DNA of 64,000 bases, taken from positions 15,821-79,820 of the forward strand of contig CAZFKS010000003.1 in NCBI GenBank assembly GCA_964519725.1, in the 5' to 3' direction. Both the position numbers and the translations under genes were made by a program. Numbering within the stretch: the stretch's first letter is position 1; the number at the start of each line of letters is the position of its first letter. Below, piece by piece: positions 1 to 64,000 of this stretch. Source of the stretch: an uncultured Gammaproteobacteria bacterium. GTDB lineage: Bacteria > Patescibacteriota > Patescibacteriia > Magasanikbacterales > UBA922. The notes beneath the pieces are model-generated. The model had not been told where the DNA came from. It did no database searches and saw only the letters and a program-made list of their open reading frames with translations.

Positions 1-2367
1 AATATCCTGAATTCCACGGCGCCAGTATTTCAAACGCAAACTCGCAATTGGACCAGGCACATTATATGACTCAGCTGGGTAAATTTTATCAGTACCTGGG
101 TAGAACATCACCCCGTCACCATTGGAATAATTCCAACCAGTTTCCCCGCGCACGCTATCATCACCGCTCTTACCACCAAAAGTCATGGCTTGTTTGAAAA
201 CATTAGTCTGACCAGTCCCACCTTGGTAATTATTATAATAGGTTGATTCCCAGTAAAACCAGCGGTCAACATTTTTCTTGTACTGACCCCACGCTAATTC
301 GCGGAGTGCCACACCGTCGTCATCAGTCATAAATGAACCTTGACCTGGCCGACCACCGTTGTACATGAGGAATTTTTTCCCTGGTGTGGTCAAATAATAA
401 TTCACAGCTGTTTGCCATTTATCAGTTTCACCCAAGGTCATGCCAGACACAGCGTAATCTAGACTTGGAGTGTTTTTGTAAGATTCAGTGGCCCAAATCG
501 TAGCCATAGACGGAACATTTTTCCCAATACCTGGATTACTATTAATCCATTTGGCCCACTGTTCAATTTGTGGGTAATCACTACTTTCATCAATTAAATA
601 TAAGAAATAATCCACGCCTGGGGCATTTTGCGCAAACCAATTAGCCCAATTATCCGTATGTTTCCACATTCCAGCCTGGCCTTCATTTTTCCAACCCCAT
701 GAACCATATGGACCAATGGCATAAACACCATTACCGACTCCAACCCCTGGGCCATCATATCCGTTGGCTGCACTAAACAATGAACCATTCAAACGCGGCA
801 ACATGTCTGGGCGAGGTGCGTCCTGATTCCACACCGCTTCATTTGGATCAGCATCAATCAAAGAAATTTTATGTCGGTGTGCGAGCGCGTAAAATTTATC
901 ACGCAAACTTTTTATTGCCGCCACGTTGGTATCAGTGCCAGCTGGATAGGCTTCACCAAAAAAGCGTTCATTAATATCGCGGTAGCCAAGGTACAGCATG
1001 GTTTTGGAACTTGGTGTGTCAGATAAAGCAAAACTTTTCACTGTTAATTCAACGGGAATTGTTTTGGTCACTGCACCATTTTCTTTAATGGTAACATTTC
1101 CAGCGTACAAACCAGCTGGGGCCGTTTTAGGAATGTAAATATCAGCCCAAATACTTTGGTTTTTATTAGCGGCAATTGTGAAAGTTGGGTGCAGCTCAAG
1201 TGGCACTGCAATGTCTGGGAAATTTTTATTAGCGGCCACCCGATTAGACCAAAGTCGATCAGAGACGCGGAGTCGGGCTGGTAATTGCTGTTCATCATAA
1301 TTTCCAGCCATAAAAGCACTCAGGCCTTTGATTTCCAAATACCGCACGTAAAATAATTCAATGTTCCGATCAGTCCATTTGTACAAATCAGATCCAGCTG
1401 CTGGTTTTCCTTTGATTGTAAAATTATTTGGGCCAGTCAATGTGTCAAAATTAACTGACACATTATTTACCGCATTATTTTTGGCTTCTAAAATTACATT
1501 AAAATTAATCACTTCATTTTTGGCCCCAAAAACAGAAATCTTGCTTCCATTCCACACTGAGTTAGTTACATTTAAATTATTCGAAGCGCGCAAATCTTCT
1601 TGCACCACTTTATCCCCGCCTTCATTGGCCCAAACCGCAGTGATATTTCCGGCTGTCACTGGTGGCGTTGGATTTTGATTTGGAATTGCAGGTGGTGTTG
1701 AAGGGGTCGCTGGAACAGTTGGGGCGACTGGGGCAGTGGTGGAAATAAAATATCGGTTGCGCGAAAAAGTGGTTTTACCAAATTTTGTTGTGAGCGTAAT
1801 GTAAACGTATTTATTTTTCTGTGGCAAATTAGTGGCCGTAAAACTAGTTGCTTTGCCAGTGTATGAGCCATAATTACTAGCCCCATAATAATTACCTACT
1901 TTAACTGTGTAGGAATCAGCTCCAACATCCGTCCAAGTAATAACGGCACTGGTCCCAGGAATTTTTTGACCATTATTTGGTTCAGTAAAAGTCGCTGCTT
2001 TTGGCGTCACTGCAGTTTGATTTGGTGTAGAGTTTGCAGTTGCTGGCAAAACAAAATCTTGCGCTGCACCACCAGCAAAAACCCGAATATTTACTTTGGA
2101 AACCGCTGGTAAATTATCTACCTGAAAAGTAGTGCAGGACGCTGAATTAAACCATTTATAATCTGGTGATCCAACGGAAGAGCCAACCGCGAGCTCACAA
2201 TTTGTACCACTTGGTGCGCCAATATTAATAACCGCAGTGCCATTGGAAAAAGTACTCGACGGTAATAATGAAACTGCAACGGCCTGTGCTGGCAGAGCTT
2301 GCAGTGGAGAAATAACCAGCGCCACTAAAGCAATTAAAGTAGTGGTCAAACGTTTACGGAAAGTCAT
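1..2367 (-). CDS. secreted protein, 5' complete and 3' truncated by the window edge; signal peptide, Thr/Pro-rich linker, C-terminal W/Y/G-rich domain with glycoside-hydrolase-like flavour (product uncertain)
   Basis: Continuous 789-codon reading frame on the minus strand from ATG at 2367 to position 1, verified codon by codon. It is absent from the ORF track only because it runs off the window. N-terminus MTFRKRLTTTLIALVALVISPLQALPAQA is signal-peptide-like. The short track ORFs in this region are in other frames. Confidence 0.7.
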   Translation of the reverse strand, partial: MTFRKRLTTTLIALVALVISPLQALPAQAVAVSLLPSSTFSNGTAVINIGAPSGTNCELAVGSSVGSPDYKWFNSASCTTFQVDNLPAVSKVNIRVFAGGAAQDFVLPATANSTPNQTAVTPKAATFTEPNNGQKIPGTSAVITWTDVGADSYTVKVGNYYGASNYGSYTGKATSFTATNLPQKNKYVYITLTTKFGKTTFSRNRYFISTTAPVAPTVPATPSTPPAIPNQNPTPPVTAGNITAVWANEGGDKVVQEDLRASNNLNVTNSVWNGSKISVFGAKNEVINFNVILEAKNNAVNNVSVNFDTLTGPNNFTIKGKPAAGSDLYKWTDRNIELFYVRYLEIKGLSAFMAGNYDEQQLPARLRVSDRLWSNRVAANKNFPDIAVPLELHPTFTIAANKNQSIWADIYIPKTAPAGLYAGNVTIKENGAVTKTIPVELTVKSFALSDTPSSKTMLYLGYRDINERFFGEAYPAGTDTNVAAIKSLRDKFYALAHRHKISLIDADPNEAVWNQDAPRPDMLPRLNGSLFSAANGYDGPGVGVGNGVYAIGPYGSWGWKNEGQAGMWKHTDNWANWFAQNAPGVDYFLYLIDESSDYPQIEQWAKWINSNPGIGKNVPSMATIWATESYKNTPSLDYAVSGMTLGETDKWQTAVNYYLTTPGKKFLMYNGGRPGQGSFMTDDDGVALRELAWGQYKKNVDRWFYWESTYYNNYQGGTGQTNVFKQAMTFGGKSGDDSVRGETGWNYSNGDGVMFYPGTDKIYPAESYNVPGPIASLRLKYWRRGIQDI

Positions 2368-2462
2368 AGAAATAGTTCTTAACGTCAATGACGGTGAGTA
2401 AAATGTCTATGGGAAGAGGTACTATAGGTTAATTTTAGGAGTTTGGCAACCTATGATTTGGA

Positions 2463-2495
2463 ATAAAAAATCCCTTATTGGGGGATTTTTTATTG
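2463..2495. terminator. bidirectional rho-independent terminator (AAAATCCC loop GGGATTTT flanked by A/T runs)
   Basis: Perfect 8-bp stem with A-run upstream and T-run downstream, between the stop of the 883-aa gene and the start of the gene at 2367. Confidence 0.6.
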
Positions 2496-2499
2496 TTAA

Positions 2500-2691
2500 T
2501 TATCTAGTCCCAGTTCGCATGCCCATGCGGCCTTTTTTGCCACCCGGAGCTTTGCCATTAGATCGGAAAGAGGTTGGGGTGGGACGCTGACCACGAGGCA
2601 CACCAAGCCCCCCGCTTCGCTTGCCAGTTTCCATGTTTCCTTTAAATTGACCACTGTACTGAGTAATTTTAACTACATTTAGTTTAGGCAT
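2500..2691 (-). CDS. small basic Gly/Arg-rich protein (64 aa from MPKLNVVKIT...), existence uncertain
   Basis: ORF-track frame 2500..2715; internal ATG at 2691 sits 1 nt after the upstream gene stop. Very basic composition. No family recognised. Confidence 0.25.
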   Translation of the reverse strand: MPKLNVVKITQYSGQFKGNMETGKRSGGLGVPRGQRPTPTSFRSNGKAPGGKKGRMGMRTGTR

Positions 2692-2692
2692 A

Positions 2693-5344
2693 TTATAAAG
2701 CTTGAATTGATTCAATAATTGTTTGGGTGGCTGGCGCAGTGGAGCCAGTTTCGATTTTCAAAATTGAATTTGGTTTTAATTCGACTTCATAAATAATGAT
2801 TGGTGAAGTGGTCGTGGTGTCAGTAACAAAGGTAAATAATTTTCCTGGCAAACCACTTTTGGTCATAAAATCAGTGGACGAAGTGCTGCCAAATTTGGTG
2901 AGGGCCGAGAACACAAGGGCATCATTAGCTTCAGCATTTTTTAAGGTAAATGTTTTTGGTGAATACAAGGCTTCAAAACGGCGCGGGTGAGTCACTTTGA
3001 AATCAGCAAAACCAGTCACAGTGGCAGTCGTATTTTCATTTAAGGCTTGCTCGCGCTCTTCAGCAATTGCACTCATAATTTCCGCGCGGATTTGGGCCGG
3101 TGTCAGTTGTGGCGTTTCTGGAACTTTGGCCCCCATCCCACAACCAGCCCCAACCGTCATAATGAGTGCACCCAAACAAGCAAAACCAGCGACCAGTCCA
3201 AGCAATTGGTGATTAGTGCCAAAAGTTTTTCCCACTGAGCGCTCGGCTTCATAGGCTGAGTGGTGGACAGCGGCACTTTCATTGTGATTAACAATCAAAG
3301 TTTTAATCCCACTTTTCACTGCCGAAAAAACCAGCTGTGGTTCGCGCGCCAGCCATTCGCCAGACAATGCAATGGTGGTTTTTTCTTTGGCTGCAGTTTT
3401 GGCAATTGCGCTCAAAGCTTGCTCAACAGTTTTTTGACGGATTGCAGTCATGGTTTTACTGCGTTCGCCAGTAGTACTTTTGACCAGTGAGTCTAAATCA
3501 AAAATTAATTCATCAATTTGGCGCGCTAGTGATTCAGTTAACAGAGCATGACCAGGCAGGTCAGTCGCTAAACTAAACCGCCAACCTTGTTCACGACTAA
3601 TCCCCTGTTTTTTAAGGGCAGTTAAGAATTCTTCTAATTCAGAAACTGACCGACAGTATGGTAAAGTCAAAGTAAATTGGAGACCAAAACGATCACGAAC
3701 AGCTTTGAGTGCTGTGCATTCAGCAGCAAAAACACGCGTATATTGATTATGCAAATAACGTTCAGCCCCACGAGCAGACTGACGTAAATGTAAAAGACGT
3801 TCAGCTTTGGCGCCACCACTTAAATCTACAAACACACTTGGAGTACTACTACTCATGGCGACCATAAGCCGCGGCGCATCTTTCTTGGCAATTGATTCCG
3901 CGAGTTTTTGGCCCAGTAACTCAGCGTAATTAGCCGTTTGTTTGGCGGCAAAATAATCTAACGGGTGACGGTTATTTAATTCGCACAACACATCATCAAG
4001 CGCAATGGTAATTTCTGGAGTACGGAGTTCAGTTTTAATTTTTGGTTGTTTGGTAACAATTGGTTTAACTTCGTATGGCAAGGCACCAGCGTAAATTGCA
4101 CCATTCTCGGCTGTCAGGGCTATGGTCACTGTTGTGCCAGTGCGTAAGCGTTTGGTAGCATGTTTTGTGCCGAGTAAAACTGGCACAGTTAAATCCAGAG
4201 TGCGCAGTTTAATTTCCGCCCCCTGACTAGCATCTTCAATAATCAGACCAGCGGCCAGTGAAAGATTTGTATTTGAAACTAAACTAAAGTTTTTCGCGAC
4301 CACAATATCACCAGATTCAATAATTTGACTTGGATTACGAATTACGGCTAGCTGACCAACCGCAATCCCCTGACCAAAAAATTTTCCAGTGCCAAGAATT
4401 TGGCTGGTGGTTTTGAGATTATATTCGACTTTATTTTCCGTAGTAACTGCCGGAAGCACATCTAGTTGCCACACTGTGGCTTGATTTTTGGTTAGATCAA
4501 TACTACCTGTGACTACAATGGTTTGGTGAGTGTGTTTTTCAATTTCTAAAATTGGGGCAACAATTGCGGCGACTAAAGTTTCTGAAATTAAAGTTTGGGT
4601 CCAAGCATTTAAAAATAGAGCTTTTTTGCTGGCTACAGCTGGCTTATACAAACTAAAATCTGTGCCATTAATTTGTAGACTAGCAACTTTGCTACCAATG
4701 TTAGTGATTAATTTAAAATTCAGGTCAGTTTTTTTACTAGCGCGAACACTAACCAAAATACTGACTGGTAAATGCGCATGACCAAAACCACGCTGTTCGC
4801 GTTCACGCAAAAAACGTTCGCTATACAGCGCACTTAAACTTTGGCGGAGCAATTTGAGTAAGCCAGCTTCAGTGGCTGGAGCAGTAAAGGTGGGTAGCCA
4901 ATCAGTGCGGCCAATGGTTTCAGTTTCAAAGTATAGTGCAAATACGACATCTGCTTTGGTGTTTTTTGGTAAAGCCGTGTGCAACTTTTTCCATTCATTT
5001 TTCCAACTACTTGGTAGAGTTTGGCGACTAATTAGGCGCTGAATACTGGCCGCCGCACTAGACAATGAGCGAGGGTGACGCAGATTAATCGTTGTGGTTT
5101 GGTTTTTTATTTTTTTGTCTAATCCTTGCCAAGCCCAAAAATCCTGAATTAACTGGCTTGGAATTACTAAACTACTTGCTTTAATTACACTGGCCTCAGG
5201 TTTGGTAAGTTTAGCTAATTCTAAAATGCCAGTTGGTAGGTTTTCACTAATAATTTCTGGTAAACGCAAAATCTCAGCTGGTTTAGCTGCTTCAGTTGGC
5301 TTTAAAAGTGCCACTTTTTTAGAAATGGCCTGAAAAAATTTCAT
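2693..5344 (-). CDS. PEP-utilizing enzyme family protein (PEP synthase / pyruvate phosphate dikinase-like), apparently degenerate
   Basis: 883 aa. Central swivel-like segment GDIVVAKN...IIEDASQGAEIKLRTLDLTVPVLLG...RTGTTVTIALTAENGAIYAG aligns to the PEP-utilizing mobile domain. C-terminal LTLPYCRSVSELEEF...REQGWRFSLATDLP resembles the PEP-utilizing TIM-barrel. A hydrophobic segment LLGLVAGFACLGALIMTVGAG is present. Located directly upstream of pyk. Confidence 0.55.
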   Translation of the reverse strand: MKFFQAISKKVALLKPTEAAKPAEILRLPEIISENLPTGILELAKLTKPEASVIKASSLVIPSQLIQDFWAWQGLDKKIKNQTTTINLRHPRSLSSAAASIQRLISRQTLPSSWKNEWKKLHTALPKNTKADVVFALYFETETIGRTDWLPTFTAPATEAGLLKLLRQSLSALYSERFLREREQRGFGHAHLPVSILVSVRASKKTDLNFKLITNIGSKVASLQINGTDFSLYKPAVASKKALFLNAWTQTLISETLVAAIVAPILEIEKHTHQTIVVTGSIDLTKNQATVWQLDVLPAVTTENKVEYNLKTTSQILGTGKFFGQGIAVGQLAVIRNPSQIIESGDIVVAKNFSLVSNTNLSLAAGLIIEDASQGAEIKLRTLDLTVPVLLGTKHATKRLRTGTTVTIALTAENGAIYAGALPYEVKPIVTKQPKIKTELRTPEITIALDDVLCELNNRHPLDYFAAKQTANYAELLGQKLAESIAKKDAPRLMVAMSSSTPSVFVDLSGGAKAERLLHLRQSARGAERYLHNQYTRVFAAECTALKAVRDRFGLQFTLTLPYCRSVSELEEFLTALKKQGISREQGWRFSLATDLPGHALLTESLARQIDELIFDLDSLVKSTTGERSKTMTAIRQKTVEQALSAIAKTAAKEKTTIALSGEWLAREPQLVFSAVKSGIKTLIVNHNESAAVHHSAYEAERSVGKTFGTNHQLLGLVAGFACLGALIMTVGAGCGMGAKVPETPQLTPAQIRAEIMSAIAEEREQALNENTTATVTGFADFKVTHPRRFEALYSPKTFTLKNAEANDALVFSALTKFGSTSSTDFMTKSGLPGKLFTFVTDTTTTSPIIIYEVELKPNSILKIETGSTAPATQTIIESIQAL

Positions 5345-5351
5345 GGACTTA

Positions 5352-6758
5352 TTATACTGCTTTTACTTCCAAAACGGAAACAACCTGTGTATTACTAAGT
5401 GGTTCGCCAAGGGCAACCACAGCGTCAGCGCCGACTGGGGCAAGATTTTTGGCTAGGGTAAAAGCGTGAGCTGCTTCAATGGCGGCTTCAGCTGAACTAA
5501 GTGAGCCAACCGTGGCGTAAACACCAGAGTACAAGCCAAGTTGGCGGGCCAAACGATCACTCGGGGTCACGGCGACAATTGGAACTTGCGGGCGGAAGTG
5601 ACTAATGTGAGCCGCAATCGCGCCATCAGTGGTGGCCGTGTAAATTACTGCGGCGTTAATTTCTTCCACTGTGTGCCGAACTTCTAGGGCTAAACTATCT
5701 GAATTATGATCAGGTGGGGCTGGCAAACGGTCGTCATACACTGACTGTTCAGTTTCGGTCAAAATACTAGCCATCATGGCCACAGTTTCGCGCGGGAATT
5801 TTCCAGTTGCACTTTCGTTTGACAGCATGACCGCATCGGCCAAGTCAATTTCTGCGTTGGCCACGTCTGACACTTCAGCGCGAGTTGGGAGTGGACTGTC
5901 TTGCATGGAATCTAACATTTGCGTGGCCACAATCACCGGCTTACCAGCCGCCAGAGCTGCTTCAATTAATTGTTTTTGCACCACCGGCACTTTGCTTTCA
6001 GCAATTTCAATTCCCAAATCACCCCGTGCAACCATGATTACATCCACCACATCAATAATTTTAGTGGCATTTTGAATGGCTTCGGGTCGTTCCATTTTGG
6101 CAATAATTCGGGTTGGAAATTCCACTTTGCCTTCGTGTTTGGTAATTAAATCACGCAGTTCTAACACATCTTTTGGCTCACGAACAAATGACAACGCAAT
6201 GTAATCAACGCCTTGGCTAAGCCCAAACACCGCGTCAGCACGATCTTTGTCAGTCAAGGAACTACTGCTAATGTGTGAGTCTGGAACATTTAAGCCTTTA
6301 TGTGAACTGAGTAAGCCACCGTGTTCAACTTTGGCCGAAATTTTTGTACCCTCAATCTGAGTGGCTTTGGCAACCACTCGGCCATCATTTAGTAAAATTC
6401 GATCCCCGCTTTTTACTGACTCGTGTAATTCTTTAAAATCAACGGGGAAAATTTTATCAGCGTAATCTGATTTACTAGTGTCAAACACAATTTCTTCGCC
6501 ATCAGCCACTTCAACGCCATTTTCTGGCAAAACCCCCAACCGAATTTTTGGGCCTTGTAAATCTTGAATAATTGGAATATGAACCTTTTGCTCAGCCGCA
6601 GCCGCGCGCACCATCGCAATAAGAGCAGTATGATCATCGTACGAACCATGCGAAAAATTTAAACGCACCGCGTTCAAACCATTATTAATTAAATCAGTAA
6701 TAATTTCTTTAGTGTGGGTGGCAGGACCAAGCGTGGCAATAATTTTGGTACGTTTCAT
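5352..6758 (-). CDS. pyk: pyruvate kinase
   Basis: MKRTKIIATLGPAT...LNFSHGS...VMVARGDLGIEI motifs; 468 aa. Confidence 0.92.
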   Translation of the reverse strand: MKRTKIIATLGPATHTKEIITDLINNGLNAVRLNFSHGSYDDHTALIAMVRAAAAEQKVHIPIIQDLQGPKIRLGVLPENGVEVADGEEIVFDTSKSDYADKIFPVDFKELHESVKSGDRILLNDGRVVAKATQIEGTKISAKVEHGGLLSSHKGLNVPDSHISSSSLTDKDRADAVFGLSQGVDYIALSFVREPKDVLELRDLITKHEGKVEFPTRIIAKMERPEAIQNATKIIDVVDVIMVARGDLGIEIAESKVPVVQKQLIEAALAAGKPVIVATQMLDSMQDSPLPTRAEVSDVANAEIDLADAVMLSNESATGKFPRETVAMMASILTETEQSVYDDRLPAPPDHNSDSLALEVRHTVEEINAAVIYTATTDGAIAAHISHFRPQVPIVAVTPSDRLARQLGLYSGVYATVGSLSSAEAAIEAAHAFTLAKNLAPVGADAVVALGEPLSNTQVVSVLEVKAV

Positions 6759-6759
6759 A

Positions 6760-7107
6760 TTAATGACGAGTGGAAGTGTTGGCCCCAGGAATAAATTTCA
6801 AAAAGCTGTTCACATTATTTTGCAATTTTTCTTGCGGCGCAACCACGGTGTTTTGGTACCAATCTTTGGCTTCGCGGTAATATGGTGGCAAGAAAATTGC
6901 CGCCGCAATCACTGGTGCAAGCAGTAAAAATAATTTCACCCAGCCCCAGAGCTGCATGGTAAATAAGCGGCGGCGGATTTTTTTCACGTCTTTGTAAACA
7001 ACCTCACTCCACTGAATGTTTTGCCGTACTAAAACCTCGAGGTCATTAATTCTGGCTTCAAGTTTAGCCATTCCTGATTCATCTGACACGGGAGATTTTT
7101 CTGGCAT
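6760..7107 (-). CDS. hypothetical small membrane protein (one TM helix)
   Basis: 115 aa with hydrophobic WGWVKLFLLLAPVIAAAIFLPPYY segment. Tightly packed between pyk and nrdR. Confidence 0.45.
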   Translation of the reverse strand: MPEKSPVSDESGMAKLEARINDLEVLVRQNIQWSEVVYKDVKKIRRRLFTMQLWGWVKLFLLLAPVIAAAIFLPPYYREAKDWYQNTVVAPQEKLQNNVNSFLKFIPGANTSTRH

Positions 7108-7108
7108 A

Positions 7109-7573
7109 TTATTTGCGTGGTTTATCTTTGGTTAAGGATTTAAGTTCAGTTTGAAATTTATCAACGTCAGTAAACGCGCGGTAAATTGAAGCAAATCTAA
7201 TATACGCCACTTTGTCGAATTTACGCAAATGACGCATGACACTTTCACCAATATCTTTACTGGTGATTTCGCGTTGTTTTTTCTTTTGAATATCAGTTTC
7301 AATGGCGTGGACAAGCTGTGCAAATTGTTCTTCAGTAAATGGTCGTTTGGTGAGTGAACTTTGCAAACCTTTTTCTAATTTGGTACGCGAGTATGATTCG
7401 CGACGACCATCATTTTTGACCACGGTAATGTCTAAGAGCTCCATTTCTTCAAGCGTGGAAAAACGATAGGTGCATTTGGCACATTCCCGACGTCGCCGCA
7501 CAGCTGCGCCATCTGACGCAACCCGTGAATCAACCACTTTGGTTTCTTTATGGCGACAAATCGGGCAATTCAT
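7109..7573 (-). CDS. nrdR: transcriptional repressor NrdR (zinc ribbon + ATP-cone)
   Basis: MNCPICRHKETKVVDSR...RRRRECAKC zinc-ribbon N-terminus; 154 aa. Confidence 0.9.
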   Translation of the reverse strand: MNCPICRHKETKVVDSRVASDGAAVRRRRECAKCTYRFSTLEEMELLDITVVKNDGRRESYSRTKLEKGLQSSLTKRPFTEEQFAQLVHAIETDIQKKKQREITSKDIGESVMRHLRKFDKVAYIRFASIYRAFTDVDKFQTELKSLTKDKPRK

Positions 7574-7575
7574 AT

Positions 7576-8928
7576 TTATTGACCCATTTTTTTACGGATG
7601 AAAGCAGGGATTTCTAAATCTGGGTCTTCGGTTTCAGTAGTTGGGGTTGAGACTGGTGGGGTCGGTGGTACAGAAAAGGACCGGCGCGGTTCGGTTATGA
7701 CCGGAGTTGGTGGTTTCGATGGAAAATGAGTTGGTTTAGGTGGAATCGCCCGAATTGGCATGACTGGTTTCGGAATCAACGGCTCTTCAAGAGCCGCAGT
7801 AATGTCATCATCTTCGCCATCGTCCAAATCAGGAATAGTGGCCACGAGTGGTTCAGGCACACGCTTTTGGAAAATAGGCATGCGGAGTGGTGAACGACGA
7901 ATTGATGGGGTGACTGTTTCAGTTGGTTCAGCGCTGAAGGCTTTTTCAATTCCCCGACTTTCAAAACCAGTGGCAATTACGGTAATACGTACTTCCTCAC
8001 CCATGGTTTCATCAATCACAGCACCAAAGATAACGCGCGCATCTTCATGCGCTGAACTGGTAATAACTTTGGCCGCCTCAGAAACTTCCTGCATACCGAG
8101 TGATGAACTACCGGTAATGGTAAACAGAATACCGCGTGCGCCGTCAATCGCAATATCAAGAAGTGGACTAGAAATAGCTGATTTGGCAGCTTCCAGCGCT
8201 CGATTTTCACCCGACCCAAGCCCAATCCCCATGAGCGCTGTGCCAGTGTCACTCATAATGGTGCGGACATCAGCAAAGTCAACATTGATCAGACCCGGAA
8301 CAGTGATTAGTTCAGAAATTCCTTGCACACCTTGGCGGAGCACATCATCAACAATCTTGAACGCTTCCATCAGTGAAGTTTTTTTATCAATGATTTGCAA
8401 AATCCGATCATTTTGGATAGTAATGATCGTATCAACATTGCGGGAAAGTTCTTCGTGTGCGCGTTCTGCAATTGCGCGCCGCTGCGGACCTTCAAAAGAA
8501 AACGGTTTGGTAACCACAGCCACAGTTAAAATTCCCATGTCACGCGCAATTTCAGCCACCACTGGGGCGGCCCCTGAACCAGTACCGCCACCAAGACCAC
8601 AGGTAATAAATACCATGTCTGTGTCTTTTAACATTTCGCGAATTTCATTTTGTGATTCTTCGGCCGCGCGTTTACCAACATCTGGATTCATGCCCGCACC
8701 AAGACCACGAGTCACCGCTTTCCCAATGTGTAATTTATGTGGTGCACTATTGTGGTGCAGCGCTTGCACATCAGTGTTCATTACCAAAAAATCAACCCCA
8801 CGAATGCCCCCTTTTACCATTCGATCAACAGCTGAATTTCCTGATCCCCCAACGCCAATCACTTTAATTTTGGCAAAAGTTTCAATCTCTGGTTTAACTT
8901 GCGGCATATGAACAATTTTTGTATTCAA
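7576..8928 (-). CDS. ftsZ: cell division GTPase FtsZ with Pro-rich C-terminal tail
   Basis: GVGGSGNSAV...GGGTGSGAAPVVAEIAR tubulin-signature motifs; 450 aa. Confidence 0.95.
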   Translation of the reverse strand: MNTKIVHMPQVKPEIETFAKIKVIGVGGSGNSAVDRMVKGGIRGVDFLVMNTDVQALHHNSAPHKLHIGKAVTRGLGAGMNPDVGKRAAEESQNEIREMLKDTDMVFITCGLGGGTGSGAAPVVAEIARDMGILTVAVVTKPFSFEGPQRRAIAERAHEELSRNVDTIITIQNDRILQIIDKKTSLMEAFKIVDDVLRQGVQGISELITVPGLINVDFADVRTIMSDTGTALMGIGLGSGENRALEAAKSAISSPLLDIAIDGARGILFTITGSSSLGMQEVSEAAKVITSSAHEDARVIFGAVIDETMGEEVRITVIATGFESRGIEKAFSAEPTETVTPSIRRSPLRMPIFQKRVPEPLVATIPDLDDGEDDDITAALEEPLIPKPVMPIRAIPPKPTHFPSKPPTPVITEPRRSFSVPPTPPVSTPTTETEDPDLEIPAFIRKKMGQ

Positions 8929-8989
8929 TTTGGCTAACTATGAACAAAATATGTATGTATTTTAGAAGCTTTTCCTAGGAGTGTCAACT

Positions 8990-9020
8990 AAAAAAATCCC
9001 CCTGCTTTTGAGGGGGAGGA
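8990..9020 (-). terminator. rho-independent terminator after ftsA (hairpin TCCCCCT/AGGGGGA plus U-run on minus-strand RNA)
   Basis: Hairpin begins a few nt after the ftsA stop (9029); A-run at 8990-8996 gives the U-tract on the minus transcript. Confidence 0.5.
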
Positions 9021-9028
9021 TTTAGGCT

Positions 9029-10297
9029 CTATGGAAGCAAATTTTTCAAAAATGACCTGACCCCGTCCGAAAGTTTACCAGTGGTCGCGCGCCAGGATTC
9101 ACCTTTGCTTGGACCGGCTGAGACTGCGCTCGCTCCCCATTTAACGAGACCAATGACTGAACCAAAAGCCACGTCTTGAACTTTGTCACTGATACTTTCA
9201 ACGGTGAGTGGATAGCCCAGTGCGCACGGAAGTTGTAATTCTTCTTTGGCTAATTCAACTAGGCCGCCGAGACGTGCCCCACCACCAACAAAATAAGCAC
9301 CGGCTGGCAAGAGACCACTGCGGCCAATTTTGGTCAGCTCAGCATCAACTTTCTCTAAAATTTCCGAAACGCGCGCTTCAATAATTTGACCCACGTAGTA
9401 ACGAGAAACAACTTCTGGTTGAGGTGCACCTAGGTCAGCTAAATTGATCATGTCTTTTTTAGATAAACCTTGTGCCACACACTGGCCATATTCAATTTTC
9501 ACGCGTTCGGCCACATCAATTGGAGTTTTAAGTCCAAGCGCTAAATCATTGGTAATATGTCCAGCACCCACTGGTAAAACCGCAGTGTGTAAAATATCAC
9601 CTTCTTCGTACACCACTAAACTGGTGGTTGAGTTACCCAAATTAATTACCACTGCGCCCAATTCTTTTTGGCGACCAGTTAAAACCACATCACCAGCCGC
9701 AATGACTGACAAGACAAAGTCATCGATGTTGACACCAGTACGATATACGGCTTTGGAAACATTTTTTATGTGCGCTGTCGCCCCAAAAATAATTTTGGTA
9801 TCCACTTCTAACCGGATTCCAGTCATGCCCACTGGATCTTTGATTCCAGTTTGACCATCAACTGAAAAACTCCGCGGTAAGACATGGATAATTTCGTAAT
9901 TAAGTGGTGAAGCCACAGTTTTGGAAGCTTCAAGCGCGCGGGCCACATCTTCTTCCGTAATCTCTCCGTCTGACCGGGCCACAGCTACTACCCCTTTGCT
10001 GTCTTGAGAAATAATATTAGCACCCGATAAACCAACCCACACATTTTCAATTGGCACACCCGTGACTTTTTCCGCAGTTTCTAGCGCATTAGCGAGTGAT
10101 GACACCACTTCTTCAATACTCACAATAATTCCTTTTTGGACACCTTCGGATGGAACTTCAGCGGCACCAATAATTTGCACCGTTCGATCATTTGGGTTCG
10201 CACCAGGACCGCCAACCTGACCCACGGCCACGCGGATGCTTTGGGAACCAATATCAATTCCAGTAATATATTCTGTGTGTTGTTTATTTCGGGCCAT
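9029..10297 (-). CDS. ftsA: cell division protein FtsA
   Basis: Actin-like ITGIDIGSQSIRVAVG N-terminus. Start taken at in-frame ATG (MARNKQH...) 24 codons inside the track ORF. Confidence 0.9.
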   Translation of the reverse strand: MARNKQHTEYITGIDIGSQSIRVAVGQVGGPGANPNDRTVQIIGAAEVPSEGVQKGIIVSIEEVVSSLANALETAEKVTGVPIENVWVGLSGANIISQDSKGVVAVARSDGEITEEDVARALEASKTVASPLNYEIIHVLPRSFSVDGQTGIKDPVGMTGIRLEVDTKIIFGATAHIKNVSKAVYRTGVNIDDFVLSVIAAGDVVLTGRQKELGAVVINLGNSTTSLVVYEEGDILHTAVLPVGAGHITNDLALGLKTPIDVAERVKIEYGQCVAQGLSKKDMINLADLGAPQPEVVSRYYVGQIIEARVSEILEKVDAELTKIGRSGLLPAGAYFVGGGARLGGLVELAKEELQLPCALGYPLTVESISDKVQDVAFGSVIGLVKWGASAVSAGPSKGESWRATTGKLSDGVRSFLKNLLP

Positions 10298-10322
10298 AGT
10301 TGTGCCAATTATACCACGGGAC

Positions 10323-10676
10323 TTACCAGCGCTCAATGACATGGGGGATAAAAATGAAACTAGCCACAATTAGGGCGGTTAAACTAGCAATTAAAACCGC
10401 GCCAGCCGCAATGTCTTTGATCACTCCTGCCTGATCAGTGAGCCTTGGTTTAATCACATCAAGCATTTTTTCTAGAGTGGTGTTGACTAATTCTAAGGCC
10501 AAAACTAAACCTGAGACCACAGTAATAGCCAGCCACTCAGCGCGAGTAACACCAAAATATAAACCAGCCAAAGCCACAACAATGAGGAGGGTTAGTTGAA
10601 CCTGCACATTTTTTTCGCGCCAAAACGCAATCCCAATCCCCCGCGCTGCGTGTTTAAAGCTGGTTAATAAACTCAT
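10323..10676 (-). CDS. dgkA: diacylglycerol kinase family protein (DgkA / undecaprenol kinase)
   Basis: 117 aa, three TM helices, typical prokaryotic DAGK size and layout. Overlaps ybeY by 4 nt. Confidence 0.8.
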   Translation of the reverse strand: MSLLTSFKHAARGIGIAFWREKNVQVQLTLLIVVALAGLYFGVTRAEWLAITVVSGLVLALELVNTTLEKMLDVIKPRLTDQAGVIKDIAAGAVLIASLTALIVASFIFIPHVIERW

Positions 10677-11104
10677 AAAACTGCGGCTAAATATTTTTCT
10701 TGTTTACCAAACATAACTTTGGCTTCAGCTTCGACCAGGTGGTCATAACCAAGAATATGAAGAGTGCCGTGAATGAGCATGCGCAAAAACTCTTCTTTGG
10801 CACTTACTTCCCAAACTTTGGCTTGGCGCTTGATTTGCGCAAGACTAATGAACATGTCACCCAACTCAGATTCGGTTTTGCCTGGCCAATTACCTTCGGT
10901 GGCCGCAAACGATAACACATCTGTCGTTTTATTTTTGCCGCGGTGCACATGGTTCATTTTTTTCATGGTCGCATCACCAATTAAGTGAACACTGATTGAA
11001 CCTTTTTTGTGTTCTCTTTGCAAAACAAAAAAAATTGTCTGTTCAATTTTTTTGTTCGATACTGGGGCTTTGGTTTTTACTTTGGAAAAAATGAGGCATT
11101 CCAT
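10673..11104 (-). CDS. ybeY: rRNA maturation endoribonuclease YbeY
   Basis: HGTLHILGYDH zinc-binding motif and TDVLSF motif; 143 aa. Confidence 0.9.
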   Translation of the reverse strand: MECLIFSKVKTKAPVSNKKIEQTIFFVLQREHKKGSISVHLIGDATMKKMNHVHRGKNKTTDVLSFAATEGNWPGKTESELGDMFISLAQIKRQAKVWEVSAKEEFLRMLIHGTLHILGYDHLVEAEAKVMFGKQEKYLAAVL

Positions 11105-11105
11105 A

Positions 11106-12161
11106 TTAGGTTGAAGAAGTGGTCACAGCCGGCGCCGTGTCAGTAATTCCCACTCCTTTGACCCGCAAACTCTCCAGCATCATCCGGAAAATGTGACGGA
11201 AATTAATTGGACTATTTGTAGCTGGATGATAAATTAAAACCAAAACACTGTTTGGCATATCAACATAAGCTGACAAATCATCTTTGCGGCGAAGATAGGA
11301 AATTTTGAAACGATTGACTCCGCTTTCTAAATCAGTAATCCGCTCACTAGTCGCTGCCCGACCAAACCAGGTGCCAAAATCTTCACCAGAATTTTTTGGA
11401 TATTGCCGGACTTCAATATAATCACCATTGGCGGCTGTAATTAAAATGGTATTTCCAGCGGGATCAATGGTGCCAACAGTCCAAGGCACTGGGTAATACA
11501 AACGGTAAGCATCGGCTGGCGCTACGTACTCACGGACCAAACCTGAGTCAATAATTCGAACTGGAGCCAGGCCCTTTGGGTTGTACAAATTTCCCACTTC
11601 TTGGCCGTCATAATATTCGTCTTTGTCAGTATCAAACACTGAGGGATCAGTCCCAAACACTTCTTCTTCAGCGTCAGTTAGACCATCAGCATCAAAATCT
11701 GTGGTATCAATTTGATTAATGGTTGAAAATTCTAACGCTAGTTCAGATAAACTAGGTAAATTTGACGTTGTGCTTGAAGGCGTAGTTTCATCAGTACTAG
11801 TTGGGGTAATAATTTCTGTAGTTGTAGTTGGTGTAACAATCGCGACTTCGGCTGGTTTTTTCTCAGTGGTAACAGTTTTAGCTGGAGTATCTAGTCGCAA
11901 ATAATTCCAGTAATACCAGCCTGCAGCGGCACAAGCACTGACAAAAATAAAAATCATGACCGCGGCAATAAGTTTGGTTCGGACTGGACTGACTACATCA
12001 GAACTTGGGGCTGAAATTTTAGGAGTCAGAACTTTACCTGAGCTAGTACTAGTCTGTACCGCCTCTGGATCATTACCACCATAAAACACTTCGGGAATGG
12101 TCATGACCGAAGCATTAGCATTTACCGGCGCTGGCGTGGATTGGTGACCGCGACCAAACAT
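11106..12161 (-). CDS. membrane-anchored Thr/Pro-rich protein with thrombospondin type 3-like calcium-binding repeats
   Basis: N-terminal TM (LIAAVMIFIFVSACAAAGWYYW), Thr-rich linker, repeats DADGLTDAEEEVFGTDPSVFDTDKDEYYDGQEV (DxDxDG-type). Confidence 0.6.
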   Translation of the reverse strand: MFGRGHQSTPAPVNANASVMTIPEVFYGGNDPEAVQTSTSSGKVLTPKISAPSSDVVSPVRTKLIAAVMIFIFVSACAAAGWYYWNYLRLDTPAKTVTTEKKPAEVAIVTPTTTTEIITPTSTDETTPSSTTSNLPSLSELALEFSTINQIDTTDFDADGLTDAEEEVFGTDPSVFDTDKDEYYDGQEVGNLYNPKGLAPVRIIDSGLVREYVAPADAYRLYYPVPWTVGTIDPAGNTILITAANGDYIEVRQYPKNSGEDFGTWFGRAATSERITDLESGVNRFKISYLRRKDDLSAYVDMPNSVLVLIYHPATNSPINFRHIFRMMLESLRVKGVGITDTAPAVTTSST

Positions 12162-12163
12162 AA

Positions 12164-13114
12164 TTATTTTGTGGTTGTCGCTGTAGCAGCTGTCGCACTG
12201 GTTGAGGTTGGGGTTGGGAACAATTTACCATCTCCACGCGGGTTATAACCATTGCGGATTTCCATACCATCTGGATAAGTATCACCATCAGTATCATTTT
12301 TCTTTGGATCAGTTTTCCACGTTAACACTTCATCACCATCACTAAGCGTATCGCTGTCTGTGTCCCAAAGCAGCATGTCAGTGCCGATTTTCTTTTCGTA
12401 TTCATCATCAAGACCATCGCTATCAGTATCTAACGTTGGTTCACCAAATAAAATCCGACTATCAGTACTACTAGCATTACCATTTGTTTGTTCTGTAGTT
12501 TCGGTATTTTCGGTTGGGGTTGTATTTGGTGTAGTGGTAGCTACTGGTAAACTTGGAACCACTGGCGAACTACTTGGGTTAATATAAGTAAAATAAACCC
12601 AGGCTCCAGCCGCACTAACCACACCTAAACTCAAAACCACCATTAAAGTTACCCAGACTTTGCGCCCGCCCATTGGGTCACGGAGCATATTGTCAGGTGG
12701 GGTCCCAGCCATGGTGTTCATTGGTGCGTTCATTCCCGCACCTTGACCCAGACCAGCCAAACCACGCATGGCTCCAGTTTGAGCTGGTGGCATGGTTGGG
12801 TTCAGTGATGGTGCTTGGCGAACTGGTGCCGTTGGTGTGGCCACCGTTGGCAGTGGCGGTAAATCTGGCAAGTCCATACCTTCCATGTCTTCATCAGCCA
12901 CTGGAATTGATGGTGGCAATGGACTGCGTGGTTTGAGCACTCCAGCATCCAAAGCTGACGGCACCATTGGCGCAGGCTCAGTTGGCAAAGAAACATTAGG
13001 TGGAGAAGAAAAATCAGCGCCCATGGCCGAACTATCTGAACCAGCAAACATGTCGTCTGGCTCACCGACTGGTAAATTTGGTGGCGTAGTGTTTGGGGTC
13101 TGATTATCAAACAT
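12164..13114 (-). CDS. Pro/Thr-rich membrane protein with TSP3-like repeats (paralog of neighbours)
   Basis: TM segment VWVTLMVVLSLGVVSAAGAWVYF; C-terminal DTDSDGLDDEYEKKIGTD...DTDGDTYPDGMEIRNGYNPRG repeats. Confidence 0.6.
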   Translation of the reverse strand: MFDNQTPNTTPPNLPVGEPDDMFAGSDSSAMGADFSSPPNVSLPTEPAPMVPSALDAGVLKPRSPLPPSIPVADEDMEGMDLPDLPPLPTVATPTAPVRQAPSLNPTMPPAQTGAMRGLAGLGQGAGMNAPMNTMAGTPPDNMLRDPMGGRKVWVTLMVVLSLGVVSAAGAWVYFTYINPSSSPVVPSLPVATTTPNTTPTENTETTEQTNGNASSTDSRILFGEPTLDTDSDGLDDEYEKKIGTDMLLWDTDSDTLSDGDEVLTWKTDPKKNDTDGDTYPDGMEIRNGYNPRGDGKLFPTPTSTSATAATATTTK

Positions 13115-13115
13115 A

Positions 13116-14039
13116 CTAGTTCTTTTTTACTTCGTAATTTTTAACAACTGCTTTAAGATACAAAGTTGTTTCAGCCTTAAGCTGTGGTTTAAGCAATTTA
13201 ACATTAATGAATTTAAGCGAACTAGTAGTTACGCTGGCCGCACGGTTACCTGTCCCCATCGGGTTGTAACCTTGCAGTACTTCAACCGCATCAGTGTAAC
13301 CATCATTATCTGAATCCCGAGAATTTGGGTCAGTGCCGTATTTTTCTAATTCGACTCGGTCACTAAGACCATCACCATCAGTGTCAAAATTTTCACTACT
13401 GAGACCAAGGTCAGCTTCGGCAGCATCATCAATTCCGTCACGGTCTTTATCTTTGGCTTTGACTGGACGCACAATCCCTGAAGCGTCAGGCGTTCGAGCC
13501 GCAGTCCGGCTCTCAATAAAAGCAGCGACCGTAGTTCTTTGGTTGCGTAAAGCAGTGACCGCATCAGTAACTTTGGTTTTATCAGTTTCATTGGTTATAT
13601 TACCAGCAATATCACGGAGCAAGTCTTCGGCTGCACCAAAGTACACTTCAACACTATCTACCAGATCAGCTTTGACTTCTTCGTTTCCGTCTTGCCAACG
13701 CTCGAGCCGCTTGCTCACTACTTCTGACAAAACAGCGGCCCGTTCCACTAATTTAGAGGCTTTGCTGTCAGTAGTGCTACCAAGCTGGGCACTCGCAATA
13801 ATATTGGCGAGGTGTAAATTATCACTAGCAAACTGTACTCGCAAATCAGTATCAGACTCTTCATTAAAGGTAAACCACAATTGCATCCGTTGATTTAAGT
13901 CGCGAAAAAATAAAGAGACAGCGCCTGGGACATCCTGGCTTGGCGGAGCTGACGTGGTGCGAGTTTGGGCCAAAGTTACGGCTGGCACCAAACTTAACAC
14001 AAGCATTGAGATGGCGACGAGCTTTAAGAGTTGTTTCAT
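13116..14039 (-). CDS. secreted protein with N-terminal helical domain and C-terminal TSP3-like repeats (paralog of neighbours)
   Basis: Signal peptide MKQLLKLVAISMLVLSLVPAVTLAQ; DKDRDGIDD...DTDGDGLSD...DSDNDGYTDAVEVLQGYNPMG repeats. Confidence 0.6.
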   Translation of the reverse strand: MKQLLKLVAISMLVLSLVPAVTLAQTRTTSAPPSQDVPGAVSLFFRDLNQRMQLWFTFNEESDTDLRVQFASDNLHLANIIASAQLGSTTDSKASKLVERAAVLSEVVSKRLERWQDGNEEVKADLVDSVEVYFGAAEDLLRDIAGNITNETDKTKVTDAVTALRNQRTTVAAFIESRTAARTPDASGIVRPVKAKDKDRDGIDDAAEADLGLSSENFDTDGDGLSDRVELEKYGTDPNSRDSDNDGYTDAVEVLQGYNPMGTGNRAASVTTSSLKFINVKLLKPQLKAETTLYLKAVVKNYEVKKN

Positions 14040-14076
14040 AATTATTACTAATTATACCACGGTCAAAAAATTAATT

Positions 14077-17000
14077 CTATTGACTACAACTTTCACCTGG
14101 AATGTGATTCAGAGTTGAACAAAAAGTACTCTGCAACATACCATCAGCGTATTCACCAGTGACTGTACCAGAACTATTGGTTTGTGGAACTTTTTTAACT
14201 ACATACACATTCCCCTCTTTGACTAAATTGAATGCGTGCCAATATTGCGCCGCACTTGGATTAGATGTACTTGAACCAGTATTTTTAATACTGAAAGTGT
14301 AGGTTGGACCATAAATTGAATAGAGTGGTACTTGGCCGTCGCGATATTCGTACACCCGAACTTGGAGGTCGCCGTTGCGCTGGGCAGGCAAACCACTGGA
14401 ACCATATTCACCAACCAAGAAAGCAAATGGCTTAGTACTATTGGTTGGAGGTTTAATGGTAAATGCAATGGTTTGCACAGTTTTTGAATTTACTTGCTCA
14501 GAAATTTTTACACCATTGACTTCACGACACAGGTACCGCGCTTTACTACTGTAAGGTAATTTGTTAGCAAAGGTACGGAAACCCAGGGCGTTTGGTGCCC
14601 AGTATCCTGCAATTTGGCTCATGTTATTGCACGCATCAATCGTAGGCGGAACAAATTTATTGACTTCGTTCATCCAAGCTTCGAGGCCATCTTTAATCTC
14701 TTCATCAGAGCAAATACTACCGCCATTGTCAGCTTCTGATCGAGGTTGGCCATAAACATCAACACAAGGATGTTCCTGGTAAGTACTGTCATTGTTAATC
14801 ATATCAACCACGGTTTGCAGATTTGGAATCAGAGTTTGTGCAGTGGCTGCAGTCAAATAATCAATGAGTGAATCTTCTTTTACGGCCGTACTGCCTGTAC
14901 TTGGAGTTTCATCATTGTAAACCAGGCCATTGAATTTTGCGTTCGTGTCAGTCCAACTCATCACCACCCGGAAAGTACTTGGTGGTACTGCCGGTGAGTA
15001 GAAAATTTGTTGTTCAATTTTATCAGCCTGCCCATTTACTGGGAAGACAAAAGTGCTACCATTTAAATCTGAGCCTTTAATTGTACTGGCAGTTGAACCA
15101 TTTTTTACAACTTTAGCCGCATTAAAGACAACTGTGTATTTGTTAGTACACTGATTATTAGTTTGAATGTAGTCATCTATATCGCCAGTTACACCATTAA
15201 CCATGCGGCGCAAATTAAGTGCAGTGTTATTATTAGCATATTTGGTGAGCCCACTTGAAAGAGCCTGTTTTTGTGCATTGGTGCCAGTTTGATTGGCGTC
15301 TAAGCCGCGGAATAAGGAGATGGTGTAACTATCATCGTACAGGTCACCAAAGCTTTGGGTAGCTGGAACAAGTGGATTAATAACCCGAACTTGTGGTAAT
15401 GCACCTTTCTCAAAAAAACCACATTGCAAACATTGCGGTATTACGGTTTTACAACTTGAACAAGAATACGAACCAAATTCTGAACAACTAGCCACAAAGG
15501 TAGATGGAGTGCAATTTGAGTATTTTTTGTTACAAGCAGCATTACAATCAGCGTTACCATTACAGGTTAAGAGACATTCTTGCAGGCCGACTCCACAGTC
15601 AGAAGTATTGCCTGAACCACTCAGTGCGATAATACTACCATCACTCTTAGTTTCACATTTTTCACCTGGATCAAGCGTGCCATTACCACAGTAAACTAAA
15701 TTATCAGTGGTTAAAATCTTACAACCCTTACCACAATAACTGCAGTATTTTTCACCAGTTACTGGTACACATTTTACATCATTATTTTTTCCCGCATCGC
15801 ACTCCTCACCTAACTCTTTTTCCAAAACACCGTTTCCACACTGAGCGGCTGCAGTATCTGGCGGCAAGTTATTCACCCCTCCTGGTACATAAATTCCATT
15901 ACAACTAACCACATCTGGAGCAAGAACTGCTAACACAAAATCACTGATCTTAGAAGATACTCCTAATTTAGAATAATTACTATCACAACCAAGTACAGTT
16001 GAACCAATTTTTACTTCTTTACACGTTAAATTGGCCGCGGCGCATAAACTACGTGGCGTGGCGGCATTACAAGAACTTTCTGATAAAAAGCCGCCGCTAA
16101 TTGGAAGGGTGAAATTAGTAACACCATTTTCAATGGTTGATTTAGCTTCCACCGCTTTGAGACAACTAATTGCTGGCAATTTACAATTGGCCATACATTT
16201 AGCATCGTCTTTGGTATTACCATCATCACACTCCTCACCTTTATCAGTTTGGGTAAGGCCATCACCACAATACGCGCCGTATTCCTGACAATCCCAAGCA
16301 CATGATTTGGCTTGAGCCGCATTATAATTGGCTGTAAACAAACTACCTGGGACTGACGGGTCACAGAATTCAAGAGCTTTACCAGTTGAGTCTTTGTCGA
16401 GTTTACCATTACCACAATAGCCAGCGGCCGCCAGGCCAGTACATCCAGGGGCGCCATCAGTAGGAGCATTACAGTGACCGTAGGTGCCATTTAGAGCACC
16501 ATCATCGCAACTTTCACCACCCTCGACAATCCCATTACCACAAGAACCAGCACTACCACAAGAACCATATTGCCAAGTACAAGAATTGGTACAGGTGCGG
16601 GTAACAATTTGGTTAGCTGGACACTGAACCGTACCATAACCACTTGGCACACAAGTATCAGAGGTAAAGGTAGCTGTCTTAGTTAAAGTTTCATTACAGT
16701 AAAAATTAGGCTTTTCTGAATTGTAGTAGTTGGCAAAATCACCAAGCCCACTTGGGGCTTTGGCTAGGGTTTTAGCGGCCGGATCATACGATGCCAAACC
16801 AAGATTAGTTAAATTATTTCCTGCATCATAGTTTCGATCAACCTGACAATTGGCGTTTGAACTACAAGACACTAATTCAAATTCATCATTACCTTGGCGC
16901 GGCATGGTTCGGTACGGTAGTAAAATAGCTGATCCACGGTTAACAGCGCAGACCCCTTGTTTTCCATCCGCTACGTGTACTTTGGCTGCGGGTGATCCGG

Positions 17001-20000
17001 TAGCAAAGTTTTGTGAATATTGACCACATTGAGCTGCGGTGGTGCAAGATTTAGAACTAGCCCATGATGCACATTTAAACGTAGTGGCATTTTGAATTTC
17101 AGTCACTTGTTCAATTGTTCCTGGCGGTTCACATTGTTCGTTAGCATTTAAAACCCCGTCACCACATTTTTCACTAAATGGATTGTACGCGCCAGAAGCA
17201 CAACCAGCCCAGCGACTAGAGCTAAAGTTAGCCACATTTACTTGGTCTTTAGTAACCTGGTCATTAACCGTGAAGAATTCAAGTGGAGCGTGGAAAATAT
17301 AAGACCGAGTACTTGGGACATATTCATATTCGTAAACACTGGCGTATTTTGGACAGTAATACGTAGTGTTGCCCGCGTTCCAACAGGTTTGCTTGTCATC
17401 AGCCTGACAATTGGTCCACTGGTTAAGTGGATCAGTTGGGAGTCCACCCACTAACGTTTGTAGTGTGCCCCATGATTGACCCCAACGTGATACCGTGTAA
17501 CCCGGTGCAAATGAGCCACCTGCCAAATCACCTTTAAAATCAAATTTATCTTTGTTAGCCGCAAAGTATTCATCAATGTTTTCTTGGGCTGTACGAACAT
17601 CAGCTAGGCGCTTCCAATCACGTTGGAATTTAGTGCGTGCGTTGGAACAAACACCACTGGTTCCAGCCAAAGCCACGCCTTCGGCATCGCGACAATTAAA
17701 ATCAGTCGTACACTGAGTGGCACTAAACAGATTTGGATTAGTGCGAATATTTCCACCAGGTTTTAAACAATAACCATGGTTAGTAACATTAATGTTGAAT
17801 TGCAAATTATCAATGAATTTCTTAAACACAGCCCGACTTTCATCACTCGCATTTGGATTAATACTGAACAAATAAATATTACTGTAAACTTTATCATCAG
17901 TTGGTGAGCTACTGGCGCCCGGAGCTAAATTCAAGGCTTGAACATAGTAATTATTATTGTCAGTCAGGGCGCGGTAACCACCAACGGTTGTAGCTTGCAT
18001 TGAGCCAGTGGTACCAAATTTCTTTTCATACCATTCGACGAGTGGTTCTTCACTCGAGAAAACTTGAATCCCAATCGCGTCCTCATTTTTATCATTGAAG
18101 AATACTAATTTGCGGAGCGTATCAGTTGAGCCAGGCACACCACCCAGTGATAAAGCATCTTTTAACAGCGGTAAATCATCACTGGCATCACCAGCTTTAC
18201 CGCTGTCAGCACAATAACCAGTAGAAAAATTATACTCAGTGTCTTTGTATGGGAAATTAGCTTCACTTGGCCATGGACGTTCACAGAAGAATGCAGTCAA
18301 TTGGAACGTGCCACTAAAAATTTTACCCTTTTGATTATTTTCTGTGCTCGCATCTTCAGTCACAATTGCTTGCGCTACACCAGTTACTTCACCAGCTACA
18401 TTTTTAGCAGTTACATTTAATTTATTAGTTGGTGTTTGCGGTGCAAAATCAAAGACTGGATTGTTTTGTGGTAACCAAGCCCAATCCCAGCGGTAACCCG
18501 CGACTGGGACAATTTTACCGGTCGTGCCCGCGTCATCAGTAAAGCCAAGCGCAGTAAAGGTGGCTGAAGTATTTGGTTTTTTGAATAAATAGCTTGTTGG
18601 GTCAACGACTACACCAGATAATTTACAAATTTTCGCGCCAGTTTTGAAGAACCAGGAATCATTACGACTGTTATTTTCGCTATCTGGTTTTGAGCCAAGT
18701 GGAACACCGCGCACATCAGTAATACCACCGCGATCACCACGGAGTAGCACACCGTACACAGTGGTTGGTTCAAGCGCCTGACTAATTGCCAGTGAAGCTA
18801 CGGTTGCTTTGGTACTATCTGGTTTGGTAATGGTGTGTGACTCAGTGGTCACTGGCATGCCAACTGAACACCAGGTTTTAATATTTTTAAATTCTGACAA
18901 ATCAGTCACAGTGGTAGCGGTTGCTGAATTTCCCAGCAAATCATGGAACCAAGCCACAATACGCTGCCACAGTCTGGCCCAGAACCCAAGATCTGGAGTT
19001 TCACCAGCCACAGTTTTTTTAACGTAACTAGTGAAGTCTTGGCCATTCACAGGATCAGCGGTACAATCAAAATTTGACTCTGTAAAGCCACGTACCAAGA
19101 ACATGTTTTGGGAAATGGTGTCAGAGTTTAATTCTTTGCTAAATTCAACTTCAATATTGGTGTTGCGACACACACCCGCACTAAAGAAACCAGCGCCATC
19201 AGCTGGGCTTTCTGCCACCCGTTTTGGTCGCAATTGACAACATGATTGACCATCGACACCTTTGCTATTATCATAATTATTTGGACAATCATTGTACGCA
19301 TTACCCTCAACATCTGCGTCAATTTTGGACAAACTAATTGGTTGATCAAATTCTTGGTAACCACATTGCAGGCGATAATCAGCCGTACTGCTCACAGTTT
19401 TATTTTCGGTCACCGTGTTCACGTGGATATCAGTTTGCTGGTAGGTTTGACCAGCCACTAAACTACCCTGACCAACTGCTTCCACTAATTGAGTTGGGCC
19501 AGCCGTATTACTGCTATCACCACTTGGTAATTCACAACTTTTGTTTTCACCAATACCAATCGTAGTGTCACCACAAATTGATGGCGTGCTGTAACTAGTT
19601 TTTGAACCTTGAAGCGTACACTTATTAGTACAACCTAAGTCACCAGCCTGGCATGGACGTTTATCAGCTGGTAAACCGCAAGCATCAATAAACAAACACT
19701 GCGAGCTACAAACACCAGCTCCAGACGCATTTGGGCCACTAATTTCACAATCTTCAGCCTGCTCAATAATACCATTACCACAGACACTCACGCTGTTCAA
19801 ACAGGCTGGATTAGTACCAAAATTAGCTTGATTATCTTTACACCAGAAACTCGCGACTTTGGTGCCAGCATGCAAACATTGATTAGTACAACCTGCTTTT
19901 GTAGCTGGATCATTTGGATCACACAGTTCTTGGCCAGCTGTTACAAAAGAGTCGCCACAATTAGCCACACCAACGGTGGTATTACCTGTCGTTGAACCTT

Positions 20001-23000
20001 TGAGTAAACATTTACTTGAACAAATTGGATCATCAGTTTTTACTTTGCCATCTTTATTACCCGGATCACATTGTTCACCCACCTCAGCTTCCACTGTGCC
20101 ATTTCCACAAACATTGGCACCATTGTTTTGGTCATTAAACGCATTAGTATTACCTGGTCTCAAACAAGTCAACGAACAAGACACACCTGGTTTTTCACCA
20201 GTGGCCGCAATATCACAGTCTTCACCGGCGTCAATTTTACCATTACCACAAATTGGTAGATCAGCTGCGCCAGTTGCGGCTGTAATCGTACTCCCTTTTT
20301 TGAGACATGAATTAGTACAGAAACTAGGAATGTTACTAAATGAAGCTGGTTTTATTTTTGATATTTTAGCCACGGCCAGGCTCGCCACACTCCAATTATA
20401 TTGATAATCCCATTTGTTAAGCGCTTGACCAACTTTGCTACACGCATTTGGCGCACTGTATGGTGTAACCGTAAATTGATCACGCTGACCAATTTCAGTG
20501 GCACTGAAACTAACTGGGGTCACTACCAGTGAACTAACTTTACATGGTGTGCCATCATTTTTAGTTTTGAAAATCCACTCAGTTTTTGGCAGAGCCTTAC
20601 CTAGTTTTTTTGGATTCGCCCCCAGTAAGGCTTTAATGCTTGAGCCGGTACCATTGAGTGAAACTTTGTAATACGTATTTTTATCAAGAACCGAACCAGG
20701 TTTTAAATTAGCGCGCAAACTAATCGCAGTTGAAGTCTGTTCATCAATTGCATACTGTGAAATTTCATCAGCTTGAGCACAAGCGACACCGTCATTACAT
20801 TTGTAAATCTTGAACCCATCCGCAAAAGTGGCCGTATCCATTTGACGATTAAAATCAGCACGCAAACTAGTGTTAACACAAGACTCAACACAATTTGGTT
20901 CATAATACGTCACTTCTGGATCAGCCAAATCAATGGTGAGTTTACTGGTTGGGGTAAATTTAGAACTACTTTTAACAGTTAAATCAATCACATCATTGCG
21001 CAGGCGAATTGCAAAATACGTTGGACCTGGATCACTAGCTGGAACTTTAGTTGTGACCATCGCGGCCGCATTGTCAGTGGCCAATGGTACTCCAGCTGGT
21101 AAATTAGTTTCTGCCTTATTACTTAAATTATTTAAATCAATCCAGGTTAATTTTTTACTATTTTGATCCCAAGTAAGTGCGATATTGTAAATTCCACTAT
21201 TGCTAAGTGACGGAGTAAAGCAGTGTTGTAAATCAAGTGTAACTGCCCGATAAGTGGTGAAGCAAACTACTGTACCAATAACATTTACCTTATAACCAAT
21301 GCGCGGTTGGGTAATATTCCGCCGTTCAAGCAAGTTAGTGTTAGTTAAACTTGGGGATTTGGAATATTTAAATTGGAGGGTAAATGAACTTTGCAAAGAA
21401 ACGAGCGAACTACCCGCAGTGTTGTAGGCTTTGCCCATTGGTGATACATAACCCGTCGCTGGAACAATAATGTCACTGGTGGCCAGGACATCAGTACCAC
21501 CAATCGTATCTAGTGATGAACCCCCAGCTGACGGATTACCATTATTTACATTTGAAATAGTGGCTTCAGCTTTAATAGTTACAGTGTCTGGCGCAGTGTG
21601 AGCACGCGCAGCCACAATTCCACGACTATTTAGGTATGGTAAAGTCGTTGTCGTTGCTGCTTTGACCGATTTAAATGCGCTCGCTTTATCACTGTCAGTC
21701 CCAGTAATGCCTGGTGCCCACACCCATGGGTACTGATCAACATTTAACACTGAACAATCCTGATTACCTTTTCCCCAAATGTAAAAATAATTTGGAAATG
21801 GTGGAATTTTTTCTGGTGGATTTTGCGTTGGCAAATACAAATCAGCTGAGTTAAATGGAAAACGTGGGTCCTGAATAATACCAAGTTGACGCGTCGTATA
21901 TTCAGCTGGATTAATCCCCGCATCAGTGAGCACACATTCCGCACTATTAGTTTTAAAAGTAAAACAATAAGCCGTTCCATTTCCACACGGACGAGTGGCC
22001 ACAATTGGGGCTGACACAGTGGTGTCAACTCCTAAAAATTTAGTGGCTTTTTTTGATGTTAATCCAGAGCCAATTTCCACCTGGTACCAAGTGTTGGCAG
22101 CCAGAGTTGGCGGGGCCTGTTTAATAATTAGAGTTTTACCTGCACTTTGGTAAGACAAACCAGTGGTCACTGGATCTTTTTTCGCTGCACAATCGATTTG
22201 GCCGTCTTTGGTGCCACAAGCAAAAACTTTAATCGTATTGTTATTAATGGTCGCTTCATCCATGTCTTCAGAAAACCGCACCGCAATACTACTATTTACA
22301 CAGGCAGTGGAATTTACGGCCAAACCAGTCCCCTGACTCCGTGGGGTTGGTGATGGGAACACACTACCATCAGCTTTACATTCTTCGACTACTTTTGGCG
22401 GATAGGTCAAAATACCAGTGGTAAACCGCCACAAATAGGCTGAGTCGCGTGCTTCACCCTGACAAGATTGACTATTAGCTTTCCACTGACCAGCATCTGG
22501 ACCACTTGGACAACAGTGAAAACCTGGTAATGGTGATTTACTGTTTACACAACTATCAACCGTGTATGTAACGCCATTACTAAGTAAATTAGTACCAAAA
22601 GATTTAAATTTAATTGGTCCAGTACTCATTGACCGACCAGACTGATTACTGACTGGTAAAGTGGTGACAATTTTACTACTGGTAATGTCTTTAATTACAT
22701 TTAAACCATCAAACCGATCGCGAGTTGAGTCTAACCAGGTAGCGTAATTATTTGGATCAGCGCCACTTTGCCAAAAATACAGGGTTGGATTAGTTGTTAC
22801 AAAATTTAAACCATAAATTGTGAGTCCACTGCTGCCAGATGGTAATGGTGCTGGACCAGCATTTGGGGCTAAGCGACAAATACCTGGGCGTGGTTCACCA
22901 TTCACAACCTCAATCGAATCTTGTGCGCTACTGGTAAAACCACTGGAATTTTTAATAATAACTACTGCTTTTGAGCCATTAAACGAACCTGGAATTTGAC

Positions 23001-25365
23001 CAATAATTTGTGTATCACCCCAGGTGTCCCCACACTGAGTTGGGAGTGAATCAATATTTAAAAGTTTACAGTCTGGATCAGGAATACTTCCAAGGCAGGC
23101 TGTAGTTGGATTAAGTGGGCGACCGGCTGGGAATAACCAGACTTGGCCAGTCTCATTACCAAACCCACGACCATTAATTGTAACTAAACTTAATTTAGTG
23201 GTACTGGTTGGATCAATACTGCTAATACTTGGGACAATTTGCGCTTTATCAGCTGACAAAATATTAAATTTAACGCCGTTACTTGATTGTCCACCAGCAC
23301 TTACGTGCACCGCATAATTACCAGCTTTCAAATTACTTGGCACACGTGAATTGATCGCGAGATCAGTCCAGTTATTACCTGAAGTTTCAGCTGGAAAACC
23401 ACCACTCAGCGCACCAGTGATTGGATTTTTATTAGCCCCAAACACTAAGCGATCCGTGTCACCTTTGGTCCCAAAACCAGAACCTTTCGCAGTCACTGGC
23501 ACATCTGGTAAACCAGCTTCATTACCAGCTGGGAGCGTAACTTTTTGTCCGCCCAACGTCACTTCCGTGTCAGTAGTGACCCCAACTTTACACAAACCTG
23601 GACGCTGGGTCGTATTAATTACAAAGAGCCCATCAGTGTTTGGTTTTGGTCCAAAATCATTGATAGTCGTGTCAGTTTTATTATCAGCCGTAACGATTTT
23701 AATTGGGGTTTCCACACCCGTGGAAAAATCCGCACTTGGACCAGGCACAGCTACTACCACCCAGTATGGACTCCAGGATGCGCCGGTTCCACAATTGACT
23801 ACAGTCGCCTCCACCCACTCATTGTCAGTGGTGAATTTACCATCATCATTACGATCGACACCAAAGTACACTTTACCTTGTTTAGTGCCAAAATTTTTAC
23901 CCGCAATCGTAATCCAATTACCTGGCGCACCATTACCTGGATCAAGATTAGTAATGGCTGGGGCTGGTGAGCATTTATTATCAACACACTGGTAGCCACT
24001 GGAACAATCTGAGTCTTCACTACACTGATCCCCATCACCACCACCACAAGAACCACCACTGTCTGGACCAGTTTCATCACCATCTTGAATATCATTATCA
24101 CAGTGCGTAGCGACTACTCTAAAATTCACGCTACTGGTCTGCACATTACCATCAATATCAAAAGCAGTTAAAGTAACCAAATAATTCTGACCGGCTTTAA
24201 ATTTCCCGCTTAGTTTAGTCGAGTAATCAACAGTGAACGGCTGAGAAGATCCTTCCTGTCCAGTTGGGGCACTATAACCAGTCAGTATTGTATTTCCTCC
24301 CACTTCACTTATGACTATTTTTACCAAACCATTACCACCATAACTCACGTTTTTTCGATCATTTATGATTGCTGAAATAGTAAAGTTAGAATTCAAAGGA
24401 AAATTAAGGTCAGTGCCAGACAGACCATTTAAACTAATTTGTTCCACAGCAGGTTTGGTGGCATCATTAATATCCTCATCAACAGTAAAGTACCCTGTAT
24501 TTCCATAAGTAACCTCACCCACTGAGTATTTAGTTTTGAGACTTTTTCCAGAAGTATCTTTCAGATCAGGATTAACTGTCACTGTTATATAATTACCACT
24601 ATTAACTCTAAATGGCGTGGCAACACCATTTTCCACGTAGTTAATTTCCAAAACCCGGTTTCCCTCAACAAGAGAAATTTTAATTGGCAAAGGATTATTG
24701 TTAATGACCAGACTAGCCGCCTTACTAATATCATTTTCATCACTAAGCGGCCGACTAAATAGAACACGGACCGTGACATTCTTCATGCCCGTTAAAATCT
24801 GATTTTCAGAGTCACTACCTGGTGTAATCGCTTTGACATAAAACTCTCGCTCCTGACAAATTGATGCTCCTGGGTTGTCTTGGCAAAACCGATCACAATC
24901 ATCAGCATTATAATTATCACCTTCACAACTACCTGGGTCTGGCAGATCACTAGAGCCATTATCACTGGCCACATCAGAACCCCCATTAATGGCACTGTTT
25001 AATTGGTTAAACACAAATTGGACAATGGCCCAAGCCGAAAAAATAATCACGAGACCAATAACTGCGTTCACAATGTATTTTTTACCTTCGGCCACCCGAT
25101 CTTCATTACCACCAGCGGTCATGTACAAAAAGCCACCGTACAAAATCAGTCCAACCGTAATAATTCCAAGTAAACCAAGCGCAATATTAATAAACCGGGC
25201 GGCAATTTCGCGGATGTCACCTCCACCCAAGGTCAAAGCATTATCAACTGGCTTTAAACCAAAAGTGTCACCTTCATTTTGCGCGCTTACCTGCGTGGCA
25301 ATACCCAAAAACACCAAACCAGCCATGAGTAGGCCGGCAAAAAATAGTTTGGTGCGTTGCTTCAT
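14077..25365 (-). CDS. giant (3,762 aa) surface protein: signal peptide + T4SS-pilin-like (TrbC/VirB2-like) two-helix N-terminal module, then long extracellular region with many Cys-rich CGNGxxExxEECD repeats
   Basis: Single uninterrupted ORF. N-terminus LGGGDIREIAARFINIALGLLGIITVGLILYGGFLYMTAGGNEDRVAEGKKYIVNAVIGLVIIFSAWAIVQFVF matches the pilin-like module common on CPR surface proteins. Repeats CGNGKIDAGEDCD, CGNGTVEAEVGEQCDPGN, CGNGIVEGGESCDDG, CGDGLTQTDKGEECDDGN. Confidence 0.8.
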   Translation of the reverse strand: MKQRTKLFFAGLLMAGLVFLGIATQVSAQNEGDTFGLKPVDNALTLGGGDIREIAARFINIALGLLGIITVGLILYGGFLYMTAGGNEDRVAEGKKYIVNAVIGLVIIFSAWAIVQFVFNQLNSAINGGSDVASDNGSSDLPDPGSCEGDNYNADDCDRFCQDNPGASICQEREFYVKAITPGSDSENQILTGMKNVTVRVLFSRPLSDENDISKAASLVINNNPLPIKISLVEGNRVLEINYVENGVATPFRVNSGNYITVTVNPDLKDTSGKSLKTKYSVGEVTYGNTGYFTVDEDINDATKPAVEQISLNGLSGTDLNFPLNSNFTISAIINDRKNVSYGGNGLVKIVISEVGGNTILTGYSAPTGQEGSSQPFTVDYSTKLSGKFKAGQNYLVTLTAFDIDGNVQTSSVNFRVVATHCDNDIQDGDETGPDSGGSCGGGDGDQCSEDSDCSSGYQCVDNKCSPAPAITNLDPGNGAPGNWITIAGKNFGTKQGKVYFGVDRNDDGKFTTDNEWVEATVVNCGTGASWSPYWVVVAVPGPSADFSTGVETPIKIVTADNKTDTTINDFGPKPNTDGLFVINTTQRPGLCKVGVTTDTEVTLGGQKVTLPAGNEAGLPDVPVTAKGSGFGTKGDTDRLVFGANKNPITGALSGGFPAETSGNNWTDLAINSRVPSNLKAGNYAVHVSAGGQSSNGVKFNILSADKAQIVPSISSIDPTSTTKLSLVTINGRGFGNETGQVWLFPAGRPLNPTTACLGSIPDPDCKLLNIDSLPTQCGDTWGDTQIIGQIPGSFNGSKAVVIIKNSSGFTSSAQDSIEVVNGEPRPGICRLAPNAGPAPLPSGSSGLTIYGLNFVTTNPTLYFWQSGADPNNYATWLDSTRDRFDGLNVIKDITSSKIVTTLPVSNQSGRSMSTGPIKFKSFGTNLLSNGVTYTVDSCVNSKSPLPGFHCCPSGPDAGQWKANSQSCQGEARDSAYLWRFTTGILTYPPKVVEECKADGSVFPSPTPRSQGTGLAVNSTACVNSSIAVRFSEDMDEATINNNTIKVFACGTKDGQIDCAAKKDPVTTGLSYQSAGKTLIIKQAPPTLAANTWYQVEIGSGLTSKKATKFLGVDTTVSAPIVATRPCGNGTAYCFTFKTNSAECVLTDAGINPAEYTTRQLGIIQDPRFPFNSADLYLPTQNPPEKIPPFPNYFYIWGKGNQDCSVLNVDQYPWVWAPGITGTDSDKASAFKSVKAATTTTLPYLNSRGIVAARAHTAPDTVTIKAEATISNVNNGNPSAGGSSLDTIGGTDVLATSDIIVPATGYVSPMGKAYNTAGSSLVSLQSSFTLQFKYSKSPSLTNTNLLERRNITQPRIGYKVNVIGTVVCFTTYRAVTLDLQHCFTPSLSNSGIYNIALTWDQNSKKLTWIDLNNLSNKAETNLPAGVPLATDNAAAMVTTKVPASDPGPTYFAIRLRNDVIDLTVKSSSKFTPTSKLTIDLADPEVTYYEPNCVESCVNTSLRADFNRQMDTATFADGFKIYKCNDGVACAQADEISQYAIDEQTSTAISLRANLKPGSVLDKNTYYKVSLNGTGSSIKALLGANPKKLGKALPKTEWIFKTKNDGTPCKVSSLVVTPVSFSATEIGQRDQFTVTPYSAPNACSKVGQALNKWDYQYNWSVASLAVAKISKIKPASFSNIPSFCTNSCLKKGSTITAATGAADLPICGNGKIDAGEDCDIAATGEKPGVSCSLTCLRPGNTNAFNDQNNGANVCGNGTVEAEVGEQCDPGNKDGKVKTDDPICSSKCLLKGSTTGNTTVGVANCGDSFVTAGQELCDPNDPATKAGCTNQCLHAGTKVASFWCKDNQANFGTNPACLNSVSVCGNGIIEQAEDCEISGPNASGAGVCSSQCLFIDACGLPADKRPCQAGDLGCTNKCTLQGSKTSYSTPSICGDTTIGIGENKSCELPSGDSSNTAGPTQLVEAVGQGSLVAGQTYQQTDIHVNTVTENKTVSSTADYRLQCGYQEFDQPISLSKIDADVEGNAYNDCPNNYDNSKGVDGQSCCQLRPKRVAESPADGAGFFSAGVCRNTNIEVEFSKELNSDTISQNMFLVRGFTESNFDCTADPVNGQDFTSYVKKTVAGETPDLGFWARLWQRIVAWFHDLLGNSATATTVTDLSEFKNIKTWCSVGMPVTTESHTITKPDSTKATVASLAISQALEPTTVYGVLLRGDRGGITDVRGVPLGSKPDSENNSRNDSWFFKTGAKICKLSGVVVDPTSYLFKKPNTSATFTALGFTDDAGTTGKIVPVAGYRWDWAWLPQNNPVFDFAPQTPTNKLNVTAKNVAGEVTGVAQAIVTEDASTENNQKGKIFSGTFQLTAFFCERPWPSEANFPYKDTEYNFSTGYCADSGKAGDASDDLPLLKDALSLGGVPGSTDTLRKLVFFNDKNEDAIGIQVFSSEEPLVEWYEKKFGTTGSMQATTVGGYRALTDNNNYYVQALNLAPGASSSPTDDKVYSNIYLFSINPNASDESRAVFKKFIDNLQFNINVTNHGYCLKPGGNIRTNPNLFSATQCTTDFNCRDAEGVALAGTSGVCSNARTKFQRDWKRLADVRTAQENIDEYFAANKDKFDFKGDLAGGSFAPGYTVSRWGQSWGTLQTLVGGLPTDPLNQWTNCQADDKQTCWNAGNTTYYCPKYASVYEYEYVPSTRSYIFHAPLEFFTVNDQVTKDQVNVANFSSSRWAGCASGAYNPFSEKCGDGVLNANEQCEPPGTIEQVTEIQNATTFKCASWASSKSCTTAAQCGQYSQNFATGSPAAKVHVADGKQGVCAVNRGSAILLPYRTMPRQGNDEFELVSCSSNANCQVDRNYDAGNNLTNLGLASYDPAAKTLAKAPSGLGDFANYYNSEKPNFYCNETLTKTATFTSDTCVPSGYGTVQCPANQIVTRTCTNSCTWQYGSCGSAGSCGNGIVEGGESCDDGALNGTYGHCNAPTDGAPGCTGLAAAGYCGNGKLDKDSTGKALEFCDPSVPGSLFTANYNAAQAKSCAWDCQEYGAYCGDGLTQTDKGEECDDGNTKDDAKCMANCKLPAISCLKAVEAKSTIENGVTNFTLPISGGFLSESSCNAATPRSLCAAANLTCKEVKIGSTVLGCDSNYSKLGVSSKISDFVLAVLAPDVVSCNGIYVPGGVNNLPPDTAAAQCGNGVLEKELGEECDAGKNNDVKCVPVTGEKYCSYCGKGCKILTTDNLVYCGNGTLDPGEKCETKSDGSIIALSGSGNTSDCGVGLQECLLTCNGNADCNAACNKKYSNCTPSTFVASCSEFGSYSCSSCKTVIPQCLQCGFFEKGALPQVRVINPLVPATQSFGDLYDDSYTISLFRGLDANQTGTNAQKQALSSGLTKYANNNTALNLRRMVNGVTGDIDDYIQTNNQCTNKYTVVFNAAKVVKNGSTASTIKGSDLNGSTFVFPVNGQADKIEQQIFYSPAVPPSTFRVVMSWTDTNAKFNGLVYNDETPSTGSTAVKEDSLIDYLTAATAQTLIPNLQTVVDMINNDSTYQEHPCVDVYGQPRSEADNGGSICSDEEIKDGLEAWMNEVNKFVPPTIDACNNMSQIAGYWAPNALGFRTFANKLPYSSKARYLCREVNGVKISEQVNSKTVQTIAFTIKPPTNSTKPFAFLVGEYGSSGLPAQRNGDLQVRVYEYRDGQVPLYSIYGPTYTFSIKNTGSSTSNPSAAQYWHAFNLVKEGNVYVVKKVPQTNSSGTVTGEYADGMLQSTFCSTLNHIPGESCSQ

Positions 25366-25368
25366 AGA

Positions 25369-27597
25369 TTATTGTAAGTCTGGTGGTGGACTCCACGGAC
25401 TGGCCGCTTTGACTTTGATTAAACAGGCCGCTAAATCTTTTTGAATTTGTTCGCCTGGGACTTGTCCAAAAATACAGGCCGTGTCACTAATCGCATCAAA
25501 GGTCACAGGCGCACAATTTTGTGATTGGGCTGGGCTTCCATTTACCCCCTCAGTATAGCTACAGATTGGCGAGGTATTTTTTTCACCTGGAATTGGCACT
25601 GGACCCCGACCTGGATACAAACAATTTTGATTTTCAGCTTTAACTGTGCTTGAAACAAAGGGGAAATAGTAAAGGTCAAGGTTTCCAGTCCCAAAGTCGC
25701 GGGGATGCTGGGCCGTGGCAACCGTATTTTCACCACCCTCTGCTGGTGCCATTTCAAAGTAGTATGGAAAATCTTCTAACTGGATGCCGTCCCGACCAGT
25801 CACATTGGCTGGATATTCAATTACACCACTGCCTTTTGGGATAGTACTATACCACATTGGCTTGCTGAAATAAATTTTTACCAGGTCCTTACCACCCACA
25901 CCTTCGCCCTCTAAATTTGGGGTCACTTGTTTAATGTAGGGCACAGTATTATCAATTGCATTTTTTACTTTAAAACCCCAGAAAAAGTTATCTGGTACTT
26001 TTTCATTTTCGGCTACAGTTTTAAAATTGCCAGGCAATTGCGGTTTGTGTTTAGTCGTTTGGCCGGGAATTGTCGCGAGCAGACCATCAGCTTTATTATC
26101 TGGACCATTATCAAGCGCATTACCCGCCATATCATTCACCCCGGTAAATGGTTGGGCCACAAATGAATTTTCGGCTGCATTTAACAGCGCGGCAGTGCGC
26201 ACCAAACCATTGTAATCAGCGGTACAATTTAAATCAGTTGGCGAACAATTACTTACTGGTAAGCAGTACATCTTTTCACCGCAACTGTTTTGCCCACACT
26301 CTTCAGCCGAAATAAATTCAAGGGTGGAATAACCATTGGAAATTCGCCACTCGCCTTTTACATTTGGGTTACCAAAAATAATATTCGTGAACGCACTATT
26401 ATCACCTAGTACGCCTTGAGTCACCGTTGGGTCAACCGGTTCATTAAAATTAATTTGTACAATAATATTACGTGCAATCGTTTGACCAGCTTTTGGCCGA
26501 GTCGATACAACGTGCGGTGGCGTTAAATCAAGCGTGGTATTGGTTTCAAAATTCCAGGCATAAAATTTACTAATAAATTGTTGTGGGAAAATGTCTGTAC
26601 CATCAAGCCGCTTGATACCAACATTTTTATTTTCACCACCAATTAATTTAACCGTGTTCCAAACATTTTTTAAATCACTACCCAGCGGTTCAAGTGGCCT
26701 AAAGGTAAAGACCGTGGCCTTTTTTTCTTGATCATATACCGCGAGTGCCGCCATTTTAGCGTAAGTTTTGGTAGTACTAGTAGCCTGTTCTTTTGGAAAT
26801 ACTTGCACCGCATCAGTGCGCACCTGATCACACTCAGTTTCCCAATTAATGGCTTGATCGTTATTTAAATCAACACAATCACCATAATATTCCAAATCTT
26901 TGCCGTCTTTATCTTTAAGACAAGCATCTGGCGCAATTTTGACTGGCTCGATGAAACCCATTTTTGACCAACAAGTTTGGTTAGTATTAGTAATTAAACT
27001 GCTTGGTAAAATTGGTTCAGCAAAAGTAACGGCAATTTTTGTGTTGCGCGCCACATTAACTTGGTTTGGACGTGGGTAATGATCTTTAATAATTGACCCA
27101 AGACCACCGGTTCCAACGTAGGAAGCAAAAAATGGTTGTGGCGCATCACTGTCAGTGTTATTAAATCCACCGCCAAACGTGTCCGAGAGTGATTTGAAAA
27201 TAAAACGCACAATTGCAAAGGTGGACATGATAATCACTAGACCAACCACAGCGTTAGTGAGTACACGCTTACCTTGCGCCACTTTTTCTTCATTACCCGC
27301 TGAGGTCATGATTAAAAAGCCCCCGTACAAAACCAAACCAAAGGCAATAATTCCCAGTAAGCCCAAAATTACATTAATAATTCGGCCCGCAATTTCCCGA
27401 ATATCGCCACCACCTAAATTAATCGTGTTTTGGACTGGCTGCAGTCCCAGCGCATCGGTTTGCGCCAGTACAGGGTTTGGGATGGCACTAAAAACGAAAA
27501 TAAAAAAAACAAAGACTAGAGCGGTTCTGACGAACTGTCTAGTCTTGTTAGAAGTAACCAGTGAGAGAATCCAAGGAAGCATGAACCTGGGACTCAA
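25369..27597 (-). CDS. 742-aa paralog: signal peptide + T4SS-pilin-like N-terminal module + extracellular domain
   Basis: N-terminal region LGGGDIREIAGRIINVILGLLGIIAFGLVLYGGFLIMTSAGNEEKVAQGKRVLTNAVVGLVIIMSTFAIVRFIF is near-identical in layout to the giant protein N-terminus. Start 4 nt after giant gene stop. Confidence 0.75.
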   Translation of the reverse strand: MSPRFMLPWILSLVTSNKTRQFVRTALVFVFFIFVFSAIPNPVLAQTDALGLQPVQNTINLGGGDIREIAGRIINVILGLLGIIAFGLVLYGGFLIMTSAGNEEKVAQGKRVLTNAVVGLVIIMSTFAIVRFIFKSLSDTFGGGFNNTDSDAPQPFFASYVGTGGLGSIIKDHYPRPNQVNVARNTKIAVTFAEPILPSSLITNTNQTCWSKMGFIEPVKIAPDACLKDKDGKDLEYYGDCVDLNNDQAINWETECDQVRTDAVQVFPKEQATSTTKTYAKMAALAVYDQEKKATVFTFRPLEPLGSDLKNVWNTVKLIGGENKNVGIKRLDGTDIFPQQFISKFYAWNFETNTTLDLTPPHVVSTRPKAGQTIARNIIVQINFNEPVDPTVTQGVLGDNSAFTNIIFGNPNVKGEWRISNGYSTLEFISAEECGQNSCGEKMYCLPVSNCSPTDLNCTADYNGLVRTAALLNAAENSFVAQPFTGVNDMAGNALDNGPDNKADGLLATIPGQTTKHKPQLPGNFKTVAENEKVPDNFFWGFKVKNAIDNTVPYIKQVTPNLEGEGVGGKDLVKIYFSKPMWYSTIPKGSGVIEYPANVTGRDGIQLEDFPYYFEMAPAEGGENTVATAQHPRDFGTGNLDLYYFPFVSSTVKAENQNCLYPGRGPVPIPGEKNTSPICSYTEGVNGSPAQSQNCAPVTFDAISDTACIFGQVPGEQIQKDLAACLIKVKAASPWSPPPDLQ

Positions 27598-27606
27598 AAA
27601 TAAATT

Positions 27607-28053
27607 TTAGCCGCCGAGCTGTTTCAAAATCTCAGTTCTGACGCGACTACCATCAGCCTTGCCTTTGACTCGGCCCATTACAGCGCCGGTGGCTTTACCA
27701 CTGTCTTTGGCAGTCAGTGGTCCAAGCGTTGCCAGCACTTCTTTAACAATGCTTGCAAGCTCTTCATCACTTAACTGCTCAGGCAAAAAGCTGGTCAGTA
27801 ATTTTATTTCGGTGTTGGTTTTATCAATCAAATCTTGCCGACCAGCTTTAGTAAAATCACCTAAAGCATCGGACAATTGTTTGACCTGTCTGGCCACAAT
27901 CGCTTCTGCGTCTGTGCCAGTTACGGTTTTACCGTGATTGATTTCTTCATTTTTTATGGCTGCCAAAACATTCTGCAAACTGTCTAGAGTCACACTGTCA
28001 TGACTTTTCCGAGCGGTTTCTCTAGCAGCTTTCAGGGCTTCAACAATTTCCAT
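27607..28053 (-). CDS. yqeY: GatB/YqeY domain protein
   Basis: 148 aa; typical YqeY family sequence (LKAARETARKS...ILKQLGG). Conserved yqeY-rpsU neighbourhood. Confidence 0.8.
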   Translation of the reverse strand: MEIVEALKAARETARKSHDSVTLDSLQNVLAAIKNEEINHGKTVTGTDAEAIVARQVKQLSDALGDFTKAGRQDLIDKTNTEIKLLTSFLPEQLSDEELASIVKEVLATLGPLTAKDSGKATGAVMGRVKGKADGSRVRTEILKQLGG

Positions 28054-28055
28054 AG

Positions 28056-28319
28056 CTATTTACTATTGCGTTTTTGGTACTCAGCCAATTCTTTTTTCGA
28101 CATTTTACCATTATTGCGGCGATATTCCATCCGGCCTTTGGTCTCAATGCGACTTACGGCTGATTTACGGCGAGCGTTTTTAGTTGGCTTACCTTTGAAG
28201 TATTGGCGTTTCTTGCTTTCAAGAATCCGACCAGAACTTTGCCAGCCTTTTTTGACCCGGCGCATGTAACCTTCAAACTGCTCGTTTTTGTGACGTTTAA
28301 TTTCTGACACACTATTCAC
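28056..28319 (-). CDS. rpsU: 30S ribosomal protein S21 (bS21)
   Basis: EIKRHKNEQFEGYMRRVKKG...KKRQYFKGKPTKNARRKSAV aligns to the S21 pattern; adjacent to yqeY as in many bacteria. Confidence 0.75.
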   Translation of the reverse strand: MNSVSEIKRHKNEQFEGYMRRVKKGWQSSGRILESKKRQYFKGKPTKNARRKSAVSRIETKGRMEYRRNNGKMSKKELAEYQKRNSK

Positions 28320-28379
28320 CTCCTGAGGTGATTAATAATTAATGGCTGTATCTTAACTAAAATTAGCCTAAATGTCAAA

Positions 28380-29816
28380 TTAATTTTCTAGAATTTTGAG
28401 GATAGCTTGGCGGAGTTTTTTCTGGTCTACAATTTCCTGGTTACCAGACTCCATATTCCGAATCAAAACCGTACCATCTTGGACCTCTTTTTGACCCAAA
28501 ATTAAGGTGTGAGTGGTGCCGTACTTGTTGGCCAGTTCCATTTGGGTCTTGAGTGAGGCTTTGGCCAAGTTGTGACGGACCATGATTCCACCCTGGCGCA
28601 GTTCTTCAATTAATTTAAGCACACGACGACGAGCCTGTTCACCAAGTTGAGCAAAGAAAATCACTGGCTTAGTACTTGGAGCTGGGGCTTCCGCCATCTT
28701 TTGGGCGCGTTCAACCGCACTGGCCACGCGTTCGAGACCAATTGCAAACCCAGCCGCTGGAGTTGGTTGACCACCTAATTGCTCAATGAGTAAATCATAA
28801 CGACCACCACCACCCAGAGCACTTTGGGCACTTTCATCAGTACCCTCAGTGTAATATTCAAAGACTGTGTGGGTGTAATAATCAAGTCCACGCACCAAAG
28901 TTGGTGTCAAAACGTATGGAATACTTAATTCATCAAGATATTCAAGTACACTCATGAAAAAAGCTTTTGAACTTTCAGCGAGCCAGTCTACAATTTGTGG
29001 GGCCTCAGCCACCACACCCGCGCAACTTTCTACTTTACAATCTAAAACGCGAAGTGGATTTTTTAAGAGACGCTTTTTACAATCTTCACAAAGATAAGCA
29101 CGCTTACCACGCAGGTAGCCAACCAATTCAACCAAATATTGTTCCCGATCTTGTGGCGTACCAAGTGAGTTAATACGTACGGTTACATTTAAACCAAGCT
29201 CACGTAGGTAATTGTAACCAACCGCAATTAATTCTGCGTCAATCACTGGCGCTGACTCACCAATTGTTTCACAATCAAACTGGTGAAATTCACGATAACG
29301 ACCAGCTTGGGGGCGATCATAACGGAAAAGTGGACCAATACTCCACATTTTTACTGGCTGTGATTGGGTGTGTAAACCGTGCATGACAAACGCGCGCGCT
29401 ACTGAGGCAGTCATTTCTGGACGAAGCGCTAATTTACCACCATCACGATCTTCAAATACATACATTTCTTTATCAACTACATCAGTACCACGACCAACCG
29501 CGCGTACAAATAGTGACGCCATTTCTACGGTTGGCGTTTCAAAATAGTGAAAGTCGTAAGCAGTCGCAATGTTGGCGGCATTTTGCCACAACCGCAACCA
29601 CTCATCACCTTGTGGTGGCAAAATATCTTTCATGCCGCGCACCAAAGCCAATTGACTAGCCGTTTTTTTATTATCTTCAGCCGGTGCAGCGACCGCTTTT
29701 ACTGGGGCAACTTTTTTTACTGGCGCTGGTTTAGCTACTGCTTTAGCCGCCACTTTCATTGGCTTGGCTGGGGCTTTTGGCGCTAGTTTCTTTTTAACTT
29801 CTTTTTTTGGTGACAT
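28380..29816 (-). CDS. hisS: histidyl-tRNA synthetase with N-terminal Lys/Ala/Pro-rich extension
   Basis: Class II aaRS / HisRS motifs (RGMKDILP, RPEMTASVARA, GGGRYD). Start taken at ATG 29816 (MSPKKEVKKKLAPKAPAKP...). Confidence 0.9.
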   Translation of the reverse strand: MSPKKEVKKKLAPKAPAKPMKVAAKAVAKPAPVKKVAPVKAVAAPAEDNKKTASQLALVRGMKDILPPQGDEWLRLWQNAANIATAYDFHYFETPTVEMASLFVRAVGRGTDVVDKEMYVFEDRDGGKLALRPEMTASVARAFVMHGLHTQSQPVKMWSIGPLFRYDRPQAGRYREFHQFDCETIGESAPVIDAELIAVGYNYLRELGLNVTVRINSLGTPQDREQYLVELVGYLRGKRAYLCEDCKKRLLKNPLRVLDCKVESCAGVVAEAPQIVDWLAESSKAFFMSVLEYLDELSIPYVLTPTLVRGLDYYTHTVFEYYTEGTDESAQSALGGGGRYDLLIEQLGGQPTPAAGFAIGLERVASAVERAQKMAEAPAPSTKPVIFFAQLGEQARRRVLKLIEELRQGGIMVRHNLAKASLKTQMELANKYGTTHTLILGQKEVQDGTVLIRNMESGNQEIVDQKKLRQAILKILEN

Positions 29817-29821
29817 ACAAA

Positions 29822-30427
29822 TTAGTAGGTAGGATGGGAAAAGGCAGTCAAACGTGACACTGGCCAACCGCGTAACCAGACGCGACCAACAATGTCAGCT
29901 TTATCAATCGCGCCAAAGCGGCGGGAATCAAAACTAGCATCACGATTATCCCCCATCACAAAATATTGATTTTGCCCAAGGGTGATGGTAATTGTGCCTG
30001 GGGTTTCTTCGGTTAAATAACTTTCGGTTAATACCATACCTTGCGGATTGGCGTCATTGTAGACAATTACTTTATTGCCATCCACTTTTACGCGCTCGCC
30101 AGGGAGGCCAATCACGCGTTTCAAGAAAAAATCATCAGTTGGACGGTAATGAAACACAATTACTTCACCCCGTTCTGGCTCGCGGAAACGGTAAGATAAT
30201 TCATCAATAATTAAATAATCCCGTTCTTCAAAATTTGGTTCCATGGACTGGCCTTTCACGTAAAACGGCTTGAACAAAAAGTAACGCACCAGACCAATCG
30301 TGAGACCAGCCAAAACCGCAATTTTAATAAGTTCAAACAGGACACTGCCTGCCTTACTCAAAAAACTCCGCTTTGGTTGATGGAGCTCCTCTAAGACCTC
30401 GGCATCACTAGTTTTTTCTTCTTCCAT
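29822..30427 (-). CDS. lepB: signal peptidase I
   Basis: GQSMEPNF (Ser box), RVIGLPGERV, GDNRDASFDSRRFG boxes; 201 aa. Confidence 0.85.
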   Translation of the reverse strand: MEEEKTSDAEVLEELHQPKRSFLSKAGSVLFELIKIAVLAGLTIGLVRYFLFKPFYVKGQSMEPNFEERDYLIIDELSYRFREPERGEVIVFHYRPTDDFFLKRVIGLPGERVKVDGNKVIVYNDANPQGMVLTESYLTEETPGTITITLGQNQYFVMGDNRDASFDSRRFGAIDKADIVGRVWLRGWPVSRLTAFSHPTY

Positions 30428-30494
30428 AGGGTATAAATTTATTTAAATATACTGTTTTTTTGGCCTGTTGTCAACCGCGCCAATCTGCGCCATA

Positions 30495-31145
30495 ATGTCT
30501 AAATCTATGACTTCCTCCCCTATTTCTGAGATTCTAACTGACCTGGCCGCAGGCCGACTGGTCTTGGTTTTTGATGATAATCCTGGGCGTGAGCTTGAGG
30601 CAGATTTGGTGGGCGCAGCCAGCCTCATTACCCCGGAACAGATCCGGTTTATGGCTCATTTTGGCGGTGGGATTATTTGTGTGCCCCTGACTGGCGAACG
30701 GCTAGATGCCCTGCAAATTCCAAACATGGTCAGGAACAATCACGACCCCCTAGGCACAGCTTGGACCGTGTCAGTGGATGCGCTTGGCACCGGGACTGGT
30801 ATTTCGGCTTTTGACCGGACTACTACTATTCACCGTTTGATTGACCCACAAGCAGTGAGCACAGATTTTATTCAGCCTGGCCACGTGTTTCCCCTTCGCG
30901 CCCGAGCTGGTGGTGTTTTGGAGCGGCCTGGTCACACTGAATCTTCGGTTGATTTAATGCGTTTAGCTGGCCTTGAGCCAGCGGCCGTAATTTGTGAAAT
31001 CATGTTGCCAACTGGCTACATGGCCCGCGAACCAGAAACACTTGAATTTGCGCGCGCACATAATTTGAAAATGTGCCGGATTAGTGAAATTATTGCAGCC
31101 GTGAAAAATGTTCCCACGGTCAAAACTTTGGTATACTCTAATTAA
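30495..31145 (+). CDS. ribB: 3,4-dihydroxy-2-butanone 4-phosphate synthase
   Basis: RLVLVFDDNPGRELEADLVGAA...ICVPL...GHTESSVDLMRLAGL DHBP-synthase motifs. Start at ATG 30495 (track ORF begins at an upstream TTG). Confidence 0.85.
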   Translation: MSKSMTSSPISEILTDLAAGRLVLVFDDNPGRELEADLVGAASLITPEQIRFMAHFGGGIICVPLTGERLDALQIPNMVRNNHDPLGTAWTVSVDALGTGTGISAFDRTTTIHRLIDPQAVSTDFIQPGHVFPLRARAGGVLERPGHTESSVDLMRLAGLEPAAVICEIMLPTGYMAREPETLEFARAHNLKMCRISEIIAAVKNVPTVKTLVYSN

Positions 31146-31159
31146 TTTTAATTAAAACT

Positions 31160-31747
31160 ATGAAAAAATCTTTGCTAGTTACCTTGGCCGCAGTCGCTTT
31201 AATTGGTGGCGGCTGTTCTAAGCCAGTTGCCCCAACCAGTACGGCAGTGGTTCCAGCTGGTTACCAGACTTATGATGCCAAGTATTACCGATTTAGCATT
31301 AGCCATCCGGCTGATTGGACTGCCACAGCAAGTGATGGGCAATCAAATATTGCCGCAGAATTTACCTCACCTCTTAAAAATTCCGCCGACACCTTTAGTG
31401 AAAATTTAAATGTTATTGAAACTGGTTTAACAGGAAAAGTTACACTTGAGGATTTTTTTGAACGCGGCCGCGCGCAAAATCAAAACGCCCAGGATTACAA
31501 AGAAATTAGTAACACTGACACAGTGCTTGATGGTTATCCAGCCAAGCGTTTGGAGTTTGAATTTACTTACCCGTTGGAAAGCGGTGCAGCTACTTTGAAT
31601 GCACACATGATTCAATACGCGGCCCTCAGTAATGCCAGTGCTTACACCATTACTTGTACACTACTGAAAGAAACTGCTAAAGAATACGTTGACACGTGCG
31701 ACAAAATGGTTGCTTCACTGAAAATTCACGCTGAGGCAAATAAATAA
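31160..31747 (+). CDS. lipoprotein
   Basis: MKKSLLVTLAAVALIGGGCS signal peptide with lipobox Cys; 195 aa. Confidence 0.7.
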   Translation: MKKSLLVTLAAVALIGGGCSKPVAPTSTAVVPAGYQTYDAKYYRFSISHPADWTATASDGQSNIAAEFTSPLKNSADTFSENLNVIETGLTGKVTLEDFFERGRAQNQNAQDYKEISNTDTVLDGYPAKRLEFEFTYPLESGAATLNAHMIQYAALSNASAYTITCTLLKETAKEYVDTCDKMVASLKIHAEANK

Positions 31748-31754
31748 TCAAATA

Positions 31755-31806
31755 AAAAATCCCCCCTGATCCGTCAGTTGACGGACGAAGGGGGATTTTT
31801 TATTTT
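31755..31806 (+). terminator. strong rho-independent terminator (nested hairpin ATCCCCC...CCGTC-AGTT-GACGG...GGGGGAT followed by T-run)
   Basis: Long GC stem directly after the lipoprotein stop, followed by TTTTTTATTTT. The low-GC block ends here. Confidence 0.7.
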
Positions 31807-32076
31807 CGGTGTGGGCCCAGAGCAACGACGTCACGAACCAGATTCACGGTACCGACGTCGCGGAGGCGCCTCCGGCAAATAATAATAACTTCGTGAACAT
31901 CCGGCCGCACTTTGACAAGATCCTCAAAGGACAACCGGACTGAGCGCCGGTCGGGTTGCATTGGGGACGCAGTCCGTGGTGACGCGTGAGCCCTTTCGCC
32001 TCACTACAGGGAGCGCACGGTAGTTCATAGACGTTGTGTCCGCGTGCCGCTTCTGGTACCAAAGCTCCGGAGGCCC

Positions 32077-32466
32077 ATGGTGAAAACGATCAGGCAAGTC
32101 AAAATTCAGGCGCACAGCCAGAGCCTCCGGAAGGCGGCCCGGTTGGTGGCAGAACAGTTGACCGAAACGCCGGCTCCGACCGGAGATTCTCCGTCACGCG
32201 ACTTCCGGAAATCCCTGGAACTTGCTCTACGTACGAGCGATCAGCGAGCCCTGGATTGGTACCGGCGCGGCCTGGAGTACGGAATGCGCGTCGCTACCGA
32301 CCTGATCTGCGACGGCACGCTCGTGTTCGCGGATGGATGGCTGACCGCACCCGGCGCGACCCGTGAGCAGCTGGTTGTGAAGAGGTGGGTCAAGCTGAAA
32401 GGCCGAGCGCGAGCGCAAAGGACGTTCAGAATCAAGCTTGCTCGTCTCGGTTTCGATACAAAGTGA
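32077..32466 (+). CDS. hypothetical protein
   Basis: ATG at 32077 preceded by GGAGG 5 nt upstream; GC-rich third positions; 129 aa; no recognised domain. Confidence 0.4.
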   Translation: MVKTIRQVKIQAHSQSLRKAARLVAEQLTETPAPTGDSPSRDFRKSLELALRTSDQRALDWYRRGLEYGMRVATDLICDGTLVFADGWLTAPGATREQLVVKRWVKLKGRARAQRTFRIKLARLGFDTK

Positions 32467-32514
32467 ACTGCTGGCGCGCGAGTCTTCGACGTTGCGGGTC
32501 GTAGCCTCACCACG

Positions 32515-33183
32515 ATGAAGCACTCGATACAAGTGCTCACTTCCGTGGTCGGGGTGAATGGTCCGCGACTTCCTGACGTCACTGAGTCGGCCCTCGGCGC
32601 TGTCGAGATGTTGTACGACGGCGGCTCGCGCGTAGATTTCCGTGTTTCCTATCTCGCATGGCGGTCTTTGTCAGTTGTCTCTGACGGTCGCGTAGAGAGC
32701 GTTCGGCTGCAGGTCCAGCGGACGGCCTACGTGCGATTCCTTCGCCACGACAACGTCATCCTGGTTCATGGTCGCTCGCGAGCGTGGCCAACGCTCAGTG
32801 CCGTCCTATGGCCCAACCTGTCGACGCGCCCGCACATCACGGCTCCGACGTGGAGTCTACGGCCTGTCATCGAGGGCGCGTCAACCGATACGCCACTGCG
32901 GCTCCTCAATGTGAGGCTGCAGGACGTAGTCGTGGATTCGATGCTGGCTTCCACCATCGTTTTCGGGCATATTGATGCTAGCCGTCTGATTCCCCTTCTT
33001 GCACGAACACACGCACAGGTGCGAAGCTTTGAGGTTGTGGTCGAGTCCAGGCCTCCCTGCCGAGTAACGCTTCATGCGGATGGCCGGTGTCGGCTGGTCC
33101 TCGATGACAGTCCCCTCGACGCACTCGCGCGTTTTGAAGCCATAGCTAGGGAGCTTGGCTATTTCCCGAGGAGGGAGCCGTAG
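32515..33183 (+). CDS. hypothetical protein (first of three co-directional unknowns)
   Basis: 222-aa ORF; stop TAG abuts the ATG of the next gene (33184). Confidence 0.45.
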   Translation: MKHSIQVLTSVVGVNGPRLPDVTESALGAVEMLYDGGSRVDFRVSYLAWRSLSVVSDGRVESVRLQVQRTAYVRFLRHDNVILVHGRSRAWPTLSAVLWPNLSTRPHITAPTWSLRPVIEGASTDTPLRLLNVRLQDVVVDSMLASTIVFGHIDASRLIPLLARTHAQVRSFEVVVESRPPCRVTLHADGRCRLVLDDSPLDALARFEAIARELGYFPRREP

Positions 33184-34089
33184 ATGGGCGGTGAGCAGGG
33201 TCAGGAGGGCTGGGCCAACATCAAGCTCTTCTCGGAGCATGCAAGGCAACTGGGCTGGAGAACGTGGGGCGGGCTTGATCGAAACGCACCCTGCGACGCC
33301 TGTCCAGCGCGCAGATCGGGTGACAAAGCGAGCCACGGCGTCGACGGGTTGTTCTCCTTCGCGTGCCCCTTCCTCCGACGAGAGCGAGCCGTAGTGGTCG
33401 ATGGAAAGCGTTATGCGATGGGCTCCGTTGGCGGTCCCGCGAAGCTGAAGGAATGGATTTCTGCGGGAACCAAAGTGGCCGACCATTTGTCTCGCTCCGC
33501 CTCTGCGCTGCAGGAACAGAGGTCGATTCCTGCGGATGTCACCACGAGCTTAGACACGTCAATCATCGCCTGGGATTGCGAGGATGGATGGGATTCTGAG
33601 AAGGCCGAGGGTTGGCTCTCGGAAAGCGTCCTCGAGCTCCGGCCGGAGAAGGCCATCCAGTCGCTGATCCTGACCAAGGACCGCCTGGACTGGCTCGCCA
33701 CGCTTTCCAACTTCTCTCGCCTCCACGAAGAACTGGAGTTGTACTACTTCCTGGAGCCCACCCCCCTGTGGCATCACGTCCTTGTGCCTGAGGCGCTTTT
33801 TTGGCATTTCATTCGCGTGAGGTACAGCGCGTTGGGTTCTGCCAAGTCCGGAGTGCTCATTCCCAACTGGCATGGTGCGCCGCTAGCCCGATCTATCCTC
33901 AAGTTCCTCGCATCCTCAGACGGACTCTCGACGGACTTGACCTTCTTCGTCCGCTCGCCGAAGCACACGGTTCCGCAAGTCACCGAGGTACTAACGACAG
34001 AACGAGACGCACTGTTACATAAGTTCGACCCGAACCGTCGGCGAGCCATTCACGTCGAACAAATGACCTCAGTGCTTTTCTCTTCCTAA
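33184..34089 (+). CDS. hypothetical protein
   Basis: 301-aa ORF immediately following the previous stop. No recognised domain. Confidence 0.45.
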   Translation: MGGEQGQEGWANIKLFSEHARQLGWRTWGGLDRNAPCDACPARRSGDKASHGVDGLFSFACPFLRRERAVVVDGKRYAMGSVGGPAKLKEWISAGTKVADHLSRSASALQEQRSIPADVTTSLDTSIIAWDCEDGWDSEKAEGWLSESVLELRPEKAIQSLILTKDRLDWLATLSNFSRLHEELELYYFLEPTPLWHHVLVPEALFWHFIRVRYSALGSAKSGVLIPNWHGAPLARSILKFLASSDGLSTDLTFFVRSPKHTVPQVTEVLTTERDALLHKFDPNRRRAIHVEQMTSVLFSS

Positions 34090-34101
34090 CGAGGGTGAAA
34101 C

Positions 34102-35175
34102 TTGAAGGCGGAGCAACACTTCCCGACTGCTTCAGACGTAGAGGCACTGCTGGCAGGGAGCAAGACGGCTGACATCCGTGCGTCGCTTGCCCCAGAAGGA
34201 ATATTCCTCGCCTGCCCAGTAGGGCGAATCCCCGAGTTCATGGGCCGCTACCTCCTTGAAGAGGACTGGTATTCCGATCTCATTGAGTCGGTCGAACAAA
34301 AGCGCCGTGGCTTCTCGATCACCGGAACGCGCGTGTCCCTACCAGCGAGCGAGGTCAGGAAGATCGTGGAGGCGCAATCTCTTGCAACGCCTCTGGTCCC
34401 AGGTCCGGATCCCATCTGGATAACGAGCCCGCATGTGACCGCTAACGTCTTTCGATTTCAGGTCGAATACGAGAAGAGAAAGGCGAACAAGGCCTCCTTT
34501 TTCCAAAGAGAACGGCGGAGCTTCTGGCTGGAGGTGTACCCGGGCGACGGCTCACCGGGCGGTGGCGCCGAAACCGACGTCGTCGGGTTCACTGCGTCCA
34601 ACGGCGACGCCCTAGCGGCCCGTCGCGCGTTCGAGGTCCTCGTGGGCAAGTACGTCGTCGACGTCCATCTCGAAGACCTGCCCCTTCCTGCGAGAGTAAC
34701 AGCTTTCGACCAGCTTCTCGCATCGGAAGGGCTTGCCACGTACCGCGTTGCAGAAAGTTGTGGGTTTACCATCCGACGCGGACATGACGAGACCGACGAC
34801 GTCGATGATGCTCAGATGCACCTCTTGAATTCTGCCATCCTTGAGGGGCGCTCCCTCCGTACCCATCCCTTCGTTGAGGATCTCATCGGAAAGAGCTACT
34901 ATTTCTCCGCGACAACATTCTGGGCGACGTCGCGGCTCCAAGTGAGTGATAACAGCGAGCTGAAGGTAGCCGTGAGCTTCAAGCAGAACCCAAAGGTCAT
35001 CTTGGTTTCCGTGGGAGGAAAGCGGACTCCGACCGAGGGCGACGGTTGGGACCATGGTGTCCCCACGAAGGCGGAAGCGTCGACCGTCGCGCTGGCATAT
35101 TGGCGGCACCTGTACTCCGTCCTGCAAGAGCAAAAGCACGTCGCAGACCAGTCCGGTCTAATTATTACTGGCTAG
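34102..35175 (+). CDS. hypothetical protein
   Basis: 357-aa ORF 12 nt after the previous stop. No recognised domain. Confidence 0.5.
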   Translation: MKAEQHFPTASDVEALLAGSKTADIRASLAPEGIFLACPVGRIPEFMGRYLLEEDWYSDLIESVEQKRRGFSITGTRVSLPASEVRKIVEAQSLATPLVPGPDPIWITSPHVTANVFRFQVEYEKRKANKASFFQRERRSFWLEVYPGDGSPGGGAETDVVGFTASNGDALAARRAFEVLVGKYVVDVHLEDLPLPARVTAFDQLLASEGLATYRVAESCGFTIRRGHDETDDVDDAQMHLLNSAILEGRSLRTHPFVEDLIGKSYYFSATTFWATSRLQVSDNSELKVAVSFKQNPKVILVSVGGKRTPTEGDGWDHGVPTKAEASTVALAYWRHLYSVLQEQKHVADQSGLIITG

Positions 35176-35375
35176 CGGCAGCAGCTCTCGGAATCGGAGG
35201 GAGTCGCAGGACAGTGCGGGCGCGAGATGATCGTGCTCAGGCACGCGCAGACGTCAGCGGTGTCAGAAACCAGGCCCTCGCCGAGCCAAGCGACTTTCCT
35301 GGACATCCCGGGTGACGCCTCGTGCATCGGGTCGGTCCGTTGGCAACGGGCGTGCCGCTCGCGACTACTACCCAC

Positions 35376-36434
35376 TTACGCACGGTCCAAACTCAGCAAG
35401 TCCAGCAGCTCTCCATCAGCCGCCACGCTCGCACTCGGCATGATGAGATCTAGGTGATGACCTGTATCGTTCGGAGAGCCGTCATCGCGAAGCCCAGGGA
35501 CCTCGATGCCAAAGCCAAGGTGAGGCCCGACACATCGTTCTTCCCACGAATAGTCCAGTCCTGGAACGCTACGTATCGCGGGGTGCGTGCCGATTCCAAA
35601 CTCAGCTAGGCGATTGGCGCCCTTCTCGTCAAAGAAGCAGTACATGAGGTCATCTCGAAGCCCAGGCACATCAGCGTCTACTTCGACGATGTAGCCACTG
35701 CGAACAACGAGCCGAACGCAGGGGTCGTGCATATAACCATACTTCCGTCCGACGGGGATTGTCCCGTTGAACGCACCATCCATGACGATTACGCCATCTG
35801 CTCGTAGTGGCTTACTCGCCACTTCACCGGCAGGTAGTTCGTACTGATGGGCAGGAGTACCGTCGCAGTTCTCCCAAACATCGGATGCGAGCGTGATGTG
35901 CAGGTCAGTGCCAGCAGGGCTGGTGATGTGAAAGGCGGTCTTCTTGCCGAGCTGCGCGAGAAGCATGCTATTGCGCCGAGAAATAATGTCGCCTGGCTCT
36001 CGGAAAAAGACCGAGAAGAGTTGATCCGTTAGATCGCGCGCAAGTCGGTACTGACCGGCATCACGGATGTGCCACCGGAGATGCTCCTGAAGCCACAGCT
36101 GAGACAGGGGCGGGTCGCTGGATCGATATCTGGTCGCATAGAAGTTCAGAACCATGGGCTCATCGGGGAGTAAGCCGCAAAGTTCGTTCTCGACCGCGCC
36201 CCAGGCGCTGTCCGAGACGTCAGTCCGTAGGAGAACAGTTTTCGCGCCGGCGTCGGCGCACAACCTAGCGATGCGGCCAACTGCGCCTGTGACCGGAGCG
36301 TCGTGTAGAAGCACTACGACGTCTCGGAGAGTTCCCCGCAGATATGAGTCGAAGAAGTTTCGTGCGGCGATGTCCAGCGACGCTTGGGCATCACCGTTCA
36401 CTACTTGCCGCCAATGATGCAGTTGTATGCCCAC
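35376..36434 (-). CDS. peptidase M29 (aminopeptidase T/S)-like protein
   Basis: C-terminal LAEFGIGTHPAI and GHHLDLIM resemble the GEFGIGTN / HxDx metal-ligand motifs of M29 aminopeptidases; 352 aa. Confidence 0.45.
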   Translation of the reverse strand: MGIQLHHWRQVVNGDAQASLDIAARNFFDSYLRGTLRDVVVLLHDAPVTGAVGRIARLCADAGAKTVLLRTDVSDSAWGAVENELCGLLPDEPMVLNFYATRYRSSDPPLSQLWLQEHLRWHIRDAGQYRLARDLTDQLFSVFFREPGDIISRRNSMLLAQLGKKTAFHITSPAGTDLHITLASDVWENCDGTPAHQYELPAGEVASKPLRADGVIVMDGAFNGTIPVGRKYGYMHDPCVRLVVRSGYIVEVDADVPGLRDDLMYCFFDEKGANRLAEFGIGTHPAIRSVPGLDYSWEERCVGPHLGFGIEVPGLRDDGSPNDTGHHLDLIMPSASVAADGELLDLLSLDRA

Positions 36435-36684
36435 TTCTTGCAGGCAGTCAGAGGCAGATTGATATCCGCTTGACGGGGCTCAAGCCCTTCGGTCGGAAGA
36501 TGGCTGCGCGGTGGATGTGCACTGCCGCCCTGCTCGTTGCCCTTCACATCCTTGATGGCAGCATTCGGTACTCGCAGCATACTAGTCTCCTGTCGGTCCT
36601 AAGGGTCGAATGCTACAGGTGACATGGCCGCGAGGCAAGCTCCTCTCCACAAGATTGTCAGCCGTCGTCCGCCATCGCGGCGCT

Positions 36685-39018
36685 TCAGCGAGGTCTTTCG
36701 CAGGCATACCCAAAGAGCGCTGAGCATGGAACGTCTGCCCACCCCGCAGCTCCGCAGCCGGCGGACTGAAAGTCTGGAGGGCACGTCGCGATGCACTCCT
36801 CTCGCTTTGGGCCATTCGGATCTCCGGGCTGCCAGCGCTCATAGCTCCATTTTGCGCCGGTCGACCATGCGAACCGTCTCTTGTGGTTCTTGTATGTCGC
36901 GCGTGCTCCGAGCCAGAGCGAAGCTCTGAGCGTGGAGCTAATCTCGTCGATCGCCGCTTGCTCCTCAGCGGTTGCAATCGCTGCCAGCGCCATCTTTCGC
37001 TGCGTGCAATCGGCCAGCGCACCTTCCCATGACCGGCGCACTGACGTTGCCCAAAACTGCTTGCTCTTGGTTACCGCTACAGCTATGGCCACTGACGACG
37101 TTGGGGTGGATGGCATCTGCGGCACTTGCGATCGAGGCTGGGCAGACGGCACGGGATGGGCATCAACCCGGGCGTTTGCGGCACGTTCAACAGCGCCCGA
37201 GTCGTTCCCCGACTTCTTCTTGGGCTCGTTCATTGGCGAAGTGTCGGCCCGCTTGGGGACTGCAAATACGAGAACGGTCAGCGCGATGATGAATCCAAGT
37301 GGTACCCACACCAACCAACGTGACCCACCACCAGGCCGGGGCGAGGGGAAGCCCGGACCGTCTAGGGTCGTTCCGGATGAAAGTTCACGCTGAGATTGCG
37401 TGGGTTGCCGCGGTGCTGTGCGCGAACGCGCAGGCCCGGAGTCAATCCCGACTCGGCGGTCTAGTTCGCGGTGAGCTTCATCGGAAATCGCGCGAAGTTC
37501 ATCCGACACGAGCACTGTGGGAGCGCCCGCGAGCGAAGCCAAATCGACGTCGCGTGAGTCCTTTATTCTCGACAAGATCTCCGCAGCCCTATGGGGCAGA
37601 TGCGACGCAAATAGCATCGCGGACGTGAACGGCGCCTCATCGGCCACAATATGAAGGTACAAGATCCCCAATCGTCTGTCGCCGATGCCCCGGTTCCCTT
37701 CGAGGCACCACTGGGCGGCTTTGAAGCACCGAAGCAGCATGCCTTCGTGAAGCAACTTCAAACACTCCGGATAATCTCGAAGTGGTTCGAGGCCAGACTC
37801 CCGCAAACGTGTCTGTAGCGCTCCTTGGGGATGTTCCGCCTCGTAGACGGCGAATTCCTTGGCACTGATAAGCCCGTACCGTCGATTCGACGGGAGCAAC
37901 TTCGTCGCGACGCCAGCCGAGGGCGCGGGAGAATCCTCGCTCGTTGGAGCGTTGCCGTTCACCGGGCCGTACTTCGGAATGAAGACAACCGGTGTCGGCT
38001 CCTCATGAGGGTCGAGCGAGAACGAGCGGTCAACCATGTTCGTCCGCGCGACGGCCGCGTTCCAGATCGCCTTCTCCTGCTCTGCCGTCACCCGGAGGCG
38101 GAGCGACAGTTCGCGGTGGATGTTGGTGGCATTTTCGAAGAGTGAGTTCGCAACGCGCGCATTGCGACTGCGCAACTCGCTCGCACCGAATAGCAGCGGG
38201 ACCAGGATGGCGGGAAGGAGCAACGGATCGAATCGATCGATCGTCCAGGCAAGCAGTACTAGTGAAATCCCGCGGAACACCGCGTCGTCATTGCTCTCAC
38301 GAAAGGCGTTAAGAACGTTGCGGCTTAGAACAAGGGGAATGAGAGGACCCACGATCGAGGCTCCGAGTGCATTCCGAGTGCCTCCTCCGTCGAACTCGAT
38401 GGGGGCAAAATTCCCCGTTCGCAGGAACGAGCAGATGTCGATCAGCATTTGAGCGAAAGCCGGGTGGCCGTGCCGCCACATCCCGCGATACCCTGGATGT
38501 AGCTCAGTCTCGCCGAGTAGACCTGTTACGCTGCTCTCCGCGACGCGAAACCCGACCTTCGTTGGTTCCTCGGCACTCCAGGGTCCCTGCGTGGTCGCGA
38601 TGTGGCACAGATAGCCGAAGAGATTCGAGACATCTCGGTCGAGGTTCGAGAGCAGTTCGCGCGTAGTCGGAGCCAAATGTGGCCTCGTGTCGAACAGTGC
38701 CCGCTCAATCGAGCCAAGAAGAGCACCACAGTTCCGCATCGGGAGTGCAAGAACTTGAGTCAGGTCGATGGTGAGACAATGCGTCCACGCCCACGTCAGT
38801 CCGCGGTCTAGGAGGCCACCGAAGTCGGGCAGCGCTGCACCGCCTAGTACTTCCCTGCACGCCTCGAATCTCTCGCCAAGCGTGCCCGCACGTAGGAAAA
38901 CGCCGCTCCACACGGCTGCAAATGATGTCGAAACCGCGGGTGACGTGGAGTCGCGCACCTTGACCTCCAAGCTGGCGCGGGACAGCGTAGCAGAGCGAGA
39001 GAGTCCCGTGAAGGCCAC
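36685..39018 (-). CDS. membrane protein with large N-terminal cytoplasmic domain, single TM helix and C-terminal extracellular C-type lectin domain
   Basis: TM WLVWVPLGFIIALTVLVFAV. C-terminus WATSVRRSWEGALADCTQRKMALAAIATAEEQAAI...WLGA...WSTGAKWSYERWQPGDPNG...EECIATC...GWADVPCSALFGYACE is a C-type-lectin-like pattern. Confidence 0.6.
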   Translation of the reverse strand: MAFTGLSRSATLSRASLEVKVRDSTSPAVSTSFAAVWSGVFLRAGTLGERFEACREVLGGAALPDFGGLLDRGLTWAWTHCLTIDLTQVLALPMRNCGALLGSIERALFDTRPHLAPTTRELLSNLDRDVSNLFGYLCHIATTQGPWSAEEPTKVGFRVAESSVTGLLGETELHPGYRGMWRHGHPAFAQMLIDICSFLRTGNFAPIEFDGGGTRNALGASIVGPLIPLVLSRNVLNAFRESNDDAVFRGISLVLLAWTIDRFDPLLLPAILVPLLFGASELRSRNARVANSLFENATNIHRELSLRLRVTAEQEKAIWNAAVARTNMVDRSFSLDPHEEPTPVVFIPKYGPVNGNAPTSEDSPAPSAGVATKLLPSNRRYGLISAKEFAVYEAEHPQGALQTRLRESGLEPLRDYPECLKLLHEGMLLRCFKAAQWCLEGNRGIGDRRLGILYLHIVADEAPFTSAMLFASHLPHRAAEILSRIKDSRDVDLASLAGAPTVLVSDELRAISDEAHRELDRRVGIDSGPARSRTAPRQPTQSQRELSSGTTLDGPGFPSPRPGGGSRWLVWVPLGFIIALTVLVFAVPKRADTSPMNEPKKKSGNDSGAVERAANARVDAHPVPSAQPRSQVPQMPSTPTSSVAIAVAVTKSKQFWATSVRRSWEGALADCTQRKMALAAIATAEEQAAIDEISSTLRASLWLGARATYKNHKRRFAWSTGAKWSYERWQPGDPNGPKREECIATCPPDFQSAGCGAAGWADVPCSALFGYACERPR

Positions 39019-39213
39019 TGCGCCTCAAGAGGCCCTCACGAACCTGCTTGGGAGCGGACGTCACCTCCTCGCGCTTCGTTGGCGTTGTAGTTCCGGGCTG
39101 GCGCCTTTTGATTCCCGACCAACGCTGTGCCTGTCGTGCTGCTTCGCTGCCGCATGAGGAATGTCTCACCGGAACGGCCGTCTCGCGCGCCGTCAACTCG
39201 TAATTAGGCGCCT

Positions 39214-39229
39214 GTTTCCCCGGGGAAAC
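39214..39229. promoter_or_regulatory. 16-bp perfect palindrome GTTTCCCCGGGGAAAC (copy 1), candidate operator
   Basis: 10 nt after the giant Cys-rich gene stop and about 195 nt upstream of the CTLD gene start. Confidence 0.5.
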
Positions 39230-39238
39230 ACGGTTCCT

Positions 39239-42200
39239 TTAGTTGCATGGCAAGCCCTGGTAGCAGACGTTCGCCGCCGTCTTCCCGGCTGGCGAGAGCA
39301 CTCCCGTTCCGGCGTCCTTCGCAACCGCTAGGCTTCCCGTGTAGCAGCAGTTGTCGTCCGCTCCCGTCCAGCTGAACTCGCCGAGACGCGAGTCGACCTG
39401 CGTGTACTGCATGTATCCCGGGTTTCCGCCGTCCTTGGTTCCACACCGGAGGAAGGAGAACCGAAATGGCAGACCGTCGGCGCAGGTCGAACATCCAGGA
39501 TACGGCTTCAGGCCCACCTTGATGTTCGGCAGCAGGTACTCCACCCAGCCATCCCCGTCACTGTCCGAGACGGAGATCTCCTGGTGACCCCAGGCTTCTC
39601 CGTACGCCCAGCCGATCGCGCAGAGAGTCCCGCTCGCAACGAGCGTTGCGAGGTTGGTGCCGTCGTGGAGGTAGAAGGCCGACACCTTTAGGAGGATGCT
39701 CTTGTTGTCGGGGGACAGCTTGATCGCGAGCAGTGACGGGTCGGCGATGCAGGTCCCCCACGCGCAACCGGCAGAGCACGTAAGAGTGCCCGGGTTTCCA
39801 TTCGTCCAGCATGACGTCTTTGCCCCTGGAGCGCAGGCTCCTTCGCCTTGGCACTGACCCCAGCTCCAGACGCACGAGCTCGTGCAGGTCCGAATCCGCG
39901 AGCCGCAGTTTCCACAGGCGACCGAGTCCTGTGTGCCGGCCATGCAGACGCCACTTTGACCCATACACGTGGTCCAAGCGCCCCAGAGGCAGGTCGCCCC
40001 GCATGTGCGCGACTGGGTGCCGCACATGCCGCAGCTCGCCGTCTGGCTCCCGCCCGCAGGTGAACACGTCCCATCCGCATAGCCATCGCAGTCGTCGTCC
40101 TTCGAGTTCCCGCATACCTCGGCAATGGGAACGACCTCTCCGACACAGGCGCCGAGGCTGCCTCCCGAGCAGCTCCGAACGCCGGGCTTGCACGCGCCGA
40201 CTCCCTTCGTCGCTGCCGGTCCGGAATAGCAGGACTCGGTGTAGGCCGTAGCCACGTGGGTGCAGCCGCTCGAGCTCGCGCACGAGTCCTGGGTGCAGGG
40301 GTTACCGTCGTTGCATGCCGCGGCCGTCCCCGAGCAGAGCCCAGCCTGGCAAACGTCACCAGTCGTGCAGGCGTTCCCGTCGCTGCAGCTCCCTCCGGTC
40401 TGCGCCGCGTGGGTGCAGCCGGATGCCGCCGCGCACCCGTCCACGGTACAAGGCAAGCCATCGTCACACGGGACCGGCGTCCCCTTGCACGTGCCACTCG
40501 CGCAGGAGTCGTTCGTCGTGCAAGCGCTCCCATCAGAACAAGCACCAGGGGAAGGCGTGAACACGCATTGCCCGCTCGCGCAGGAGTCCGAAGTGCAAGG
40601 GTTCGAGTCATTGCAGACGAGCCCGGCGCCTGCGCAGGTTCCACTCGTGCACGTGTCGCCCTGCGTGCACGGGTTCCCATCGGAGCAGGCGGTGCCATTC
40701 GCAAGCGCGCCGTGCGCGCAAGCTCCCTGGCTGCAGGCGTCGCTCGTACAGGCGTTCCCGTCATCTGGGCACGCTCCGGACGCCGCTGGATAGCTGCATC
40801 CACTTGCTGGAACACACTCGTTGCTCGTGCAGGGATTTCCGTCGTTGCACGTGACGGGCTGGCCCTGACACGCACCCGCGACGCAGACGTCGGACGCCGT
40901 ACACGCGCTCCCATCGCTGCAGAGCGTTCCGTTGCCCACAGCGGTAAGAAGGCACGTTCCCGTAGCCGGCTGGCACGCGTTCTTCTGACACGCGTTCGCG
41001 GATGCGGGGCACGTCACAATGCTGCCTGGCTTGGTCGCGCATTCGTTGAGGACGTTGCAATACCGACTGCCGTTGCACTTGTCCGCGTCGTCCGGGCAGT
41101 CCGCATCGGTCTGGCAGGCGCACACGAGGGCGCCCGCCTTGCAGCTGCCGTTCTGGCAGGCGTCTCCGGCTGTGCAAGCGTTGCCGTCGCTGCACGCGGC
41201 CGTGTTGTTCACGGTCTGACAGCCCGAGGCGGGCGCGCAGGAGTCGTTGGTGCAGGGATTCGAGTCATTGCAGACGACCGGCACGCCTGCGCAGGTCCCG
41301 TTCGCGCAGGCGTCTCCGCTCGTGCACGCGCTCCCATCAGAGCACGAGGCTCCTGAGAGCTTCGCGTGCGTGCAAGCTCCGGTCGCTGGCACGCAGGCGT
41401 CCGTGGTGCAGTCGTTCCCGTCATTGCAGTTCGTGACCGTCCCCACGCATGCTCCAGCGACGCAGACGTCCCCCGTGGTGCAGGGGTCATTGTCCGAGCA
41501 CGCGTAGGCGCTGCCGGACACCTTCGGGTGCGTGCAGACGCCGTTCTGGCAGCTGTCGCCAGTGCAGGGGTTGCCGTCGTCCTGGCACGCGGTGCCGTTC
41601 GGCTTCCCCGCGCACGGAGCGCAGCCGTCATCCGGAACGCCGTCACAGTCATCGTCGAGATTGTTGCCGCAGACCTCGAGTACGGCCCCGCAGCCGCCGC
41701 AGGGGTTCTTGACGCCGTCGTCGACCACCGCATCGCAGTCATTGTCCTTCCCGTCGCAGGCCTCGACGAGTCCAGGCCGTGCGCTCGCGTCGTGATCGTC
41801 GCAATCCCCCTGATTCGGCGTGTATCCATCCTGGTCCGTATCCGCGCACGCTGGCGCCAGACTCCCGCCCTTGCAGGTTCCGCTGGCGCACGTGTCACCG
41901 AGGGTGCAGGCGTTTCCGTCCGAGCACGCCGCTCCGGCTGTCACGGCGGGGTGCGTGCAGGACCCGTTGTCACAGACGTCGAGCGTGCATGGGCTGCCAT
42001 CGTTGCACTGCGCGCCGCTTGTGCACTCGCACGCGAGCCCCGCCTTGCACGCACCGGCCTCGCAGTAGTCGCCATGGGTGCACACCGCCGGATTTTGAAC
42101 GCACGGTCCCGACGCGTAGCTCCACTGGCAGCCGACGCCGACGTTGCACCAGTTGTTCGTGCAGACGTTCTCGTCGGAGCACGCGGCGTCGCTCGGGAAC

Positions 42201-45127
42201 CCGATGCAGTCCCCTGTCTCGGTAACAACATCCCCCGTGGTGCAGGCTATGCCGTCGTCGCACGGCTCCCCCGGAACCGGCCCGCAACCATCGTCGACCG
42301 TGCCGTTGCAATCATTGTCGAGGTCGTCGCCGCAAATGTCGTTGTGCTCGTAGTCCTCAGGATCAACCAGCGGATTGCTGTCGTCGCAGTCGGTGTGGCA
42401 GTTCCATTCCGCGGCCGGGTACGCGTTGGTGGCGTAGCACTGACAGACGGAGATGGACGGGGCGCCGCATCCGTCCTTGTCCATATCGACGTAGAACGGC
42501 TTGCAGTTCGGGCCGTTCATGTCGTTATGCGTCCCGTCGCAGTCGTCATCCTCCTCGGTCGTGCAGTCTTCGGTTGCTGCGCAGCTCGTGCAGGTCGAGG
42601 TGTCGAACTTGCAGTTCACGCAGCCAAGTTGGCCACTCGGCTTGCCCTTTGCTTGGCAACTCGAGGGAATCGCGGAGCCATCACACTCCTCAGCTCCCTC
42701 GACGATGCCATTGCCGCAGATGGGGTTGATACCCCCGCAGTCCGAGTCGGGCCAGTCAGCCTTGCCGTCGCAGTCGTCGTCGAGCCCATTCCCGCACTGC
42801 TCAGCGCCGAGGACCGCATGCACCTTCGGGTCGTAGTCGTTGCAGTCGCCGGCGACGAGCGTCGAATAGATCCCGAGGGGGCCGCACGCGCAGCGGATGT
42901 CGCCCTCCTGACCGTACCCATCCTGGTCGACGTCCAAGTAGTAGGGGGTGCAGCCAGGGCCGTTGCGGTCATCAACATCGGTGTAGCCGTCGCAGTCCTC
43001 ATCCACCCCGTTCCCGCAGGACTCAGTGGCTGCCGGTGACACCGCGCCATCCGAGTCGTTGCAGTCGTCGCTGTTCGTCGAAGTAAACACGCCAGACGGC
43101 CCGCACATGCAAACGTCGCCGTTGATCCCGCCGTACCCGTCGCCGTCATCATCCTCGTAGTACGTGGAACAGCCCGTGAGGCTGAAGTCCTCGGTGTCGA
43201 CCTTCCCGTCGCAATCGTTGTCCTTGCCGTCGCAGATCTCCTGACCTGAACAACCCGCGCCGCCGCACTCGGTGTCCTCGCCGTCGACGGCGCCATCACA
43301 GTCATCGTCGGCCCCGTTCGAGCAGCTCTTCTCCTTGGCTTGGCAGCCGTACCCGCACGAACTGACGACGAACGTGCATTTGGTCGAGCACTTGAGGACG
43401 CCTGCGGTGCTGTAGTCGAGCGTGTCACACGTCGCCCCGCCGAACTGGGTACCGTCGCAGAACTCGCCCGGGTCCAGCACCCCGTTCCCGCATTTGGAAC
43501 CACCCCCAGCGACGCCTCCCTGCGGATTCCCGGTCAGCTTGGCGTAGTCCAAGCTGACCTCGTCGAACTCCGTATCGCTGCAGGCCTTCGCGAAGTCGAA
43601 GCGGACCAGAGTGACTGGGCCGCCGTCGGTCCAGCACCTGTTAGTACTCATGTCGAGGTTGAACGTGCACCACTCGCCAACGCCGCATTGAATCGTCCCG
43701 CATACCTTGATGTTGGCGTCGTTCGGTGCAGAGAAGTTAGCGCAATCCACCTCGCTTCCGTTCCACGAGATCTTCTTGGAGCCCTTGAAGTAGAGGCACG
43801 CGGTCCGGTCAGCACAACGTGACGACAGGTAGGAGCTAAACTGGCTGCAGGTTTTTCCATCGATCCACGCATTTTTAAACGTAATGCTTGGATCAGTTGC
43901 CGCAGGGTCGAGGTTCCACGGGATGGCGTCGCCTGGTGGCGGTTGCCGTGTTTTCCCTCTTCCCGGTTCCACGACCCAGCCAGAGAACCCCTTACTGGCA
44001 AACTTCCAGTTCGGGCACCCGGCGGCGTTCGGAACGGGAGTCTTCGTCGCTAGGTCGCAAGTTGTTCCGTCTGGGGGTATGCAGGCGCCGCCACAGCCAT
44101 CGGTTTCAGGGCCACATTTGGCGCCATCGCATTTCGGAACACAGCAAATATTAGCCTTCGTGCATACCGCTGGGAGCGTGCACCCCGGACAGAGCTTCCC
44201 AGGGCAGTTGCTCGCCTGACCGCACTTGCCGGCGCACTGCGGAACGCAGCAGTCTGGGTCCTTGGAATCCGTCGCACCATCGTCGTCATCATCCAGGAGG
44301 TCACCACAGAAAGATTCGTGTCCGGCCGGCGTGCAAGCGCCGCATGTGAACGTGGCCTCAGCTCCGTGATCCTCGATCGCGCCGGGAGCACAAAAACCGG
44401 GTGTCCATCGTTCGAACTGAGCTTCCGGTCCACAGTCAAACCCGGCCCCTGACCCGGCGCCCATGAAGTATGGGCATCTGTCGACGACCTCCGAAACGAG
44501 CCACTTCTTGAGCACGCAATGCGTCGAAAAAGACGTGGCCGCCACGCTAGCTGTTGTGCTTTTCGTGGATCCGGGAAACAGTGGCAATGCAAAGTGGTAA
44601 TCGGTCTTTTCCTTCAAGAGGGTCGCGTCGTATACCCCGACAGCAAAGTTGCCGCCGAACGTCTCAGGCTTGCTCAAGAGGAAATCATAGTACTTGTCCG
44701 TTGCTATCTGGTTGTTTGCAAGAAACGGCAAGCCGCACGTTTTCACGTAGTCCCAGGTGTTGAACTTACCGATTGGCTTGTCGTAGTTGAAGACGTCGAC
44801 GTAGTAGTTCCCAGCTGGCAGATTCGTGTCCAACTGCTTGGAGGTGAAGTTGAAGTCCTTGCCAGGATTTAGTGCATCCCAACCCGGGGCTGCGAACGTG
44901 TGATCGCACACGTCCACCTGGATCTCCAACGCAGATGTCCCGTTCGCATAGGTCGGGAAGCTGGGCTTCTTTTCATACCGAAAATCCACACGCACCAGAT
45001 GGTGTGTCAGGGTCACTTTCAGGTAGTCCGGCTTCGGTATCGTCCCCGCGCTTGCCGTGAAGCTTCCGACGAGCAGGCACCAGCTGACGACGGCAGAAAT
45101 TCCAGGGGAGATCGGCATGATGCTCAC
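39239..45127 (-). CDS. 1,962-aa secreted cysteine-rich repeat protein (Myxococcus-type CGNGxxExxEECD repeats, CDGxDNDCDG putative metal-binding motifs, many about 27-aa CxDGNxCTxDxCxxGxC repeats)
   Basis: Signal peptide MSIMPISPGISAVVSWCLLVGSFTASAG; one continuous ORF. Antisense ORFs listed over it are Arg/Ala-rich composition artefacts. Confidence 0.75.
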   Translation of the reverse strand: MSIMPISPGISAVVSWCLLVGSFTASAGTIPKPDYLKVTLTHHLVRVDFRYEKKPSFPTYANGTSALEIQVDVCDHTFAAPGWDALNPGKDFNFTSKQLDTNLPAGNYYVDVFNYDKPIGKFNTWDYVKTCGLPFLANNQIATDKYYDFLLSKPETFGGNFAVGVYDATLLKEKTDYHFALPLFPGSTKSTTASVAATSFSTHCVLKKWLVSEVVDRCPYFMGAGSGAGFDCGPEAQFERWTPGFCAPGAIEDHGAEATFTCGACTPAGHESFCGDLLDDDDDGATDSKDPDCCVPQCAGKCGQASNCPGKLCPGCTLPAVCTKANICCVPKCDGAKCGPETDGCGGACIPPDGTTCDLATKTPVPNAAGCPNWKFASKGFSGWVVEPGRGKTRQPPPGDAIPWNLDPAATDPSITFKNAWIDGKTCSQFSSYLSSRCADRTACLYFKGSKKISWNGSEVDCANFSAPNDANIKVCGTIQCGVGEWCTFNLDMSTNRCWTDGGPVTLVRFDFAKACSDTEFDEVSLDYAKLTGNPQGGVAGGGSKCGNGVLDPGEFCDGTQFGGATCDTLDYSTAGVLKCSTKCTFVVSSCGYGCQAKEKSCSNGADDDCDGAVDGEDTECGGAGCSGQEICDGKDNDCDGKVDTEDFSLTGCSTYYEDDDGDGYGGINGDVCMCGPSGVFTSTNSDDCNDSDGAVSPAATESCGNGVDEDCDGYTDVDDRNGPGCTPYYLDVDQDGYGQEGDIRCACGPLGIYSTLVAGDCNDYDPKVHAVLGAEQCGNGLDDDCDGKADWPDSDCGGINPICGNGIVEGAEECDGSAIPSSCQAKGKPSGQLGCVNCKFDTSTCTSCAATEDCTTEEDDDCDGTHNDMNGPNCKPFYVDMDKDGCGAPSISVCQCYATNAYPAAEWNCHTDCDDSNPLVDPEDYEHNDICGDDLDNDCNGTVDDGCGPVPGEPCDDGIACTTGDVVTETGDCIGFPSDAACSDENVCTNNWCNVGVGCQWSYASGPCVQNPAVCTHGDYCEAGACKAGLACECTSGAQCNDGSPCTLDVCDNGSCTHPAVTAGAACSDGNACTLGDTCASGTCKGGSLAPACADTDQDGYTPNQGDCDDHDASARPGLVEACDGKDNDCDAVVDDGVKNPCGGCGAVLEVCGNNLDDDCDGVPDDGCAPCAGKPNGTACQDDGNPCTGDSCQNGVCTHPKVSGSAYACSDNDPCTTGDVCVAGACVGTVTNCNDGNDCTTDACVPATGACTHAKLSGASCSDGSACTSGDACANGTCAGVPVVCNDSNPCTNDSCAPASGCQTVNNTAACSDGNACTAGDACQNGSCKAGALVCACQTDADCPDDADKCNGSRYCNVLNECATKPGSIVTCPASANACQKNACQPATGTCLLTAVGNGTLCSDGSACTASDVCVAGACQGQPVTCNDGNPCTSNECVPASGCSYPAASGACPDDGNACTSDACSQGACAHGALANGTACSDGNPCTQGDTCTSGTCAGAGLVCNDSNPCTSDSCASGQCVFTPSPGACSDGSACTTNDSCASGTCKGTPVPCDDGLPCTVDGCAAASGCTHAAQTGGSCSDGNACTTGDVCQAGLCSGTAAACNDGNPCTQDSCASSSGCTHVATAYTESCYSGPAATKGVGACKPGVRSCSGGSLGACVGEVVPIAEVCGNSKDDDCDGYADGTCSPAGGSQTASCGMCGTQSRTCGATCLWGAWTTCMGQSGVCMAGTQDSVACGNCGSRIRTCTSSCVWSWGQCQGEGACAPGAKTSCWTNGNPGTLTCSAGCAWGTCIADPSLLAIKLSPDNKSILLKVSAFYLHDGTNLATLVASGTLCAIGWAYGEAWGHQEISVSDSDGDGWVEYLLPNIKVGLKPYPGCSTCADGLPFRFSFLRCGTKDGGNPGYMQYTQVDSRLGEFSWTGADDNCCYTGSLAVAKDAGTGVLSPAGKTAANVCYQGLPCN

Positions 45128-45133
45128 TCCGGG

Positions 45134-45829
45134 CTAGTTGGGTTGGCCGGACTCGCGAGAAAGAGGTTGCTGGGGCAGGATGATTGGCCACACGGCCGCT
45201 GAACTTTCGCCTTGTCCATGAACGGCACGAATGAAGGCAGGATAGGTGAGCCACATCGACAGGATTGCCTGCCCGGACCCACGAATTCGGAACCCGTAGA
45301 TTGCCAAGCGACCGCCTTCAAGTGCCGTTGACAAGTCTTCCAGCTTGCGTCGGCGCTGAGATTCCTCGGTCAACTTCATTTCGTAGTGCAGGCTGCTCCG
45401 GACGGCAGCGTCTGCTTCCCCAAGATCTGAGCCGTCAACGACGTCGAGTTCGAGATCCTGGGACGTGCTCGTCGAAAGCACCGAGTAGGAAACGACGCGG
45501 ATATCGTGAGCATTTCCCAGGACGGACGCGAGCTCCTCTGGCGTCATGAGGGAAGGGAGAAGGACTTCTCCCACCAGGACACTTGAACCGAACGACCGGA
45601 GTTCCTCAAACCACAACTTCTGCAACGCCGCGTCCTCCGCCCTCAGGGCCAGACACACCGTCGCGTTACTTTCGACTCTGGACGCCGAAGAACCAGGCGG
45701 GCAGTTGAGAACCCGCGGTTCCCTGAAGTCGCCCTCCGACCCGCATGCCACCAGTAGCAGTACAGCCAATAGGAGGGTGATCCACGGACACCAACCAAAG
45801 TCGCGAGGATAAGTGTTGATAGAATTCAT
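45134..45829 (-). CDS. lipoprotein, co-transcribed with the giant Cys-rich protein
   Basis: In-frame ATG at 45829 gives MNSINTYPRDFGWCPWITLLLAVLLLVACGSEG (lipobox). Stop 7 nt before giant gene start. Confidence 0.55.
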   Translation of the reverse strand: MNSINTYPRDFGWCPWITLLLAVLLLVACGSEGDFREPRVLNCPPGSSASRVESNATVCLALRAEDAALQKLWFEELRSFGSSVLVGEVLLPSLMTPEELASVLGNAHDIRVVSYSVLSTSTSQDLELDVVDGSDLGEADAAVRSSLHYEMKLTEESQRRRKLEDLSTALEGGRLAIYGFRIRGSGQAILSMWLTYPAFIRAVHGQGESSAAVWPIILPQQPLSRESGQPN

Positions 45830-45938
45830 ATGCCTTATTGTCTCACACGGCACACCAGCACGCAAGCGCGTGCGCGATCGGCTGTGGCGATGCCACAGGC
45901 GGTCGAAGACCAGTCTTGACCAAAGTGGGGCTTCCGCC

Positions 45939-45954
45939 GTTTCCCCGGGGAAAC
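45939..45954. promoter_or_regulatory. 16-bp palindrome GTTTCCCCGGGGAAAC (copy 2) in divergent promoter region
   Basis: Between the lipoprotein gene start (45829, minus) and the GHKL gene start (45998, plus). Confidence 0.5.
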
Positions 45955-45997
45955 GACTGGGTTCGTTCTTTCTTCCACGCTCGTCTGACGGCACGAT

Positions 45998-48085
45998 TTG
46001 ACCGGTCTCGGGTGTCCGGCTACCGTGTTCCGAGTGAAGGAGATCGAACTAGGCAACAGCGCAGCAAGCAGCCCCGTGCCCGAGCCGCCGCAGCCCGAGA
46101 TGAAAGTCGACGTGCTCGGGTGCGTGCGCGCGACTCACGTCCCGAAGGATTCGGCCTTTCTTCCGGTATTTGAAGCCGTCGTGAATGCGATCCATTCAAC
46201 TCAGGATCGATTCGGTACTGACGTTTTGGCTCAAGGACGGATCGAAGTGCGTGTTGTGCGCGTTCCTCAGCCTGATCTCCCTGGCTCGCCGGGTCGCCCT
46301 AGCGTCCTTCCGATCGAGCGCGTGGTTGTCACGGATAACGGCCAGGGATTTACGCCGCGGAACCTCGGTTCGTTCCAGACGGCGTACACGACGGCCAAGC
46401 TTGACCGAGGCGGGAAGGGCGTTGGGCGCTTTTCGTGGCTCGCCGTGTTTCGCGAAGCTCACGTCGAAAGCACGTACCATGAGGAGTCCGGCCCGCGGCG
46501 CCGGTCTTTCACGTTCCGCCCGACCCCCCGCGGAATCGAAGGTCACACCGACCTGCCGGTCGAGCCTGAGGCCGAACTCACAACAGCGGTCGAGCTTCGC
46601 GGCATTCAGCCGAAGTACGCGGACGCACTTCGCCGCGGAACCGACGTCATAGCCGAGAAGATCTTCGAGCATTGTTTCCCCTACTTCGTGGTCGGCGACT
46701 GCCCCGAGGTATTGCTAGTCGACGTCCTTCCTGACGGGGCTGAGCGTGTTCTCGTCAACGACAAAGTGAAGGAACTGCGGATCGGCCCGCCCCAGCCGCT
46801 GAAAGTCGGCTCTCATGTCCTCGAGGCTCGGCACGTCCAGCAACAACATCGTGGCGAACGACAACACACCGCCCACCTGTGCGCGAACAAGCGAGAAGTA
46901 GAAACGTTCAAGTTGTCAGCAGTTACCGAACTAGGCGACGGACCAATCGCGAGTTCGGATGGACAGTCGCTCGTGCATCACGTATTCGTGAGCGGCGGAG
47001 CGCTCGACGAGGCCGTTAACAGCGTTCGAACCCGGTTGGTTCTCGCAGAGGACGATTCGTTGTTCGCGAGCGCCGGCGAACTCGACATGAAGAGCATCAA
47101 GGCTGCCGCTGGTGAGCAGGTCCGGACCGAGCTCGCAGGGTTTCTCGAGGACGAGAAGAAAACGAACTTCGAGAGGATCGAGCGGCACATTCGCACCGTG
47201 CAGCCCGAGTACCGCCATCTCCTCACGCGAAAGCCCGATGAGCTCTCGCGCGTCAGGTGGACCGACAACCCACGGCAGCTCGACGAGAACCTCTACAAGG
47301 TCCAACAAGCTTGGGACACTGAGGCTCGTGCGCGACTCGCTGCCGTCGAGGAGAAGGTACTCGAGGGAACCAATCCGGAGCTCTTCGCCGATGAGCTCGG
47401 CCGCGTATCCGCAGAAGTGAATGAAGCCGGTGAGGCGAGCCTGATCAAGTACGTCGTCCGGCGTCGTGCCATCCTCAAGGTGGTTCGCGCTCTCCTTGGT
47501 CGAAATGCGCTCGAAGCACACATTCATCAGATTCTCTTTCCTCCCAAGAAGACCGCCGACGATGTCGAGTACGGTGATCACAACCTGTGGCTCGTCGACG
47601 ACACCTTCTCGTTCTACGAGCACGTCGCGTCCGACCTTCCGTTCTCGGCGATTTCGGCCGCCCCGGTTGACGGCCTGCGGCGGCCGGACCTCCTCGCGTT
47701 CAAGACCGGTGACTCGCCCTACCAGCACGTGGCCCTGCTCGAACTCAAGCGCCCGGAACGTGGCAACGACAACCCCGCCCAGCAGCTCATGGACTATGCC
47801 GTGCTGCTGCGAGAGGGCGGTGCGAAGAACGTGCATCACATGACCATGCCGGGAATCCCGAAGTCCGTTCGCATCGACGGGGTGGCACTTGTTACTCTGG
47901 GCCCCGAGATGGAGCGTCGTCTACGGACAGGGCCGGGGAACCTACGCAAGGCCGATGGTGAATGGCGCTGGTACGGCTTTGTGCCGGAAGAGAACCTAAG
48001 CATTGAGGTTCTCGATTTCCAGGCATTCGTCGTTCGAGCGGAGCAGCGCAACCGAGCGTTCTTCGCAAAGCTCGGCCTGAGCTAG
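45998..48085 (+). CDS. GHKL (histidine kinase/Hsp90/MORC-like) ATPase fused to a C-terminal PD-(D/E)xK-like nuclease domain; candidate single-gene defense protein
   Basis: VVTDNGQGFTPRNLGSFQ...KLDRGGKGVGRFSWLAVF = Bergerat-fold N/G boxes. C-terminus PDLLAFK...HVALLELKRPE = D...ELK nuclease-like motif. Track start is TTG at 45998; ATG at 46103 is an alternative. Confidence 0.6.
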   Translation: MTGLGCPATVFRVKEIELGNSAASSPVPEPPQPEMKVDVLGCVRATHVPKDSAFLPVFEAVVNAIHSTQDRFGTDVLAQGRIEVRVVRVPQPDLPGSPGRPSVLPIERVVVTDNGQGFTPRNLGSFQTAYTTAKLDRGGKGVGRFSWLAVFREAHVESTYHEESGPRRRSFTFRPTPRGIEGHTDLPVEPEAELTTAVELRGIQPKYADALRRGTDVIAEKIFEHCFPYFVVGDCPEVLLVDVLPDGAERVLVNDKVKELRIGPPQPLKVGSHVLEARHVQQQHRGERQHTAHLCANKREVETFKLSAVTELGDGPIASSDGQSLVHHVFVSGGALDEAVNSVRTRLVLAEDDSLFASAGELDMKSIKAAAGEQVRTELAGFLEDEKKTNFERIERHIRTVQPEYRHLLTRKPDELSRVRWTDNPRQLDENLYKVQQAWDTEARARLAAVEEKVLEGTNPELFADELGRVSAEVNEAGEASLIKYVVRRRAILKVVRALLGRNALEAHIHQILFPPKKTADDVEYGDHNLWLVDDTFSFYEHVASDLPFSAISAAPVDGLRRPDLLAFKTGDSPYQHVALLELKRPERGNDNPAQQLMDYAVLLREGGAKNVHHMTMPGIPKSVRIDGVALVTLGPEMERRLRTGPGNLRKADGEWRWYGFVPEENLSIEVLDFQAFVVRAEQRNRAFFAKLGLS

Positions 48086-48586
48086 AGCTCATGTCGCTGC
48101 GAGGCGCGAGCGGGGAGTCGAGGAATTCCGTGGTGATTTCCTTGAAGTTCGCCTGCTGCCGGAGCGACGTCTTCGGGCTTTCTGGTCAGTACGAAGCGCG
48201 TGACAAACGCACTTCCGGCCTCCACAGGGCCAAAGAAGTGGCCCACCAGTCTAATCAGAAAATGTGGCGCAGTCGCGCGATCAGCCACATCGGGTGGCTC
48301 CACCCGGTTTCATCCCGCCGTGGTGCGCGAAGCCCATCTCGAACTAGCTATGACCATCCTGACTGAGTACGAGTGCGAACACGAGTCGCTCTTCGATGCA
48401 GACGCGCTCCGTAACCCAAGCAGTGGTGCCGGTTAACGTTGGCACCCACGCAGCGTCCCCGTTTCCCAGGAGGCCGTGCGTCCCGCGGATCTGCCGAACT
48501 TTGTCGTAGGCGGTCTGAGCCAGCGGGCCGAGGATGTGTACCGAACACAGTCCAGAATAGCTCGTTCATCTGGGGAGTCCTTTGGT

Positions 48587-49354
48587 TTAGGGCCCGGCCA
48601 GGGTCAAGCGTGCATGCTCGTCGGCCGCCGTTTTCAAGCACGCTTTCTTGGAAATAGCCTTCTGCACCTTCGCGTCCTCGTACCCCTGGTCACGCTGCCT
48701 CAAGAATGCTGTTCGGAGCACCTCCCAAGGGAAGATCCCGTCCACGGCGACTCTCCGTAGCTCCTCGACGGTGATAAGGATGTGAATTCGGCCGCGCAGC
48801 CAATCATGAAACAGATCACCGGCATAGCCCTTCCCGCTACCGAACCCGAATCCCGCGGCAGAGAATGCCACGCCGAAGGTGCAGCCGTGACTACTCATGC
48901 GGCCGCAGTGCTGAGCCCAATCTGCAGGCCCCATCGGAGCTATGTGGTTCTTCGCCTCCATGTAGAGGTTCGGTCCGGCGACGACCGCCATCCCAGCGCC
49001 GAGAATTCGGTCGATACGGTCGGGGAATACCTCGCCCTTACCATCGATGGTCCATCGGTTGCTGAGCCCACCTTTCTGTACGTCCCGCGCCACTCCACCT
49101 CTTTCGAGAAAGTAGCGCGCCACATCCTCCAATGGATCGCCCTTCACCGCTGTTGTCTGGTTGCCAGCCGCGGGGAGGTTTGCCTGCGTCGACGTGATAA
49201 AAGCGCGGTAGAGCTGCCGATAGGCCGCGGGATCCCAGCCGCCGAGAACCGCGTACGTGGCCTCGTACACCGCCCCCATCCCGCCAAGTTCATGAACCCG
49301 AGCGGCAATGGCCATCAGATGGCTAACATCCGGCTCAGGCGTGGGCGCGGTCAT
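48587..49354 (-). CDS. hypothetical protein translationally coupled to the 3' end of the Type ISP gene
   Basis: 255-aa ORF from ATG 49354, overlapping the upstream gene by about 20 nt. Gly-rich GFGFGSGKGYAGD segment. No family recognised. Confidence 0.45.
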   Translation of the reverse strand: MTAPTPEPDVSHLMAIAARVHELGGMGAVYEATYAVLGGWDPAAYRQLYRAFITSTQANLPAAGNQTTAVKGDPLEDVARYFLERGGVARDVQKGGLSNRWTIDGKGEVFPDRIDRILGAGMAVVAGPNLYMEAKNHIAPMGPADWAQHCGRMSSHGCTFGVAFSAAGFGFGSGKGYAGDLFHDWLRGRIHILITVEELRRVAVDGIFPWEVLRTAFLRQRDQGYEDAKVQKAISKKACLKTAADEHARLTLAGP

Positions 49355-52300
49355 CAAGGGCCCCTTCGGCCAAGAAGAACCGGATTCTGATCACCACGTC
49401 GTGCGGGCCATCGACGACGCGCGCGCACTCAGGGCAGGCGCTATTATACCGTCCTGCGAGCGCGAGGCTCTGAACACGGTCGGCGCTCGGCTCCTCCGGC
49501 CCGACGGCGCCGTTGCAGACCCGGTGATGAGGAATGAATCTCGCTCGAAACCATCCAACAAGCAGGAGCGCCAGCATGGCGTCACGAGCGGGCTCAGGAT
49601 TCCAATCTTTGCTGATCATCGCCGCAAGTGGGACTTGCCCGTCCAGCGTCGCAGCACCCACTTCAGCAGAGCGGCGTATGAACGCTGCGGCCTCCGCGGG
49701 CTCGAGGCGGAAGGTGCGCCTCAAGATCTGAATTGACCGGCCAAGAATGTCCCTGGGCGCTTCATCCTCGGCCGCCGCTGGATCCAGTTTGCCGGTCAAA
49801 CCACGAATAATCCGAACGGATTCGACCGCGACGGTGACCGCCTTCTTTAGAAGCCCAACAATATACATCGGATCGGACGACGCATCGTTCGGGTCCGACG
49901 CTATGCCGCTGTCCCTATCGGATGACGCCTCGTACTGATCCATCACCCATTCGAGGGGTGTCCGACCATTGATGACGTACTCATGTGCCTCGGGAGGGAT
50001 ACCGGCGAGCATAAGAGAAGAGTTTACACAGATACAGCTCTTGTCTACCTTCTTGCCCTCCCGCGCATATTGCATTCGGGTCACACGATAGGCACCTGGG
50101 TCGCGAGTCAGCGCAGTCCATTGCTCGCGCAGCGGGTACTCCGCTGCGGTCTCGTACCCCACATGCAGGGCAGAAAGCCTTCGACCGGCCGCAGCGAACG
50201 CGTCGAATGCACGACTCAGCGGAATGCGAGGAGGTTGGACCTTCAACTCGTTGGCGAACCGATCGCGATAATCGGGAGAGTGAAGAACGCCATAGACATA
50301 GAAGAAGATATCTTCCTTGGTGATGTCGTCTCGCGCGTAGCTGACACGGAACCAGTTTAGCGCTGCGTCTGTAATCGCCTCCCGGCGTCCACCAATTTGG
50401 TCGCCCGACGTTGCCTGAAAGAGATCAGTGGGCGACCCCTCGGCGGCGTAGACGAATCTCGGAAAGAACTGCGTGCCATCCGGAGCCACCTTCGAGTCTG
50501 GCAAGGTATCGGTCATTAGCACCGAGAACGCCCGTCGAGTTCCTGCCGCCGGCACGCAGATGGCGAGGTTCGGCGAGTTCGCCCCCGGAAACATCTCGGG
50601 GAGTTCGCCAACCAGTTCATTCATCCCGCGGTCGAAGTAGACCCACTTCTTGCAAAAGGGACGATACAACGCGCGTACGATGCGCTCTTCCGAGAACGGA
50701 TGGTCCCTTCCTGCCTTCAAAGCGTTTTTTAGACCGCGGCTCCATTTGATGCGGCGCTCGTCACGGTCAATGAAGGACTCTATGTCGAGCCATTGGGCTT
50801 TCTTGCGGCCGCTATTCGCCTTCCGGTAAGCAATGACATGCTGGTTGTAGACGGCGCTCATTCGTCGCATGTTGGCGGCCACTGCTGCAGCCGAGAAGCC
50901 ATACGCCCAGGCGTCGCGATTGGTCACGATGCCTGACGCGTACGTGCTGAACACGGTGAGCGGCTCGGTTCTGTCGCGGTCCTTTTCACCAAGCGCCAGG
51001 AGATGGCCGAAGTCGTCGCCTCGCTGTCTGACCCAGTCCCCCGCCGCGTTCGGCGTCACCTCGACCCAAGGCACTCCCTTGACGCTCTGGAACTCGGCCA
51101 CGCGCTGGAGCTTCTCGGGCGCGGTTAGGTAGTCGCCAATGTCATGGTAGAGCAGTCGCCTGGGTTGTGCCGCGGATGGATTACGCACGAGGACCGTAAT
51201 CGCGACTCCCGCCCTGCTTCCAGAACCGAATACCTTTCCGCCCTCCATCCGTGAAACAACGCCCTGGGTGCGCTGATCCCCACGAAGGTCGAAGCAATAG
51301 ATCGAGGTGAACTCGTCCCCAACACACTTCCGGAACCCGTCCATTGTCTTCTTCGACACGATGGCGCCGTTGCTTACGAACGCAATGACCCCTCGTTCCT
51401 TCAGGCGGTCGCTGGCCCATCTGAACGCCCGAATATACGAGTCGTAGAGGTTTCTTACCAAGTCCGCGCTTGAACTCGCCGCATAGGTTTGGCGGATACG
51501 TTCGTCGAGCTGAGGGTATTCGAGGTTCACGTTCCCGTCGTTCTGGCTCTCCTGCCCCACCGACCATGGTGGATTGCCAATTACGACGCGAATATCGGTC
51601 TCGTTCTGCAAAGCAGCCCGCCGATTGTTCTCTGGGAACATTGAGGCGAGGGTAGTCCCTCGCGTCTCGGTCATCTGAAAGGTGTCGGTTAGTACGATCC
51701 CCGGAAATGACTCGTATGGGGCTCCGGACAGCGCGTGGTAGGTGCTCTCGATGTTCACAGCCGCGATGTAGTACGCAAGCAAAACGAGCTCGTTGGCGTG
51801 AAGCTCTTTCAAATACTTGCGGCGGAGGTCCGCGCGGGCAATGAGGCCGCTCTGAAGTAGGCGAACGAGGAAGGTGCCTGTACCCGTAAACGGGTCCAGG
51901 ACGTGCACCCCCTCAGCCGAAAGACCGACGCCGAACTCCGCTGTCAGCACCGCCTGTACGCTGTGAATGATGAAATCCACGATCTCGACGGGGGTGTAGA
52001 CAATGCCAAGGCGTTCCGCCGTCCGCGGGAATGCGGTCCGGAAGAACTTGTCGTAAAGTTCAATGACGATGCGCTGCTTGCCTTCGGCATTATCGATCCC
52101 GCGTGCGCGGATTCGAACGCTCTCATAGAAGCTCTCCAGGGCCACCGTTTCCTTTTCGAGGTTCTCCTCCTGGAGTGCATCCAGCATCTTCTGCATGGCC
52201 ACGGAGACTGGATTCGAGCGAGTGAACTCATGCCCATCGAATAGCGCGTCGAAGACTGGGCGAGTGATAAGATGCTGCGAGAGCATTTCAATCGCGTCAT

Positions 52301-54551
52301 CTCTGCTGACGCTGGGATTCAGACTCGCTTGCAGCTCGGCAAGGAACTCTGCAAAGGCACGGCGCGCGACGCTACCCTTTCCATCCACAAGGGCCGATAT
52401 TCGAGCGACGTGACGTTCCGCGATTTCAGCAACATCCTTTGCCCAAGTCTCCCAGTAGCGCCGGTCTCCGCACTTTTCGACGATGCGCGCGTAAATGGCA
52501 TCGCGCCACTCCCCAATCTGCGGGAATGCGAGGTAGTATTGCTGCCCCTCACCATTCGGCGCGCGGCTCTGGCTCGTACCCTCGGTCTCGCGGCCCGAGA
52601 CGCCGACTACTTGGATCTGCGGTGGTCTGGTCTTGTTCAGTTCCAGCTGATTGATGGTCGCATTAAACCGGTCATCGTGCGCCCGCAGGGCCTGGAGAAC
52701 CTGCCATACGACTTTGTACTTCTGATTGTTTTTGAGGGCTTCATCCGGGCGCATGTCGGCAGGAATCCCGATAGGAAGGATGATGTACCCGTACTGCTTA
52801 CCTTCAGCTCGTCGCATCACCCGGCCAACCGACTGCACGACGTCGACGACCGAGTTTCGGGGGTTTAGAAACATGACGGCGTCGAGCGCAGGCACGTCCA
52901 CGCCTTCTGAGAGGCAGCGGGCATTCGAGAGGACCCGGCAGATCCCATCGCCGCCGGACTCTGCCTTCAGCCAATCAAGTCGTGCATTCCGCGCCAGCGC
53001 ATTGAAGGTACCATCCACATGGTCGACCTCGCACCGCAGCAGGCCTGGCTCTTCGGGATGCTCCTTGATGTAGGACTCGACAACCTGACCAAACAGGCCG
53101 GTGATTCGTTTGCTGTCTTTGATTGACCGGCAAAACGCCACCGCCCGCTTCATCGGAGCTGGGTCGGTCTCAGTCGCAGCTGAATCCTCGGTGAACCGCT
53201 TCGCGAGGCCGTTCCAGCACCCGGTGATCTTGACCGCGTCCTCGAGCCGGAGCTCGGAATCTTCGTCCGCGAGCTGCTTTTGGAACGTGCGGCTCACGTA
53301 TTTCTCGTCGACCGCGAGCACCATCACCTTGTAATCGGTGAGGAGTCCGGAGGCGACCGCTTCGGAAAACCCGAGCCGATGGAACTCCGGACCGTAGAGC
53401 CGTTCGTCGTCCATGGACGCGATCTCAGCGTCGTTCTCCTCGGCCTTCGTCTTGGTGACGTCGCTGAAGATACGCGGCGTGGCGGTCATGTATAGCCGGC
53501 GCTGAGCACGCACGAAGTCGCCGTCATGGACTCGGACGAAGTGCGATTCATCCTCGTCGGCGAGTTTCACGCCGGTCGTGCGGTGAGCCTCATCGCAGAT
53601 AATGAGGTCGAACTCCGGGAGCCCCTTTTTCTGAGCATCGGCGACTGCCTGGATCGACTGGTAGGTCGAGAAAACGACCGTGAGCTTTCCGTTGCCACCG
53701 TGCTTCCCGGCCTTTGCGAGGAGAGCGGCGTTGGTAGTGGCAGGGAACGCCAAGTCATGCGTGTGGAGGTCCTCGCTGTCGGCCGGCCGTCCGACCTGGG
53801 TATCCGAGCACACCGCGAACGCGCGAAGTTTCCGGCTCGCCTCCGAGGTCCACTCGCGGAGGGACTGAGAAAGCAGGGAGATCGATGGAACAAGAAACAG
53901 GACCGTAGCCGACTCTTTCGGAGTGAGTTCCTCGGCGATGCGAAGGGCAGTGAACGTTTTGCCGGTCCCGCAGGCCATGATTAGCTTTCCACGGGCGCTC
54001 GTCCGGAAACCATCACGTACTTTTCCTAGCGCGACCTGTTGATGCGGACGAAGGTCTTTCCGTTTGCGGAGCTGGATGTCCTCGGGCTTCCTGAGACTGA
54101 ACCGGCTCCAATCGATTGGACTTTCCGCCAGGTCCTGAACGCGAAGGCGCGTTACCGGAAGCGTCTGTCCGGTAAGCGCGTCCTCGGCATGCTTACTCCA
54201 CCGGTCAGTGGTGGAAACCAAGAGCCGGGTCGTGAAGGGTGCCTTTCCAGAGGCCGTGAAAAAAGAGTCGATATCGCCCTTCTGAAGATAGTGATCCGGG
54301 TCGAAGAACTTGCACTGGATAGCGCAGAAGCCTTCGGTCTCGCGCTCGCGCGCCACGAGGTCAATGCCCGTGTCCGGGCGGTGGCCACGCTCGGGCCATT
54401 CATTCCACAGCCACACGTCGCTGAACCGAGCCTTGTAAAGGGGGTCGGTCCGGAGATACGCCGCGATCAACCGCTCGAAGCGGTCGCCCTGGTCTCGCTT
54501 GGAGCGGGCTCCGACGCGCAGTTCGTCAAGGATGGCGTGAATCGAGGGCAT
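49335..54551 (-). CDS. Type ISP-like single-polypeptide restriction-modification enzyme: N-terminal Mrr-family PD-(D/E)xK nuclease, SF2 helicase-like ATPase, gamma-class N6-adenine DNA methyltransferase, C-terminal target-recognition region
   Basis: DTGIDLVARERETEGFCAIQCK (D...E.K nuclease); MACGTGKTFTAL Walker A; LIICDEAHRTTG DEAH box; VLDPFTGTGTFLV (MTase motif I); VIGNPPWSVGQ (motif IV NPPW); 1,738 aa. Confidence 0.75.
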   Translation of the reverse strand: MPSIHAILDELRVGARSKRDQGDRFERLIAAYLRTDPLYKARFSDVWLWNEWPERGHRPDTGIDLVARERETEGFCAIQCKFFDPDHYLQKGDIDSFFTASGKAPFTTRLLVSTTDRWSKHAEDALTGQTLPVTRLRVQDLAESPIDWSRFSLRKPEDIQLRKRKDLRPHQQVALGKVRDGFRTSARGKLIMACGTGKTFTALRIAEELTPKESATVLFLVPSISLLSQSLREWTSEASRKLRAFAVCSDTQVGRPADSEDLHTHDLAFPATTNAALLAKAGKHGGNGKLTVVFSTYQSIQAVADAQKKGLPEFDLIICDEAHRTTGVKLADEDESHFVRVHDGDFVRAQRRLYMTATPRIFSDVTKTKAEENDAEIASMDDERLYGPEFHRLGFSEAVASGLLTDYKVMVLAVDEKYVSRTFQKQLADEDSELRLEDAVKITGCWNGLAKRFTEDSAATETDPAPMKRAVAFCRSIKDSKRITGLFGQVVESYIKEHPEEPGLLRCEVDHVDGTFNALARNARLDWLKAESGGDGICRVLSNARCLSEGVDVPALDAVMFLNPRNSVVDVVQSVGRVMRRAEGKQYGYIILPIGIPADMRPDEALKNNQKYKVVWQVLQALRAHDDRFNATINQLELNKTRPPQIQVVGVSGRETEGTSQSRAPNGEGQQYYLAFPQIGEWRDAIYARIVEKCGDRRYWETWAKDVAEIAERHVARISALVDGKGSVARRAFAEFLAELQASLNPSVSRDDAIEMLSQHLITRPVFDALFDGHEFTRSNPVSVAMQKMLDALQEENLEKETVALESFYESVRIRARGIDNAEGKQRIVIELYDKFFRTAFPRTAERLGIVYTPVEIVDFIIHSVQAVLTAEFGVGLSAEGVHVLDPFTGTGTFLVRLLQSGLIARADLRRKYLKELHANELVLLAYYIAAVNIESTYHALSGAPYESFPGIVLTDTFQMTETRGTTLASMFPENNRRAALQNETDIRVVIGNPPWSVGQESQNDGNVNLEYPQLDERIRQTYAASSSADLVRNLYDSYIRAFRWASDRLKERGVIAFVSNGAIVSKKTMDGFRKCVGDEFTSIYCFDLRGDQRTQGVVSRMEGGKVFGSGSRAGVAITVLVRNPSAAQPRRLLYHDIGDYLTAPEKLQRVAEFQSVKGVPWVEVTPNAAGDWVRQRGDDFGHLLALGEKDRDRTEPLTVFSTYASGIVTNRDAWAYGFSAAAVAANMRRMSAVYNQHVIAYRKANSGRKKAQWLDIESFIDRDERRIKWSRGLKNALKAGRDHPFSEERIVRALYRPFCKKWVYFDRGMNELVGELPEMFPGANSPNLAICVPAAGTRRAFSVLMTDTLPDSKVAPDGTQFFPRFVYAAEGSPTDLFQATSGDQIGGRREAITDAALNWFRVSYARDDITKEDIFFYVYGVLHSPDYRDRFANELKVQPPRIPLSRAFDAFAAAGRRLSALHVGYETAAEYPLREQWTALTRDPGAYRVTRMQYAREGKKVDKSCICVNSSLMLAGIPPEAHEYVINGRTPLEWVMDQYEASSDRDSGIASDPNDASSDPMYIVGLLKKAVTVAVESVRIIRGLTGKLDPAAAEDEAPRDILGRSIQILRRTFRLEPAEAAAFIRRSAEVGAATLDGQVPLAAMISKDWNPEPARDAMLALLLVGWFRARFIPHHRVCNGAVGPEEPSADRVQSLALAGRYNSACPECARVVDGPHDVVIRIRFFLAEGALDDRAHA

Positions 54552-54938
54552 CGTTCGCTGGTGTCGTCCGTGGCCATGAACCTAGTCGAGTAGTGCCGCA
54601 TCCGTCAACGTTCGGCTAACCGCTGCGACCGTTCCTACATGAGTGCCCTCGCACTATCTTTCGCTAGTTCAGGTCGCCGTTCGGTCCATGGACAAGGCTC
54701 CTCAGGGCGACGAGCTCGTGCTCAATAGCTTGCCGCGATCGCTCCTCGCGGAGGTCAACGAGTCGCTGGGCCGGAAGGAGGAGCCCCGCTGTCTCCGCGT
54801 CGCGAGCCCAGCTGAGGAGCAGGTGAAGAACACCCTCGCGGTCCAGCTCACTGCGTCGGAACGCGCGAATCGTCCCATCGAGCTGTCGAAGAAGGCGGAG
54901 CCGGTCGGAAACGTGCACGGGCACCACAGTCGGCGCGT

Positions 54939-55625
54939 CTACTCGACCGTGCCATCGGCGCGGGCCGCGAGCTGCTCCCGGAGCGCCCCGAGCCGCTCCC
55001 ACGCTTCGTCGAGCTGGAGCCGCATCTCGCGGGCCGCCTTCTCGTCGAGCCCATCCAACTTCGCCGGCGTCAGTCGCTTCAGGTTCAGCCCGTCGAGCGC
55101 CTTCATGACCTTGCGAAGGTTCTTCACCGGCTCTGGCTCCGGCTTCCGTCCCCGCTTCTCCCCCGGAATCTCCTTGGCCCGGACCTTCTTCACCCGCTGC
55201 TCGAGCTCGCGCTTCCCGAGGTTCTTCTCGATAGCTTCGCTCGCGAGCTTCAGCTTCTTCTCCGGGTCCTTGACCGGCAGGAGGAGCTTGTGGTGCGAGA
55301 GCGGGAGCGCCTCCGCGATGTTCTCGGGCAGCTGCTTCAGCTGGTCCACGACCGCGACCGCGTTCCAGATGAACTGGTAGTTCACTCGGAGGTCCGTCCG
55401 CTCCCCGAGCTTTCGGAACGTGACGTGCTTCCTTCCGTGCGTGCGGAAGTTCGCCGTGTCCCCGTCAAAGAACCGGTCGAGGACGTACGACCCGATGGCC
55501 CGGGTCATCTCGAGGCCCTTCGCTACGTAGAGGCGGTTGATCTCGGCAACCGCCTCGGACAGCGCGGCCTCGTCGACTTCGCCACCTTCTTCCGGAACCA
55601 CTGCGAGCGTCTTCTCACGCGCCAT
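54939..55625 (-). CDS. ParB/KorB-like nuclease-domain protein
   Basis: LSHHKLLLPVKDPEKKLKLASEAIEKNLGKRELEQRVKKV resembles the ParB HTH/linker region; 228 aa. Coordinates from ORF track. Confidence 0.45.
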   Translation of the reverse strand: MAREKTLAVVPEEGGEVDEAALSEAVAEINRLYVAKGLEMTRAIGSYVLDRFFDGDTANFRTHGRKHVTFRKLGERTDLRVNYQFIWNAVAVVDQLKQLPENIAEALPLSHHKLLLPVKDPEKKLKLASEAIEKNLGKRELEQRVKKVRAKEIPGEKRGRKPEPEPVKNLRKVMKALDGLNLKRLTPAKLDGLDEKAAREMRLQLDEAWERLGALREQLAARADGTVE

Positions 55626-55692
55626 GGCGGCACCTCCAGAGCAGGGACGCTAATCCCCTCCACGCCCTAGGTCAACTCGGAATCAGGTGCTT

Positions 55693-55708
55693 GTTTCCGC
55701 GGGGAAAC
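55693..55708. promoter_or_regulatory. 16-bp near-palindrome GTTTCCGCGGGGAAAC (copy 3, one asymmetric position)
   Basis: About 68 nt upstream of the ParB-like gene start; next to element B copy 1. Confidence 0.45.
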
Positions 55709-55731
55709 ATGCCGTCCCGCAGGGACGTGCT

Positions 55732-55868
55732 TCCCCCTCTGGGGGAGGGGTGGCCGTGAAGCGGGCGGCCCTCCGGCATAGGGGGACCGAGGGGGTGACG
55801 GGGCCAGCGGCCGCCCCGCCCCCAAGGGGGGCGGAAGCGCCGCGGCCATAAGAAGATAGGCCCACCCG
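55732..55868 (-). repeat. element B copy 1: about 137-bp GC-rich multi-hairpin element just downstream of the P-gene stop
   Basis: TCCCCCTCTGGGGGAGGG...GCCGCCCCGCCCCCAAGGGGGGCGG...GATAGGCCCACCC; about 88% identical (by eye) to 61125-61263. Confidence 0.6.
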
Positions 55869-55871
55869 CAT

Positions 55872-56228
55872 TTATTCATTCTGCCTGGCCGCAAGCGCGG
55901 CGCGGAGACGGCGGGCGCGCCGGTCAAGCGAAACAAGCGTCTTCGCGAGTTCGGCCGTAGGGAGCCGGTGGTAGTACTCGAACATGACGGCTTCCCAGTC
56001 GAAGACAAGGGCGGCGTCGGGCTCGCCCGGCACCGAGAACGCGACGGACGCGGCGTAGATTTCCATCGCTATCGGCTCGTCCTGGGCGTGCAGCGTGAAC
56101 GCGAGGCCCGTCGACTCGACGAACGCCGCGAGCTGCGTCGGCGATGGGCGCCGGGATGGAAACGCGGACCGTAGCCGGTCGGCTATCCCCCGTGCGGTGG
56201 CGAGCCGGTTCTTTCGGTCGCGGGTCAT
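55872..56228 (-). CDS. small protein, family P member 1 (unknown function)
   Basis: 118 aa; homologous to the genes at 56225-56587 and 61268-62005 (QLAAFVESTGLAF...ALVFDWEAVMFE...LDRRARRLR). Confidence 0.5.
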   Translation of the reverse strand: MTRDRKNRLATARGIADRLRSAFPSRRPSPTQLAAFVESTGLAFTLHAQDEPIAMEIYAASVAFSVPGEPDAALVFDWEAVMFEYYHRLPTAELAKTLVSLDRRARRLRAALAARQNE

Positions 56229-56587
56229 AGGACTGCAAGTCGGGCGGCGAGCGCGGCGCCAACCGTCTGGGCCTCGGCGTCAAGCCGAAGAATCTCTTCG
56301 GCGAGCTCTTCCATGGTCCAGTGGCTGCCGAAGCCGAAGAGCGCTTCGTCGCCAAAGAGGGCGCCTGACACAAGGGACGTACCTGAAAGCGGAATCGTGA
56401 GTGGCGCGACGGCGACGAACGCCCGGAACCCGGTTTCCGGGTCGTGCGTGTCAATGAGCCTGACGGTAAGGTCCGAAAAAGACACGAAAGCGGCGATGTC
56501 GTCGTGCGTCGGCGCGTCCGGGAGCTCGTCTCGAAGGCGCTCGGCGAGTGCAAGAACCTCGGGTGAATAGGTCGTATCAGCGGTCAT
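56225..56587 (-). CDS. small protein, family P member 2 (unknown function)
   Basis: 120 aa; overlaps member 1 by 4 nt; shares the DDIAAFVSF...FRAFVAVAPLTIPL core with the paralogs. Confidence 0.5.
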   Translation of the reverse strand: MTADTTYSPEVLALAERLRDELPDAPTHDDIAAFVSFSDLTVRLIDTHDPETGFRAFVAVAPLTIPLSGTSLVSGALFGDEALFGFGSHWTMEELAEEILRLDAEAQTVGAALAARLAVL

Positions 56588-56993
56588 ACGGAACGGTTAC
56601 GAACAAGAGTGCGAGCCCGCGAGTGGTCGGGGCGGCGCGCGGAACACGTGGTTGCCGGTGGTGGTCGAGGTCGTGTCATAGGAGGCGGGCCGGGGCCGTT
56701 ATCCGCCCCGCGGCTCCCGCGTGGCGACTGGACTCCCTGCCCGATACCGGGAGCCGATTAGCCAGGCGGCCCGTCCACAGGTCAAGGCCCTCGGCCGCTC
56801 TCGGACGGGCGCCTTGCCGCCCGGGGGTAACCTGTGGGCGGACGTCTGGCAGGCTCAACCGGCAGGGCGGGAGGCCGGGAGCTGAGCGGGACCGCTCGTG
56901 TTCGCGTTGTCTCTCGGCTGTTGGCTGTTCGGGTGGGCCTGTCCGGCCGACGTGCGCCGTGGGGCGCCGACGGCAAGGACTCCTTATGGGGGG
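56588..56993 (-). repeat. element A copy 1: about 400-bp conserved non-coding leader directly upstream of the P-gene start codon (candidate structured RNA / regulatory leader)
   Basis: About 95% identical (by eye) to the split copy at 62006-62367 plus 62797-62853. Contains long GC stems, e.g. CGGCTCCCG...CGGGAGCCG and GGCGGCCCGTCC...GGACGGGCGCC. Track ORFs over it are Arg/Pro-rich artefacts. Confidence 0.6.
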
Positions 56994-57056
56994 AGCCGCG
57001 CCGCGGCGACTAAGTCCCCCATGGAAGCCCGGCGCGCGCGGGCGCAGCGATAGCGT

Positions 57057-57072
57057 GTTTCCCCGGGGAAAC
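57057..57072. promoter_or_regulatory. 16-bp palindrome GTTTCCCCGGGGAAAC (copy 4)
   Basis: Between the SMC-like ATPase gene stop and leader element A copy 1. Confidence 0.5.
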
Positions 57073-57172
57073 AGCATGACCTGGCGCGCTTGCGGCCACG
57101 TTCGCACCCAACCGCGTTCCCACGGCGACGGCCGTTCGTTCGCCACATTTGGCCGAGTTGCGCCACCGCTTC

Positions 57173-58957
57173 CTACTTCACTTCGCCGAGGAAGTGCGGA
57201 CTCTTGGGCCCCTGGAAGGTCGGGGCCCAGGTCTCATCGATCCCTGCCGGCACAACCTCAATATCGGTGGCGCTGTACACGAGCTGAATGGGCGGGTCAG
57301 TCGTCGAGATCATCTTCTTGAACTCAACGACGAAGTCTCGTAGGTCCTCGGCGCTCAGCTCTTGTTGACGGGGCGCATCCAAGATAAGAACTCGGGGATG
57401 CTGCCCGTTCGTCTTGAGCGAGGCTTCGACGAGTGCGGCGTGATATGCGAGCACGAACCGGGCTCGCGTGCTGCCCGAATGACCAGAACCCTTCTTGAAG
57501 ACTTCTCCGTCCACGACGAATCGAAAATCTTCATCCCACGTGACGTCGAGAGCGGTGTTAGGAGTTCGGAGGACCGCCAGCCACCTTCGCGCTGCACCGG
57601 CCAATGCTGATCGAGCGTCGAGGACCCGGTCTCCCGGGCCGCTCCGCCTCGCTCGTGGACGGAGGGAGTCAACTAACTCGGCTTCGGCCCGCTCGCGGTC
57701 GAGAAGGGCGTTGAGCTGGGCTCGCTCGCGCTCGATGCGCTGCAGCCGATCGAGACGGACCCGAACGTCACCGATCTCTCTACTCAGGGTGTCAAGCATG
57801 GCCACGACCGATTCGCCGGGGCTCCGGGCGAGGCCGTCAGTCTTCTCTTTGACGGTAGTATCGAGGGCCGCCTGCGCTTCAGCGAGCTGCGAACCAAGCA
57901 GCCCGATTTCGGTATTCGCGTCCCCGATCCCCGTGACGAAGTCCTTGAGCTGGTCCCTCAAGTAGAGCACCCGGCGGCCATATGACGCTTCCGGGTTCCG
58001 GAAAAACTGGCAACTGCCACTGCCGCACAGCCTTCGGAACACGTCGGCCGCAATTTCGTTCTGTTCGAGAGCAGACAACTCGGTCTCAATCTCGGCCTGA
58101 GCGGCTTGCACCTGCATCATCCGACGCCTCAGGGCGCCATGTCGTTGGCCTAGCTCGTCGCGAATCCTCGTTGCCTCTCGGATTCGGCCATCGTAGACCG
58201 CACTGTCCGCAGCCAACACCTCGAGTGCGGAGTACATCCGAGTTAGCTCGCGCTCCAGGGTCGCGTGCCGCTCCCGAAGTAGAACCGCGCCATCGGGGCT
58301 GGCATCGGCGCCAGTTTCGCGCTGGAGCGCTTCGAGCCCGAGCCTCTTGAACGATATCTGTTCGCGTGTGCCGCCAAGACGTTCTTCAGCGGTTCGGAAG
58401 GCAGACTTGTCGACGGGCTTGTGCTTCGGTGGCAGGTCGAGGAGCCACCGCACCACTTCCTCGCGCTGGTCTCGCACGAACGTAGCTGTCGGCTCGTACC
58501 CGGTGGTCCAGCCCCCGTCCTGCTCAACCAAGAACATCGGGCCAGCCACGCTCAGGTACGCCGGAACTGGAGAGCCGTCACCACTTGAGGTGAGAGTCCG
58601 CGGCGCCGTACCGATTCTCGGAAGTACCCACGCCGAGAGTTCTCGCTCGGTTGCGATTTCGGTGCGCTCGCCGTCAGGTCCCTGAACGCGCACCTCAACT
58701 CCCTTTGCAACGATCTGCCGTTCGAGCGTGTGCTCGCCTAGGCCATCCGTGAGAACGAGGCGGACTGCTTGGCAGCGCTCGCGCACGTCCTTCGGGAACT
58801 CCACCGGAAGCCCCAGCGCGTACATAATCGCCTTCATTACCGGCGTCTTGCCGGAGCCGTTCGGCCCGAGGACCACCGTCGTGTGGCGCCCGAAGCGGAG
58901 TTTGCCAGAGCCCCAGCCTGCTTCGCCCCGCGGGAGGATTTCGAATTCAGTGAGCAT
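57173..58957 (-). CDS. SMC/ABC-type ATPase with central coiled coil (LmuB/DdmC-like)
   Basis: VVLGPNGSGKTPVMKAI Walker A at N-terminus; long Ala/Arg/Glu/Leu-rich coiled coil; C-terminal RVLILDAP Walker-B-like box (Asp-Ala rather than Asp-Glu). ATG overlaps upstream stop (ATGA). Confidence 0.7.
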   Translation of the reverse strand: MLTEFEILPRGEAGWGSGKLRFGRHTTVVLGPNGSGKTPVMKAIMYALGLPVEFPKDVRERCQAVRLVLTDGLGEHTLERQIVAKGVEVRVQGPDGERTEIATERELSAWVLPRIGTAPRTLTSSGDGSPVPAYLSVAGPMFLVEQDGGWTTGYEPTATFVRDQREEVVRWLLDLPPKHKPVDKSAFRTAEERLGGTREQISFKRLGLEALQRETGADASPDGAVLLRERHATLERELTRMYSALEVLAADSAVYDGRIREATRIRDELGQRHGALRRRMMQVQAAQAEIETELSALEQNEIAADVFRRLCGSGSCQFFRNPEASYGRRVLYLRDQLKDFVTGIGDANTEIGLLGSQLAEAQAALDTTVKEKTDGLARSPGESVVAMLDTLSREIGDVRVRLDRLQRIERERAQLNALLDRERAEAELVDSLRPRARRSGPGDRVLDARSALAGAARRWLAVLRTPNTALDVTWDEDFRFVVDGEVFKKGSGHSGSTRARFVLAYHAALVEASLKTNGQHPRVLILDAPRQQELSAEDLRDFVVEFKKMISTTDPPIQLVYSATDIEVVPAGIDETWAPTFQGPKSPHFLGEVK

Positions 58958-59436
58958 CAGAGTAGCTCCAGACCTCGGAGTCGAACCCGCTCGTGTGCCT
59001 TTGCGAGTGATCGAACAAGCGCACCAACATCGGTAATTTGAACCCGCAGATCCGAAAGAAGTGCCCGGCCGGTGGCGGAGGTGCTGACGCGACGAAGCGA
59101 CCCCTCGACCACATCAACCAAGCCAACAGTCTCAAGAATTGCGAGACCATCGGCGCACCGAGCGCGAAGCGAAACAGACCACTTCAGTCGACTTCTCGTC
59201 CCTCCGTCCGGGTCGAATCGCTCTGCAAGCACCGCGAGTGTCCATGTGGCTAGTTCACTGGTGCGGAGTTCGCCGTGACGCGCGTGTGTCACGACAAGAA
59301 TCGCGAGTGCGATAAGAGGCGTGTGGAAGAGCGTGTCGGCCGACAGGCCAGCTACGCGGTCGAGCCCGTCGGCGTTGACCTGCAACCGGACGTTTGCCGC
59401 CATTGCTGCTTCGATCAATTGTTCGAGGGTCCTCAC
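58957..59436 (-). CDS. small middle subunit of the three-gene operon (LmuC/DdmB-position protein)
   Basis: 159-aa ORF (GTG start at 59436, or ATG 59403) overlapping both neighbours. Confidence 0.45.
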   Translation of the reverse strand: MRTLEQLIEAAMAANVRLQVNADGLDRVAGLSADTLFHTPLIALAILVVTHARHGELRTSELATWTLAVLAERFDPDGGTRSRLKWSVSLRARCADGLAILETVGLVDVVEGSLRRVSTSATGRALLSDLRVQITDVGALVRSLAKAHERVRLRGLELL

Positions 59437-60605
59437 GGCTCCGCCTCGACAGCCAGCGCCAGGATCGCGCCGAAAACGAGTGACTTGGTGAGTGGCTTCG
59501 TGGCGCCAATTGTGGCGTACCTCTGTGCGAGTGCACTCGCCTCATTCACGAGCCAGTCTAACGCCTTTCGGTCGGACACGTAGATCCGGAGCACGTCGCG
59601 GCAGTCCTTCTTTAGCAGGAGCAGGTCAGCAAGGTCGATCGTGGATCGTTCGGCGATAACCCACTCATCCCATCCCGTCTTCAGCTGACACCAGTCGGGA
59701 ATATGTGATTCGTCAATGCCGCTTCGCTGACAAAGCCGGTGAAGGCGCGAAAGAGCTACTACAGTTTGAAGGCCGGTCTCCTTAAGCGCTCGGTATCCCG
59801 TCGCCGAGAGGCTGAGGAGCTTTAGGATGTCCTCGAGGACGAGCGCCTTTTCCGACCGCAAGTCTGCCGGTGTCGACGGAAGGGCCTTCAGCACACGCTG
59901 GGACTTTCCGCGCACGACCGTGACAAGGCTTTCGCCGATGCGGAGTGCCTCGGACATTCGCAGGTCGACCTCAGAGAGCTTTCGAATTCGATTGCCGATC
60001 TCCAGCCGGCAGACGTCCTGATCGTGGAGTTTCCCGACGCACTCCTGCACGTGGAGACGCTGGAGGAAGGAGAGGAAGCTGGCCTCATCAAGACCAGGAA
60101 CCGCGGCCGGAAGGACTGCCACGACGTCCTGAAATATCCGAAGCGACTCACCGGCAAGCTGCGAATGAGAGGTGACGTTCTTCGCCTCCGTCAACAGGGC
60201 GTCGAACTCCGACGCAACCGCGGCGTTCGTGACGAAGACGAATCGGGCGCAACGCCCTCCGAAGCGAGTGGTGTGATCGAACATCTTCGGAAAAATGGCG
60301 GTCGCGTCGGCGGTGTACGGTGCCCTACGTCCTTTGAGCCCGAAGAACTCCTTCCACGACCAGGGACCTTCACTCGGCGAGCGGGTCTTCACCTGGTGGA
60401 ATCGGTACGAGATTATCGTGGCTTCCTCGAATACGTAGTCATCATGCCACTCGCAATAGATGCACACGTACTGATTTTCATCGAGAACGAGAAGCGCATC
60501 GTATGCCGCTTGATGATATTGGAACTCATAACGAGCGCCGGTGACGGCGCCGACCTGCTCGCGCGGCTCGCTCTGAAACAGTTCACGTCCGACCGGAGCG
60601 CTCAC
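59433..60605 (-). CDS. DUF4297-like (Cap4/LmuA-type) PD-(D/E)xK nuclease-domain protein, candidate effector
   Basis: N-terminus GARYEFQYHQAAYDALLVL then CEWHDDYVFEE...FHQVK fits the D...QxK restriction-endonuclease-like core; 390 aa; GTG start. Confidence 0.55.
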   Translation of the reverse strand: MSAPVGRELFQSEPREQVGAVTGARYEFQYHQAAYDALLVLDENQYVCIYCEWHDDYVFEEATIISYRFHQVKTRSPSEGPWSWKEFFGLKGRRAPYTADATAIFPKMFDHTTRFGGRCARFVFVTNAAVASEFDALLTEAKNVTSHSQLAGESLRIFQDVVAVLPAAVPGLDEASFLSFLQRLHVQECVGKLHDQDVCRLEIGNRIRKLSEVDLRMSEALRIGESLVTVVRGKSQRVLKALPSTPADLRSEKALVLEDILKLLSLSATGYRALKETGLQTVVALSRLHRLCQRSGIDESHIPDWCQLKTGWDEWVIAERSTIDLADLLLLKKDCRDVLRIYVSDRKALDWLVNEASALAQRYATIGATKPLTKSLVFGAILALAVEAEP

Positions 60606-60984
60606 CGCAGGTCACCTCTTGTCCAGTCAGTGCCTTGAGGTGCGCGCGGTCACGCACCGTAGGCAGATCCCGTTCATCGCCGATACAGTAAGTGGGGCGG
60701 AGGTAGGCGTCAATCCGGGAAATTGCGGAAGCACCGAGTTCTCTTTGGGGGAGGAGACGGAGGAGACGGCAACTTCCCGCGGTCAAATCCATGTGCGGTC
60801 CTGTCCCACTGGCTGCGCCCGAAATGCCCGTCGACAGCAAGAACAGGTGATCGTCTTCTTCGCGAACAGGGACGATGAAACGCGAGTCCAATGCCCGCAT
60901 GGGCGGGACCGCGGCTGACAGGACGTCCTCGTCGACTGGAAGGACGCCCGGGAGTGAAGATGCAGGCGCGTTGCTATCATCCAT
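60583..60984 (-). CDS. possible 133-aa ORF at the head of the operon
   Basis: ATG at 60984 lies 51 nt downstream of a GTTTCCCCGGGGAAAC palindrome and overlaps the next gene by 23 nt. No domain. Could be spurious. Confidence 0.25.
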   Translation of the reverse strand: MDDSNAPASSLPGVLPVDEDVLSAAVPPMRALDSRFIVPVREEDDHLFLLSTGISGAASGTGPHMDLTAGSCRLLRLLPQRELGASAISRIDAYLRPTYCIGDERDLPTVRDRAHLKALTGQEVTCGERSGRT

Positions 60985-61034
60985 GAGAACCCGTCCTGGC
61001 GACCGGGATTACGGAGCGTCAACGGAGCAAGCCT

Positions 61035-61050
61035 GTTTCCCCGGGGAAAC
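61035..61050. promoter_or_regulatory. 16-bp palindrome GTTTCCCCGGGGAAAC (copy 5)
   Basis: 51 nt upstream of the ORF starting at 60984. Shares flanks cctGTTTCCCCGGGGAAACacg with copy 1. Confidence 0.5.
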
Positions 61051-61124
61051 ACGCCAGGCGCGCGTTGTCGAAAGACAGCAGCCGGCCAAGCGTTCTCGTT
61101 CGCGGGCGATGCCGCGAACGGACA

Positions 61125-61263
61125 TCCCCCTCTGGGGGAGGGATGGCGGCGAAGCCGACGGCACTCCGGCACAGGGGGACGGGAGGGGGTGACGGGGCCA
61201 GCGGCCGCCCCGCCCCCCGAAGGGGGCGGAAGTGGCGCGGCCATAAAAAGATAGGCCCACCCG
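61125..61263 (-). repeat. element B copy 2
   Basis: Same hairpin series immediately downstream of the family P member 3 stop. Confidence 0.6.
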
Positions 61264-61267
61264 GCTG

Positions 61268-62005
61268 TTAGTCTTCGGTTGCTAGCATGATGGTTGCGAC
61301 GATTTCGAGCTGGTCGCCGCGGTGAACGGCTACGACAAGGGACACCGCGCCGACTTCAAACGGGAGGCGCTCGCCAAGGTCAACGCCGCCTGCGGCCTCG
61401 ATGGCTTCGCGGGCGCCGGCGAGCGCGGCGAGGATTTCGAGGCCGCCGCGGTCCTTCTCGTCGCGCGGCTTGCCAGCCCGGAGGTCCGCGAGCGCACCCA
61501 CCGTGATTGCGACCGGCACCGGAAACCCGGCCGTGCGGGCGACCCCTTCGGCATCTATGAGGACGCCGTCCCCGATTGCCTCGGCGCGGGTGTAGCTGAA
61601 CACGTAGGCGCTCCGGTCCGCGAGTCGGTCCGGCGACCGAACCGGGAACTCAAAGAGCCAGGCAAAGCGAATCGCCCGCGCCCGTTGGTCAAGGCAGTCG
61701 AGCGCGTCCGCGACCTCGGCGGGTTCAAGCGTCTCGGGCTCGCCCGGCTCGAACGCGAACGCCTCGCGGTCGAATACGAGCGCGGCCCATTCGTCCCGTA
61801 CGCCCGTCTTGACCGTAAGCGGGAGGGCCGCGGCGTAGATGGCAAAGTCGTGCTCCGCATGAAGACGCGACAGCTCGAACGCCAAGAGCGGCGAGGCGGA
61901 CACGAACGCGGCAAACTGGTAGTGCCGCGGCCGCGCGTCCGGGAACTGCTCGGTATAGGCGGTCCGAATCTCGGTAAGCGTGGGCGGCGTAGTGCGGTAT
62001 AGCAT
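61268..62005 (-). CDS. family P member 3 (245 aa, N-terminal P-family core plus C-terminal extension)
   Basis: N-terminal 115 aa align with members 1 and 2 (QFAAFVSASPLLAFELSRLHAEHDFAIYAAALPLTVK...ALVFDREAFAFEP...LDQRARAIR). Flanked by the same A and B elements. Confidence 0.5.
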   Translation of the reverse strand: MLYRTTPPTLTEIRTAYTEQFPDARPRHYQFAAFVSASPLLAFELSRLHAEHDFAIYAAALPLTVKTGVRDEWAALVFDREAFAFEPGEPETLEPAEVADALDCLDQRARAIRFAWLFEFPVRSPDRLADRSAYVFSYTRAEAIGDGVLIDAEGVARTAGFPVPVAITVGALADLRAGKPRDEKDRGGLEILAALAGAREAIEAAGGVDLGERLPFEVGAVSLVVAVHRGDQLEIVATIMLATED

Positions 62006-62367
62006 ACATGATGGTTAGTAAGAGCGGGCCACGGTACCGGGGGCGGTACGTGGTCACGGGACGGCGCGCGGAACGCCGCGGTTACCGGTGGTGGTCGAGG
62101 TCGTGTCATAGGATGCGGGCCGGGGCCGTTATCCGCCCCGCGGCTCCCGCGTGGCGACTGGACTCCCTGCCCGATACTGGGAGCCGATTAGCCAGGCGGC
62201 CCGTCCACAGGTCAAGGCCCTCGGCCGCTCTGGGACGGGCGCCTTGCCGCCCGGGGGCAACCTGTGGGCGGACGTCTGGCAGGCTCAACCGGCAGGGCGG
62301 GAGGCCCGGGAGCCTAGCGGGGCCGCTCGTATCGCGTTGGCTGTTGGCTGTTCGGGTGGGCCTGTCC
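62006..62367 (-). repeat. element A copy 2, proximal part
   Basis: Aligns from the P3 start codon through ...TTCGGGTGGGCCTGTCC, where the alignment is interrupted by a 429-bp insertion. Confidence 0.6.
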
Positions 62368-62796
62368 TTGGGCGCTCACGAGAATTGACCCGGGGTCTGC
62401 TCGTCTGGAGTGATCCAATCGCAGCGTGGGTTGGGTGGTTCGCTCCCGCGGGGTTGCGCTCGTTCCAGTCGGCTGCGAGCCGCGTCCGGCGCACGATCTG
62501 CGACTTCGAACGCAGCCGACTTCCACGACCGCCCATTGGAAGGCCACAAACCGGTTGCTGGACCGTGGGGCCTATGGCATCTTCTCCCTCGTGACGCCGC
62601 TCCGAGTGGTGTCAGCCTCCGTTGGCCCGTGGCAACCGGGCAACGTCGAGGCCATGAGCCGAAAACGTTGTACATCAAAAGTAGTTGGCGGGCGCGCGCG
62701 GTGCTTCGAGACCTGAGGAGCGCGGCTGGGCGGTCGTGTTCCGTCGGTGGATCAGTTTCGGCGAGCACGATTGGATCAGTTCAGGCGAGCACCGAA
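62368..62796. mobile_element. 429-bp MITE-like non-autonomous insertion flanked by 9-bp direct duplication GGCCTGTCC, imperfect terminal inverted repeats
   Basis: Absent from the otherwise collinear copy 1 of element A. GGCCTGTCC present at 62359-62367 and 62797-62805. Ends TTGGGCGCTCACGAGAATTGACC ... GGATCAGTTCAGGCGAGCACCGAA are imperfect inverted repeats, and GATCCAATCG / CGATTGGATC lie near the two ends. Confidence 0.5.
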
Positions 62797-62853
62797 GGCC
62801 TGTCCGGCCGACGTGCGCCGTGGGGCGCCGACGGCAAGGACTCCTTATGGGGG
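62797..62853 (-). repeat. element A copy 2, distal part (resumes after the insertion)
   Basis: GGCCTGTCCGGCCGACGTGCGCCGTGGGGCGCCGACGGCAAGGACTCCTTATGGGGG identical to 56937-56993. Confidence 0.6.
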
Positions 62854-63046
62854 CGCTGCGTCTGACTGCGGTGGCCGTCTACCTCCGAAATCAAGTCGGG
62901 AACCGCTCGCGCGTCGGTAGCACGCTTGACGTGTTCAGGGGCGGACTCGTACCGTCCTCGTTCCGCGTCCGCTCGCCCAGAAGGAGAGGCACCGAGCGGC
63001 GCAGTGGGCTCCCAAGGACCACCACGGGCAACTTTTGAGAGGCGTC

Positions 63047-64000
63047 GTGAGCTACGCACTTCGAGTCTTCGTGAGTTCAACGTGCTACGAGCTTCGCGAC
63101 TTGCGTGCGCTCATCAGGCAGTGGCTCGAAGACCATGGTCTTAGTCCGCAAATGAGCGATGCAAACGGGTTTCCAACGCATGACGGCTTGCCGCCATACG
63201 CCTCCTGTTTGCGCGTTCTGGAGGAGTGCCCGCTGGTAATCGCCGTCATCGACCGACGGTACGGCACGGTCTTCGACGACTGGGGCCCGTACGAGAAGTA
63301 TCGAGGGCTTGCACCAACGCATGCGGAAATCGTCCATGCTCTAACCCGAGGGAAAAGGACGCTTATTTTCGTACAGGAAGAACTGTGGACCTTTTACGAG
63401 GTGTGGCGCAAGAATGGCGCTATGTTCGAGGGGCCTAGTCTTCCCTCTGGTCTCCAACGAGAAACCTTGTTGATGTTCCACGAGATCAAGCAACGGAAGC
63501 CGGCGCCCTGGATACGCAAATTCGGCACGGCGACGGAGATAACGAAAGCCCTTCAACTTGAGTTTGTGAACGAGCTTTATGCTCACCTCCACGCTCGGGA
63601 GCGAGAGACGACGGATACCGCAACCTTCCTGCTTGAGAAGCTCACCGGCGCCGCTCCAAACGTCCGACAGCAGATCGAGCGCGCCCTCAACCCGGACCTC
63701 ATTCGTGAAAAGGAGGCTCTTGAGCAGCGCTTGGCGGAGATCGAGCGTCAACTCGCCGCATCTGCAGAATCGGCTGAGCAACAGGTCCAGATTCTTGAAG
63801 AGCAGAAGACCGCCGTCGCCAGGCAGTTGGATGGTGTTCGCAGTGAAGTTAGTCGCCTAAGCGTAGTCCTGGCGCATGCTGCCATACGAGATGCAACGTG
63901 GTTGGACTTGGTCCGGCGGACCCTAATGCCGAAGACGCCGGGCCGGGTACCGTTCCACAACTCTGCTGAAATCGCGCTACGCGGATTTCACGTCAACCAA
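63047..64000 (+). CDS. DUF4062-like domain protein (N-terminal VFVSSTCYELRDLR... module) with C-terminal coiled coil, 3' truncated by the window
   Basis: GTG at 63047 preceded by GAGAGG. Open frame to the window end (hence absent from track). VFVSSTxxELRDLRxxI motif is typical of DUF4062 N-terminal domains of defense proteins. Confidence 0.5.
   Translation, partial: MSYALRVFVSSTCYELRDLRALIRQWLEDHGLSPQMSDANGFPTHDGLPPYASCLRVLEECPLVIAVIDRRYGTVFDDWGPYEKYRGLAPTHAEIVHALTRGKRTLIFVQEELWTFYEVWRKNGAMFEGPSLPSGLQRETLLMFHEIKQRKPAPWIRKFGTATEITKALQLEFVNELYAHLHARERETTDTATFLLEKLTGAAPNVRQQIERALNPDLIREKEALEQRLAEIERQLAASAESAEQQVQILEEQKTAVARQLDGVRSEVSRLSVVLAHAAIRDATWLDLVRRTLMPKTPGRVPFHNSAEIALRGFHVNQ

Follow-up and report, generated by a model that had tools for sequence, protein, structure and literature searches.

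Two adjacent genes, A and B, on the minus strand of the window (the whole 64,000-nucleotide stretch of DNA analysed here) each encode, as judged from their sequences, a complete pilin of the Patescibacteria T4SS family, with a Sec signal peptide, a short N-terminal segment, two helices and a T-A/S-G-G-N-E loop, and in each protein this head is continued by a large payload of extracellular character. The source is a Magasanikbacteria-like CPR bacterium of class ABY1. On balance, we favor the reading that A and B are modular VirB2-type pilins, the heads of which co-assemble and display adhesin-like payloads. New here are the synteny of the locus within ABY1, the hairpin as the most conserved part of the proteins, the co-variation of A and B heads, and the occurrence of VirB4 only away from the pair. 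The genes and the parts of their heads are as follows.

14077..25365, minus strand: gene A, a putative giant modular pilin of 3,762 aa; uninterrupted ORF with an ATG start
25282..25365, minus strand: signal peptide of A, aa 1-28, predicted cleavage between VSA and QNE; basic n-region (KQRTK), hydrophobic segment 4-28
24991..25281, minus strand: pilin module of A, aa 29-125; TM1 53-84, TAGGNEDR loop, TM2 96-122
25369..27582, minus strand: gene B, a putative modular pilin of 737 aa; uninterrupted ORF with an ATG start; an alternative TTG start at 27597 gives 742 aa
27463..27582, minus strand: signal peptide of B, aa 1-40, predicted cleavage between VLA and QTD; hydrophobic segment 15-42
27178..27462, minus strand: pilin module of B, aa 41-135; exposed N-terminus, helix 61-92, loop 93-97, helix 98-135

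The two adjacent ORFs reported in the initial annotation were both found on the minus strand where it had placed them. The length of 742 aa given there for B corresponds to the ORF from the TTG; however, a database entry with 100% identity and 737 aa (P0121) begins at the internal ATG of B (window 27582), and 737 aa is therefore the more likely length. Only 3 nt separate the stop codon of B (TAA) from the start codon of A (ATG). The window is seemingly chimeric at about 31.8 kb.

An N-terminal block of about 110 aa is indeed shared by the two proteins (BLASTP of A 31-144 against B 46-155: 65/114 identities, 72% positives, E 5e-36), although its description as near-identical was overstated, since identity is 57% and complete only in stretches such as LGGGDIREIA. 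No significant alignment between the full-length proteins was obtained by BLASTP outside this block. The DNA of the two heads is about 60% identical and a long identical tract is absent; a six-frame phmmer search found no third copy of the head in the window.

The assignment of this block to the TrbC/VirB2-like T4SS pilins was confirmed by profile searches. The Pfam model PF18895 (T4SS_pilin) matched A with 43.8 bits and B with 36.5 bits, both above the gathering score of 26.6, and the heads alone scored 49.7 and 39.6 bits, respectively. The TrbC/VirB2 model PF04956 matched head A over its full length (profile positions 2-97 of 98; 21.7 bits, E 2.4e-4) but below the threshold of 27.9, as did B with 11.4 bits, and an NCBIfam Mycoplasma-ICE pilin-like model gave 35.8 (A) and 32.3 bits (B) against a cut-off of 40. 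No solved pilin was matched by sequence with a profile built from the head. Instead of an ordinary signal peptide with a single TM helix, each protein has three hydrophobic segments, all of them N-terminal, namely the signal peptide and a pair of long helices with a 5-residue loop between them (hydropathy, and the AF2 model of B); past residue 133 no hydrophobic segment was detected by hydropathy in either protein. In the AF2 model of B, the N-terminus forms a helix (3-33) followed by a disordered stretch, and residues 61-135 form a helix-loop-helix hairpin with pLDDT 85-91. Residues A40 and Q41, which flank the predicted cleavage site of B, are nearly invariant among 57 orthologues.

Over their entire length the heads are collinear with 12 free pilins; this alignment has 12 invariant columns, and the free pilins are 33-52% identical to head A. 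Heads and free pilins have one order of elements in common, which runs from the signal peptide through a G-L motif, helix 1 (LGLLGI) and the GGNE loop to helix 2 (IGLxII). The free Patescibacteria VirB2-like pilins in this comparison are 110-140 aa long, a small stand-alone form that neither A (3,762 aa) nor B (737 aa) matches, and the payload begins exactly where the free pilin ends, with a Gly/Ser/Asp linker joining helix 2 to the payload at that point.

This junction could be read as the processing site of a pro-protein, in which the linker after helix 2 would be cut, the payload released or passed to the wall, and the head, after serving as an export leader, left as an ordinary free pilin. 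The C-terminus of RP4 TrbC is processed in a comparable manner by a LepB-like peptidase. The coincidence of the junction with the end of free pilins fits such processing, as do the variable, Gly/Ser/Asp-rich character of the linker (pLDDT <50 at B 136-148 in the AF2 model) and the presence of a signal-peptidase-I gene four genes upstream in 68/79 related loci. We nevertheless consider it improbable: the linker is without a conserved cleavage motif (conservation 0.33 in B), the LepB gene of this locus, lying in its housekeeping operon, is probably the housekeeping copy, and spending a 3,600-aa payload on each pilin would be a costly way of producing pilins.

The payloads comprise the following regions.

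25372..27132, minus strand: extracellular payload of B, aa 151-737; chain of Ig-like (Big_5-type) domains with conserved Cys
14080..24924, minus strand: extracellular payload of A, aa 148-3762; without further hydrophobic segment (hydropathy)
19666..20250, minus strand: Cys-rich repeat block 1 of A, aa ~1706-1900; CGNG..E.CD units (regex)
17161..18660, minus strand: conserved central region of A, aa 2236-2735; Ig-like domain, alpha/beta domain and long helix
15646..17166, minus strand: Cys-rich repeat block 2 of A, aa ~2734-3240 (regex, conservation)

The B payload was modeled by AF2 as all-beta with pLDDT mostly >90. Pfam matched Big_5 in two stretches of B, which has 14 Cys, and invariant Cys are present in the payload across the 57 orthologues. 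The top Foldseek matches were the S-layer protein SbsC (4uic, E 1e-5; the TM-score to SbsC is low, 0.13), Ig domains of LdtMt2, titin and protocadherins. At least 120 orthologues of B are listed, with 660-763 aa and one partial record of 549 aa, nearly all of them having PF18895 and PF13205.

For A, the initial annotation had described more than 3,600 aa of Cys-rich repeats and Ig-like segments, and this description holds. The protein has 138 Cys (3.7%), four Big_5 matches (best stretch aa 1020-1106), two TIG matches (best stretch aa 712-813) and 10 repeats of the form CGNG/CGDG..E.C[DE] in two blocks, aa 1706-1874 and 2734-3238 (regex). The repeat region gave a weak match to TIGR02232 (myxo_disulf_rpt), and P0267, an orthologue of A, has a DUF4215 match in the region equivalent to block 2; across 34 orthologues the Cys and G/E/D positions of the repeats show conservation of 90% or more. 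The central region was modeled by AF2 with pLDDT 75 and pTM 0.73, and a Foldseek search of the PDB matched only its Ig-like part, with no informative match for the conserved central domain. Orthologous giants of 3,059-5,289 aa cover 63-100% of A with 28-50% identity. The Cys content, the Ig-like, TIG and Big_5 domains and the S-layer and cadherin structural matches show that the payloads of both proteins are extracellular in character, and the domain types make A and B candidate adhesins.

The same payload domains are compatible with a different explanation, that the hairpin has been co-opted as a two-helix membrane anchor and that A and B form a constitutive coat or wall-spanning layer unrelated to T4SS or pili. 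We regard this as possible, though not probable. SbsC is the structure that the B payload matches best, and Big_5 is an S-layer-type Ig domain; the Ig-like Big_5 chain of the Bacillales S-layer proteins SbsA and SbsC is also found in B, as a rod, and Big_5 occurs in A too. The S-layer proteins, however, have an N-terminal wall-binding domain and self-assemble into a lattice, whereas A and B would be anchored by the N-terminal pilin hairpin, and Pfam and NCBIfam scans found no SLH, SCWP-binding or other wall-binding domain in either protein, which argues against a wall layer.

Conservation is a second argument against a passive anchor. In B, the hairpin is the peak (0.73 versus 0.53 for the payload), and in A the 50-aa window of the hairpin is the highest of the protein (0.73), with payload windows at 0.60 or below. 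The residues invariant in A and B heads are those invariant in free pilins. In a surface protein, conservation would not normally peak in an inert anchor, and these two observations together point to a functional head. The heads also co-vary, which is a further point against inertness: the identity between A and B heads is on average 0.563 within a genome and 0.451 between genomes, it is higher for the same-genome pair in 64/69 genomes, and for 25 A heads their own B head is the best of 69. No recent gene-conversion tract that would explain the similarity was found. The same-genome excess drops from 0.113 to 0.082 once similar residues are merged, so part of it could come from a shared amino-acid or codon bias. 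In terms of sequence, the two heads of a genome evolve together.

The surroundings of the pair were compared across genomes.

27607..30427, minus strand: upstream neighbours YqeY, S21-like, HisRS and signal peptidase I (LepB) (Pfam)
11106..14039, minus strand: three downstream genes, the products of which are secreted or membrane proteins carrying bacterial thrombospondin type-3 (Ca-binding) repeats (PF18884)

Within class ABY1 (Magasanik-, Uhr- and Komeilibacteria), about 70 species-level genomes share the syntenic order LepB-HisRS-S21-YqeY-B-A. Upstream of B in 79 related loci are YqeY (61/79), the S21-like gene (72/79), HisRS (69/79) and LepB (68/79), and in 71 of the 79 the ORF after B is again pilin-headed, the other 8 being contig ends or a frameshift. 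Thus B and A are adjacent in the tandem arrangement typical of PF18895 pilins, and in 4-5 of the 79 loci a free pilin of 133-171 aa lies between them. The housekeeping genes YbeY, DAGK, FtsA and FtsZ are found downstream at the locus. A gene with TSP3 repeats follows the giant gene in 6/8 related loci with a visible downstream region, and the TSP3-repeat genes are possibly partners of the A-B pair.

Such recurrence bears on the concern that the architecture is an artefact of mis-assembly, of fused gene calls or of a plain signal peptide and one TM misread as a pilin. The apparent chimerism of the window makes assembly errors conceivable; however, about 70 independent genomes show this architecture with the same gene order, 35 cluster representatives are giants, the ORFs are uninterrupted, PF18895 scores above threshold and three hydrophobic segments are present. 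We have rejected this explanation, the probability of which is negligible.

No T4SS components were found within about 10 kb of the pair, either in the window or in the 79 related loci. We counted this against co-assembling pilins; together with the housekeeping neighbours, it favors the passive anchor, as does the lack of VirB4 within 10 kb of those free pilin arrays that are most similar to these heads. A T4SS is nonetheless available in cells that carry the pair: the Magasanikbacteria genomes with the pair in Table S1 of PMC12102498, six in number, are all scored Yes for VirB4.

An exhaustive search with the head returned 33,784 cluster representatives. Among the best 150 of these are 35 giants (3,000-5,289 aa), 33 B-like proteins (600-999 aa), 15 proteins of other lengths and 21 free pilins; in the resulting 83 long forms (>250 aa, single-module) the head is always N-terminal. 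Payload domains vary among the relatives and include LamG, pentraxin, VWA and LVIVD. The suggestion of the initial annotation that one head serves many payloads is thereby supported. Poly-pilin proteins with 2-8 fused modules also exist.

The closest known system is that of the Patescibacteria VirB2-like pilins (PF18895; Wang et al. 2023, PMC10633639; Quinonero-Coronel et al. 2025, PMC12102498), of which the A/B head is a full-length member, likewise in tandem and sometimes with a free pilin. The described pilins have about 110-170 aa and are often near virB4, whereas A and B extend C-terminally into a payload of 600 aa or 3,600 aa, lie among housekeeping genes and, unlike the described pilins, form a pair orthologously conserved across a class. 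We found no mention of pilin-payload fusions in PMC10633639 or PMC12102498. VirB2-like pilin arrays have been reported to be essential in one cultivated Patescibacterium. We know of no demonstration by anyone that Patescibacteria VirB2-like proteins form pili.

In classical VirB2/TrbC/TraA pilins (PF04956), too, the signal peptide is long and precedes a hairpin of two helices connected by a short loop. Unlike A and B, these pilins are encoded with VirB3/B4/B5/B6 and have no large domain added to them, and they may undergo cyclisation or C-terminal trimming. In classical pili the pilin loop is directed toward the lumen. The termini reportedly face outward, and a C-terminal payload would thus be compatible with such a filament.

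The principle of an adhesive module on the C-terminus of a pilin, so that the filament is the adhesin, is known from the modular type IV pilins (Streptococcus sanguinis PilB, PMC8179133). These belong to an unrelated class, in which a class III signal peptide precedes one N-terminal helix in place of a Sec signal peptide and hairpin, and their modules are exceeded in size by the A and B payloads by a factor of up to about ten. A prepilin-peptidase site (cleavage between G and F/M xxxE) is absent from A and B, which by sequence reading have Sec-type N-termini with a basic n-region and AxA-like cleavage sites (VSA before Q and VLA before Q). The presumed role of A and B resembles that of the T4SS adhesins (the VirB5/TraC tip and Enterococcus PrgB), that is, target-cell contact of a T4SS-bearing cell. 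VirB5, however, is a separate protein and PrgB is anchored to the wall by LPXTG, whereas A and B are without a C-terminal hydrophobic sorting segment; no LPXTG-type C-terminus was found in A, which ends in HIPGESCSQ, or in B, which ends in SPWSPPPDLQ. PrgB-type adhesins have been reported absent from Patescibacteria.

For modular pilins that co-assemble, we propose the following mechanism. The A-B pair would be translationally coupled, and both proteins would be exported by Sec and cleaved by LepB after VSA (A) or VLA (B). The hairpin would then insert with its N-terminus out, loop cytoplasmic and C-terminus out, helix 2 acting as a signal-anchor for translocating the 600-3,600-aa payload, which would fold and oxidise outside the cell. 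The pilin modules, rather than being inert anchors, would keep the sequence-specific contacts of free pilins and would associate with each other, and probably with free pilins too. The outcome would be a short fibre or a heteromeric base, with the B stalk and the giant A fibril extending from it as surface fibrils or adhesins that contact host cells or substrates.

Extraction of A and B into a true pilus by a VirB4-type machine is a tentative extension that we think rather unlikely; in such a pilus the payloads would be on the outside, as the termini of the VirB2 class face outward. The outer surface per VirB2-type subunit, calculated from T-pilus geometry, is about 700 square angstroms, and subunits that each bear 600-3,600 aa of payload would be hard to accommodate, so that in a VirB2-type filament A and B would at best be minor or terminal subunits. 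The full version, in which the heads are assembly-competent and a VirB4-type machine builds a fibre with free pilins, the B stalk and the Cys-rich A fibril being outside, is more doubtful still. If it were true, A and B would be the first modular pilins in the T4SS (VirB2) pilin class, and poly-pilin proteins with their 2-8 modules would be pre-assembled fibre segments. The missing adhesin of the Patescibacteria T4SS would also be supplied, and a whole CPR class would then use a conjugative-type pilus as its organelle of host attachment. Its conservation across a class of ultra-small bacteria makes the A-B pair a strong candidate for attachment to other cells.

Two adjacent open reading frames on the minus strand had been annotated as pilin-headed surface proteins, and both are present there:

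14077..25365, minus strand: ORF A, the giant protein, 3,762 aa from an ATG start
25369..27597, minus strand: ORF B, its neighbor, 742 aa from a TTG start

P0121, a database entry with 100% identity to B, starts at an internal ATG (window position 27582) and has 737 aa; the residue numbering of B follows this form. The stop codon of B and the start codon of A are only 3 nt apart (TAA tct ATG), and the two tightly coupled genes are therefore almost certainly co-transcribed and translationally coupled. The N-termini (heads) of A and B share 57% identity and 72% positives over 114 residues (BLASTP, E 5e-36). The initial annotation called this block near-identical; a similarity far above chance stands, but the wording is too strong for 57% identity. 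Outside the N-termini, BLASTP gave no significant alignment between the two proteins, and no third copy of the pilin module is encoded anywhere in the window.

The proposed pilin-like nature of the heads is borne out by the Pfam T4SS_pilin family (PF18895, gathering score 26.6), which scores 43.8 bits for A and 36.5 bits for B. The classical TrbC/VirB2 family (PF04956) matches the head of A at full length with a sub-threshold 21.7 bits (E 2.4e-4), and the NCBIfam Mycoplasma-ICE pilin-like model gives 35.8 and 32.3 bits, under its cut-off of 40. The heads are complete pilin modules that align collinearly, signal peptide through helix 2, with 12 free (stand-alone) Patescibacteria pilins of 111–201 aa; the patterns G..LG, GG...MT.GGNE, and IGL.II are invariant in the heads and these 12 proteins. 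In the same alignment, the C-terminal payloads of A and B begin at the exact end point of the free pilins. As judged from sequence, the heads fall within the Patescibacteria T4SS_pilin family and are only sub-threshold relatives of classical TrbC/VirB2. They do not belong to the type IV pilin class, and A and B are neither LPXTG adhesins nor SLH-type S-layer proteins. The head profile found zero matches among PDB sequences even at E 10.

By hydropathy analysis, each protein has exactly three hydrophobic segments. Those of A are:

aa 4–28, signal peptide
aa 53–84, hydrophobic segment
aa 96–122, hydrophobic segment

An AlphaFold2 model of B, built from 57 orthologues (pLDDT 86.7, pTM 0.77), starts with a signal-peptide helix and a disordered mature N-terminus. 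It continues with a hairpin (helix 61–92, a 5-residue loop, and helix 98–135; pLDDT 85–91), a low-confidence linker, and a confident all-beta payload. The linker comprises aa 136–150 in B and aa 126–147 in A. The three segments and the modeled hairpin agree with the two-helix head originally proposed, as opposed to a plain signal peptide plus a single TM helix.

Both payloads are of extracellular type. That of B strings together Ig-like domains in which cysteines are invariant. The PDB structures that match it best are those of the S-layer protein SbsC, LdtMt2 (Ig domains), titin, and protocadherins; low TM-scores, as obtained here, are to be expected of flexible multi-domain rods. The Cys-rich repeats and Ig-like segments ascribed to the giant were recovered: A contains 138 Cys, 10 CGNG/CGDG..E.C[DE] repeats in two blocks, four stretches matching Big_5, and two matching TIG. 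The Cys repeats match TIGR02232 weakly, and a DUF4215 match was found in an orthologue. A conserved central region of A (aa 2236–2735) was modeled as an Ig-like domain plus an alpha/beta domain (pLDDT 75), with structural neighbors for the Ig part only, and the sequence of A has only TIG-like matches in the PDB. No enzymatic or toxin domain was found in the payloads of A or B.

From the pilin match, the hydropathy, and the model of B, we infer that the N-terminus is outside, the loop is cytoplasmic, and the C-terminus with its payload is outside, a topology that would fit the Cys-rich, Ig-like payloads. The proteins would be exported by Sec and then cleaved by LepB, with predicted signal-peptide cleavage at VSA|Q in A and VLA|Q in B; the mature A would then begin QNEGDTFGLK. 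Helix 2 would serve as signal-anchor for the payload. That A and B are instead cleaved pro-proteins is in our judgment improbable. The heads of the anchored proteins would associate mutually, and probably with free pilins too, so as to display adhesive surface structures, with B as a short Ig-like stalk and A as a giant Cys-rich fibril.

The pair is conserved class-wide in ABY1. B forms a tight orthologous family of at least 120 proteins with 38–100% identity and 660–763 aa, plus one partial record of 549 aa; among the matches listed, nearly all carry PF18895 and Big_5, and the named ones bear the label Candidatus Magasanikbacteria. Four loci encoding B at 40–60% identity all have the gene order LepB, HisRS, S21-like, YqeY, B, giant, the giants being 3,395–4,281 aa long with a pilin head. 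A scan of species-representative genomes yielded 78 loci from Magasanik-, Uhr-, and Komeilibacteria and many mislabelled ‘Gammaproteobacteria’. ORF analysis placed B in 79 of 80 loci, and in 71 of these 79 a second pilin-headed ORF follows directly, the remaining 8 being contig ends or one frameshift. Upstream of B are LepB (68 of the 79 loci), HisRS (69), S21 (72), and YqeY (61). Complete giants in the related loci have 2,097–3,461 aa, and 28 more exceed 3,300 aa at the locus edge; a free pilin of 133–171 aa sits between B and A in 4 or 5 loci. A homologue search with the first 1,200 aa of A gave 18 matches only. A is a true orthologous family, as seen in 35 cluster representatives from an exhaustive head search (3,059–5,289 aa, 63–100% of A aligned, 28–50% identity).

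In six related loci (L017, L018, L019, L021, L023, L033) the giant gene is split into an ORF of ~2,400–2,700 aa and a second ORF continuing the homology to the C-terminal part of A, which could mean that the payload is truly split, or could stem from a frameshift or an assembly error. Three consecutive genes follow A in the window (11106–14039, minus strand). Their products, one secreted protein and two that cross the membrane once, contain bacterial thrombospondin type-3 (TSP3, Ca-binding) repeats and Thr/Pro-rich linkers. Of 8 related loci with an assessable downstream region, 6 likewise have a TSP3-repeat gene after the giant, and these genes may encode partners of the pair. In Magasanikbacteria RIFCSPHIGHO2_01_FULL_41_23, a diversity-generating retroelement (DGR; bAvd and reverse transcriptase; L004, identical to L002, 101–2332) lies directly upstream of S21-YqeY-B-A. 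Its repeat pair is 135 nt long (278–412 and 810–944, 87% identity), and a role as diversifier of A or B was rejected, the variable repeat being in a separate 107-aa ORF.

The main question then is whether the head is a mere anchor or an assembly unit. An inert anchor is normally not where a surface protein is best conserved, yet the hairpin is the best-conserved part of both proteins. In B the hairpin has a mean top-residue frequency of 0.73, compared with 0.53 in the payload and 0.33 in the linker; in A residues 51–100 reach 0.73, and no payload window exceeds 0.60. Against passive anchoring also, the residues invariant in the heads are those invariant in free pilins, and the heads of A and B co-vary within genomes. 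The synteny implies a duplication older than the species, and if so, equal divergence is expected for A and B of one genome and of different genomes. The mean head identity is 0.563 within the same genome versus 0.451 between genomes, and it is higher within the genome in 64 of 69 cases; for 25 A heads, the B head of their own genome is the best of 69. This excess falls mainly on the exposed N-terminus and on the outer half of helix 1. Shared composition may contribute, because the excess falls to 0.082 with merged residue classes. Recent gene conversion was rejected as an explanation (longest identical DNA run 23 nt versus a control maximum of 26 nt). Conservation, the invariant residues of free pilins, and co-variation argue that the head is more than an anchor, and we consider a passive anchor or coat unlikely. 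That the heads act as co-assembling pilin modules is the reading we hold with moderate confidence.

Searched exhaustively with phmmer, a set of 1.84 billion representatives gave 33,784 matches to the head (E<=1e-3).

Composition of the best 150 of 33,784 matches to the head
Giants, >=3,000 aa: 35
B-like proteins, 600–999 aa: 33
Other lengths: 15
Free pilins: 21
Single polypeptides with 2–8 tandem pilin modules: 46

The rank of the poly-pilins among these 150 is inflated by summed scores. Many relatives of the heads have this build of complete modules in tandem, among them P0257 (606 aa, 7 modules), P0259 (820 aa, 8 modules), P0274, P0004, and P0005. As a signal peptide is present on the first module alone, such proteins would be polytopic membrane proteins. 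A word-indexed head search had returned only short pilins of 108–201 aa, as if fusions were rare. This was an index artefact: that search missed B orthologues of higher score, and giants and B-like proteins rank among the best matches of the exhaustive one.

No T4SS gene was found near the pair, either in the window or in any related locus. The free pilins closest to the heads occur in arrays of six tandem genes (L082 1718–4184; L083 7383–12510; L084 8976–11723), with no VirB4-type gene within 8–10 kb. Ahead of the array region, L083 and L084 carry the gene of a solute-binding protein (SBP_bac_1) and, after it, a further pilin gene. Six Magasanikbacteria genomes bearing the pair appear in Table S1 of PMC12102498, all as class ABY1 and ‘VirB4 present’. 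Other assemblies in that table are scored ‘VirB4 = No’, among them RIFOXYC2_FULL_39_8, probably from Magasanikbacteria. The same study found VirB2-like pilins in 1,948 assemblies, with arrays of 2–11 genes; it detected no PrgB-type adhesin and makes no mention of long fusions (Quinonero-Coronel et al. 2025). The pilin array and T4SS are essential in Southlakia, the only system in which this was tested (Wang et al. 2023; PMC10633639), and a 2025 review regards pili as no more than a ‘potential’ that such systems have. The inter-helix loop faces the lumen in solved VirB2-class pili. Both termini reportedly point outward, and with the loop in the lumen a C-terminal payload is topologically compatible with incorporation into a pilus. 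The outer surface per subunit, calculated from published pilus dimensions, is ~700 square angstroms, which argues for A and B as minor or terminal subunits and not a homopolymer. Co-assembly of the heads in a true T4SS-built pilus is possible, if doubtful.

Other features of the window and of public records were observed. An 883-aa ORF (2693–5344, minus strand) adjoins pyruvate kinase. All three PEP-utilising/PPDK domains match it, though only below threshold, and its product may be a highly divergent PPDK- or PEP-synthase-like enzyme. At 31,760–31,900, directly after a hairpin and T-run, GC rises from ~0.44 to ~0.61 within 100–200 bp. The right half (32,000–64,000) looks like DNA of another organism, from a chimeric contig or two joined records, and encodes:

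36685–39018, minus strand: C-type-lectin protein
39239–45127, minus strand: 1,962-aa MopE/Dicty-repeat Cys-rich protein
49335–54551, minus strand: Type ISP restriction-modification enzyme
59433–60605, minus strand: Cap4-nuclease-domain protein

Many contigs clearly from class ABY1 have titles like ‘uncultured Gammaproteobacteria bacterium’, ‘Candidatus Udaeobacter sp.’, or ‘Kapabacteria’ (L005, L013, L017, L018, L021, L023, L024, and others; P0174), and these taxonomic labels appear to be wrong.

The combination of a pilin head with a large payload is visible in databases, and no description of it was found in the searchable literature. To our knowledge, the principle of grafting large modules on pilins has so far been known only for unrelated type IV pilins. 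In function, the nearest analogue is a modular type IV pilin of an unrelated class, PilB of Streptococcus sanguinis (PMC8179133). The VirB2 pilin fold would be shown to be able to carry very large grafted modules. Present annotations call the genes ‘hypothetical’, ‘Ig-like domain-containing’, or just ‘pilin’, which could be corrected, and the LepB-HisRS-S21-YqeY-B-A locus is usable as a marker of class ABY1. Caution is needed with counts of CPR ‘VirB2 homologues’, in which giant fusions and multi-module poly-pilins are lumped with small pilins. Patescibacteria account for a large fraction of bacterial diversity, and attachment to other cells is their predominant way of life. We know of no pilus seen to consist of their VirB2-like pilins, and of no T4SS adhesin found in them. 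With their pilin heads, class-wide occurrence, and synteny, the giant surface proteins of the A and B families are a specific and testable candidate for the missing patescibacterial contact structure.

Follow-up and report, generated by a model that had tools for sequence, protein, structure and literature searches.

A palindrome recurs between operons in one half of the window

The locus raises the question of which protein, if any, reads a palindrome that recurs between genes over about 22 kb, and what such sites would do there. In the stretch of 64,000 nucleotides that we analysed (the window), the 16-bp palindrome GTTTCCCCGGGGAAAC occurs without mismatch at positions 39214, 45939, 57057 and 61035 and with a single mismatch at 55693 (GTTTCCGCGGGGAAAC); the window contains no other copy with two or fewer mismatches. 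The expectation from 100 dinucleotide shuffles was 0.03 copies, and none of the 100 gave five, which bears out an earlier note on this DNA that had reported a five-copy intergenic palindrome. Four of the five copies extend to an 18-bp palindrome made of two 9-bp half-sites, TGTTTCCCC and GGGGAAACA. This 18-mer, TGTTTCCCCGGGGAAACA, is matched exactly at 39213, 57056 and 61034, with one mismatch at 55692 and with two at 45938, both in the outermost bases; no additional sites were present in the window even when three mismatches were allowed. All five palindromes are intergenic under a reasonable gene model and lie in the half of the window with a GC content of 62%, and the left 32 kb contains no match; the two parts would meet near 31.8 kb, at a putative junction between CPR and high-GC DNA.

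The sites adjoin several operon heads. Site 1 (39213-39230, an exact TGTTTCCCCGGGGAAACA) lies 10 nt past the stop of a gene for a 1962-aa protein with MopE/Dicty repeats (39239-45127, minus strand) and about 195-256 nt upstream of a C-type-lectin gene (36685-39018, minus strand). Site 2 (45938-45955), in which the 16-bp core GTTTCCCCGGGGAAAC is exact and the outer bases are C/G rather than T/A, lies within the divergent intergenic region between a lipoprotein gene (minus strand) and a weak-GHKL gene (45998-48085, plus strand). Its core (45939) falls inside the longest ORF, 45134-45994 (minus strand). The most plausible start of this ORF is the ATG at 45830, directly followed by a lipoprotein signal peptide, and site 2 is therefore 109 nt upstream of the lipoprotein gene. 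Site 3 (55692-55709, TGTTTCCGCGGGGAAACA) has one mismatch that breaks its symmetry and lies 68 nt upstream of the start of a ParB-like gene. Site 4 (57056-57073, an exact 18-mer) is 100 nt past the stop of the SMC-like gene lmuB (57173) and 470 nt upstream of a pair of small genes (56587 to 55872), and site 5 (61034-61051, also an exact 18-mer) is 51 nt upstream of a 133-aa ORF (60583-60984, minus strand) that heads a Lamassu defence operon. This operon (57173-60984, minus strand) comprises the 133-aa ORF, LmuA (a Cap4 nuclease; 59433-60605, minus strand), LmuC (58957-59436, minus strand) and the SMC-like LmuB (57173-58957, minus strand); it is bracketed by sites 4 and 5 and is a candidate target. 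A distance of 45-200 nt upstream of gene starts, as first described, holds roughly for four sites (68, 51, 109 and about 195-256 nt) but not for the copy at 57057. The flanks of two copies are indeed alike, as had been observed, with 87% identity over 39 nt between 39192-39230 and 55671-55709.

By eye, a promoter-like element precedes the ParB-like gene on the minus strand (55647-55675), with a -35 hexamer TTGACC (55675-55670), a 17-nt spacer and a -10 hexamer TAGCGT (55652-55647); site 3 lies 16 nt upstream of it. We call this element promoter-like because a sigma-70 consensus scan of 54.5-61.4 kb reported no promoter, including none at the ParB-like gene. In three loci that encode homologues of the ParB-like protein (L126, L130 and L131), a TTGAC(C/G)-N17-TAnnnT element is likewise found downstream of the palindrome. 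Between the palindrome and the -35 hexamer of the protein's own putative promoter, farther downstream, are 16-38 nt. TTGAC hexamers occur 11-16 nt from three of the window's sites, with TTGACG on the minus strand 16 nt beyond site 1 (39196-39191) and 11 nt beyond site 5 (61022-61017).

Could the copies be structural RNA or DNA hairpins that need no dedicated protein, either as bidirectional terminators or as REP-like repeats? A 7-bp stem closed by a 4-nt loop is possible in every copy (-10 to -17 kcal/mol in 36-nt contexts), and several lie just past the stop of the preceding gene or between convergent genes, as such hairpins would. The fold z-scores, however, are modest (-0.1 to -2.5), no copy is followed by a U-tract as in an intrinsic terminator, and a terminator scan reported none. 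Hairpins also fit poorly with the clustering of the copies around the ParB-like gene and the lack of matches in the left 32 kb, and they leave the linkage and covariation with that gene, described below, unexplained. Uniform scatter over the genome, which the earlier note had named as the mark of a simple repeat, showed no sign in the limited sequence examined: in an exact scan of genome stretches for the 18-mer, just 4 of 118 among the matches listed were from Myxococcota. We therefore regard hairpins as a highly improbable explanation. Known RNA families were dropped as well, since Rfam gave no match in 31.5-64 kb at E<=1.

The gene beside site 3 encodes a ParB-like protein with no CTPase domain

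Although the regulator was at first thought not to be identifiable in the window, the gene beside site 3 (P0001; 54939-55625, minus strand) is an obvious candidate by linkage and covariation, and we propose its product as the palindrome binder. It encodes a 228-aa helix-turn-helix (HTH) protein of the ParB/Noc fold. The protein scored 22.9 bits against the Pfam model HTH_ParB (cut-off 22.6), and its top four matches in a phmmer search of the PDB were Noc chains (E 0.0045-0.011). The AlphaFold model (pLDDT 90) is all-helical, with helices 19-32, 37-53 and 57-63 preceding the HTH and no alpha/beta N-domain. In a Foldseek search of the PDB the best 19 matches were all Noc, ParB or Spo0J (probability 0.93-1.0); the structural relatives were the DNA-binding domains of these proteins only, and the model matched the Noc DNA-binding domain bound to its site with a TM score of 0.57-0.59. 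In E-value terms (0.005-0.1) the likeness to ParB/Noc is weak, and it rests on the consistency of the match list. The protein thus has the ParB-type HTH middle domain of the ParB/Noc superfamily. A ParB_N CTPase domain found no Pfam match in it, and the GxxRxxA motif is absent from the family alignment.

The family is large, with approximately 2,100 clusters at 50% identity and approximately 1,200 clusters at E<=1e-10, and neither Pfam nor NCBIfam holds a model for it. A tblastn search of 72,556 plasmids with the protein returned no match. Viral contigs contained neither the protein family nor the 18-mer, and a phage origin was dropped for this reason.

The site accompanies the gene through otherwise unrelated loci

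We examined 22 independent loci that encode homologues at 40-70% identity. Together these contained 28 GTT-N10-AAC palindromes, compared with 0.53 in shuffled sequence, and in 16 of the 22 an 18-bp TGTT…AACA palindrome lay within 250 nt upstream of the start of the ParB-like gene or 125 nt after its stop. Five short homologue contigs had no recognisable palindrome. The site variants in these loci are 18 bp long too. Many loci have a palindrome directly after the stop of the ParB-like gene, and three more homologues have the palindrome translated into their last residues, FPRGN. One locus, L068, was found via the motif alone and proved to encode a ParB-like homologue. Three palindromes each were present in L123, L139 and L140, and extra copies lay between neighbouring operons, which included Lamassu, Thoeris-like, SIR2-HerA and pPIWI systems. 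In L123, whose arrangement is orthologous to that of the window's Lamassu operon, the motif occurs about 36-51 nt before lmuA, so that an orthologous promoter region carries it, as the earlier note had asked of a genuine operator.

In related loci some sites lie between convergent genes and others 2-47 nt past stop codons. This bears on the suggestion, made from the window alone, that the palindrome is an operator for a dimeric transcription factor. The sequences agree with a binding site for a dimeric HTH protein, and the site adjoins several operon heads, among them that of the ParB-like gene; the classical promoter-occluding geometry does not hold up. Sites that lie 16-38 nt upstream of a -35 hexamer, between convergent genes and after stops have the placement of parS or OB sites rather than that of a promoter-occluding operator.

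The genes between the sites differ wholly from locus to locus. No conserved partner gene was found beside the ParB-like gene among the loci; its neighbours in annotated loci were integrases, recombinases and defence systems. Such a pattern might be expected if the palindromes were recombination sites or cassette boundaries, marking the joints of defence modules swapped by a site-specific recombinase or transposase, an alternative that had been raised at the outset. Recombinases are common neighbours, and whole modules are bracketed by two sites: Lamassu by sites 4 and 5 here, SIR2-HerA in L146 and a TIR cluster in L123. Bracketing is expected anyway, however, if each operon border carries a site, and an 18-mer with perfect symmetry lacks the asymmetric core that would confer polarity. 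No recombinase or integrase gene was found in the 32-kb island portion of the window (31.8-64 kb), nor did the sites show the features of an integron attC site or recombinase core (an imperfect palindrome, an asymmetric core and a nearby integrase). Recombination also predicts no covariation of the site with an HTH protein, and we consider it very unlikely. A Pfam search of the genes around the motif in loci from Myxococcota metagenome-assembled genomes (L010, L013, L020 and L068) was uninformative.

Site variants co-vary with the recognition helix

The half-site TGTTTCCCC occurs with proteins that have W-N in the recognition helix, and also with the W-K proteins of L068 and L146. The W-Y proteins (four of four) go with TGTTCACGC, W-R pairs with TGTTACACC and W-K with TGTTCCCGC. 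Across the sequences compared, then, the palindrome variants co-vary with one recognition-helix residue. Each class may correspond to a single clade, so the independent events may be few.

These observations bear on whether the sites could be operators of an unlinked dimeric transcription factor, with the ParB-like gene as merely one of its targets. Four of the five sites precede a gene start by 50-260 nt, and the TTGAC hexamers near three of them would suit such a factor. It would fail to explain, however, why the site follows one gene family through loci that are otherwise unrelated and changes with the recognition helix of that family, and the sites past stop codons and between convergent genes also speak against it. 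We find an unlinked factor quite unlikely, and favour the ParB-like protein as the reader of the sites.

Comparison with known ParB-type systems

The consensus parS is TGTTTCAC-GTGAAACA and that of the Noc-binding site NBS is TATTTCCC-GGGAAATA (PMC7383237). The window's site is a hybrid of the two with one extra base per half-site: the outer bases of TGTTTCCCC are those of parS (TGTTTC) and its inner run of C is that of NBS (TTTCCC). By sequence and structure search the ParB-like protein shares its DNA-binding fold with the proteins of the canonical ParB-parS and Noc-NBS systems. In contrast to these systems, the present one lacks a ParB_N CTPase domain, ParA, a membrane-targeting helix and an origin-proximal location, and its site is 18 bp long, whereas the parS of canonical ParABS, TGTTNCACGTGAAACA, has 16 bp.

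A closer architectural parallel is ParT of the Streptomyces coelicolor plasmid SCP2, a CTP-independent ParB-like protein that lacks the CTPase domain and has been shown to diffuse away from its loading sites (PMC12260392). As in ParT, a ParB-type HTH with no CTPase domain is combined in the AlphaFold model with a short N-domain of helices, a linker and a C-terminal domain, and both proteins have a disordered N-terminal peptide (PMC12260392). The parS of ParT, TGTCTCCAATTGGAGACA, is also 18 bp long and agrees with the window's site at six of nine half-site positions (PMC12260392); an 18-bp inverted repeat at or in the gene is found here too. An hhalign comparison of the ParT family profile with that of the ParB-like family was collinear over 134 columns and was not significant (probability 2%, E 0.022), and neither was one with ParT alone. 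The systems differ in that ParT works with a ParA partner and one site, whereas here there is no ParA partner and there are several dispersed sites. ParT belongs to actinomycete plasmids, the present family to defence islands and integrative elements in high-GC Myxococcota-like DNA. ParT is the only protein known to slide in the absence of such a domain.

The layout of the sites recalls KorB-OB of the IncP plasmid RK2, in which a ParB-family global regulator acts from distant sites (PMC11790492). As there, the palindromes are dispersed across the element at variable distances from promoters, often outside core promoters, and one site is tied to the protein's own operon (PMC11790492). KorB has a CTPase N-domain, forms a CTP sliding clamp, uses KorA or TrbA for promoter locking and serves partition with IncC (PMC11790492); no KorB-type CTPase clamp, locking partner of the KorA/TrbA type or IncC was found here. 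A further likeness is to BisD of ICEclc, a ParB-like protein of an integrative element that is reported to activate distant promoters; it differs in being a CTP-dependent clamp that works with BisC (PMC12409273).

The same 18-mer accompanies sphingomonad partition genes

In sphingomonad plasmids with RepA (RPA), ParA and ParB (SopB_HTH), the predicted parS is exactly the window's 18-mer. Each of the RepA-ParA-ParB loci examined (48 of 48) carries it 2-201 nt past the stop of parB, usually in one to five copies per locus, and this placement indicates that the 18-mer is used as a ParB-family site elsewhere. A centromere role there is inferred from position alone. The cognate protein is a full-length type Ia ParB (ParB_N and SopB_HTH) with ParA and RepA, which is not so here, and no direct similarity was detectable between it and the island's ParB-like protein. 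For a given 18-mer approximately 9 occurrences are expected by chance in 596 Gb (5.96e11 / 4^18). Singleton exact matches in unrelated taxa (for example L050, L070, L086 and L097) were set aside. An exact-string literature search for the motif found no paper.

These loci raise the possibility that the sites and the ParB-like protein are the partition part of an excised or extrachromosomal element, with ParA supplied from elsewhere, in parallel with ParT-ParA-parS of SCP2 or the sphingomonad RepA-ParAB plasmids. The parS-like placement in all 48 sphingomonad par loci fits a centromere, as does the position of the site in many homologue loci, where it directly follows the stop of the gene as in type Ia par operons, and ParT provides a precedent (PMC12260392). 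Integrases or serine recombinases adjoin the ParB-like gene in L120, L140 and L142, so the elements may excise. However, we found no ParA/CbiA/AAA_31 gene up to 10 kb on either side in 12 annotated loci, nor any in the window's island part, and we saw no replication gene. Nor are the window's sites clustered: they are spread along operon borders over 22 kb. Many ParT-like proteins also have no neighbouring ParA, and the ParT study did not assign such homologues to partition (PMC12260392). We consider a centromere unlikely.

A proposed role for the sites and the protein

We propose that the CTPase-less ParB-like protein binds or loads at the five palindromes as its parS-like sites, and that it probably autoregulates its gene and controls or organises the island; on the sequence evidence we think this the likely explanation. 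By analogy, the architecture of the protein resembles ParT of SCP2 and the layout of its sites resembles KorB-OB. Protein and scattered sites most likely form a module of anti-phage defence islands that is so far undescribed. The protein would be a dimer, each HTH of which would read one 9-bp half-site; besides the HTH it has a helical N-domain that is short and conserved, a flexible linker and, at the C-terminus, a helical hairpin. The position of site 3 just upstream of the gene's own putative promoter suggests autoregulation. The remaining sites, at the borders of the neighbouring operons (Lamassu, the lipoprotein/GHKL pair and the lectin gene), would concentrate the protein along approximately 22 kb of variable defence island. 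The most likely consequence would be that transcription is controlled across the island from positions outside core promoters, in the way that KorB works from the OB sites of RK2, and the protein may also diffuse off its loading sites in the fashion of ParT. Some sites lie between convergent genes, where there is no promoter, so transcriptional control would not be the whole story.

A bolder and more doubtful possibility is that this unnamed CTPase-less ParB-fold family, with its dispersed 18-bp parS-like sites, serves integrative defence islands as a 'chromatin mark'. Having loaded at the sites, the protein would spread or bridge with no need for nucleotide and so bring costly anti-phage operons (Lamassu, Thoeris, SIR2-HerA, pPIWI, Qat, BREX and R-M) under silencing, insulation or co-ordinated switching, giving defence islands a KorB-like global control of the kind that plasmids have. 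Little is known about such control, and the proposed role would suggest that variable defence islands have a DNA-binding organiser or regulator dedicated to them. It would also provide the 'hypothetical' proteins of this large family with a name and with a DNA target open to testing, and extend the recently recognised class of CTP-free ParB-like proteins beyond actinomycete plasmids. If the recognition-helix residue N88 reads DNA directly, a change of N88 to Y would be expected to favour TGTTCACGCGCGTGAACA. The natural covariation of N, Y, R and K with four half-site variants would amount to a ready-made specificity code, possibly of use for orthogonal ParB-type DNA-labelling tools.

A palindrome repeated at operon borders

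The earlier note had reported five copies of a 16-bp palindrome, and these stand up to counting. In the 64-kb window, GTTTCCCCGGGGAAAC has perfect matches at 39214, 45939, 57057 and 61035 and a single-mismatch copy at 55693, whereas the dinucleotide-shuffled window gave a mean of 0.03 matches and never reached five. Matching the 18-mer TGTTTCCCCGGGGAAACA leaves three exact copies, one copy with an internal mismatch (55692, site 3) and one that deviates in its two outermost bases alone (45938, site 2); no further copies with up to three mismatches were found in the 64 kb. The half-site TGTTTCCCC occurs just twice outside full sites, where chance alone would give 0.58 half-site matches of any kind. 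Every copy falls within the right-hand part of the window, at 58–68% GC. The flank said to be shared by sites 1 and 3 is indeed present and includes a TTGAC hexamer at a distance of 16 nt, on the same strand as the downstream gene; at site 5 such a hexamer lies 11 nt from the palindrome.

The gene context was annotated with Pfam and PADLOC. Site 1 lies 10 nt past the stop codon of a gene for a 1962-aa MopE/Dicty-repeat protein (39239–45127, minus strand) and about 195–256 nt ahead of a C-type-lectin gene (36685–39018, minus). Site 2 occupies the spacer between divergent genes for a lipoprotein (about 45134–45830, minus) and a weakly matched GHKL protein (45998–48085, plus). Site 3 is 68 nt ahead of the start codon of a gene for a 228-aa protein with a marginal Pfam match to HTH_ParB (54939–55625, minus). 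A complete Type ISP restriction-modification enzyme of 1738 aa is encoded at 49335–54551 (minus). The operon previously described as nuclease/SMC is a Lamassu system (57173–60605, minus) composed of LmuB, LmuC and an LmuA with a Cap4 nuclease domain (PADLOC, E down to 1e-119). Ahead of it, and overlapping the lmuA start, is a 133-aa ORF without family assignment, giving an operon of 57173–60984 (minus). Site 4 falls 100 nt past lmuB and 470 nt ahead of two small paralogous genes (55872–56228 and 56225–56587, both minus), and site 5 falls 51 nt ahead of the ORF at the operon head; a 245-aa paralogue of the small genes lies at 61268–62005 (minus). The 1962-aa gene contains numerous degenerate repeats rich in Cys, with MopE metal-binding and Dictyostelium CTDC motifs, in direct-repeat families whose neighbouring copies are spaced roughly 150 nt apart.

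A ParB-like protein encoded beside site 3

Contrary to the earlier view that the regulator was not identifiable in the window, sequence and fold matches make the 228-aa protein a candidate. Its top matches among solved structures were four Noc chains (E 0.0045–0.011), then Spo0J, in alignments spanning helices past the HTH ('LPENIAEALPLSHHKLLLPVKD…' against 'LPQEVQEAL…ERHARALIALKD…'). An AlphaFold model built with 37 homologues (mean pLDDT 90) has a disordered segment (residues 1–18), N-terminal helices (19–32, 37–53 and 57–63), an HTH (68–75 and 83–98) followed by four further helices, a low-confidence linker (153–164) and a C-terminal helical hairpin (165–223). The model contains no beta strands, so the ParB_N CTPase fold is absent. 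In a Foldseek search of the PDB, the 19 best matches were all Noc, ParB or Spo0J, at probabilities of 0.93–1.0 and E values of just 0.008–0.16, with TM scores of 0.57–0.59 when normalised to the Noc DNA-binding domain–NBS complex. Drawing on the structure-database sequence matches, the AlphaFold model and the Foldseek list, we conclude that the protein is a ParB/Noc-type DNA-binding domain joined to a different, short N-terminal module, the individual similarity statistics being weak. In the family alignment, the N-terminal helices are the most conserved part.

The gene and the site are linked in other genomes

A word-indexed search identified 48 homologues, all unnamed and none with a Pfam domain. 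A profile search of 1.84 billion cluster representatives returned 2,143 at E ≤ 1e-3 and 1,214 at E ≤ 1e-10; neither Pfam nor NCBIfam has a model for the family. From assemblies and metagenomes we collected homologue-flanking DNA (22 distinct loci, 241 kb) and searched it for GTT-N10-AAC palindromes with at most one mismatched pair. There were 28, against 0.53 after local shuffling, and 16 of the 22 loci had a site within 250 nt upstream of the start (61, 68, 80, 84, 87, 90, 172 and 248 nt) or within 125 nt past the stop (4, 4, 10, 20, 25, 26, 47 and 125 nt). Among the others, L125 has a near-variant at the 3' end of the ParB-like gene and L133 has ATTTCCCCGGGGAAAT upstream of it; the remaining site-less loci are contigs of just 1–2.6 kb. 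In three more homologues the C-terminal end, '…FPRGN', is the palindrome in translation. Conversely, a Myxococcales MAG contig fetched solely for its 18-mer (L068) encodes a homologue about 250 nt downstream. No relatives of the protein or motif matches were found in viral contigs, and tblastn of the protein against plasmids gave no match. Placement past stop codons would also suit hairpin, REP or terminator elements; these are highly improbable, since the sites have no U-tract, their folding z-scores are unremarkable and such elements leave the gene–site linkage unaccounted for.

Several loci carry additional copies. In L123, the three sites lie in a divergent spacer 20 nt ahead of a TIR gene, 172 nt ahead of the ParB-like gene and about 36–51 nt ahead of lmuA; a giant gene comparable to that of the window comes after the ParB-like gene. 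The three of L139 lie between convergent genes past a pPIWI_RE operon, 4 nt past the ParB-like stop codon and again between convergent genes. L140 also has three, one of them within a called gene without known function, and the two of L146 are on either side of a SIR2-HerA system. By these placements, the sites lie at operon borders generally and not just at promoters. At the ParB-like gene itself, we read by eye a TTGAC(C/G)-N17-TAnnnT element 16–38 nt downstream of the palindrome in the window, L126, L130 and L131, and a less clear one in L145; a consensus promoter scanner did not report these promoters. The site centre would thus fall at roughly −60 to −80 of the putative promoter, outside the core promoter.

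The neighbouring genes are entirely unlike between loci, yet fall into two categories, defence systems and mobility genes: Thoeris-like TIR/SIR2, AAA_15 and Lamassu (L123), BREX and IS21 (L125), pPIWI_RE (L139), QatABCD (L143), a type IIG R-M enzyme and ImmA/IrrE (L145), SIR2-HerA (L146), serine recombinases and a tail-like cluster (L120), relaxase, RadC and tyrosine integrases (L140) and an integrase (L142). Across these loci, we found no ParA gene and no conserved partner gene adjoining the family.

Site and recognition helix vary together

The site sequence varies among loci in step with the recognition helix. Helices reading …IWNAVA… (W-N) go with the half-site TGTTTCCCC, as the exact 18-mer in six loci (the window, L123, L126, L139, L143 and L145) and with one outer-base change in L140; two loci with a W-K helix, L068 and L146, have an identical or near-identical site. 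Helices reading …IWY(S/A)VA… (W-Y) go with TGTTCACGC in L120, L127 and L147, and in L142 with one mismatch. A W-R helix is paired with TGTTACACC in L130, and a W-K helix with TGTTCCCGC in L131. Each class could be one clade, in which case the pattern may represent a handful of events, not sixteen. Direct readout by the recognition helix would nonetheless predict such covariation. We consider it very probable that the palindrome is the cognate site of the ParB-like protein. A regulator encoded elsewhere would leave both the linkage and the covariation unexplained and is quite unlikely. The sites do bracket modules, as recombination or cassette joints would; the perfect symmetry of the site, the lack of a recombinase here and the covariation make this reading very unlikely.

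The same 18-mer in sphingomonads

Scanning one genome per species for the exact 18-mer gave at least 118 stretches, with Sphingomonadales making up about 90% of the matches listed. In 62 of the 118 matches listed, the motif adjoins RepA (PF10134), a type Ia ParA (AAA_31 with an N-terminal MerR-type HTH) and a ParB (ParB_N with SopB_HTH). The nearest motif lies 2–201 nt past the ParB stop codon in 48 of 48 listed loci having a ParB_N–SopB_HTH ParB, which is the classical parS position. From this position, TGTTTCCCCGGGGAAACA appears to be the parS of widespread sphingomonad RepA(RPA)–ParA–ParB(SopB_HTH) replicons. The sphingomonad ParB has no similarity to the 228-aa protein; the 18-mer is thus evidently a good ParB-family target, adopted at least twice. 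A partition centromere is the most serious rival for the island sites, agreeing with the site type and with the location past the gene. We regard it as unlikely, because no homologue locus holds a ParA or replication gene.

Among the matches listed, the sphingomonad 18-mers are often paired, 39–67 bp apart, and Novosphingobium taihuense and N. jiangmenense exemplify copies dispersed over several contigs. A literature search for the motif sequence found no paper quoting the 18-mer. A Candidatus Magasanikbacteria MAG (L050, 1633–1648) has an exact 18-mer in a stretch of locally higher GC, 51 nt ahead of a large serine recombinase gene, curious in view of the CPR flank of the window; this single match could be chance, with about 9 expected in 596 Gb.

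Proposed mechanism and relation to known systems

We propose that a dimer would bind the 18-mer, each HTH contacting one 9-bp half-site, and that its likely constitutive dimer interface is the C-terminal hairpin. Occupancy right upstream of its own −35 would exert feedback on expression of the ParB-like gene, and occupancy of the other four sites would tie Lamassu, the lipoprotein/GHKL pair and the lectin gene to one factor. Because many sites lie away from promoters and conservation in the family is highest in the N-terminal helices, action from a distance may also occur, by site bridging or by diffusion off the site as in ParT, the CTP-independent ParB-like protein of plasmid SCP2, which diffuses away from its site (PMC12260392). 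KorB of plasmid RK2 reaches promoters up to 1.5 kb from OB sites using CTP and KorA (PMC11790492); its likeness to the island system is confined to site layout. With enrichment, fold, linkage, covariation and placement, all established computationally, as its observed basis, the scheme as a whole (self-feedback, neighbour coupling and possible distance action) seems to us reasonably likely.

The half-site TGTTTCCCC combines consensus parS TGTTTCAC with NBS TATTTCCC (PMC7383237) and has one base more, giving 18 bp. The parS of ParT, which we found inside parT on SCP2 (TGTCTCCAATTGGAGACA), is also 18 bp and agrees with the island site at 6 of 9 half-site positions. ParT as published agrees in architecture too: disordered N-peptide, short helical N-domain, HTH middle domain, linker and C-domain. 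A profile–profile comparison with a 22-member ParT alignment was collinear but not significant (probability 2%, E 0.022), and we therefore do not place the island protein in the ParT family. Canonical ParB has a CTPase domain, a ParA partner and a 16-bp parS, and the island system departs from it in all three. ParB-type HTHs, parS-like palindromes and CTPase-less ParB-like proteins are known separately; their combination in a large unnamed ParA-less family with several dispersed 18-bp sites, set in variable defence islands or integrative elements of Myxococcota-like DNA, seems undescribed.

The junction, repeats and accessory elements

GC content rises from about 43% to about 61% at 31750–31850, just past a terminator (about 31.77 kb). 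In the left part (1–31800) lie housekeeping genes (for pyruvate kinase, FtsA, HisRS, signal peptidase and RibB), a T4SS-type pilin gene and an ORF of 3762 aa; the HisRS encoded there is 80% identical to that of Candidatus Magasanikbacteria (CPR); the right part (31800–64000) looks Myxococcota-like. The junction at about 31.8 kb recurs in an independent assembly of the same run (Logan contig L149, window 29073–34827, 100% identity). It represents either the very recent acquisition of over 32 kb by a CPR genome or a chimeric join that arises reproducibly, and the true host of the island is uncertain.

A non-coding duplicate of about 330–370 nt (56623–56992 against 62050–62367 plus 62797–62853; 326 nt at 92.6% and 57 nt at 100% identity) lies upstream of the small paralogous genes in each copy and is conserved far better than the genes behind it (33–45% aa identity). 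Versions about 76% identical are present in L126 and L145, which encode the closest ParB-like homologues; the stretch had no Rfam match, and its fold z-score is just −1.7. An insertion of about 430 nt (62368–62796) splits the second copy. With 24-nt terminal inverted repeats (62398–62421 and 62768–62791, 88% complementary) and a duplicated GGCCTGTCC at its joints, it resembles a MITE. Another repeat, GC-rich and about 145 nt long with several hairpins (55725–55868 and 61118–61263, 82–89% identity), separates palindromes 3 and 5 from the 3' ends of the small paralogous genes. Its L126 counterpart directly adjoins the palindrome ahead of the ParB-like gene; the repeat may serve as a 3' UTR, terminator module or small RNA. 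The three paralogues (55872–56228, 56225–56587 and 61268–62005, all minus) have in common a domain of about 110 aa without family assignment, the 245-aa member showing a faint DUF6573 match. A homologue (45% identity) is encoded near the ParB-like gene of L145, and the small paralogues may be a recurrent accessory module of these islands.

Follow-up and report, generated by a model that had tools for sequence, protein, structure and literature searches.

The segment from 45998 to 64000 of the window (the whole stretch of 64,000 nucleotides that was analysed) is, judged from its predicted proteins, a genuine anti-phage defence island with three recognisable immune systems. A type II Lamassu operon, a Type ISP restriction-modification (R-M) enzyme and a GHKL-type nuclease resembling paraMORC3 and VcSduA lie within 15 kb and are adjoined by a DUF4062 gene, a combination which argues for a defence island as put forward in the original prediction. 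The presence of at least three bona fide systems is supported by Pfam, PADLOC, Foldseek and the match to LlaBIII. Pfam and PADLOC profile searches, which the prediction had proposed as a check, recognised the Type ISP enzyme, LmuA, LmuC, LmuB and the DUF4062 protein. The segment was also correctly described as high in GC, with 62.5% compared to 43.5% at positions 1-31800. Taken as one, the locus is very probably best explained as a defence island that holds these three systems, each independent of the others and directed at nucleic acids, a partner protein presumably docked by a tail of the Type ISP enzyme and copies of a backbone module, all in a foreign-looking high-GC segment. The extra tail of the Type ISP enzyme seems to recruit this second, separately encoded protein.

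The Type ISP enzyme (49335..54551, minus strand, 1738 aa) consists of an Mrr-type nuclease, an SF2 helicase-like motor, a coupler, an N6-adenine methyltransferase and a target-recognition domain, in this order. Pfam detected Mrr_cat_2 (5e-50), ResIII (3e-25), ISP_coupler (2e-50), N6_Mtase (3e-6) and Type_ISP_C (2e-97), and the best PADLOC model was REase_MTase_IIG with 2132 bits. Residues 17-1583 align with residues 29-1569 of LlaBIII (4xqk) at E = 0, so that the proposed Type ISP-like R-M enzyme proved to be a full-length homologue of LlaBIII and LlaGI. Like LlaGI and LlaBIII (PDB 5ffj, 4xqk), it is a single polypeptide with an identical domain order including a gamma-class N6-adenine methyltransferase, and it would methylate its own sites, translocate along foreign DNA and nick it. 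It differs from both by about 150 additional C-terminal residues (1590-1738) with invariant His and Cys positions.

This tail domain (component B, a putative adaptor; residues ~1590-1738, 49338..49784, minus strand) is located past the point where LlaBIII and the Pfam and PADLOC models end. To our knowledge, no accessory subunit of LlaGI or LlaBIII has been described. The tail carries a His-x2-Cys ... Cys-x2-Cys motif in which H, C and CxxC are invariant. Residues 1608-1731 are related to separate proteins of 118-174 aa in four other loci (L094, L095, L096 and L008; 35-38% identity, E 1e-20 to 4e-25). More weakly related are proteins of L006 (29%, E 2e-11) and L007 (25%, E 2e-10), and the viral contig L097 shows a yet fainter relation (E about 1e-6), for which the resemblance to the free-standing homologues is the main ground. 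All other loci recovered have the free-standing homologue directly upstream of a gene homologous to that of the 255-aa protein described below, and where gene calls exist (five loci: L006, L008, L094-L096) the pair shares an overlap of 4 nt. The fusion of this domain to the Type ISP enzyme ties the 255-aa partner to the enzyme.

Over its first 20 nt, the gene of the 255-aa partner (component C; 48587..49354, minus strand) overlaps the end of the Type ISP gene with its stop codon, and a Shine-Dalgarno-like GAAGGGG stands before it, in agreement with the coupled partner that had been proposed. Just eight homologues were found among 5.8 billion clustered proteins, and E76, D104 and E133-A-K135 are invariant across them. 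This motif points to a putative PD-(D/E)xK-type nuclease; a PDB profile search and an hhalign comparison with another PD-(D/E)xK profile were both negative, and no Pfam, NCBIfam, PADLOC or PDB match was obtained. The partner is one component of a two- or three-gene module that is conserved and unclassified, in line with the expectation of new systems among the uncharacterised neighbours. An exact copy of it is present on an independent Logan contig, and no homologue of the B-C module was detected in 72,556 plasmids. The tail domain would dock the 255-aa protein from the overlapping downstream gene, and the docked protein would serve the Type ISP enzyme as a second catalytic subunit.

The GHKL gene (46025..48085, plus strand, 686 aa) encodes a GHKL ATPase followed by an S5-like transducer, a coiled coil and a C-terminal PD-(D/E)xK domain; the longest open reading frame begins at the TTG at 45998, and residue numbers follow this 695-aa frame. 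Invariant are E50/N54, D104xGxG108, G129-G134, E497, P554-D555 and E573xK575, and with the GHKL motifs and the C-terminal E...PD...ExK the proposed fusion of ATPase and nuclease was recovered. The AF2 model (pLDDT 86) led in Foldseek to SMCHD1, Hsp90, GyrB and TopoVI-B at E about 1e-11; the C-terminal domain (pLDDT 88) gave weak generic PD-(D/E)xK matches. It is no new module, for its family has been described before (PMC2292703, PMC12137116). It fits the description of paraMORC3, which combines GHKL, S5 and a RE-fold nuclease with an E-D-ExK motif in stand-alone genes (Iyer, Abhiman & Aravind 2008, PMC2292703). By inference it may also be of the kind of the validated VcSduA or 'type I-D Shedu', in which defence is lost upon substitution E27A or K557A (Adams et al. 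2025, PMC12137116; Gu et al., bioRxiv 10.1101/2023.08.10.552793). The likeness to paraMORC3 and VcSduA covers the GHKL domain, the S5/transducer-like middle, the C-terminal restriction-endonuclease fold with E-D-ExK, the stand-alone gene and the sporadic distribution across phyla. The spacing between the motif-I Glu and the ExK Lys is 525 residues, compared to 530 in the published description of VcSduA, and a full-length homologue in V. fluvialis has these residues at 27 and 556. The V. fluvialis gene adjoins a separately annotated Shedu-family gene. DUF4263, the Pfam domain that defines Shedu, was not detected in 30 members of the GHKL family, which show weak HSDR_N matches instead; the NCBIfam Shedu and PADLOC SduA models did not match the window protein, and solved Shedu structures were not among its Foldseek matches. 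No neighbour is conserved across 80 loci of the family, and the genes directly beside its members include Type I R-M, RmrA, mad2, capH and PDC-S05. If VcSduA is a guide, the C-terminal nuclease would be gated by the clamp that the ATPase forms.

The Lamassu/DdmABC-like genes were found to form a complete type II operon (57173-60605, minus strand) composed of LmuA, LmuC and LmuB in this order. LmuA (59433..60605, 390 aa) has a Cap4/DUF4297 dsDNA nuclease domain (Pfam Cap4_nuclease 2.5e-15) and matches PADLOC LmuA (DUF4297) over its full length with 211 bits. LmuC (58957..59436, 159 aa; PADLOC E 1e-15 over 145 of 159 positions) overlaps its neighbours with both start and stop, and LmuB (57173..58957, 594 aa) is an SMC-like ATPase with the Walker A motif GPNGSGKT, which matches PADLOC LmuB over its full length (398 bits) as well as SMC_N/AAA_23. 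With its three overlapping genes, full-length PADLOC matches and the Cap4_nuclease domain the operon resembles known type II Lamassu and DdmABC systems, from which nothing substantive differs inside the operon, and an SMC-like LmuB/LmuC sensor would release the Cap4-type LmuA nuclease. A DUF4062 gene further along the window (63035..64000, plus strand, start at 63035 or 63047) was likewise correctly predicted (Pfam E 7e-13; 49 bits where 24.7 is the cut-off); its domain is followed by a coiled-coil region, and the gene runs off the end of the window.

Particular to this Lamassu operon are two diverged copies of a lineage-specific unit of non-coding blocks and small genes that flank it. The predicted family of three small proteins is represented by paralogues at 55872-56228, 56225-56587 and 61268-62005, all on the minus strand. 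The first two genes overlap and encode 118 and 120 aa of a near-orphan family, with only three further representatives among 1.84 billion proteins; they match the N-terminal half of the third, 245-aa protein at E 6e-11 and 2e-6, respectively. The 245-aa protein is a fusion of this domain to a DUF6573-like C-terminal domain (Pfam 21 bits, sub-threshold), and by tblastn it matches annotated DUF6573 proteins. Both halves are separate adjacent genes in the related locus L089. The repeated elements noted before turned out to be duplicated blocks on both sides of the operon. A GC-rich non-coding A block follows the small genes (55732..55868) and recurs at 61125-61263 with 89% identity. The B block (56623..56992), separated from the small genes downstream of it by about 35 nt, recurs at 62050-62367 plus 62797-62853, with 93-100% identity between the copies. 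Its core is a hairpin of roughly 190 nt. It shares 73% nucleotide identity over 225 nt with L089 (5748-5969), the adjacent proteins being only 36-43% identical, and is taken as non-coding because of indels of 8 and 22 nt relative to L089. As single-stranded DNA it folds with z = -3.5 in the window and -2.0 in L089, with compensatory changes in 3 of 74 pairs. No Rfam family matched the B block, and one metagenome match was rejected as a chance match. The second copy is split by the predicted MITE-like insertion of 429 nt (62368..62796), at whose point of insertion the first copy is uninterrupted. The insertion has a 9-bp target-site duplication GGCCTGTCC at 62359-62367 and 62797-62805 and 24-nt subterminal inverted repeats with 88% complementarity.

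The gene predicted to encode a ParB-like nuclease domain (54939..55625, minus strand, 228 aa) retained just the ParB part of this description, a predicted DNA-binding HTH (HTH_ParB 22.9 bits at a cut-off of 22.6; PADLOC candidate PDC-S02 E 2e-5; a weak Noc match); a nuclease domain was not detectable. Pfam, NCBIfam and PADLOC revealed no ParB/Srx N-terminal domain, and the GxxRxxA motif was not seen in the sequence. The protein is 42.5% identical to a 212-aa protein that follows the small-gene array of L089. An 18-bp parS/NBS-like palindrome, TGTTTCCCCGGGGAAACA, occurs five times (57056..57073 and at 39213, 45938, 55692 with one mismatch, and 61034) compared to 0.03 expected; all copies are intergenic at module borders, with flanks that are not conserved. 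Consensus sites are TGTTTCACGTGAAACA for parS and TATTTCCCGGGAAATA for NBS (PMC7383237), and the palindrome joins the outer bases of parS (TGTTTC) with the inner bases of NBS (TTTCCC). The ParB HTH and the candidate palindromic sites resemble ParB, Noc and KorB with parS, NBS and OB, whereas the missing CTPase-type ParB/Srx domain and a half-site longer by one base set them apart. The palindrome is absent from L089.

The module of small proteins, DUF6573 and HTH looks more like a mobile-element backbone than an immune module. L089 has the same array of small gene, DUF6573, small gene and ParB-HTH upstream of a Type III R-M system. Defence cassettes sit between copies of this lineage-specific backbone, each comprising the conserved hairpin-forming non-coding block, near-orphan small proteins and/or a DUF6573 domain and the GC-rich 3' block; the second copy is followed downstream by the ParB-type HTH gene. 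The two diverged copies around the Lamassu operon fit a gain of cassettes by recombination between them. It is possible, if rather doubtful, that an integrated conjugative or mobilisable element is present instead, with module and hairpin as its leading (establishment) region. The hairpin would then act as a Frpo-like single-strand promoter (PMC11541004), the small proteins would serve anti-defence or establishment, and the defence systems would be cargo of the element. DUF6573 homologues do occur on 105 plasmids, 95 of them typed as conjugative; in two that were inspected they are surrounded by small hypothetical genes arrayed in the same direction, and in one of these two a VirB1-like transglycosylase is nearby. 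The would-be template strand of the hairpin folds better (z = -3.0 to -3.5, the other strand -1.05), a promoter-like TTGACC-N17-GCTAAT was read by eye in the 3' arm of the B block, and five parS/NBS-like palindromes accompany the ParB-type gene. However, neither a relaxase nor a T4SS, integrase or oriT is present in the window, L089 does not keep the -10-like hexamer, and the B block showed neither sequence similarity to known Frpo nor a match in a promoter scan. Moreover, the genes downstream in L089 are full R-M systems and not orphan methylases, and homologues are too few for covariation analysis.

The recruitment of the 255-aa protein by the Type ISP tail competes with an unlikely reading that treats B and C as a selfish or toxin-like module of their own which landed behind the Type ISP gene, fused by accidental read-through and unlinked to restriction. 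Elsewhere the module follows unrelated partners (a 405-426-aa protein, or one of 214 aa plus a longer, 272-aa form) and often adjoins transposases, and a single Type ISP fusion was found. But in the fused tail none of the invariant H/C/CxxC positions is lost and identity to its closest free-standing forms is 35-38%, the junction is in frame immediately after a complete target-recognition domain, the B/C gene overlap is retained as in other loci, and the usual upstream 'A' gene is absent exactly where the Type ISP enzyme stands in. The island as a whole would sit in high-GC DNA of foreign appearance, at least 32 kb long, which is joined to a genome of about 43% GC. That a chimeric metagenome assembly joined the high-GC half with the whole island to the low-GC half, so that this host has no island, is quite improbable. 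The GC content, 43.5% before the junction, does reach 62% over about 50 nt, directly after a terminator hairpin at 31750-31805, and no tRNA, integrase, relaxase or direct repeat was found at the border in the window. A separately assembled Logan contig of 5755 nt, however, is identical to 29073-34827 at 100% and reaches across the junction, with flanks of about 2.7 kb and 3 kb. This contig and the window assembly, both running across the junction, may stem from the same reads.

The defence island as such is ordinary. What is new is the augmented Type ISP enzyme together with the underlying rare gene module, which is absent from PADLOC and represents a variant worth testing.

The region from 45998 to 64000 represents a defence island in which three systems can be recognised, a Lamassu operon, a Type ISP restriction-modification (R-M) enzyme and a GHKL-ATPase/nuclease, all located within 46.0-60.6 kb, together with a DUF4062 gene at 63 kb. 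The original prediction had read this stretch as a clustering of candidate immune modules typical of defence islands, and this view is borne out by the four components just named; all of the parts it listed were found at their places, with one correction for a ParB-like gene. Profile searches with PADLOC and Pfam identified Lamassu and Type ISP and placed the DUF4062 domain above the Pfam threshold. The modules flagged as new candidates are mostly of known kinds, Lamassu and Type ISP being the secure ones. What is new is a Type ISP enzyme to which an adaptor-like domain is fused and whose gene overlaps that of a partner, plus a rare unclassified module to which both of these parts are related. 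The functions assigned to the island genes are predictions from homology, gene order and gene fusion.

The Type ISP enzyme is encoded on the minus strand (49,335-54,551) and comprises the Pfam domains Mrr_cat_2, ResIII/helicase, ISP_coupler, N6_Mtase and Type_ISP_C in this order. A single polypeptide thus carries the arrangement of this class, i.e., an Mrr nuclease followed by an SF2 helicase-like motor, a coupler, an N6-methyltransferase and a TRD. It reaches 2132 bits against the best PADLOC model and aligns end to end with the crystallised enzymes LlaBIII and LlaGI, as had been expected of a Type ISP-like enzyme. ATP-dependent translocation, collision-dependent cleavage and methylation of its own sites are activities predicted from these domains. 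Monomers of LlaGI and LlaBIII nick one strand each; for a double-strand break, two enzymes have to converge.

LlaBIII reaches only to about residue 1583 of the island enzyme, and the remaining ~150 residues of the latter form an extra domain. Residues 1608-1731 show 35-38% identity (E 1e-20 to 4e-25) to a separate protein of 118-174 aa, the gene of which is located directly upstream of a homologue of the 255-aa partner protein in four other contigs (L094, L095, L096 and L008). Weaker matches (25-29%, E ~1e-10 to 1e-11) were obtained with a 272-aa protein of contig L006, in its C-terminal half, and with an unannotated ORF in contig L007. One histidine and three cysteines (H-x2-C ... C-x2-C) are invariant in the tail domain and its free homologues, which suggests a zinc-binding fold.

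The partner gene itself (48,587-49,354, minus strand) starts within the Type ISP gene, 20 nt ahead of its stop codon, and is preceded by the Shine-Dalgarno-like sequence GAAGGGG, in agreement with the coupling of the two genes that had been proposed. Its 255-aa product belongs to a very small family (eight members in 5.8 billion clustered proteins), in which E76, D104 and E133-x-K135 are invariant and form a PD-(D/E)xK-like pattern. A profile search of the family against PDB sequences gave nothing significant and an hhalign comparison with the nuclease domain of the GHKL protein was negative; since no profile or structure search confirmed the PD-(D/E)xK fold, the protein is designated here as a putative nuclease. 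Its homologues in the other contigs are not adjacent to a Type ISP gene, which was initially counted against a functional link. The link to the Type ISP enzyme is drawn because the extra tail domain of the enzyme is a homologue of the very gene that lies upstream of the 255-aa homologues.

In these contigs the free tail-domain gene (component B) and the homologue of the 255-aa gene (component C) overlap by 4 nt in all five loci with gene calls. A third gene (component A, 405-426 aa) precedes the pair in three loci, and remnants of it are present in L007. The resulting A-B-C operon encodes a protein of 405-426 aa, one of ~120-130 aa in which the His/Cys residues are invariant and one of ~250-320 aa with the D...ExK motif. 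A few metagenomic contigs and a single viral contig of IMG/VR contain it (L094 95-2723; L095 1322-3776; L096 2-2285; L097 6302-8666; L007 4484-8753). The viral contig L097 holds a remote copy of the pair and the third gene in which two genes look split, and its match to the Type ISP tail domain is weak (E ~1e-6). None of the three components was matched in PADLOC, Pfam or NCBIfam, PHROGs likewise gave nothing meaningful for A, C and the tail domain, and all three are absent from 72,556 plasmids. One of the loci adjoins a defence dGTPase. The operon is a candidate for an unclassified system.

According to the simplest reading of this Rosetta-stone fusion, B would be an adaptor for C. In the island, B would have been fused to the C-terminus of the Type ISP enzyme, which would take the place of the usual partner A. 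B and C may even represent a portable accessory effector pair for varied sensor or motor partners, usually A and here Type ISP, a tentative proposal that we regard as rather doubtful. It can be speculated that a second nuclease recruited in this manner could lift the need for two converging Type ISP enzymes.

The third system is the protein encoded at 46,025-48,085 on the plus strand, for which a fusion of a GHKL-ATPase and a nuclease had been suggested. In an alignment of 30 homologues the GHKL motifs I-III (ExxxN, DxGxG and the glycine-rich lid) are invariant, as are E497, P554-D555 and E573xK575 of the C-terminal domain (E...PD...ExK), and both halves of the suggestion are supported in this way. 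The AlphaFold2 model (pLDDT 86) contains a transducer (S5-like) domain, and Foldseek matched it over ~400 residues to the ATPase and transducer modules of SMCHD1, Hsp90, MutL/PMS2 and topoisomerase VI-B, and also to those of GyrB/ParE. The isolated C-terminal domain (pLDDT 88) gave weak and generic matches, all of them PD-(D/E)xK nucleases and no Shedu structure among them. Profile searches of the family and of its nuclease domain against PDB sequences yielded nothing significant.

Two described kinds come into question for this protein. The paraMORC3 proteins consist of GHKL, S5 and a RE-fold domain with E-D-ExK and are encoded by stand-alone, sporadic genes (PMC2292703), and the island protein shares all of these features. 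VcSduA, classed as type I-D Shedu, confers phage protection that requires E27 and K557 (2025; PMC12137116). A full-length homologue of the island protein on a Vibrio fluvialis plasmid (27.7% identity, 96% coverage) has the motif-I Glu at position 27 and the Lys of ExK at position 556; from the likeness to the published residue positions we infer that VcSduA is of the same family. However, the Shedu signature DUF4263 was detected in 0 of 30 family members at E <= 1, and the Shedu models of NCBIfam and PADLOC gave no match to the island protein. It is therefore not filed as a proven Shedu but as paraMORC3-like and functionally VcSduA-like, its Shedu membership being unproven. On the Vibrio plasmid (pIDH5335-1, record 331355-349355) the homologue closes a Type I R-M operon (hsdR, AAA ATPase, hsdM, hsdS) and lies immediately after a gene that is annotated on its own as 'Shedu immune nuclease family protein', so that the two are distinct co-occurring genes.

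The GHKL-nuclease family is represented by at least 549 loci among GTDB species representatives of many phyla, and 57 loci are on plasmids. Immediate neighbours include Type I R-M, RmrA, mad2, capH and PDC-S05 genes. A conserved partner gene was considered and rejected, the largest neighbour cluster covering 6 of 80 loci. The protein is of a described kind, to which the recently validated VcSduA probably belongs, and the family is widespread yet missed by the current DUF4263, Shedu and PADLOC profiles, so that defence annotation pipelines under-call it.

The Lamassu genes LmuA, LmuC and LmuB overlap each other (59433-59436 and at 58957) on the minus strand (57,173-60,605) and have full-length PADLOC matches; they form a complete Lamassu type II (DdmABC-like) operon, corresponding to the nuclease and SMC-ATPase pair that had been recognised here. 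LmuB (398 bits over residues 2-592 of 594 aa), the SMC-like ATPase for which a long coiled coil is typical, possesses the Walker A motif GPNGSGKT, LmuA (211 bits) has a Cap4_nuclease domain (Cap4/DUF4297, 2.5e-15), and LmuC was matched at 1e-15. Upstream, an ORF of 133 aa (60583-60984, minus strand) overlaps the LmuA start by 23 nt. It has no family match in PADLOC, Pfam, NCBIfam or PHROGs and may either belong to the operon as a fourth gene or be spurious, owing to the GC-rich sequence. The DUF4062-like gene starts near 63,035 on the plus strand and runs past the window end.

These systems are embedded in a backbone of small genes and duplicated non-coding blocks, here called A block and B block. 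The order on the minus strand is B block copy 2 (62050-62367/62797-62853, split by a 429-nt insertion), a 245-aa gene, A block, palindrome, LmuA/LmuC/LmuB, palindrome, B block copy 1 (56623-56992), two small genes of 120 and 118 aa, A block, palindrome, the ParB-type HTH gene, the Type ISP enzyme and the 255-aa gene. The repeated elements noticed earlier are these blocks, duplicated around Lamassu, and paralogy of the three predicted small-family members was confirmed, the 245-aa gene being a fusion of the family domain with a DUF6573-like domain. The family is a near-orphan, for which 1.84 billion proteins contained three more representatives, and it has no meaningful match in PADLOC, Pfam, NCBIfam or PHROGs. 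The B blocks are 93-100% and the A blocks 89% identical, whereas identity is only 34-45% for the proteins between them. Such an arrangement might have arisen when incoming circular DNA brought a unit of its own and underwent a single crossover with the resident unit, which would leave two diverged copies bracketing Lamassu.

The gene after the last palindrome had been described as a ParB-like nuclease-domain gene, of which the ParB-like part stands for the HTH only. Its 228-aa product has a marginal HTH_ParB match (22.9 bits, cut-off 22.6) and a match to the PADLOC candidate family PDC-S02 at 2e-5; no nuclease and no N-terminal ParB/Srx (ParBc) domain was detected in Pfam, NCBIfam or PADLOC, and the GxxRxxA CTP-binding motif is absent from the inspected sequence. 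The palindrome TGTTTCCCCGGGGAAACA was considered as a candidate site for this protein. It comprises 16-18 bp, (T)GTTTCCCCGGGGAAAC(A), and occurs in five intergenic copies (39213-39230, 45938-45955, 55692-55709, 57056-57073 and 61034-61051; 0.03 expected) at gene-module borders, the HTH gene itself being in the island. It combines features of the consensus parS TGTTTCACGTGAAACA and the Noc-binding site TATTTCCCGGGAAATA (PMC7383237). An integron attC site was rejected for the 18-bp palindrome, GTTTCCC being in our own reading a misfit to the GTTRRRY core.

A comparable array exists in L089, a related MAG contig with 64% GC that holds one of the further small-family representatives. Its order is small gene, DUF6573 gene, small gene, ParB-HTH gene (product 42.5% identical to the 228-aa protein), two unknown genes and Type III Mod and Res; the same backbone is thus followed by another R-M system in L089. 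The palindrome does not occur at this locus. Genes of 550 and 761 aa (1611-5593, minus strand) and, further downstream, of 203 aa, all of them without family assignment, are divergent from the array, the position that Lamassu has in the window, and may be another cassette in the same slot.

The B block has a counterpart in L089 (5748-5969) with 73% nucleotide identity over 225 nt, and its nucleotides are more conserved than the neighbouring proteins. Indels of 8 and 22 nt exclude a shared ORF. In both genomes the core adopts one and the same fold, a long hairpin (roughly 190 nt) whose tip varies; a compensatory change is present in 3 of 74 pairs, a number too small to call from three sequences. 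A search of metagenome and viral contigs with a 21-nt core gave one chance match only. Rfam at E-value thresholds returned two sub-threshold chance matches for 55.6-57.2 kb, so the block is not a known RNA family, and scanning this GC-rich sequence for promoter and terminator consensus motifs was not informative. An ncRNA, a leader or a ssDNA promoter-like element are candidates. The last of these would fit a mobile-element 'establishment region' with a single-strand promoter like Frpo (PMC11541004), a fair rival explanation for the backbone as a whole: DUF6573 proteins typically occur on conjugative plasmids, which account for 95 of 105 hits, and on the two plasmids that were inspected their genes lie among other small genes arrayed in one direction, but the window is devoid of genes for conjugation or integration and the -10-like hexamer of the B block is not conserved. 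The hairpin block and the parS/NBS-like palindromes at the module borders hint at regulation or exchange of the island cassettes.

The non-coding insertion of 429 nt in B block copy 2, predicted to be MITE-like, is flanked on both sides by the 9-bp target-site duplication GGCCTGTCC, and copy 1 is continuous across this point and represents the empty site. Its inverted repeats (24 nt, 88% complementary) are subterminal, 31 and 5 nt from the ends, and a further copy was not detected when the 64-kb window was compared with itself by blastn.

The island (62.5% GC) is part of a foreign-looking segment, as the GC content is 43.5% over 1-31.8 kb and 62% from 31,806 to the window end. The switch takes place within ~50 nt just 3' of a terminator hairpin (junction 31750-31860), and the low-GC side carries housekeeping genes (histidyl-tRNA synthetase (HisRS), signal peptidase I (LepB), RibB). 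Two explanations come into question for the high-GC side, the acquisition of a segment of at least 32 kb that differs strongly in composition, or a chimera that arises reproducibly during assembly. A Logan contig from a separate assembly (run SRR11567520) crosses the switch with 100% identity to 29,073-34,827, and the junction is therefore probably real, with the caveat that the same reads may underlie both assemblies. ARAGORN found no tRNA or tmRNA in the window to mark an integration site, and no Rfam family exceeded the gathering threshold there. The island lies downstream of an operon for a 1962-aa secreted protein with many cysteine-rich repeats (39239-45127, minus strand) and a lipoprotein (45134-45829); with a nearby 777-aa protein carrying a C-type lectin domain (36685-39018, minus strand) these are large surface or secreted proteins of the high-GC segment, unrelated to defence. 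The genes at 32.5-39 kb had no meaningful match in PADLOC, Pfam, NCBIfam or PHROGs. The low-GC half contains a giant ORF of 3762 aa (14077-25365, minus strand), an adjoining gene for a 742-aa protein with T4SS_pilin and Big_5 domains (25369-27597, minus strand) and a repeat of ~190 nt (25043-25230 and 27230-27417, 72% identity).

The island itself is ordinary, Lamassu, Type ISP and the paraMORC3-type nuclease all having been described already, and their co-occurrence mainly confirms that a defence island is recognisable to a reader of the sequence alone. The fusion is of more use: it adds evidence beyond gene order that the rare unclassified B-C pair may work with a large translocating enzyme, and it provides a form of Type ISP restriction, possibly with an accessory subunit, that can be tested directly. 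If B and C are indeed a portable pair, their usual partner A would complete a new and rare, unclassified three-gene defence system, and the Type ISP enzyme would gain a second nuclease subunit with which it might cut both strands without the collision of two enzymes.
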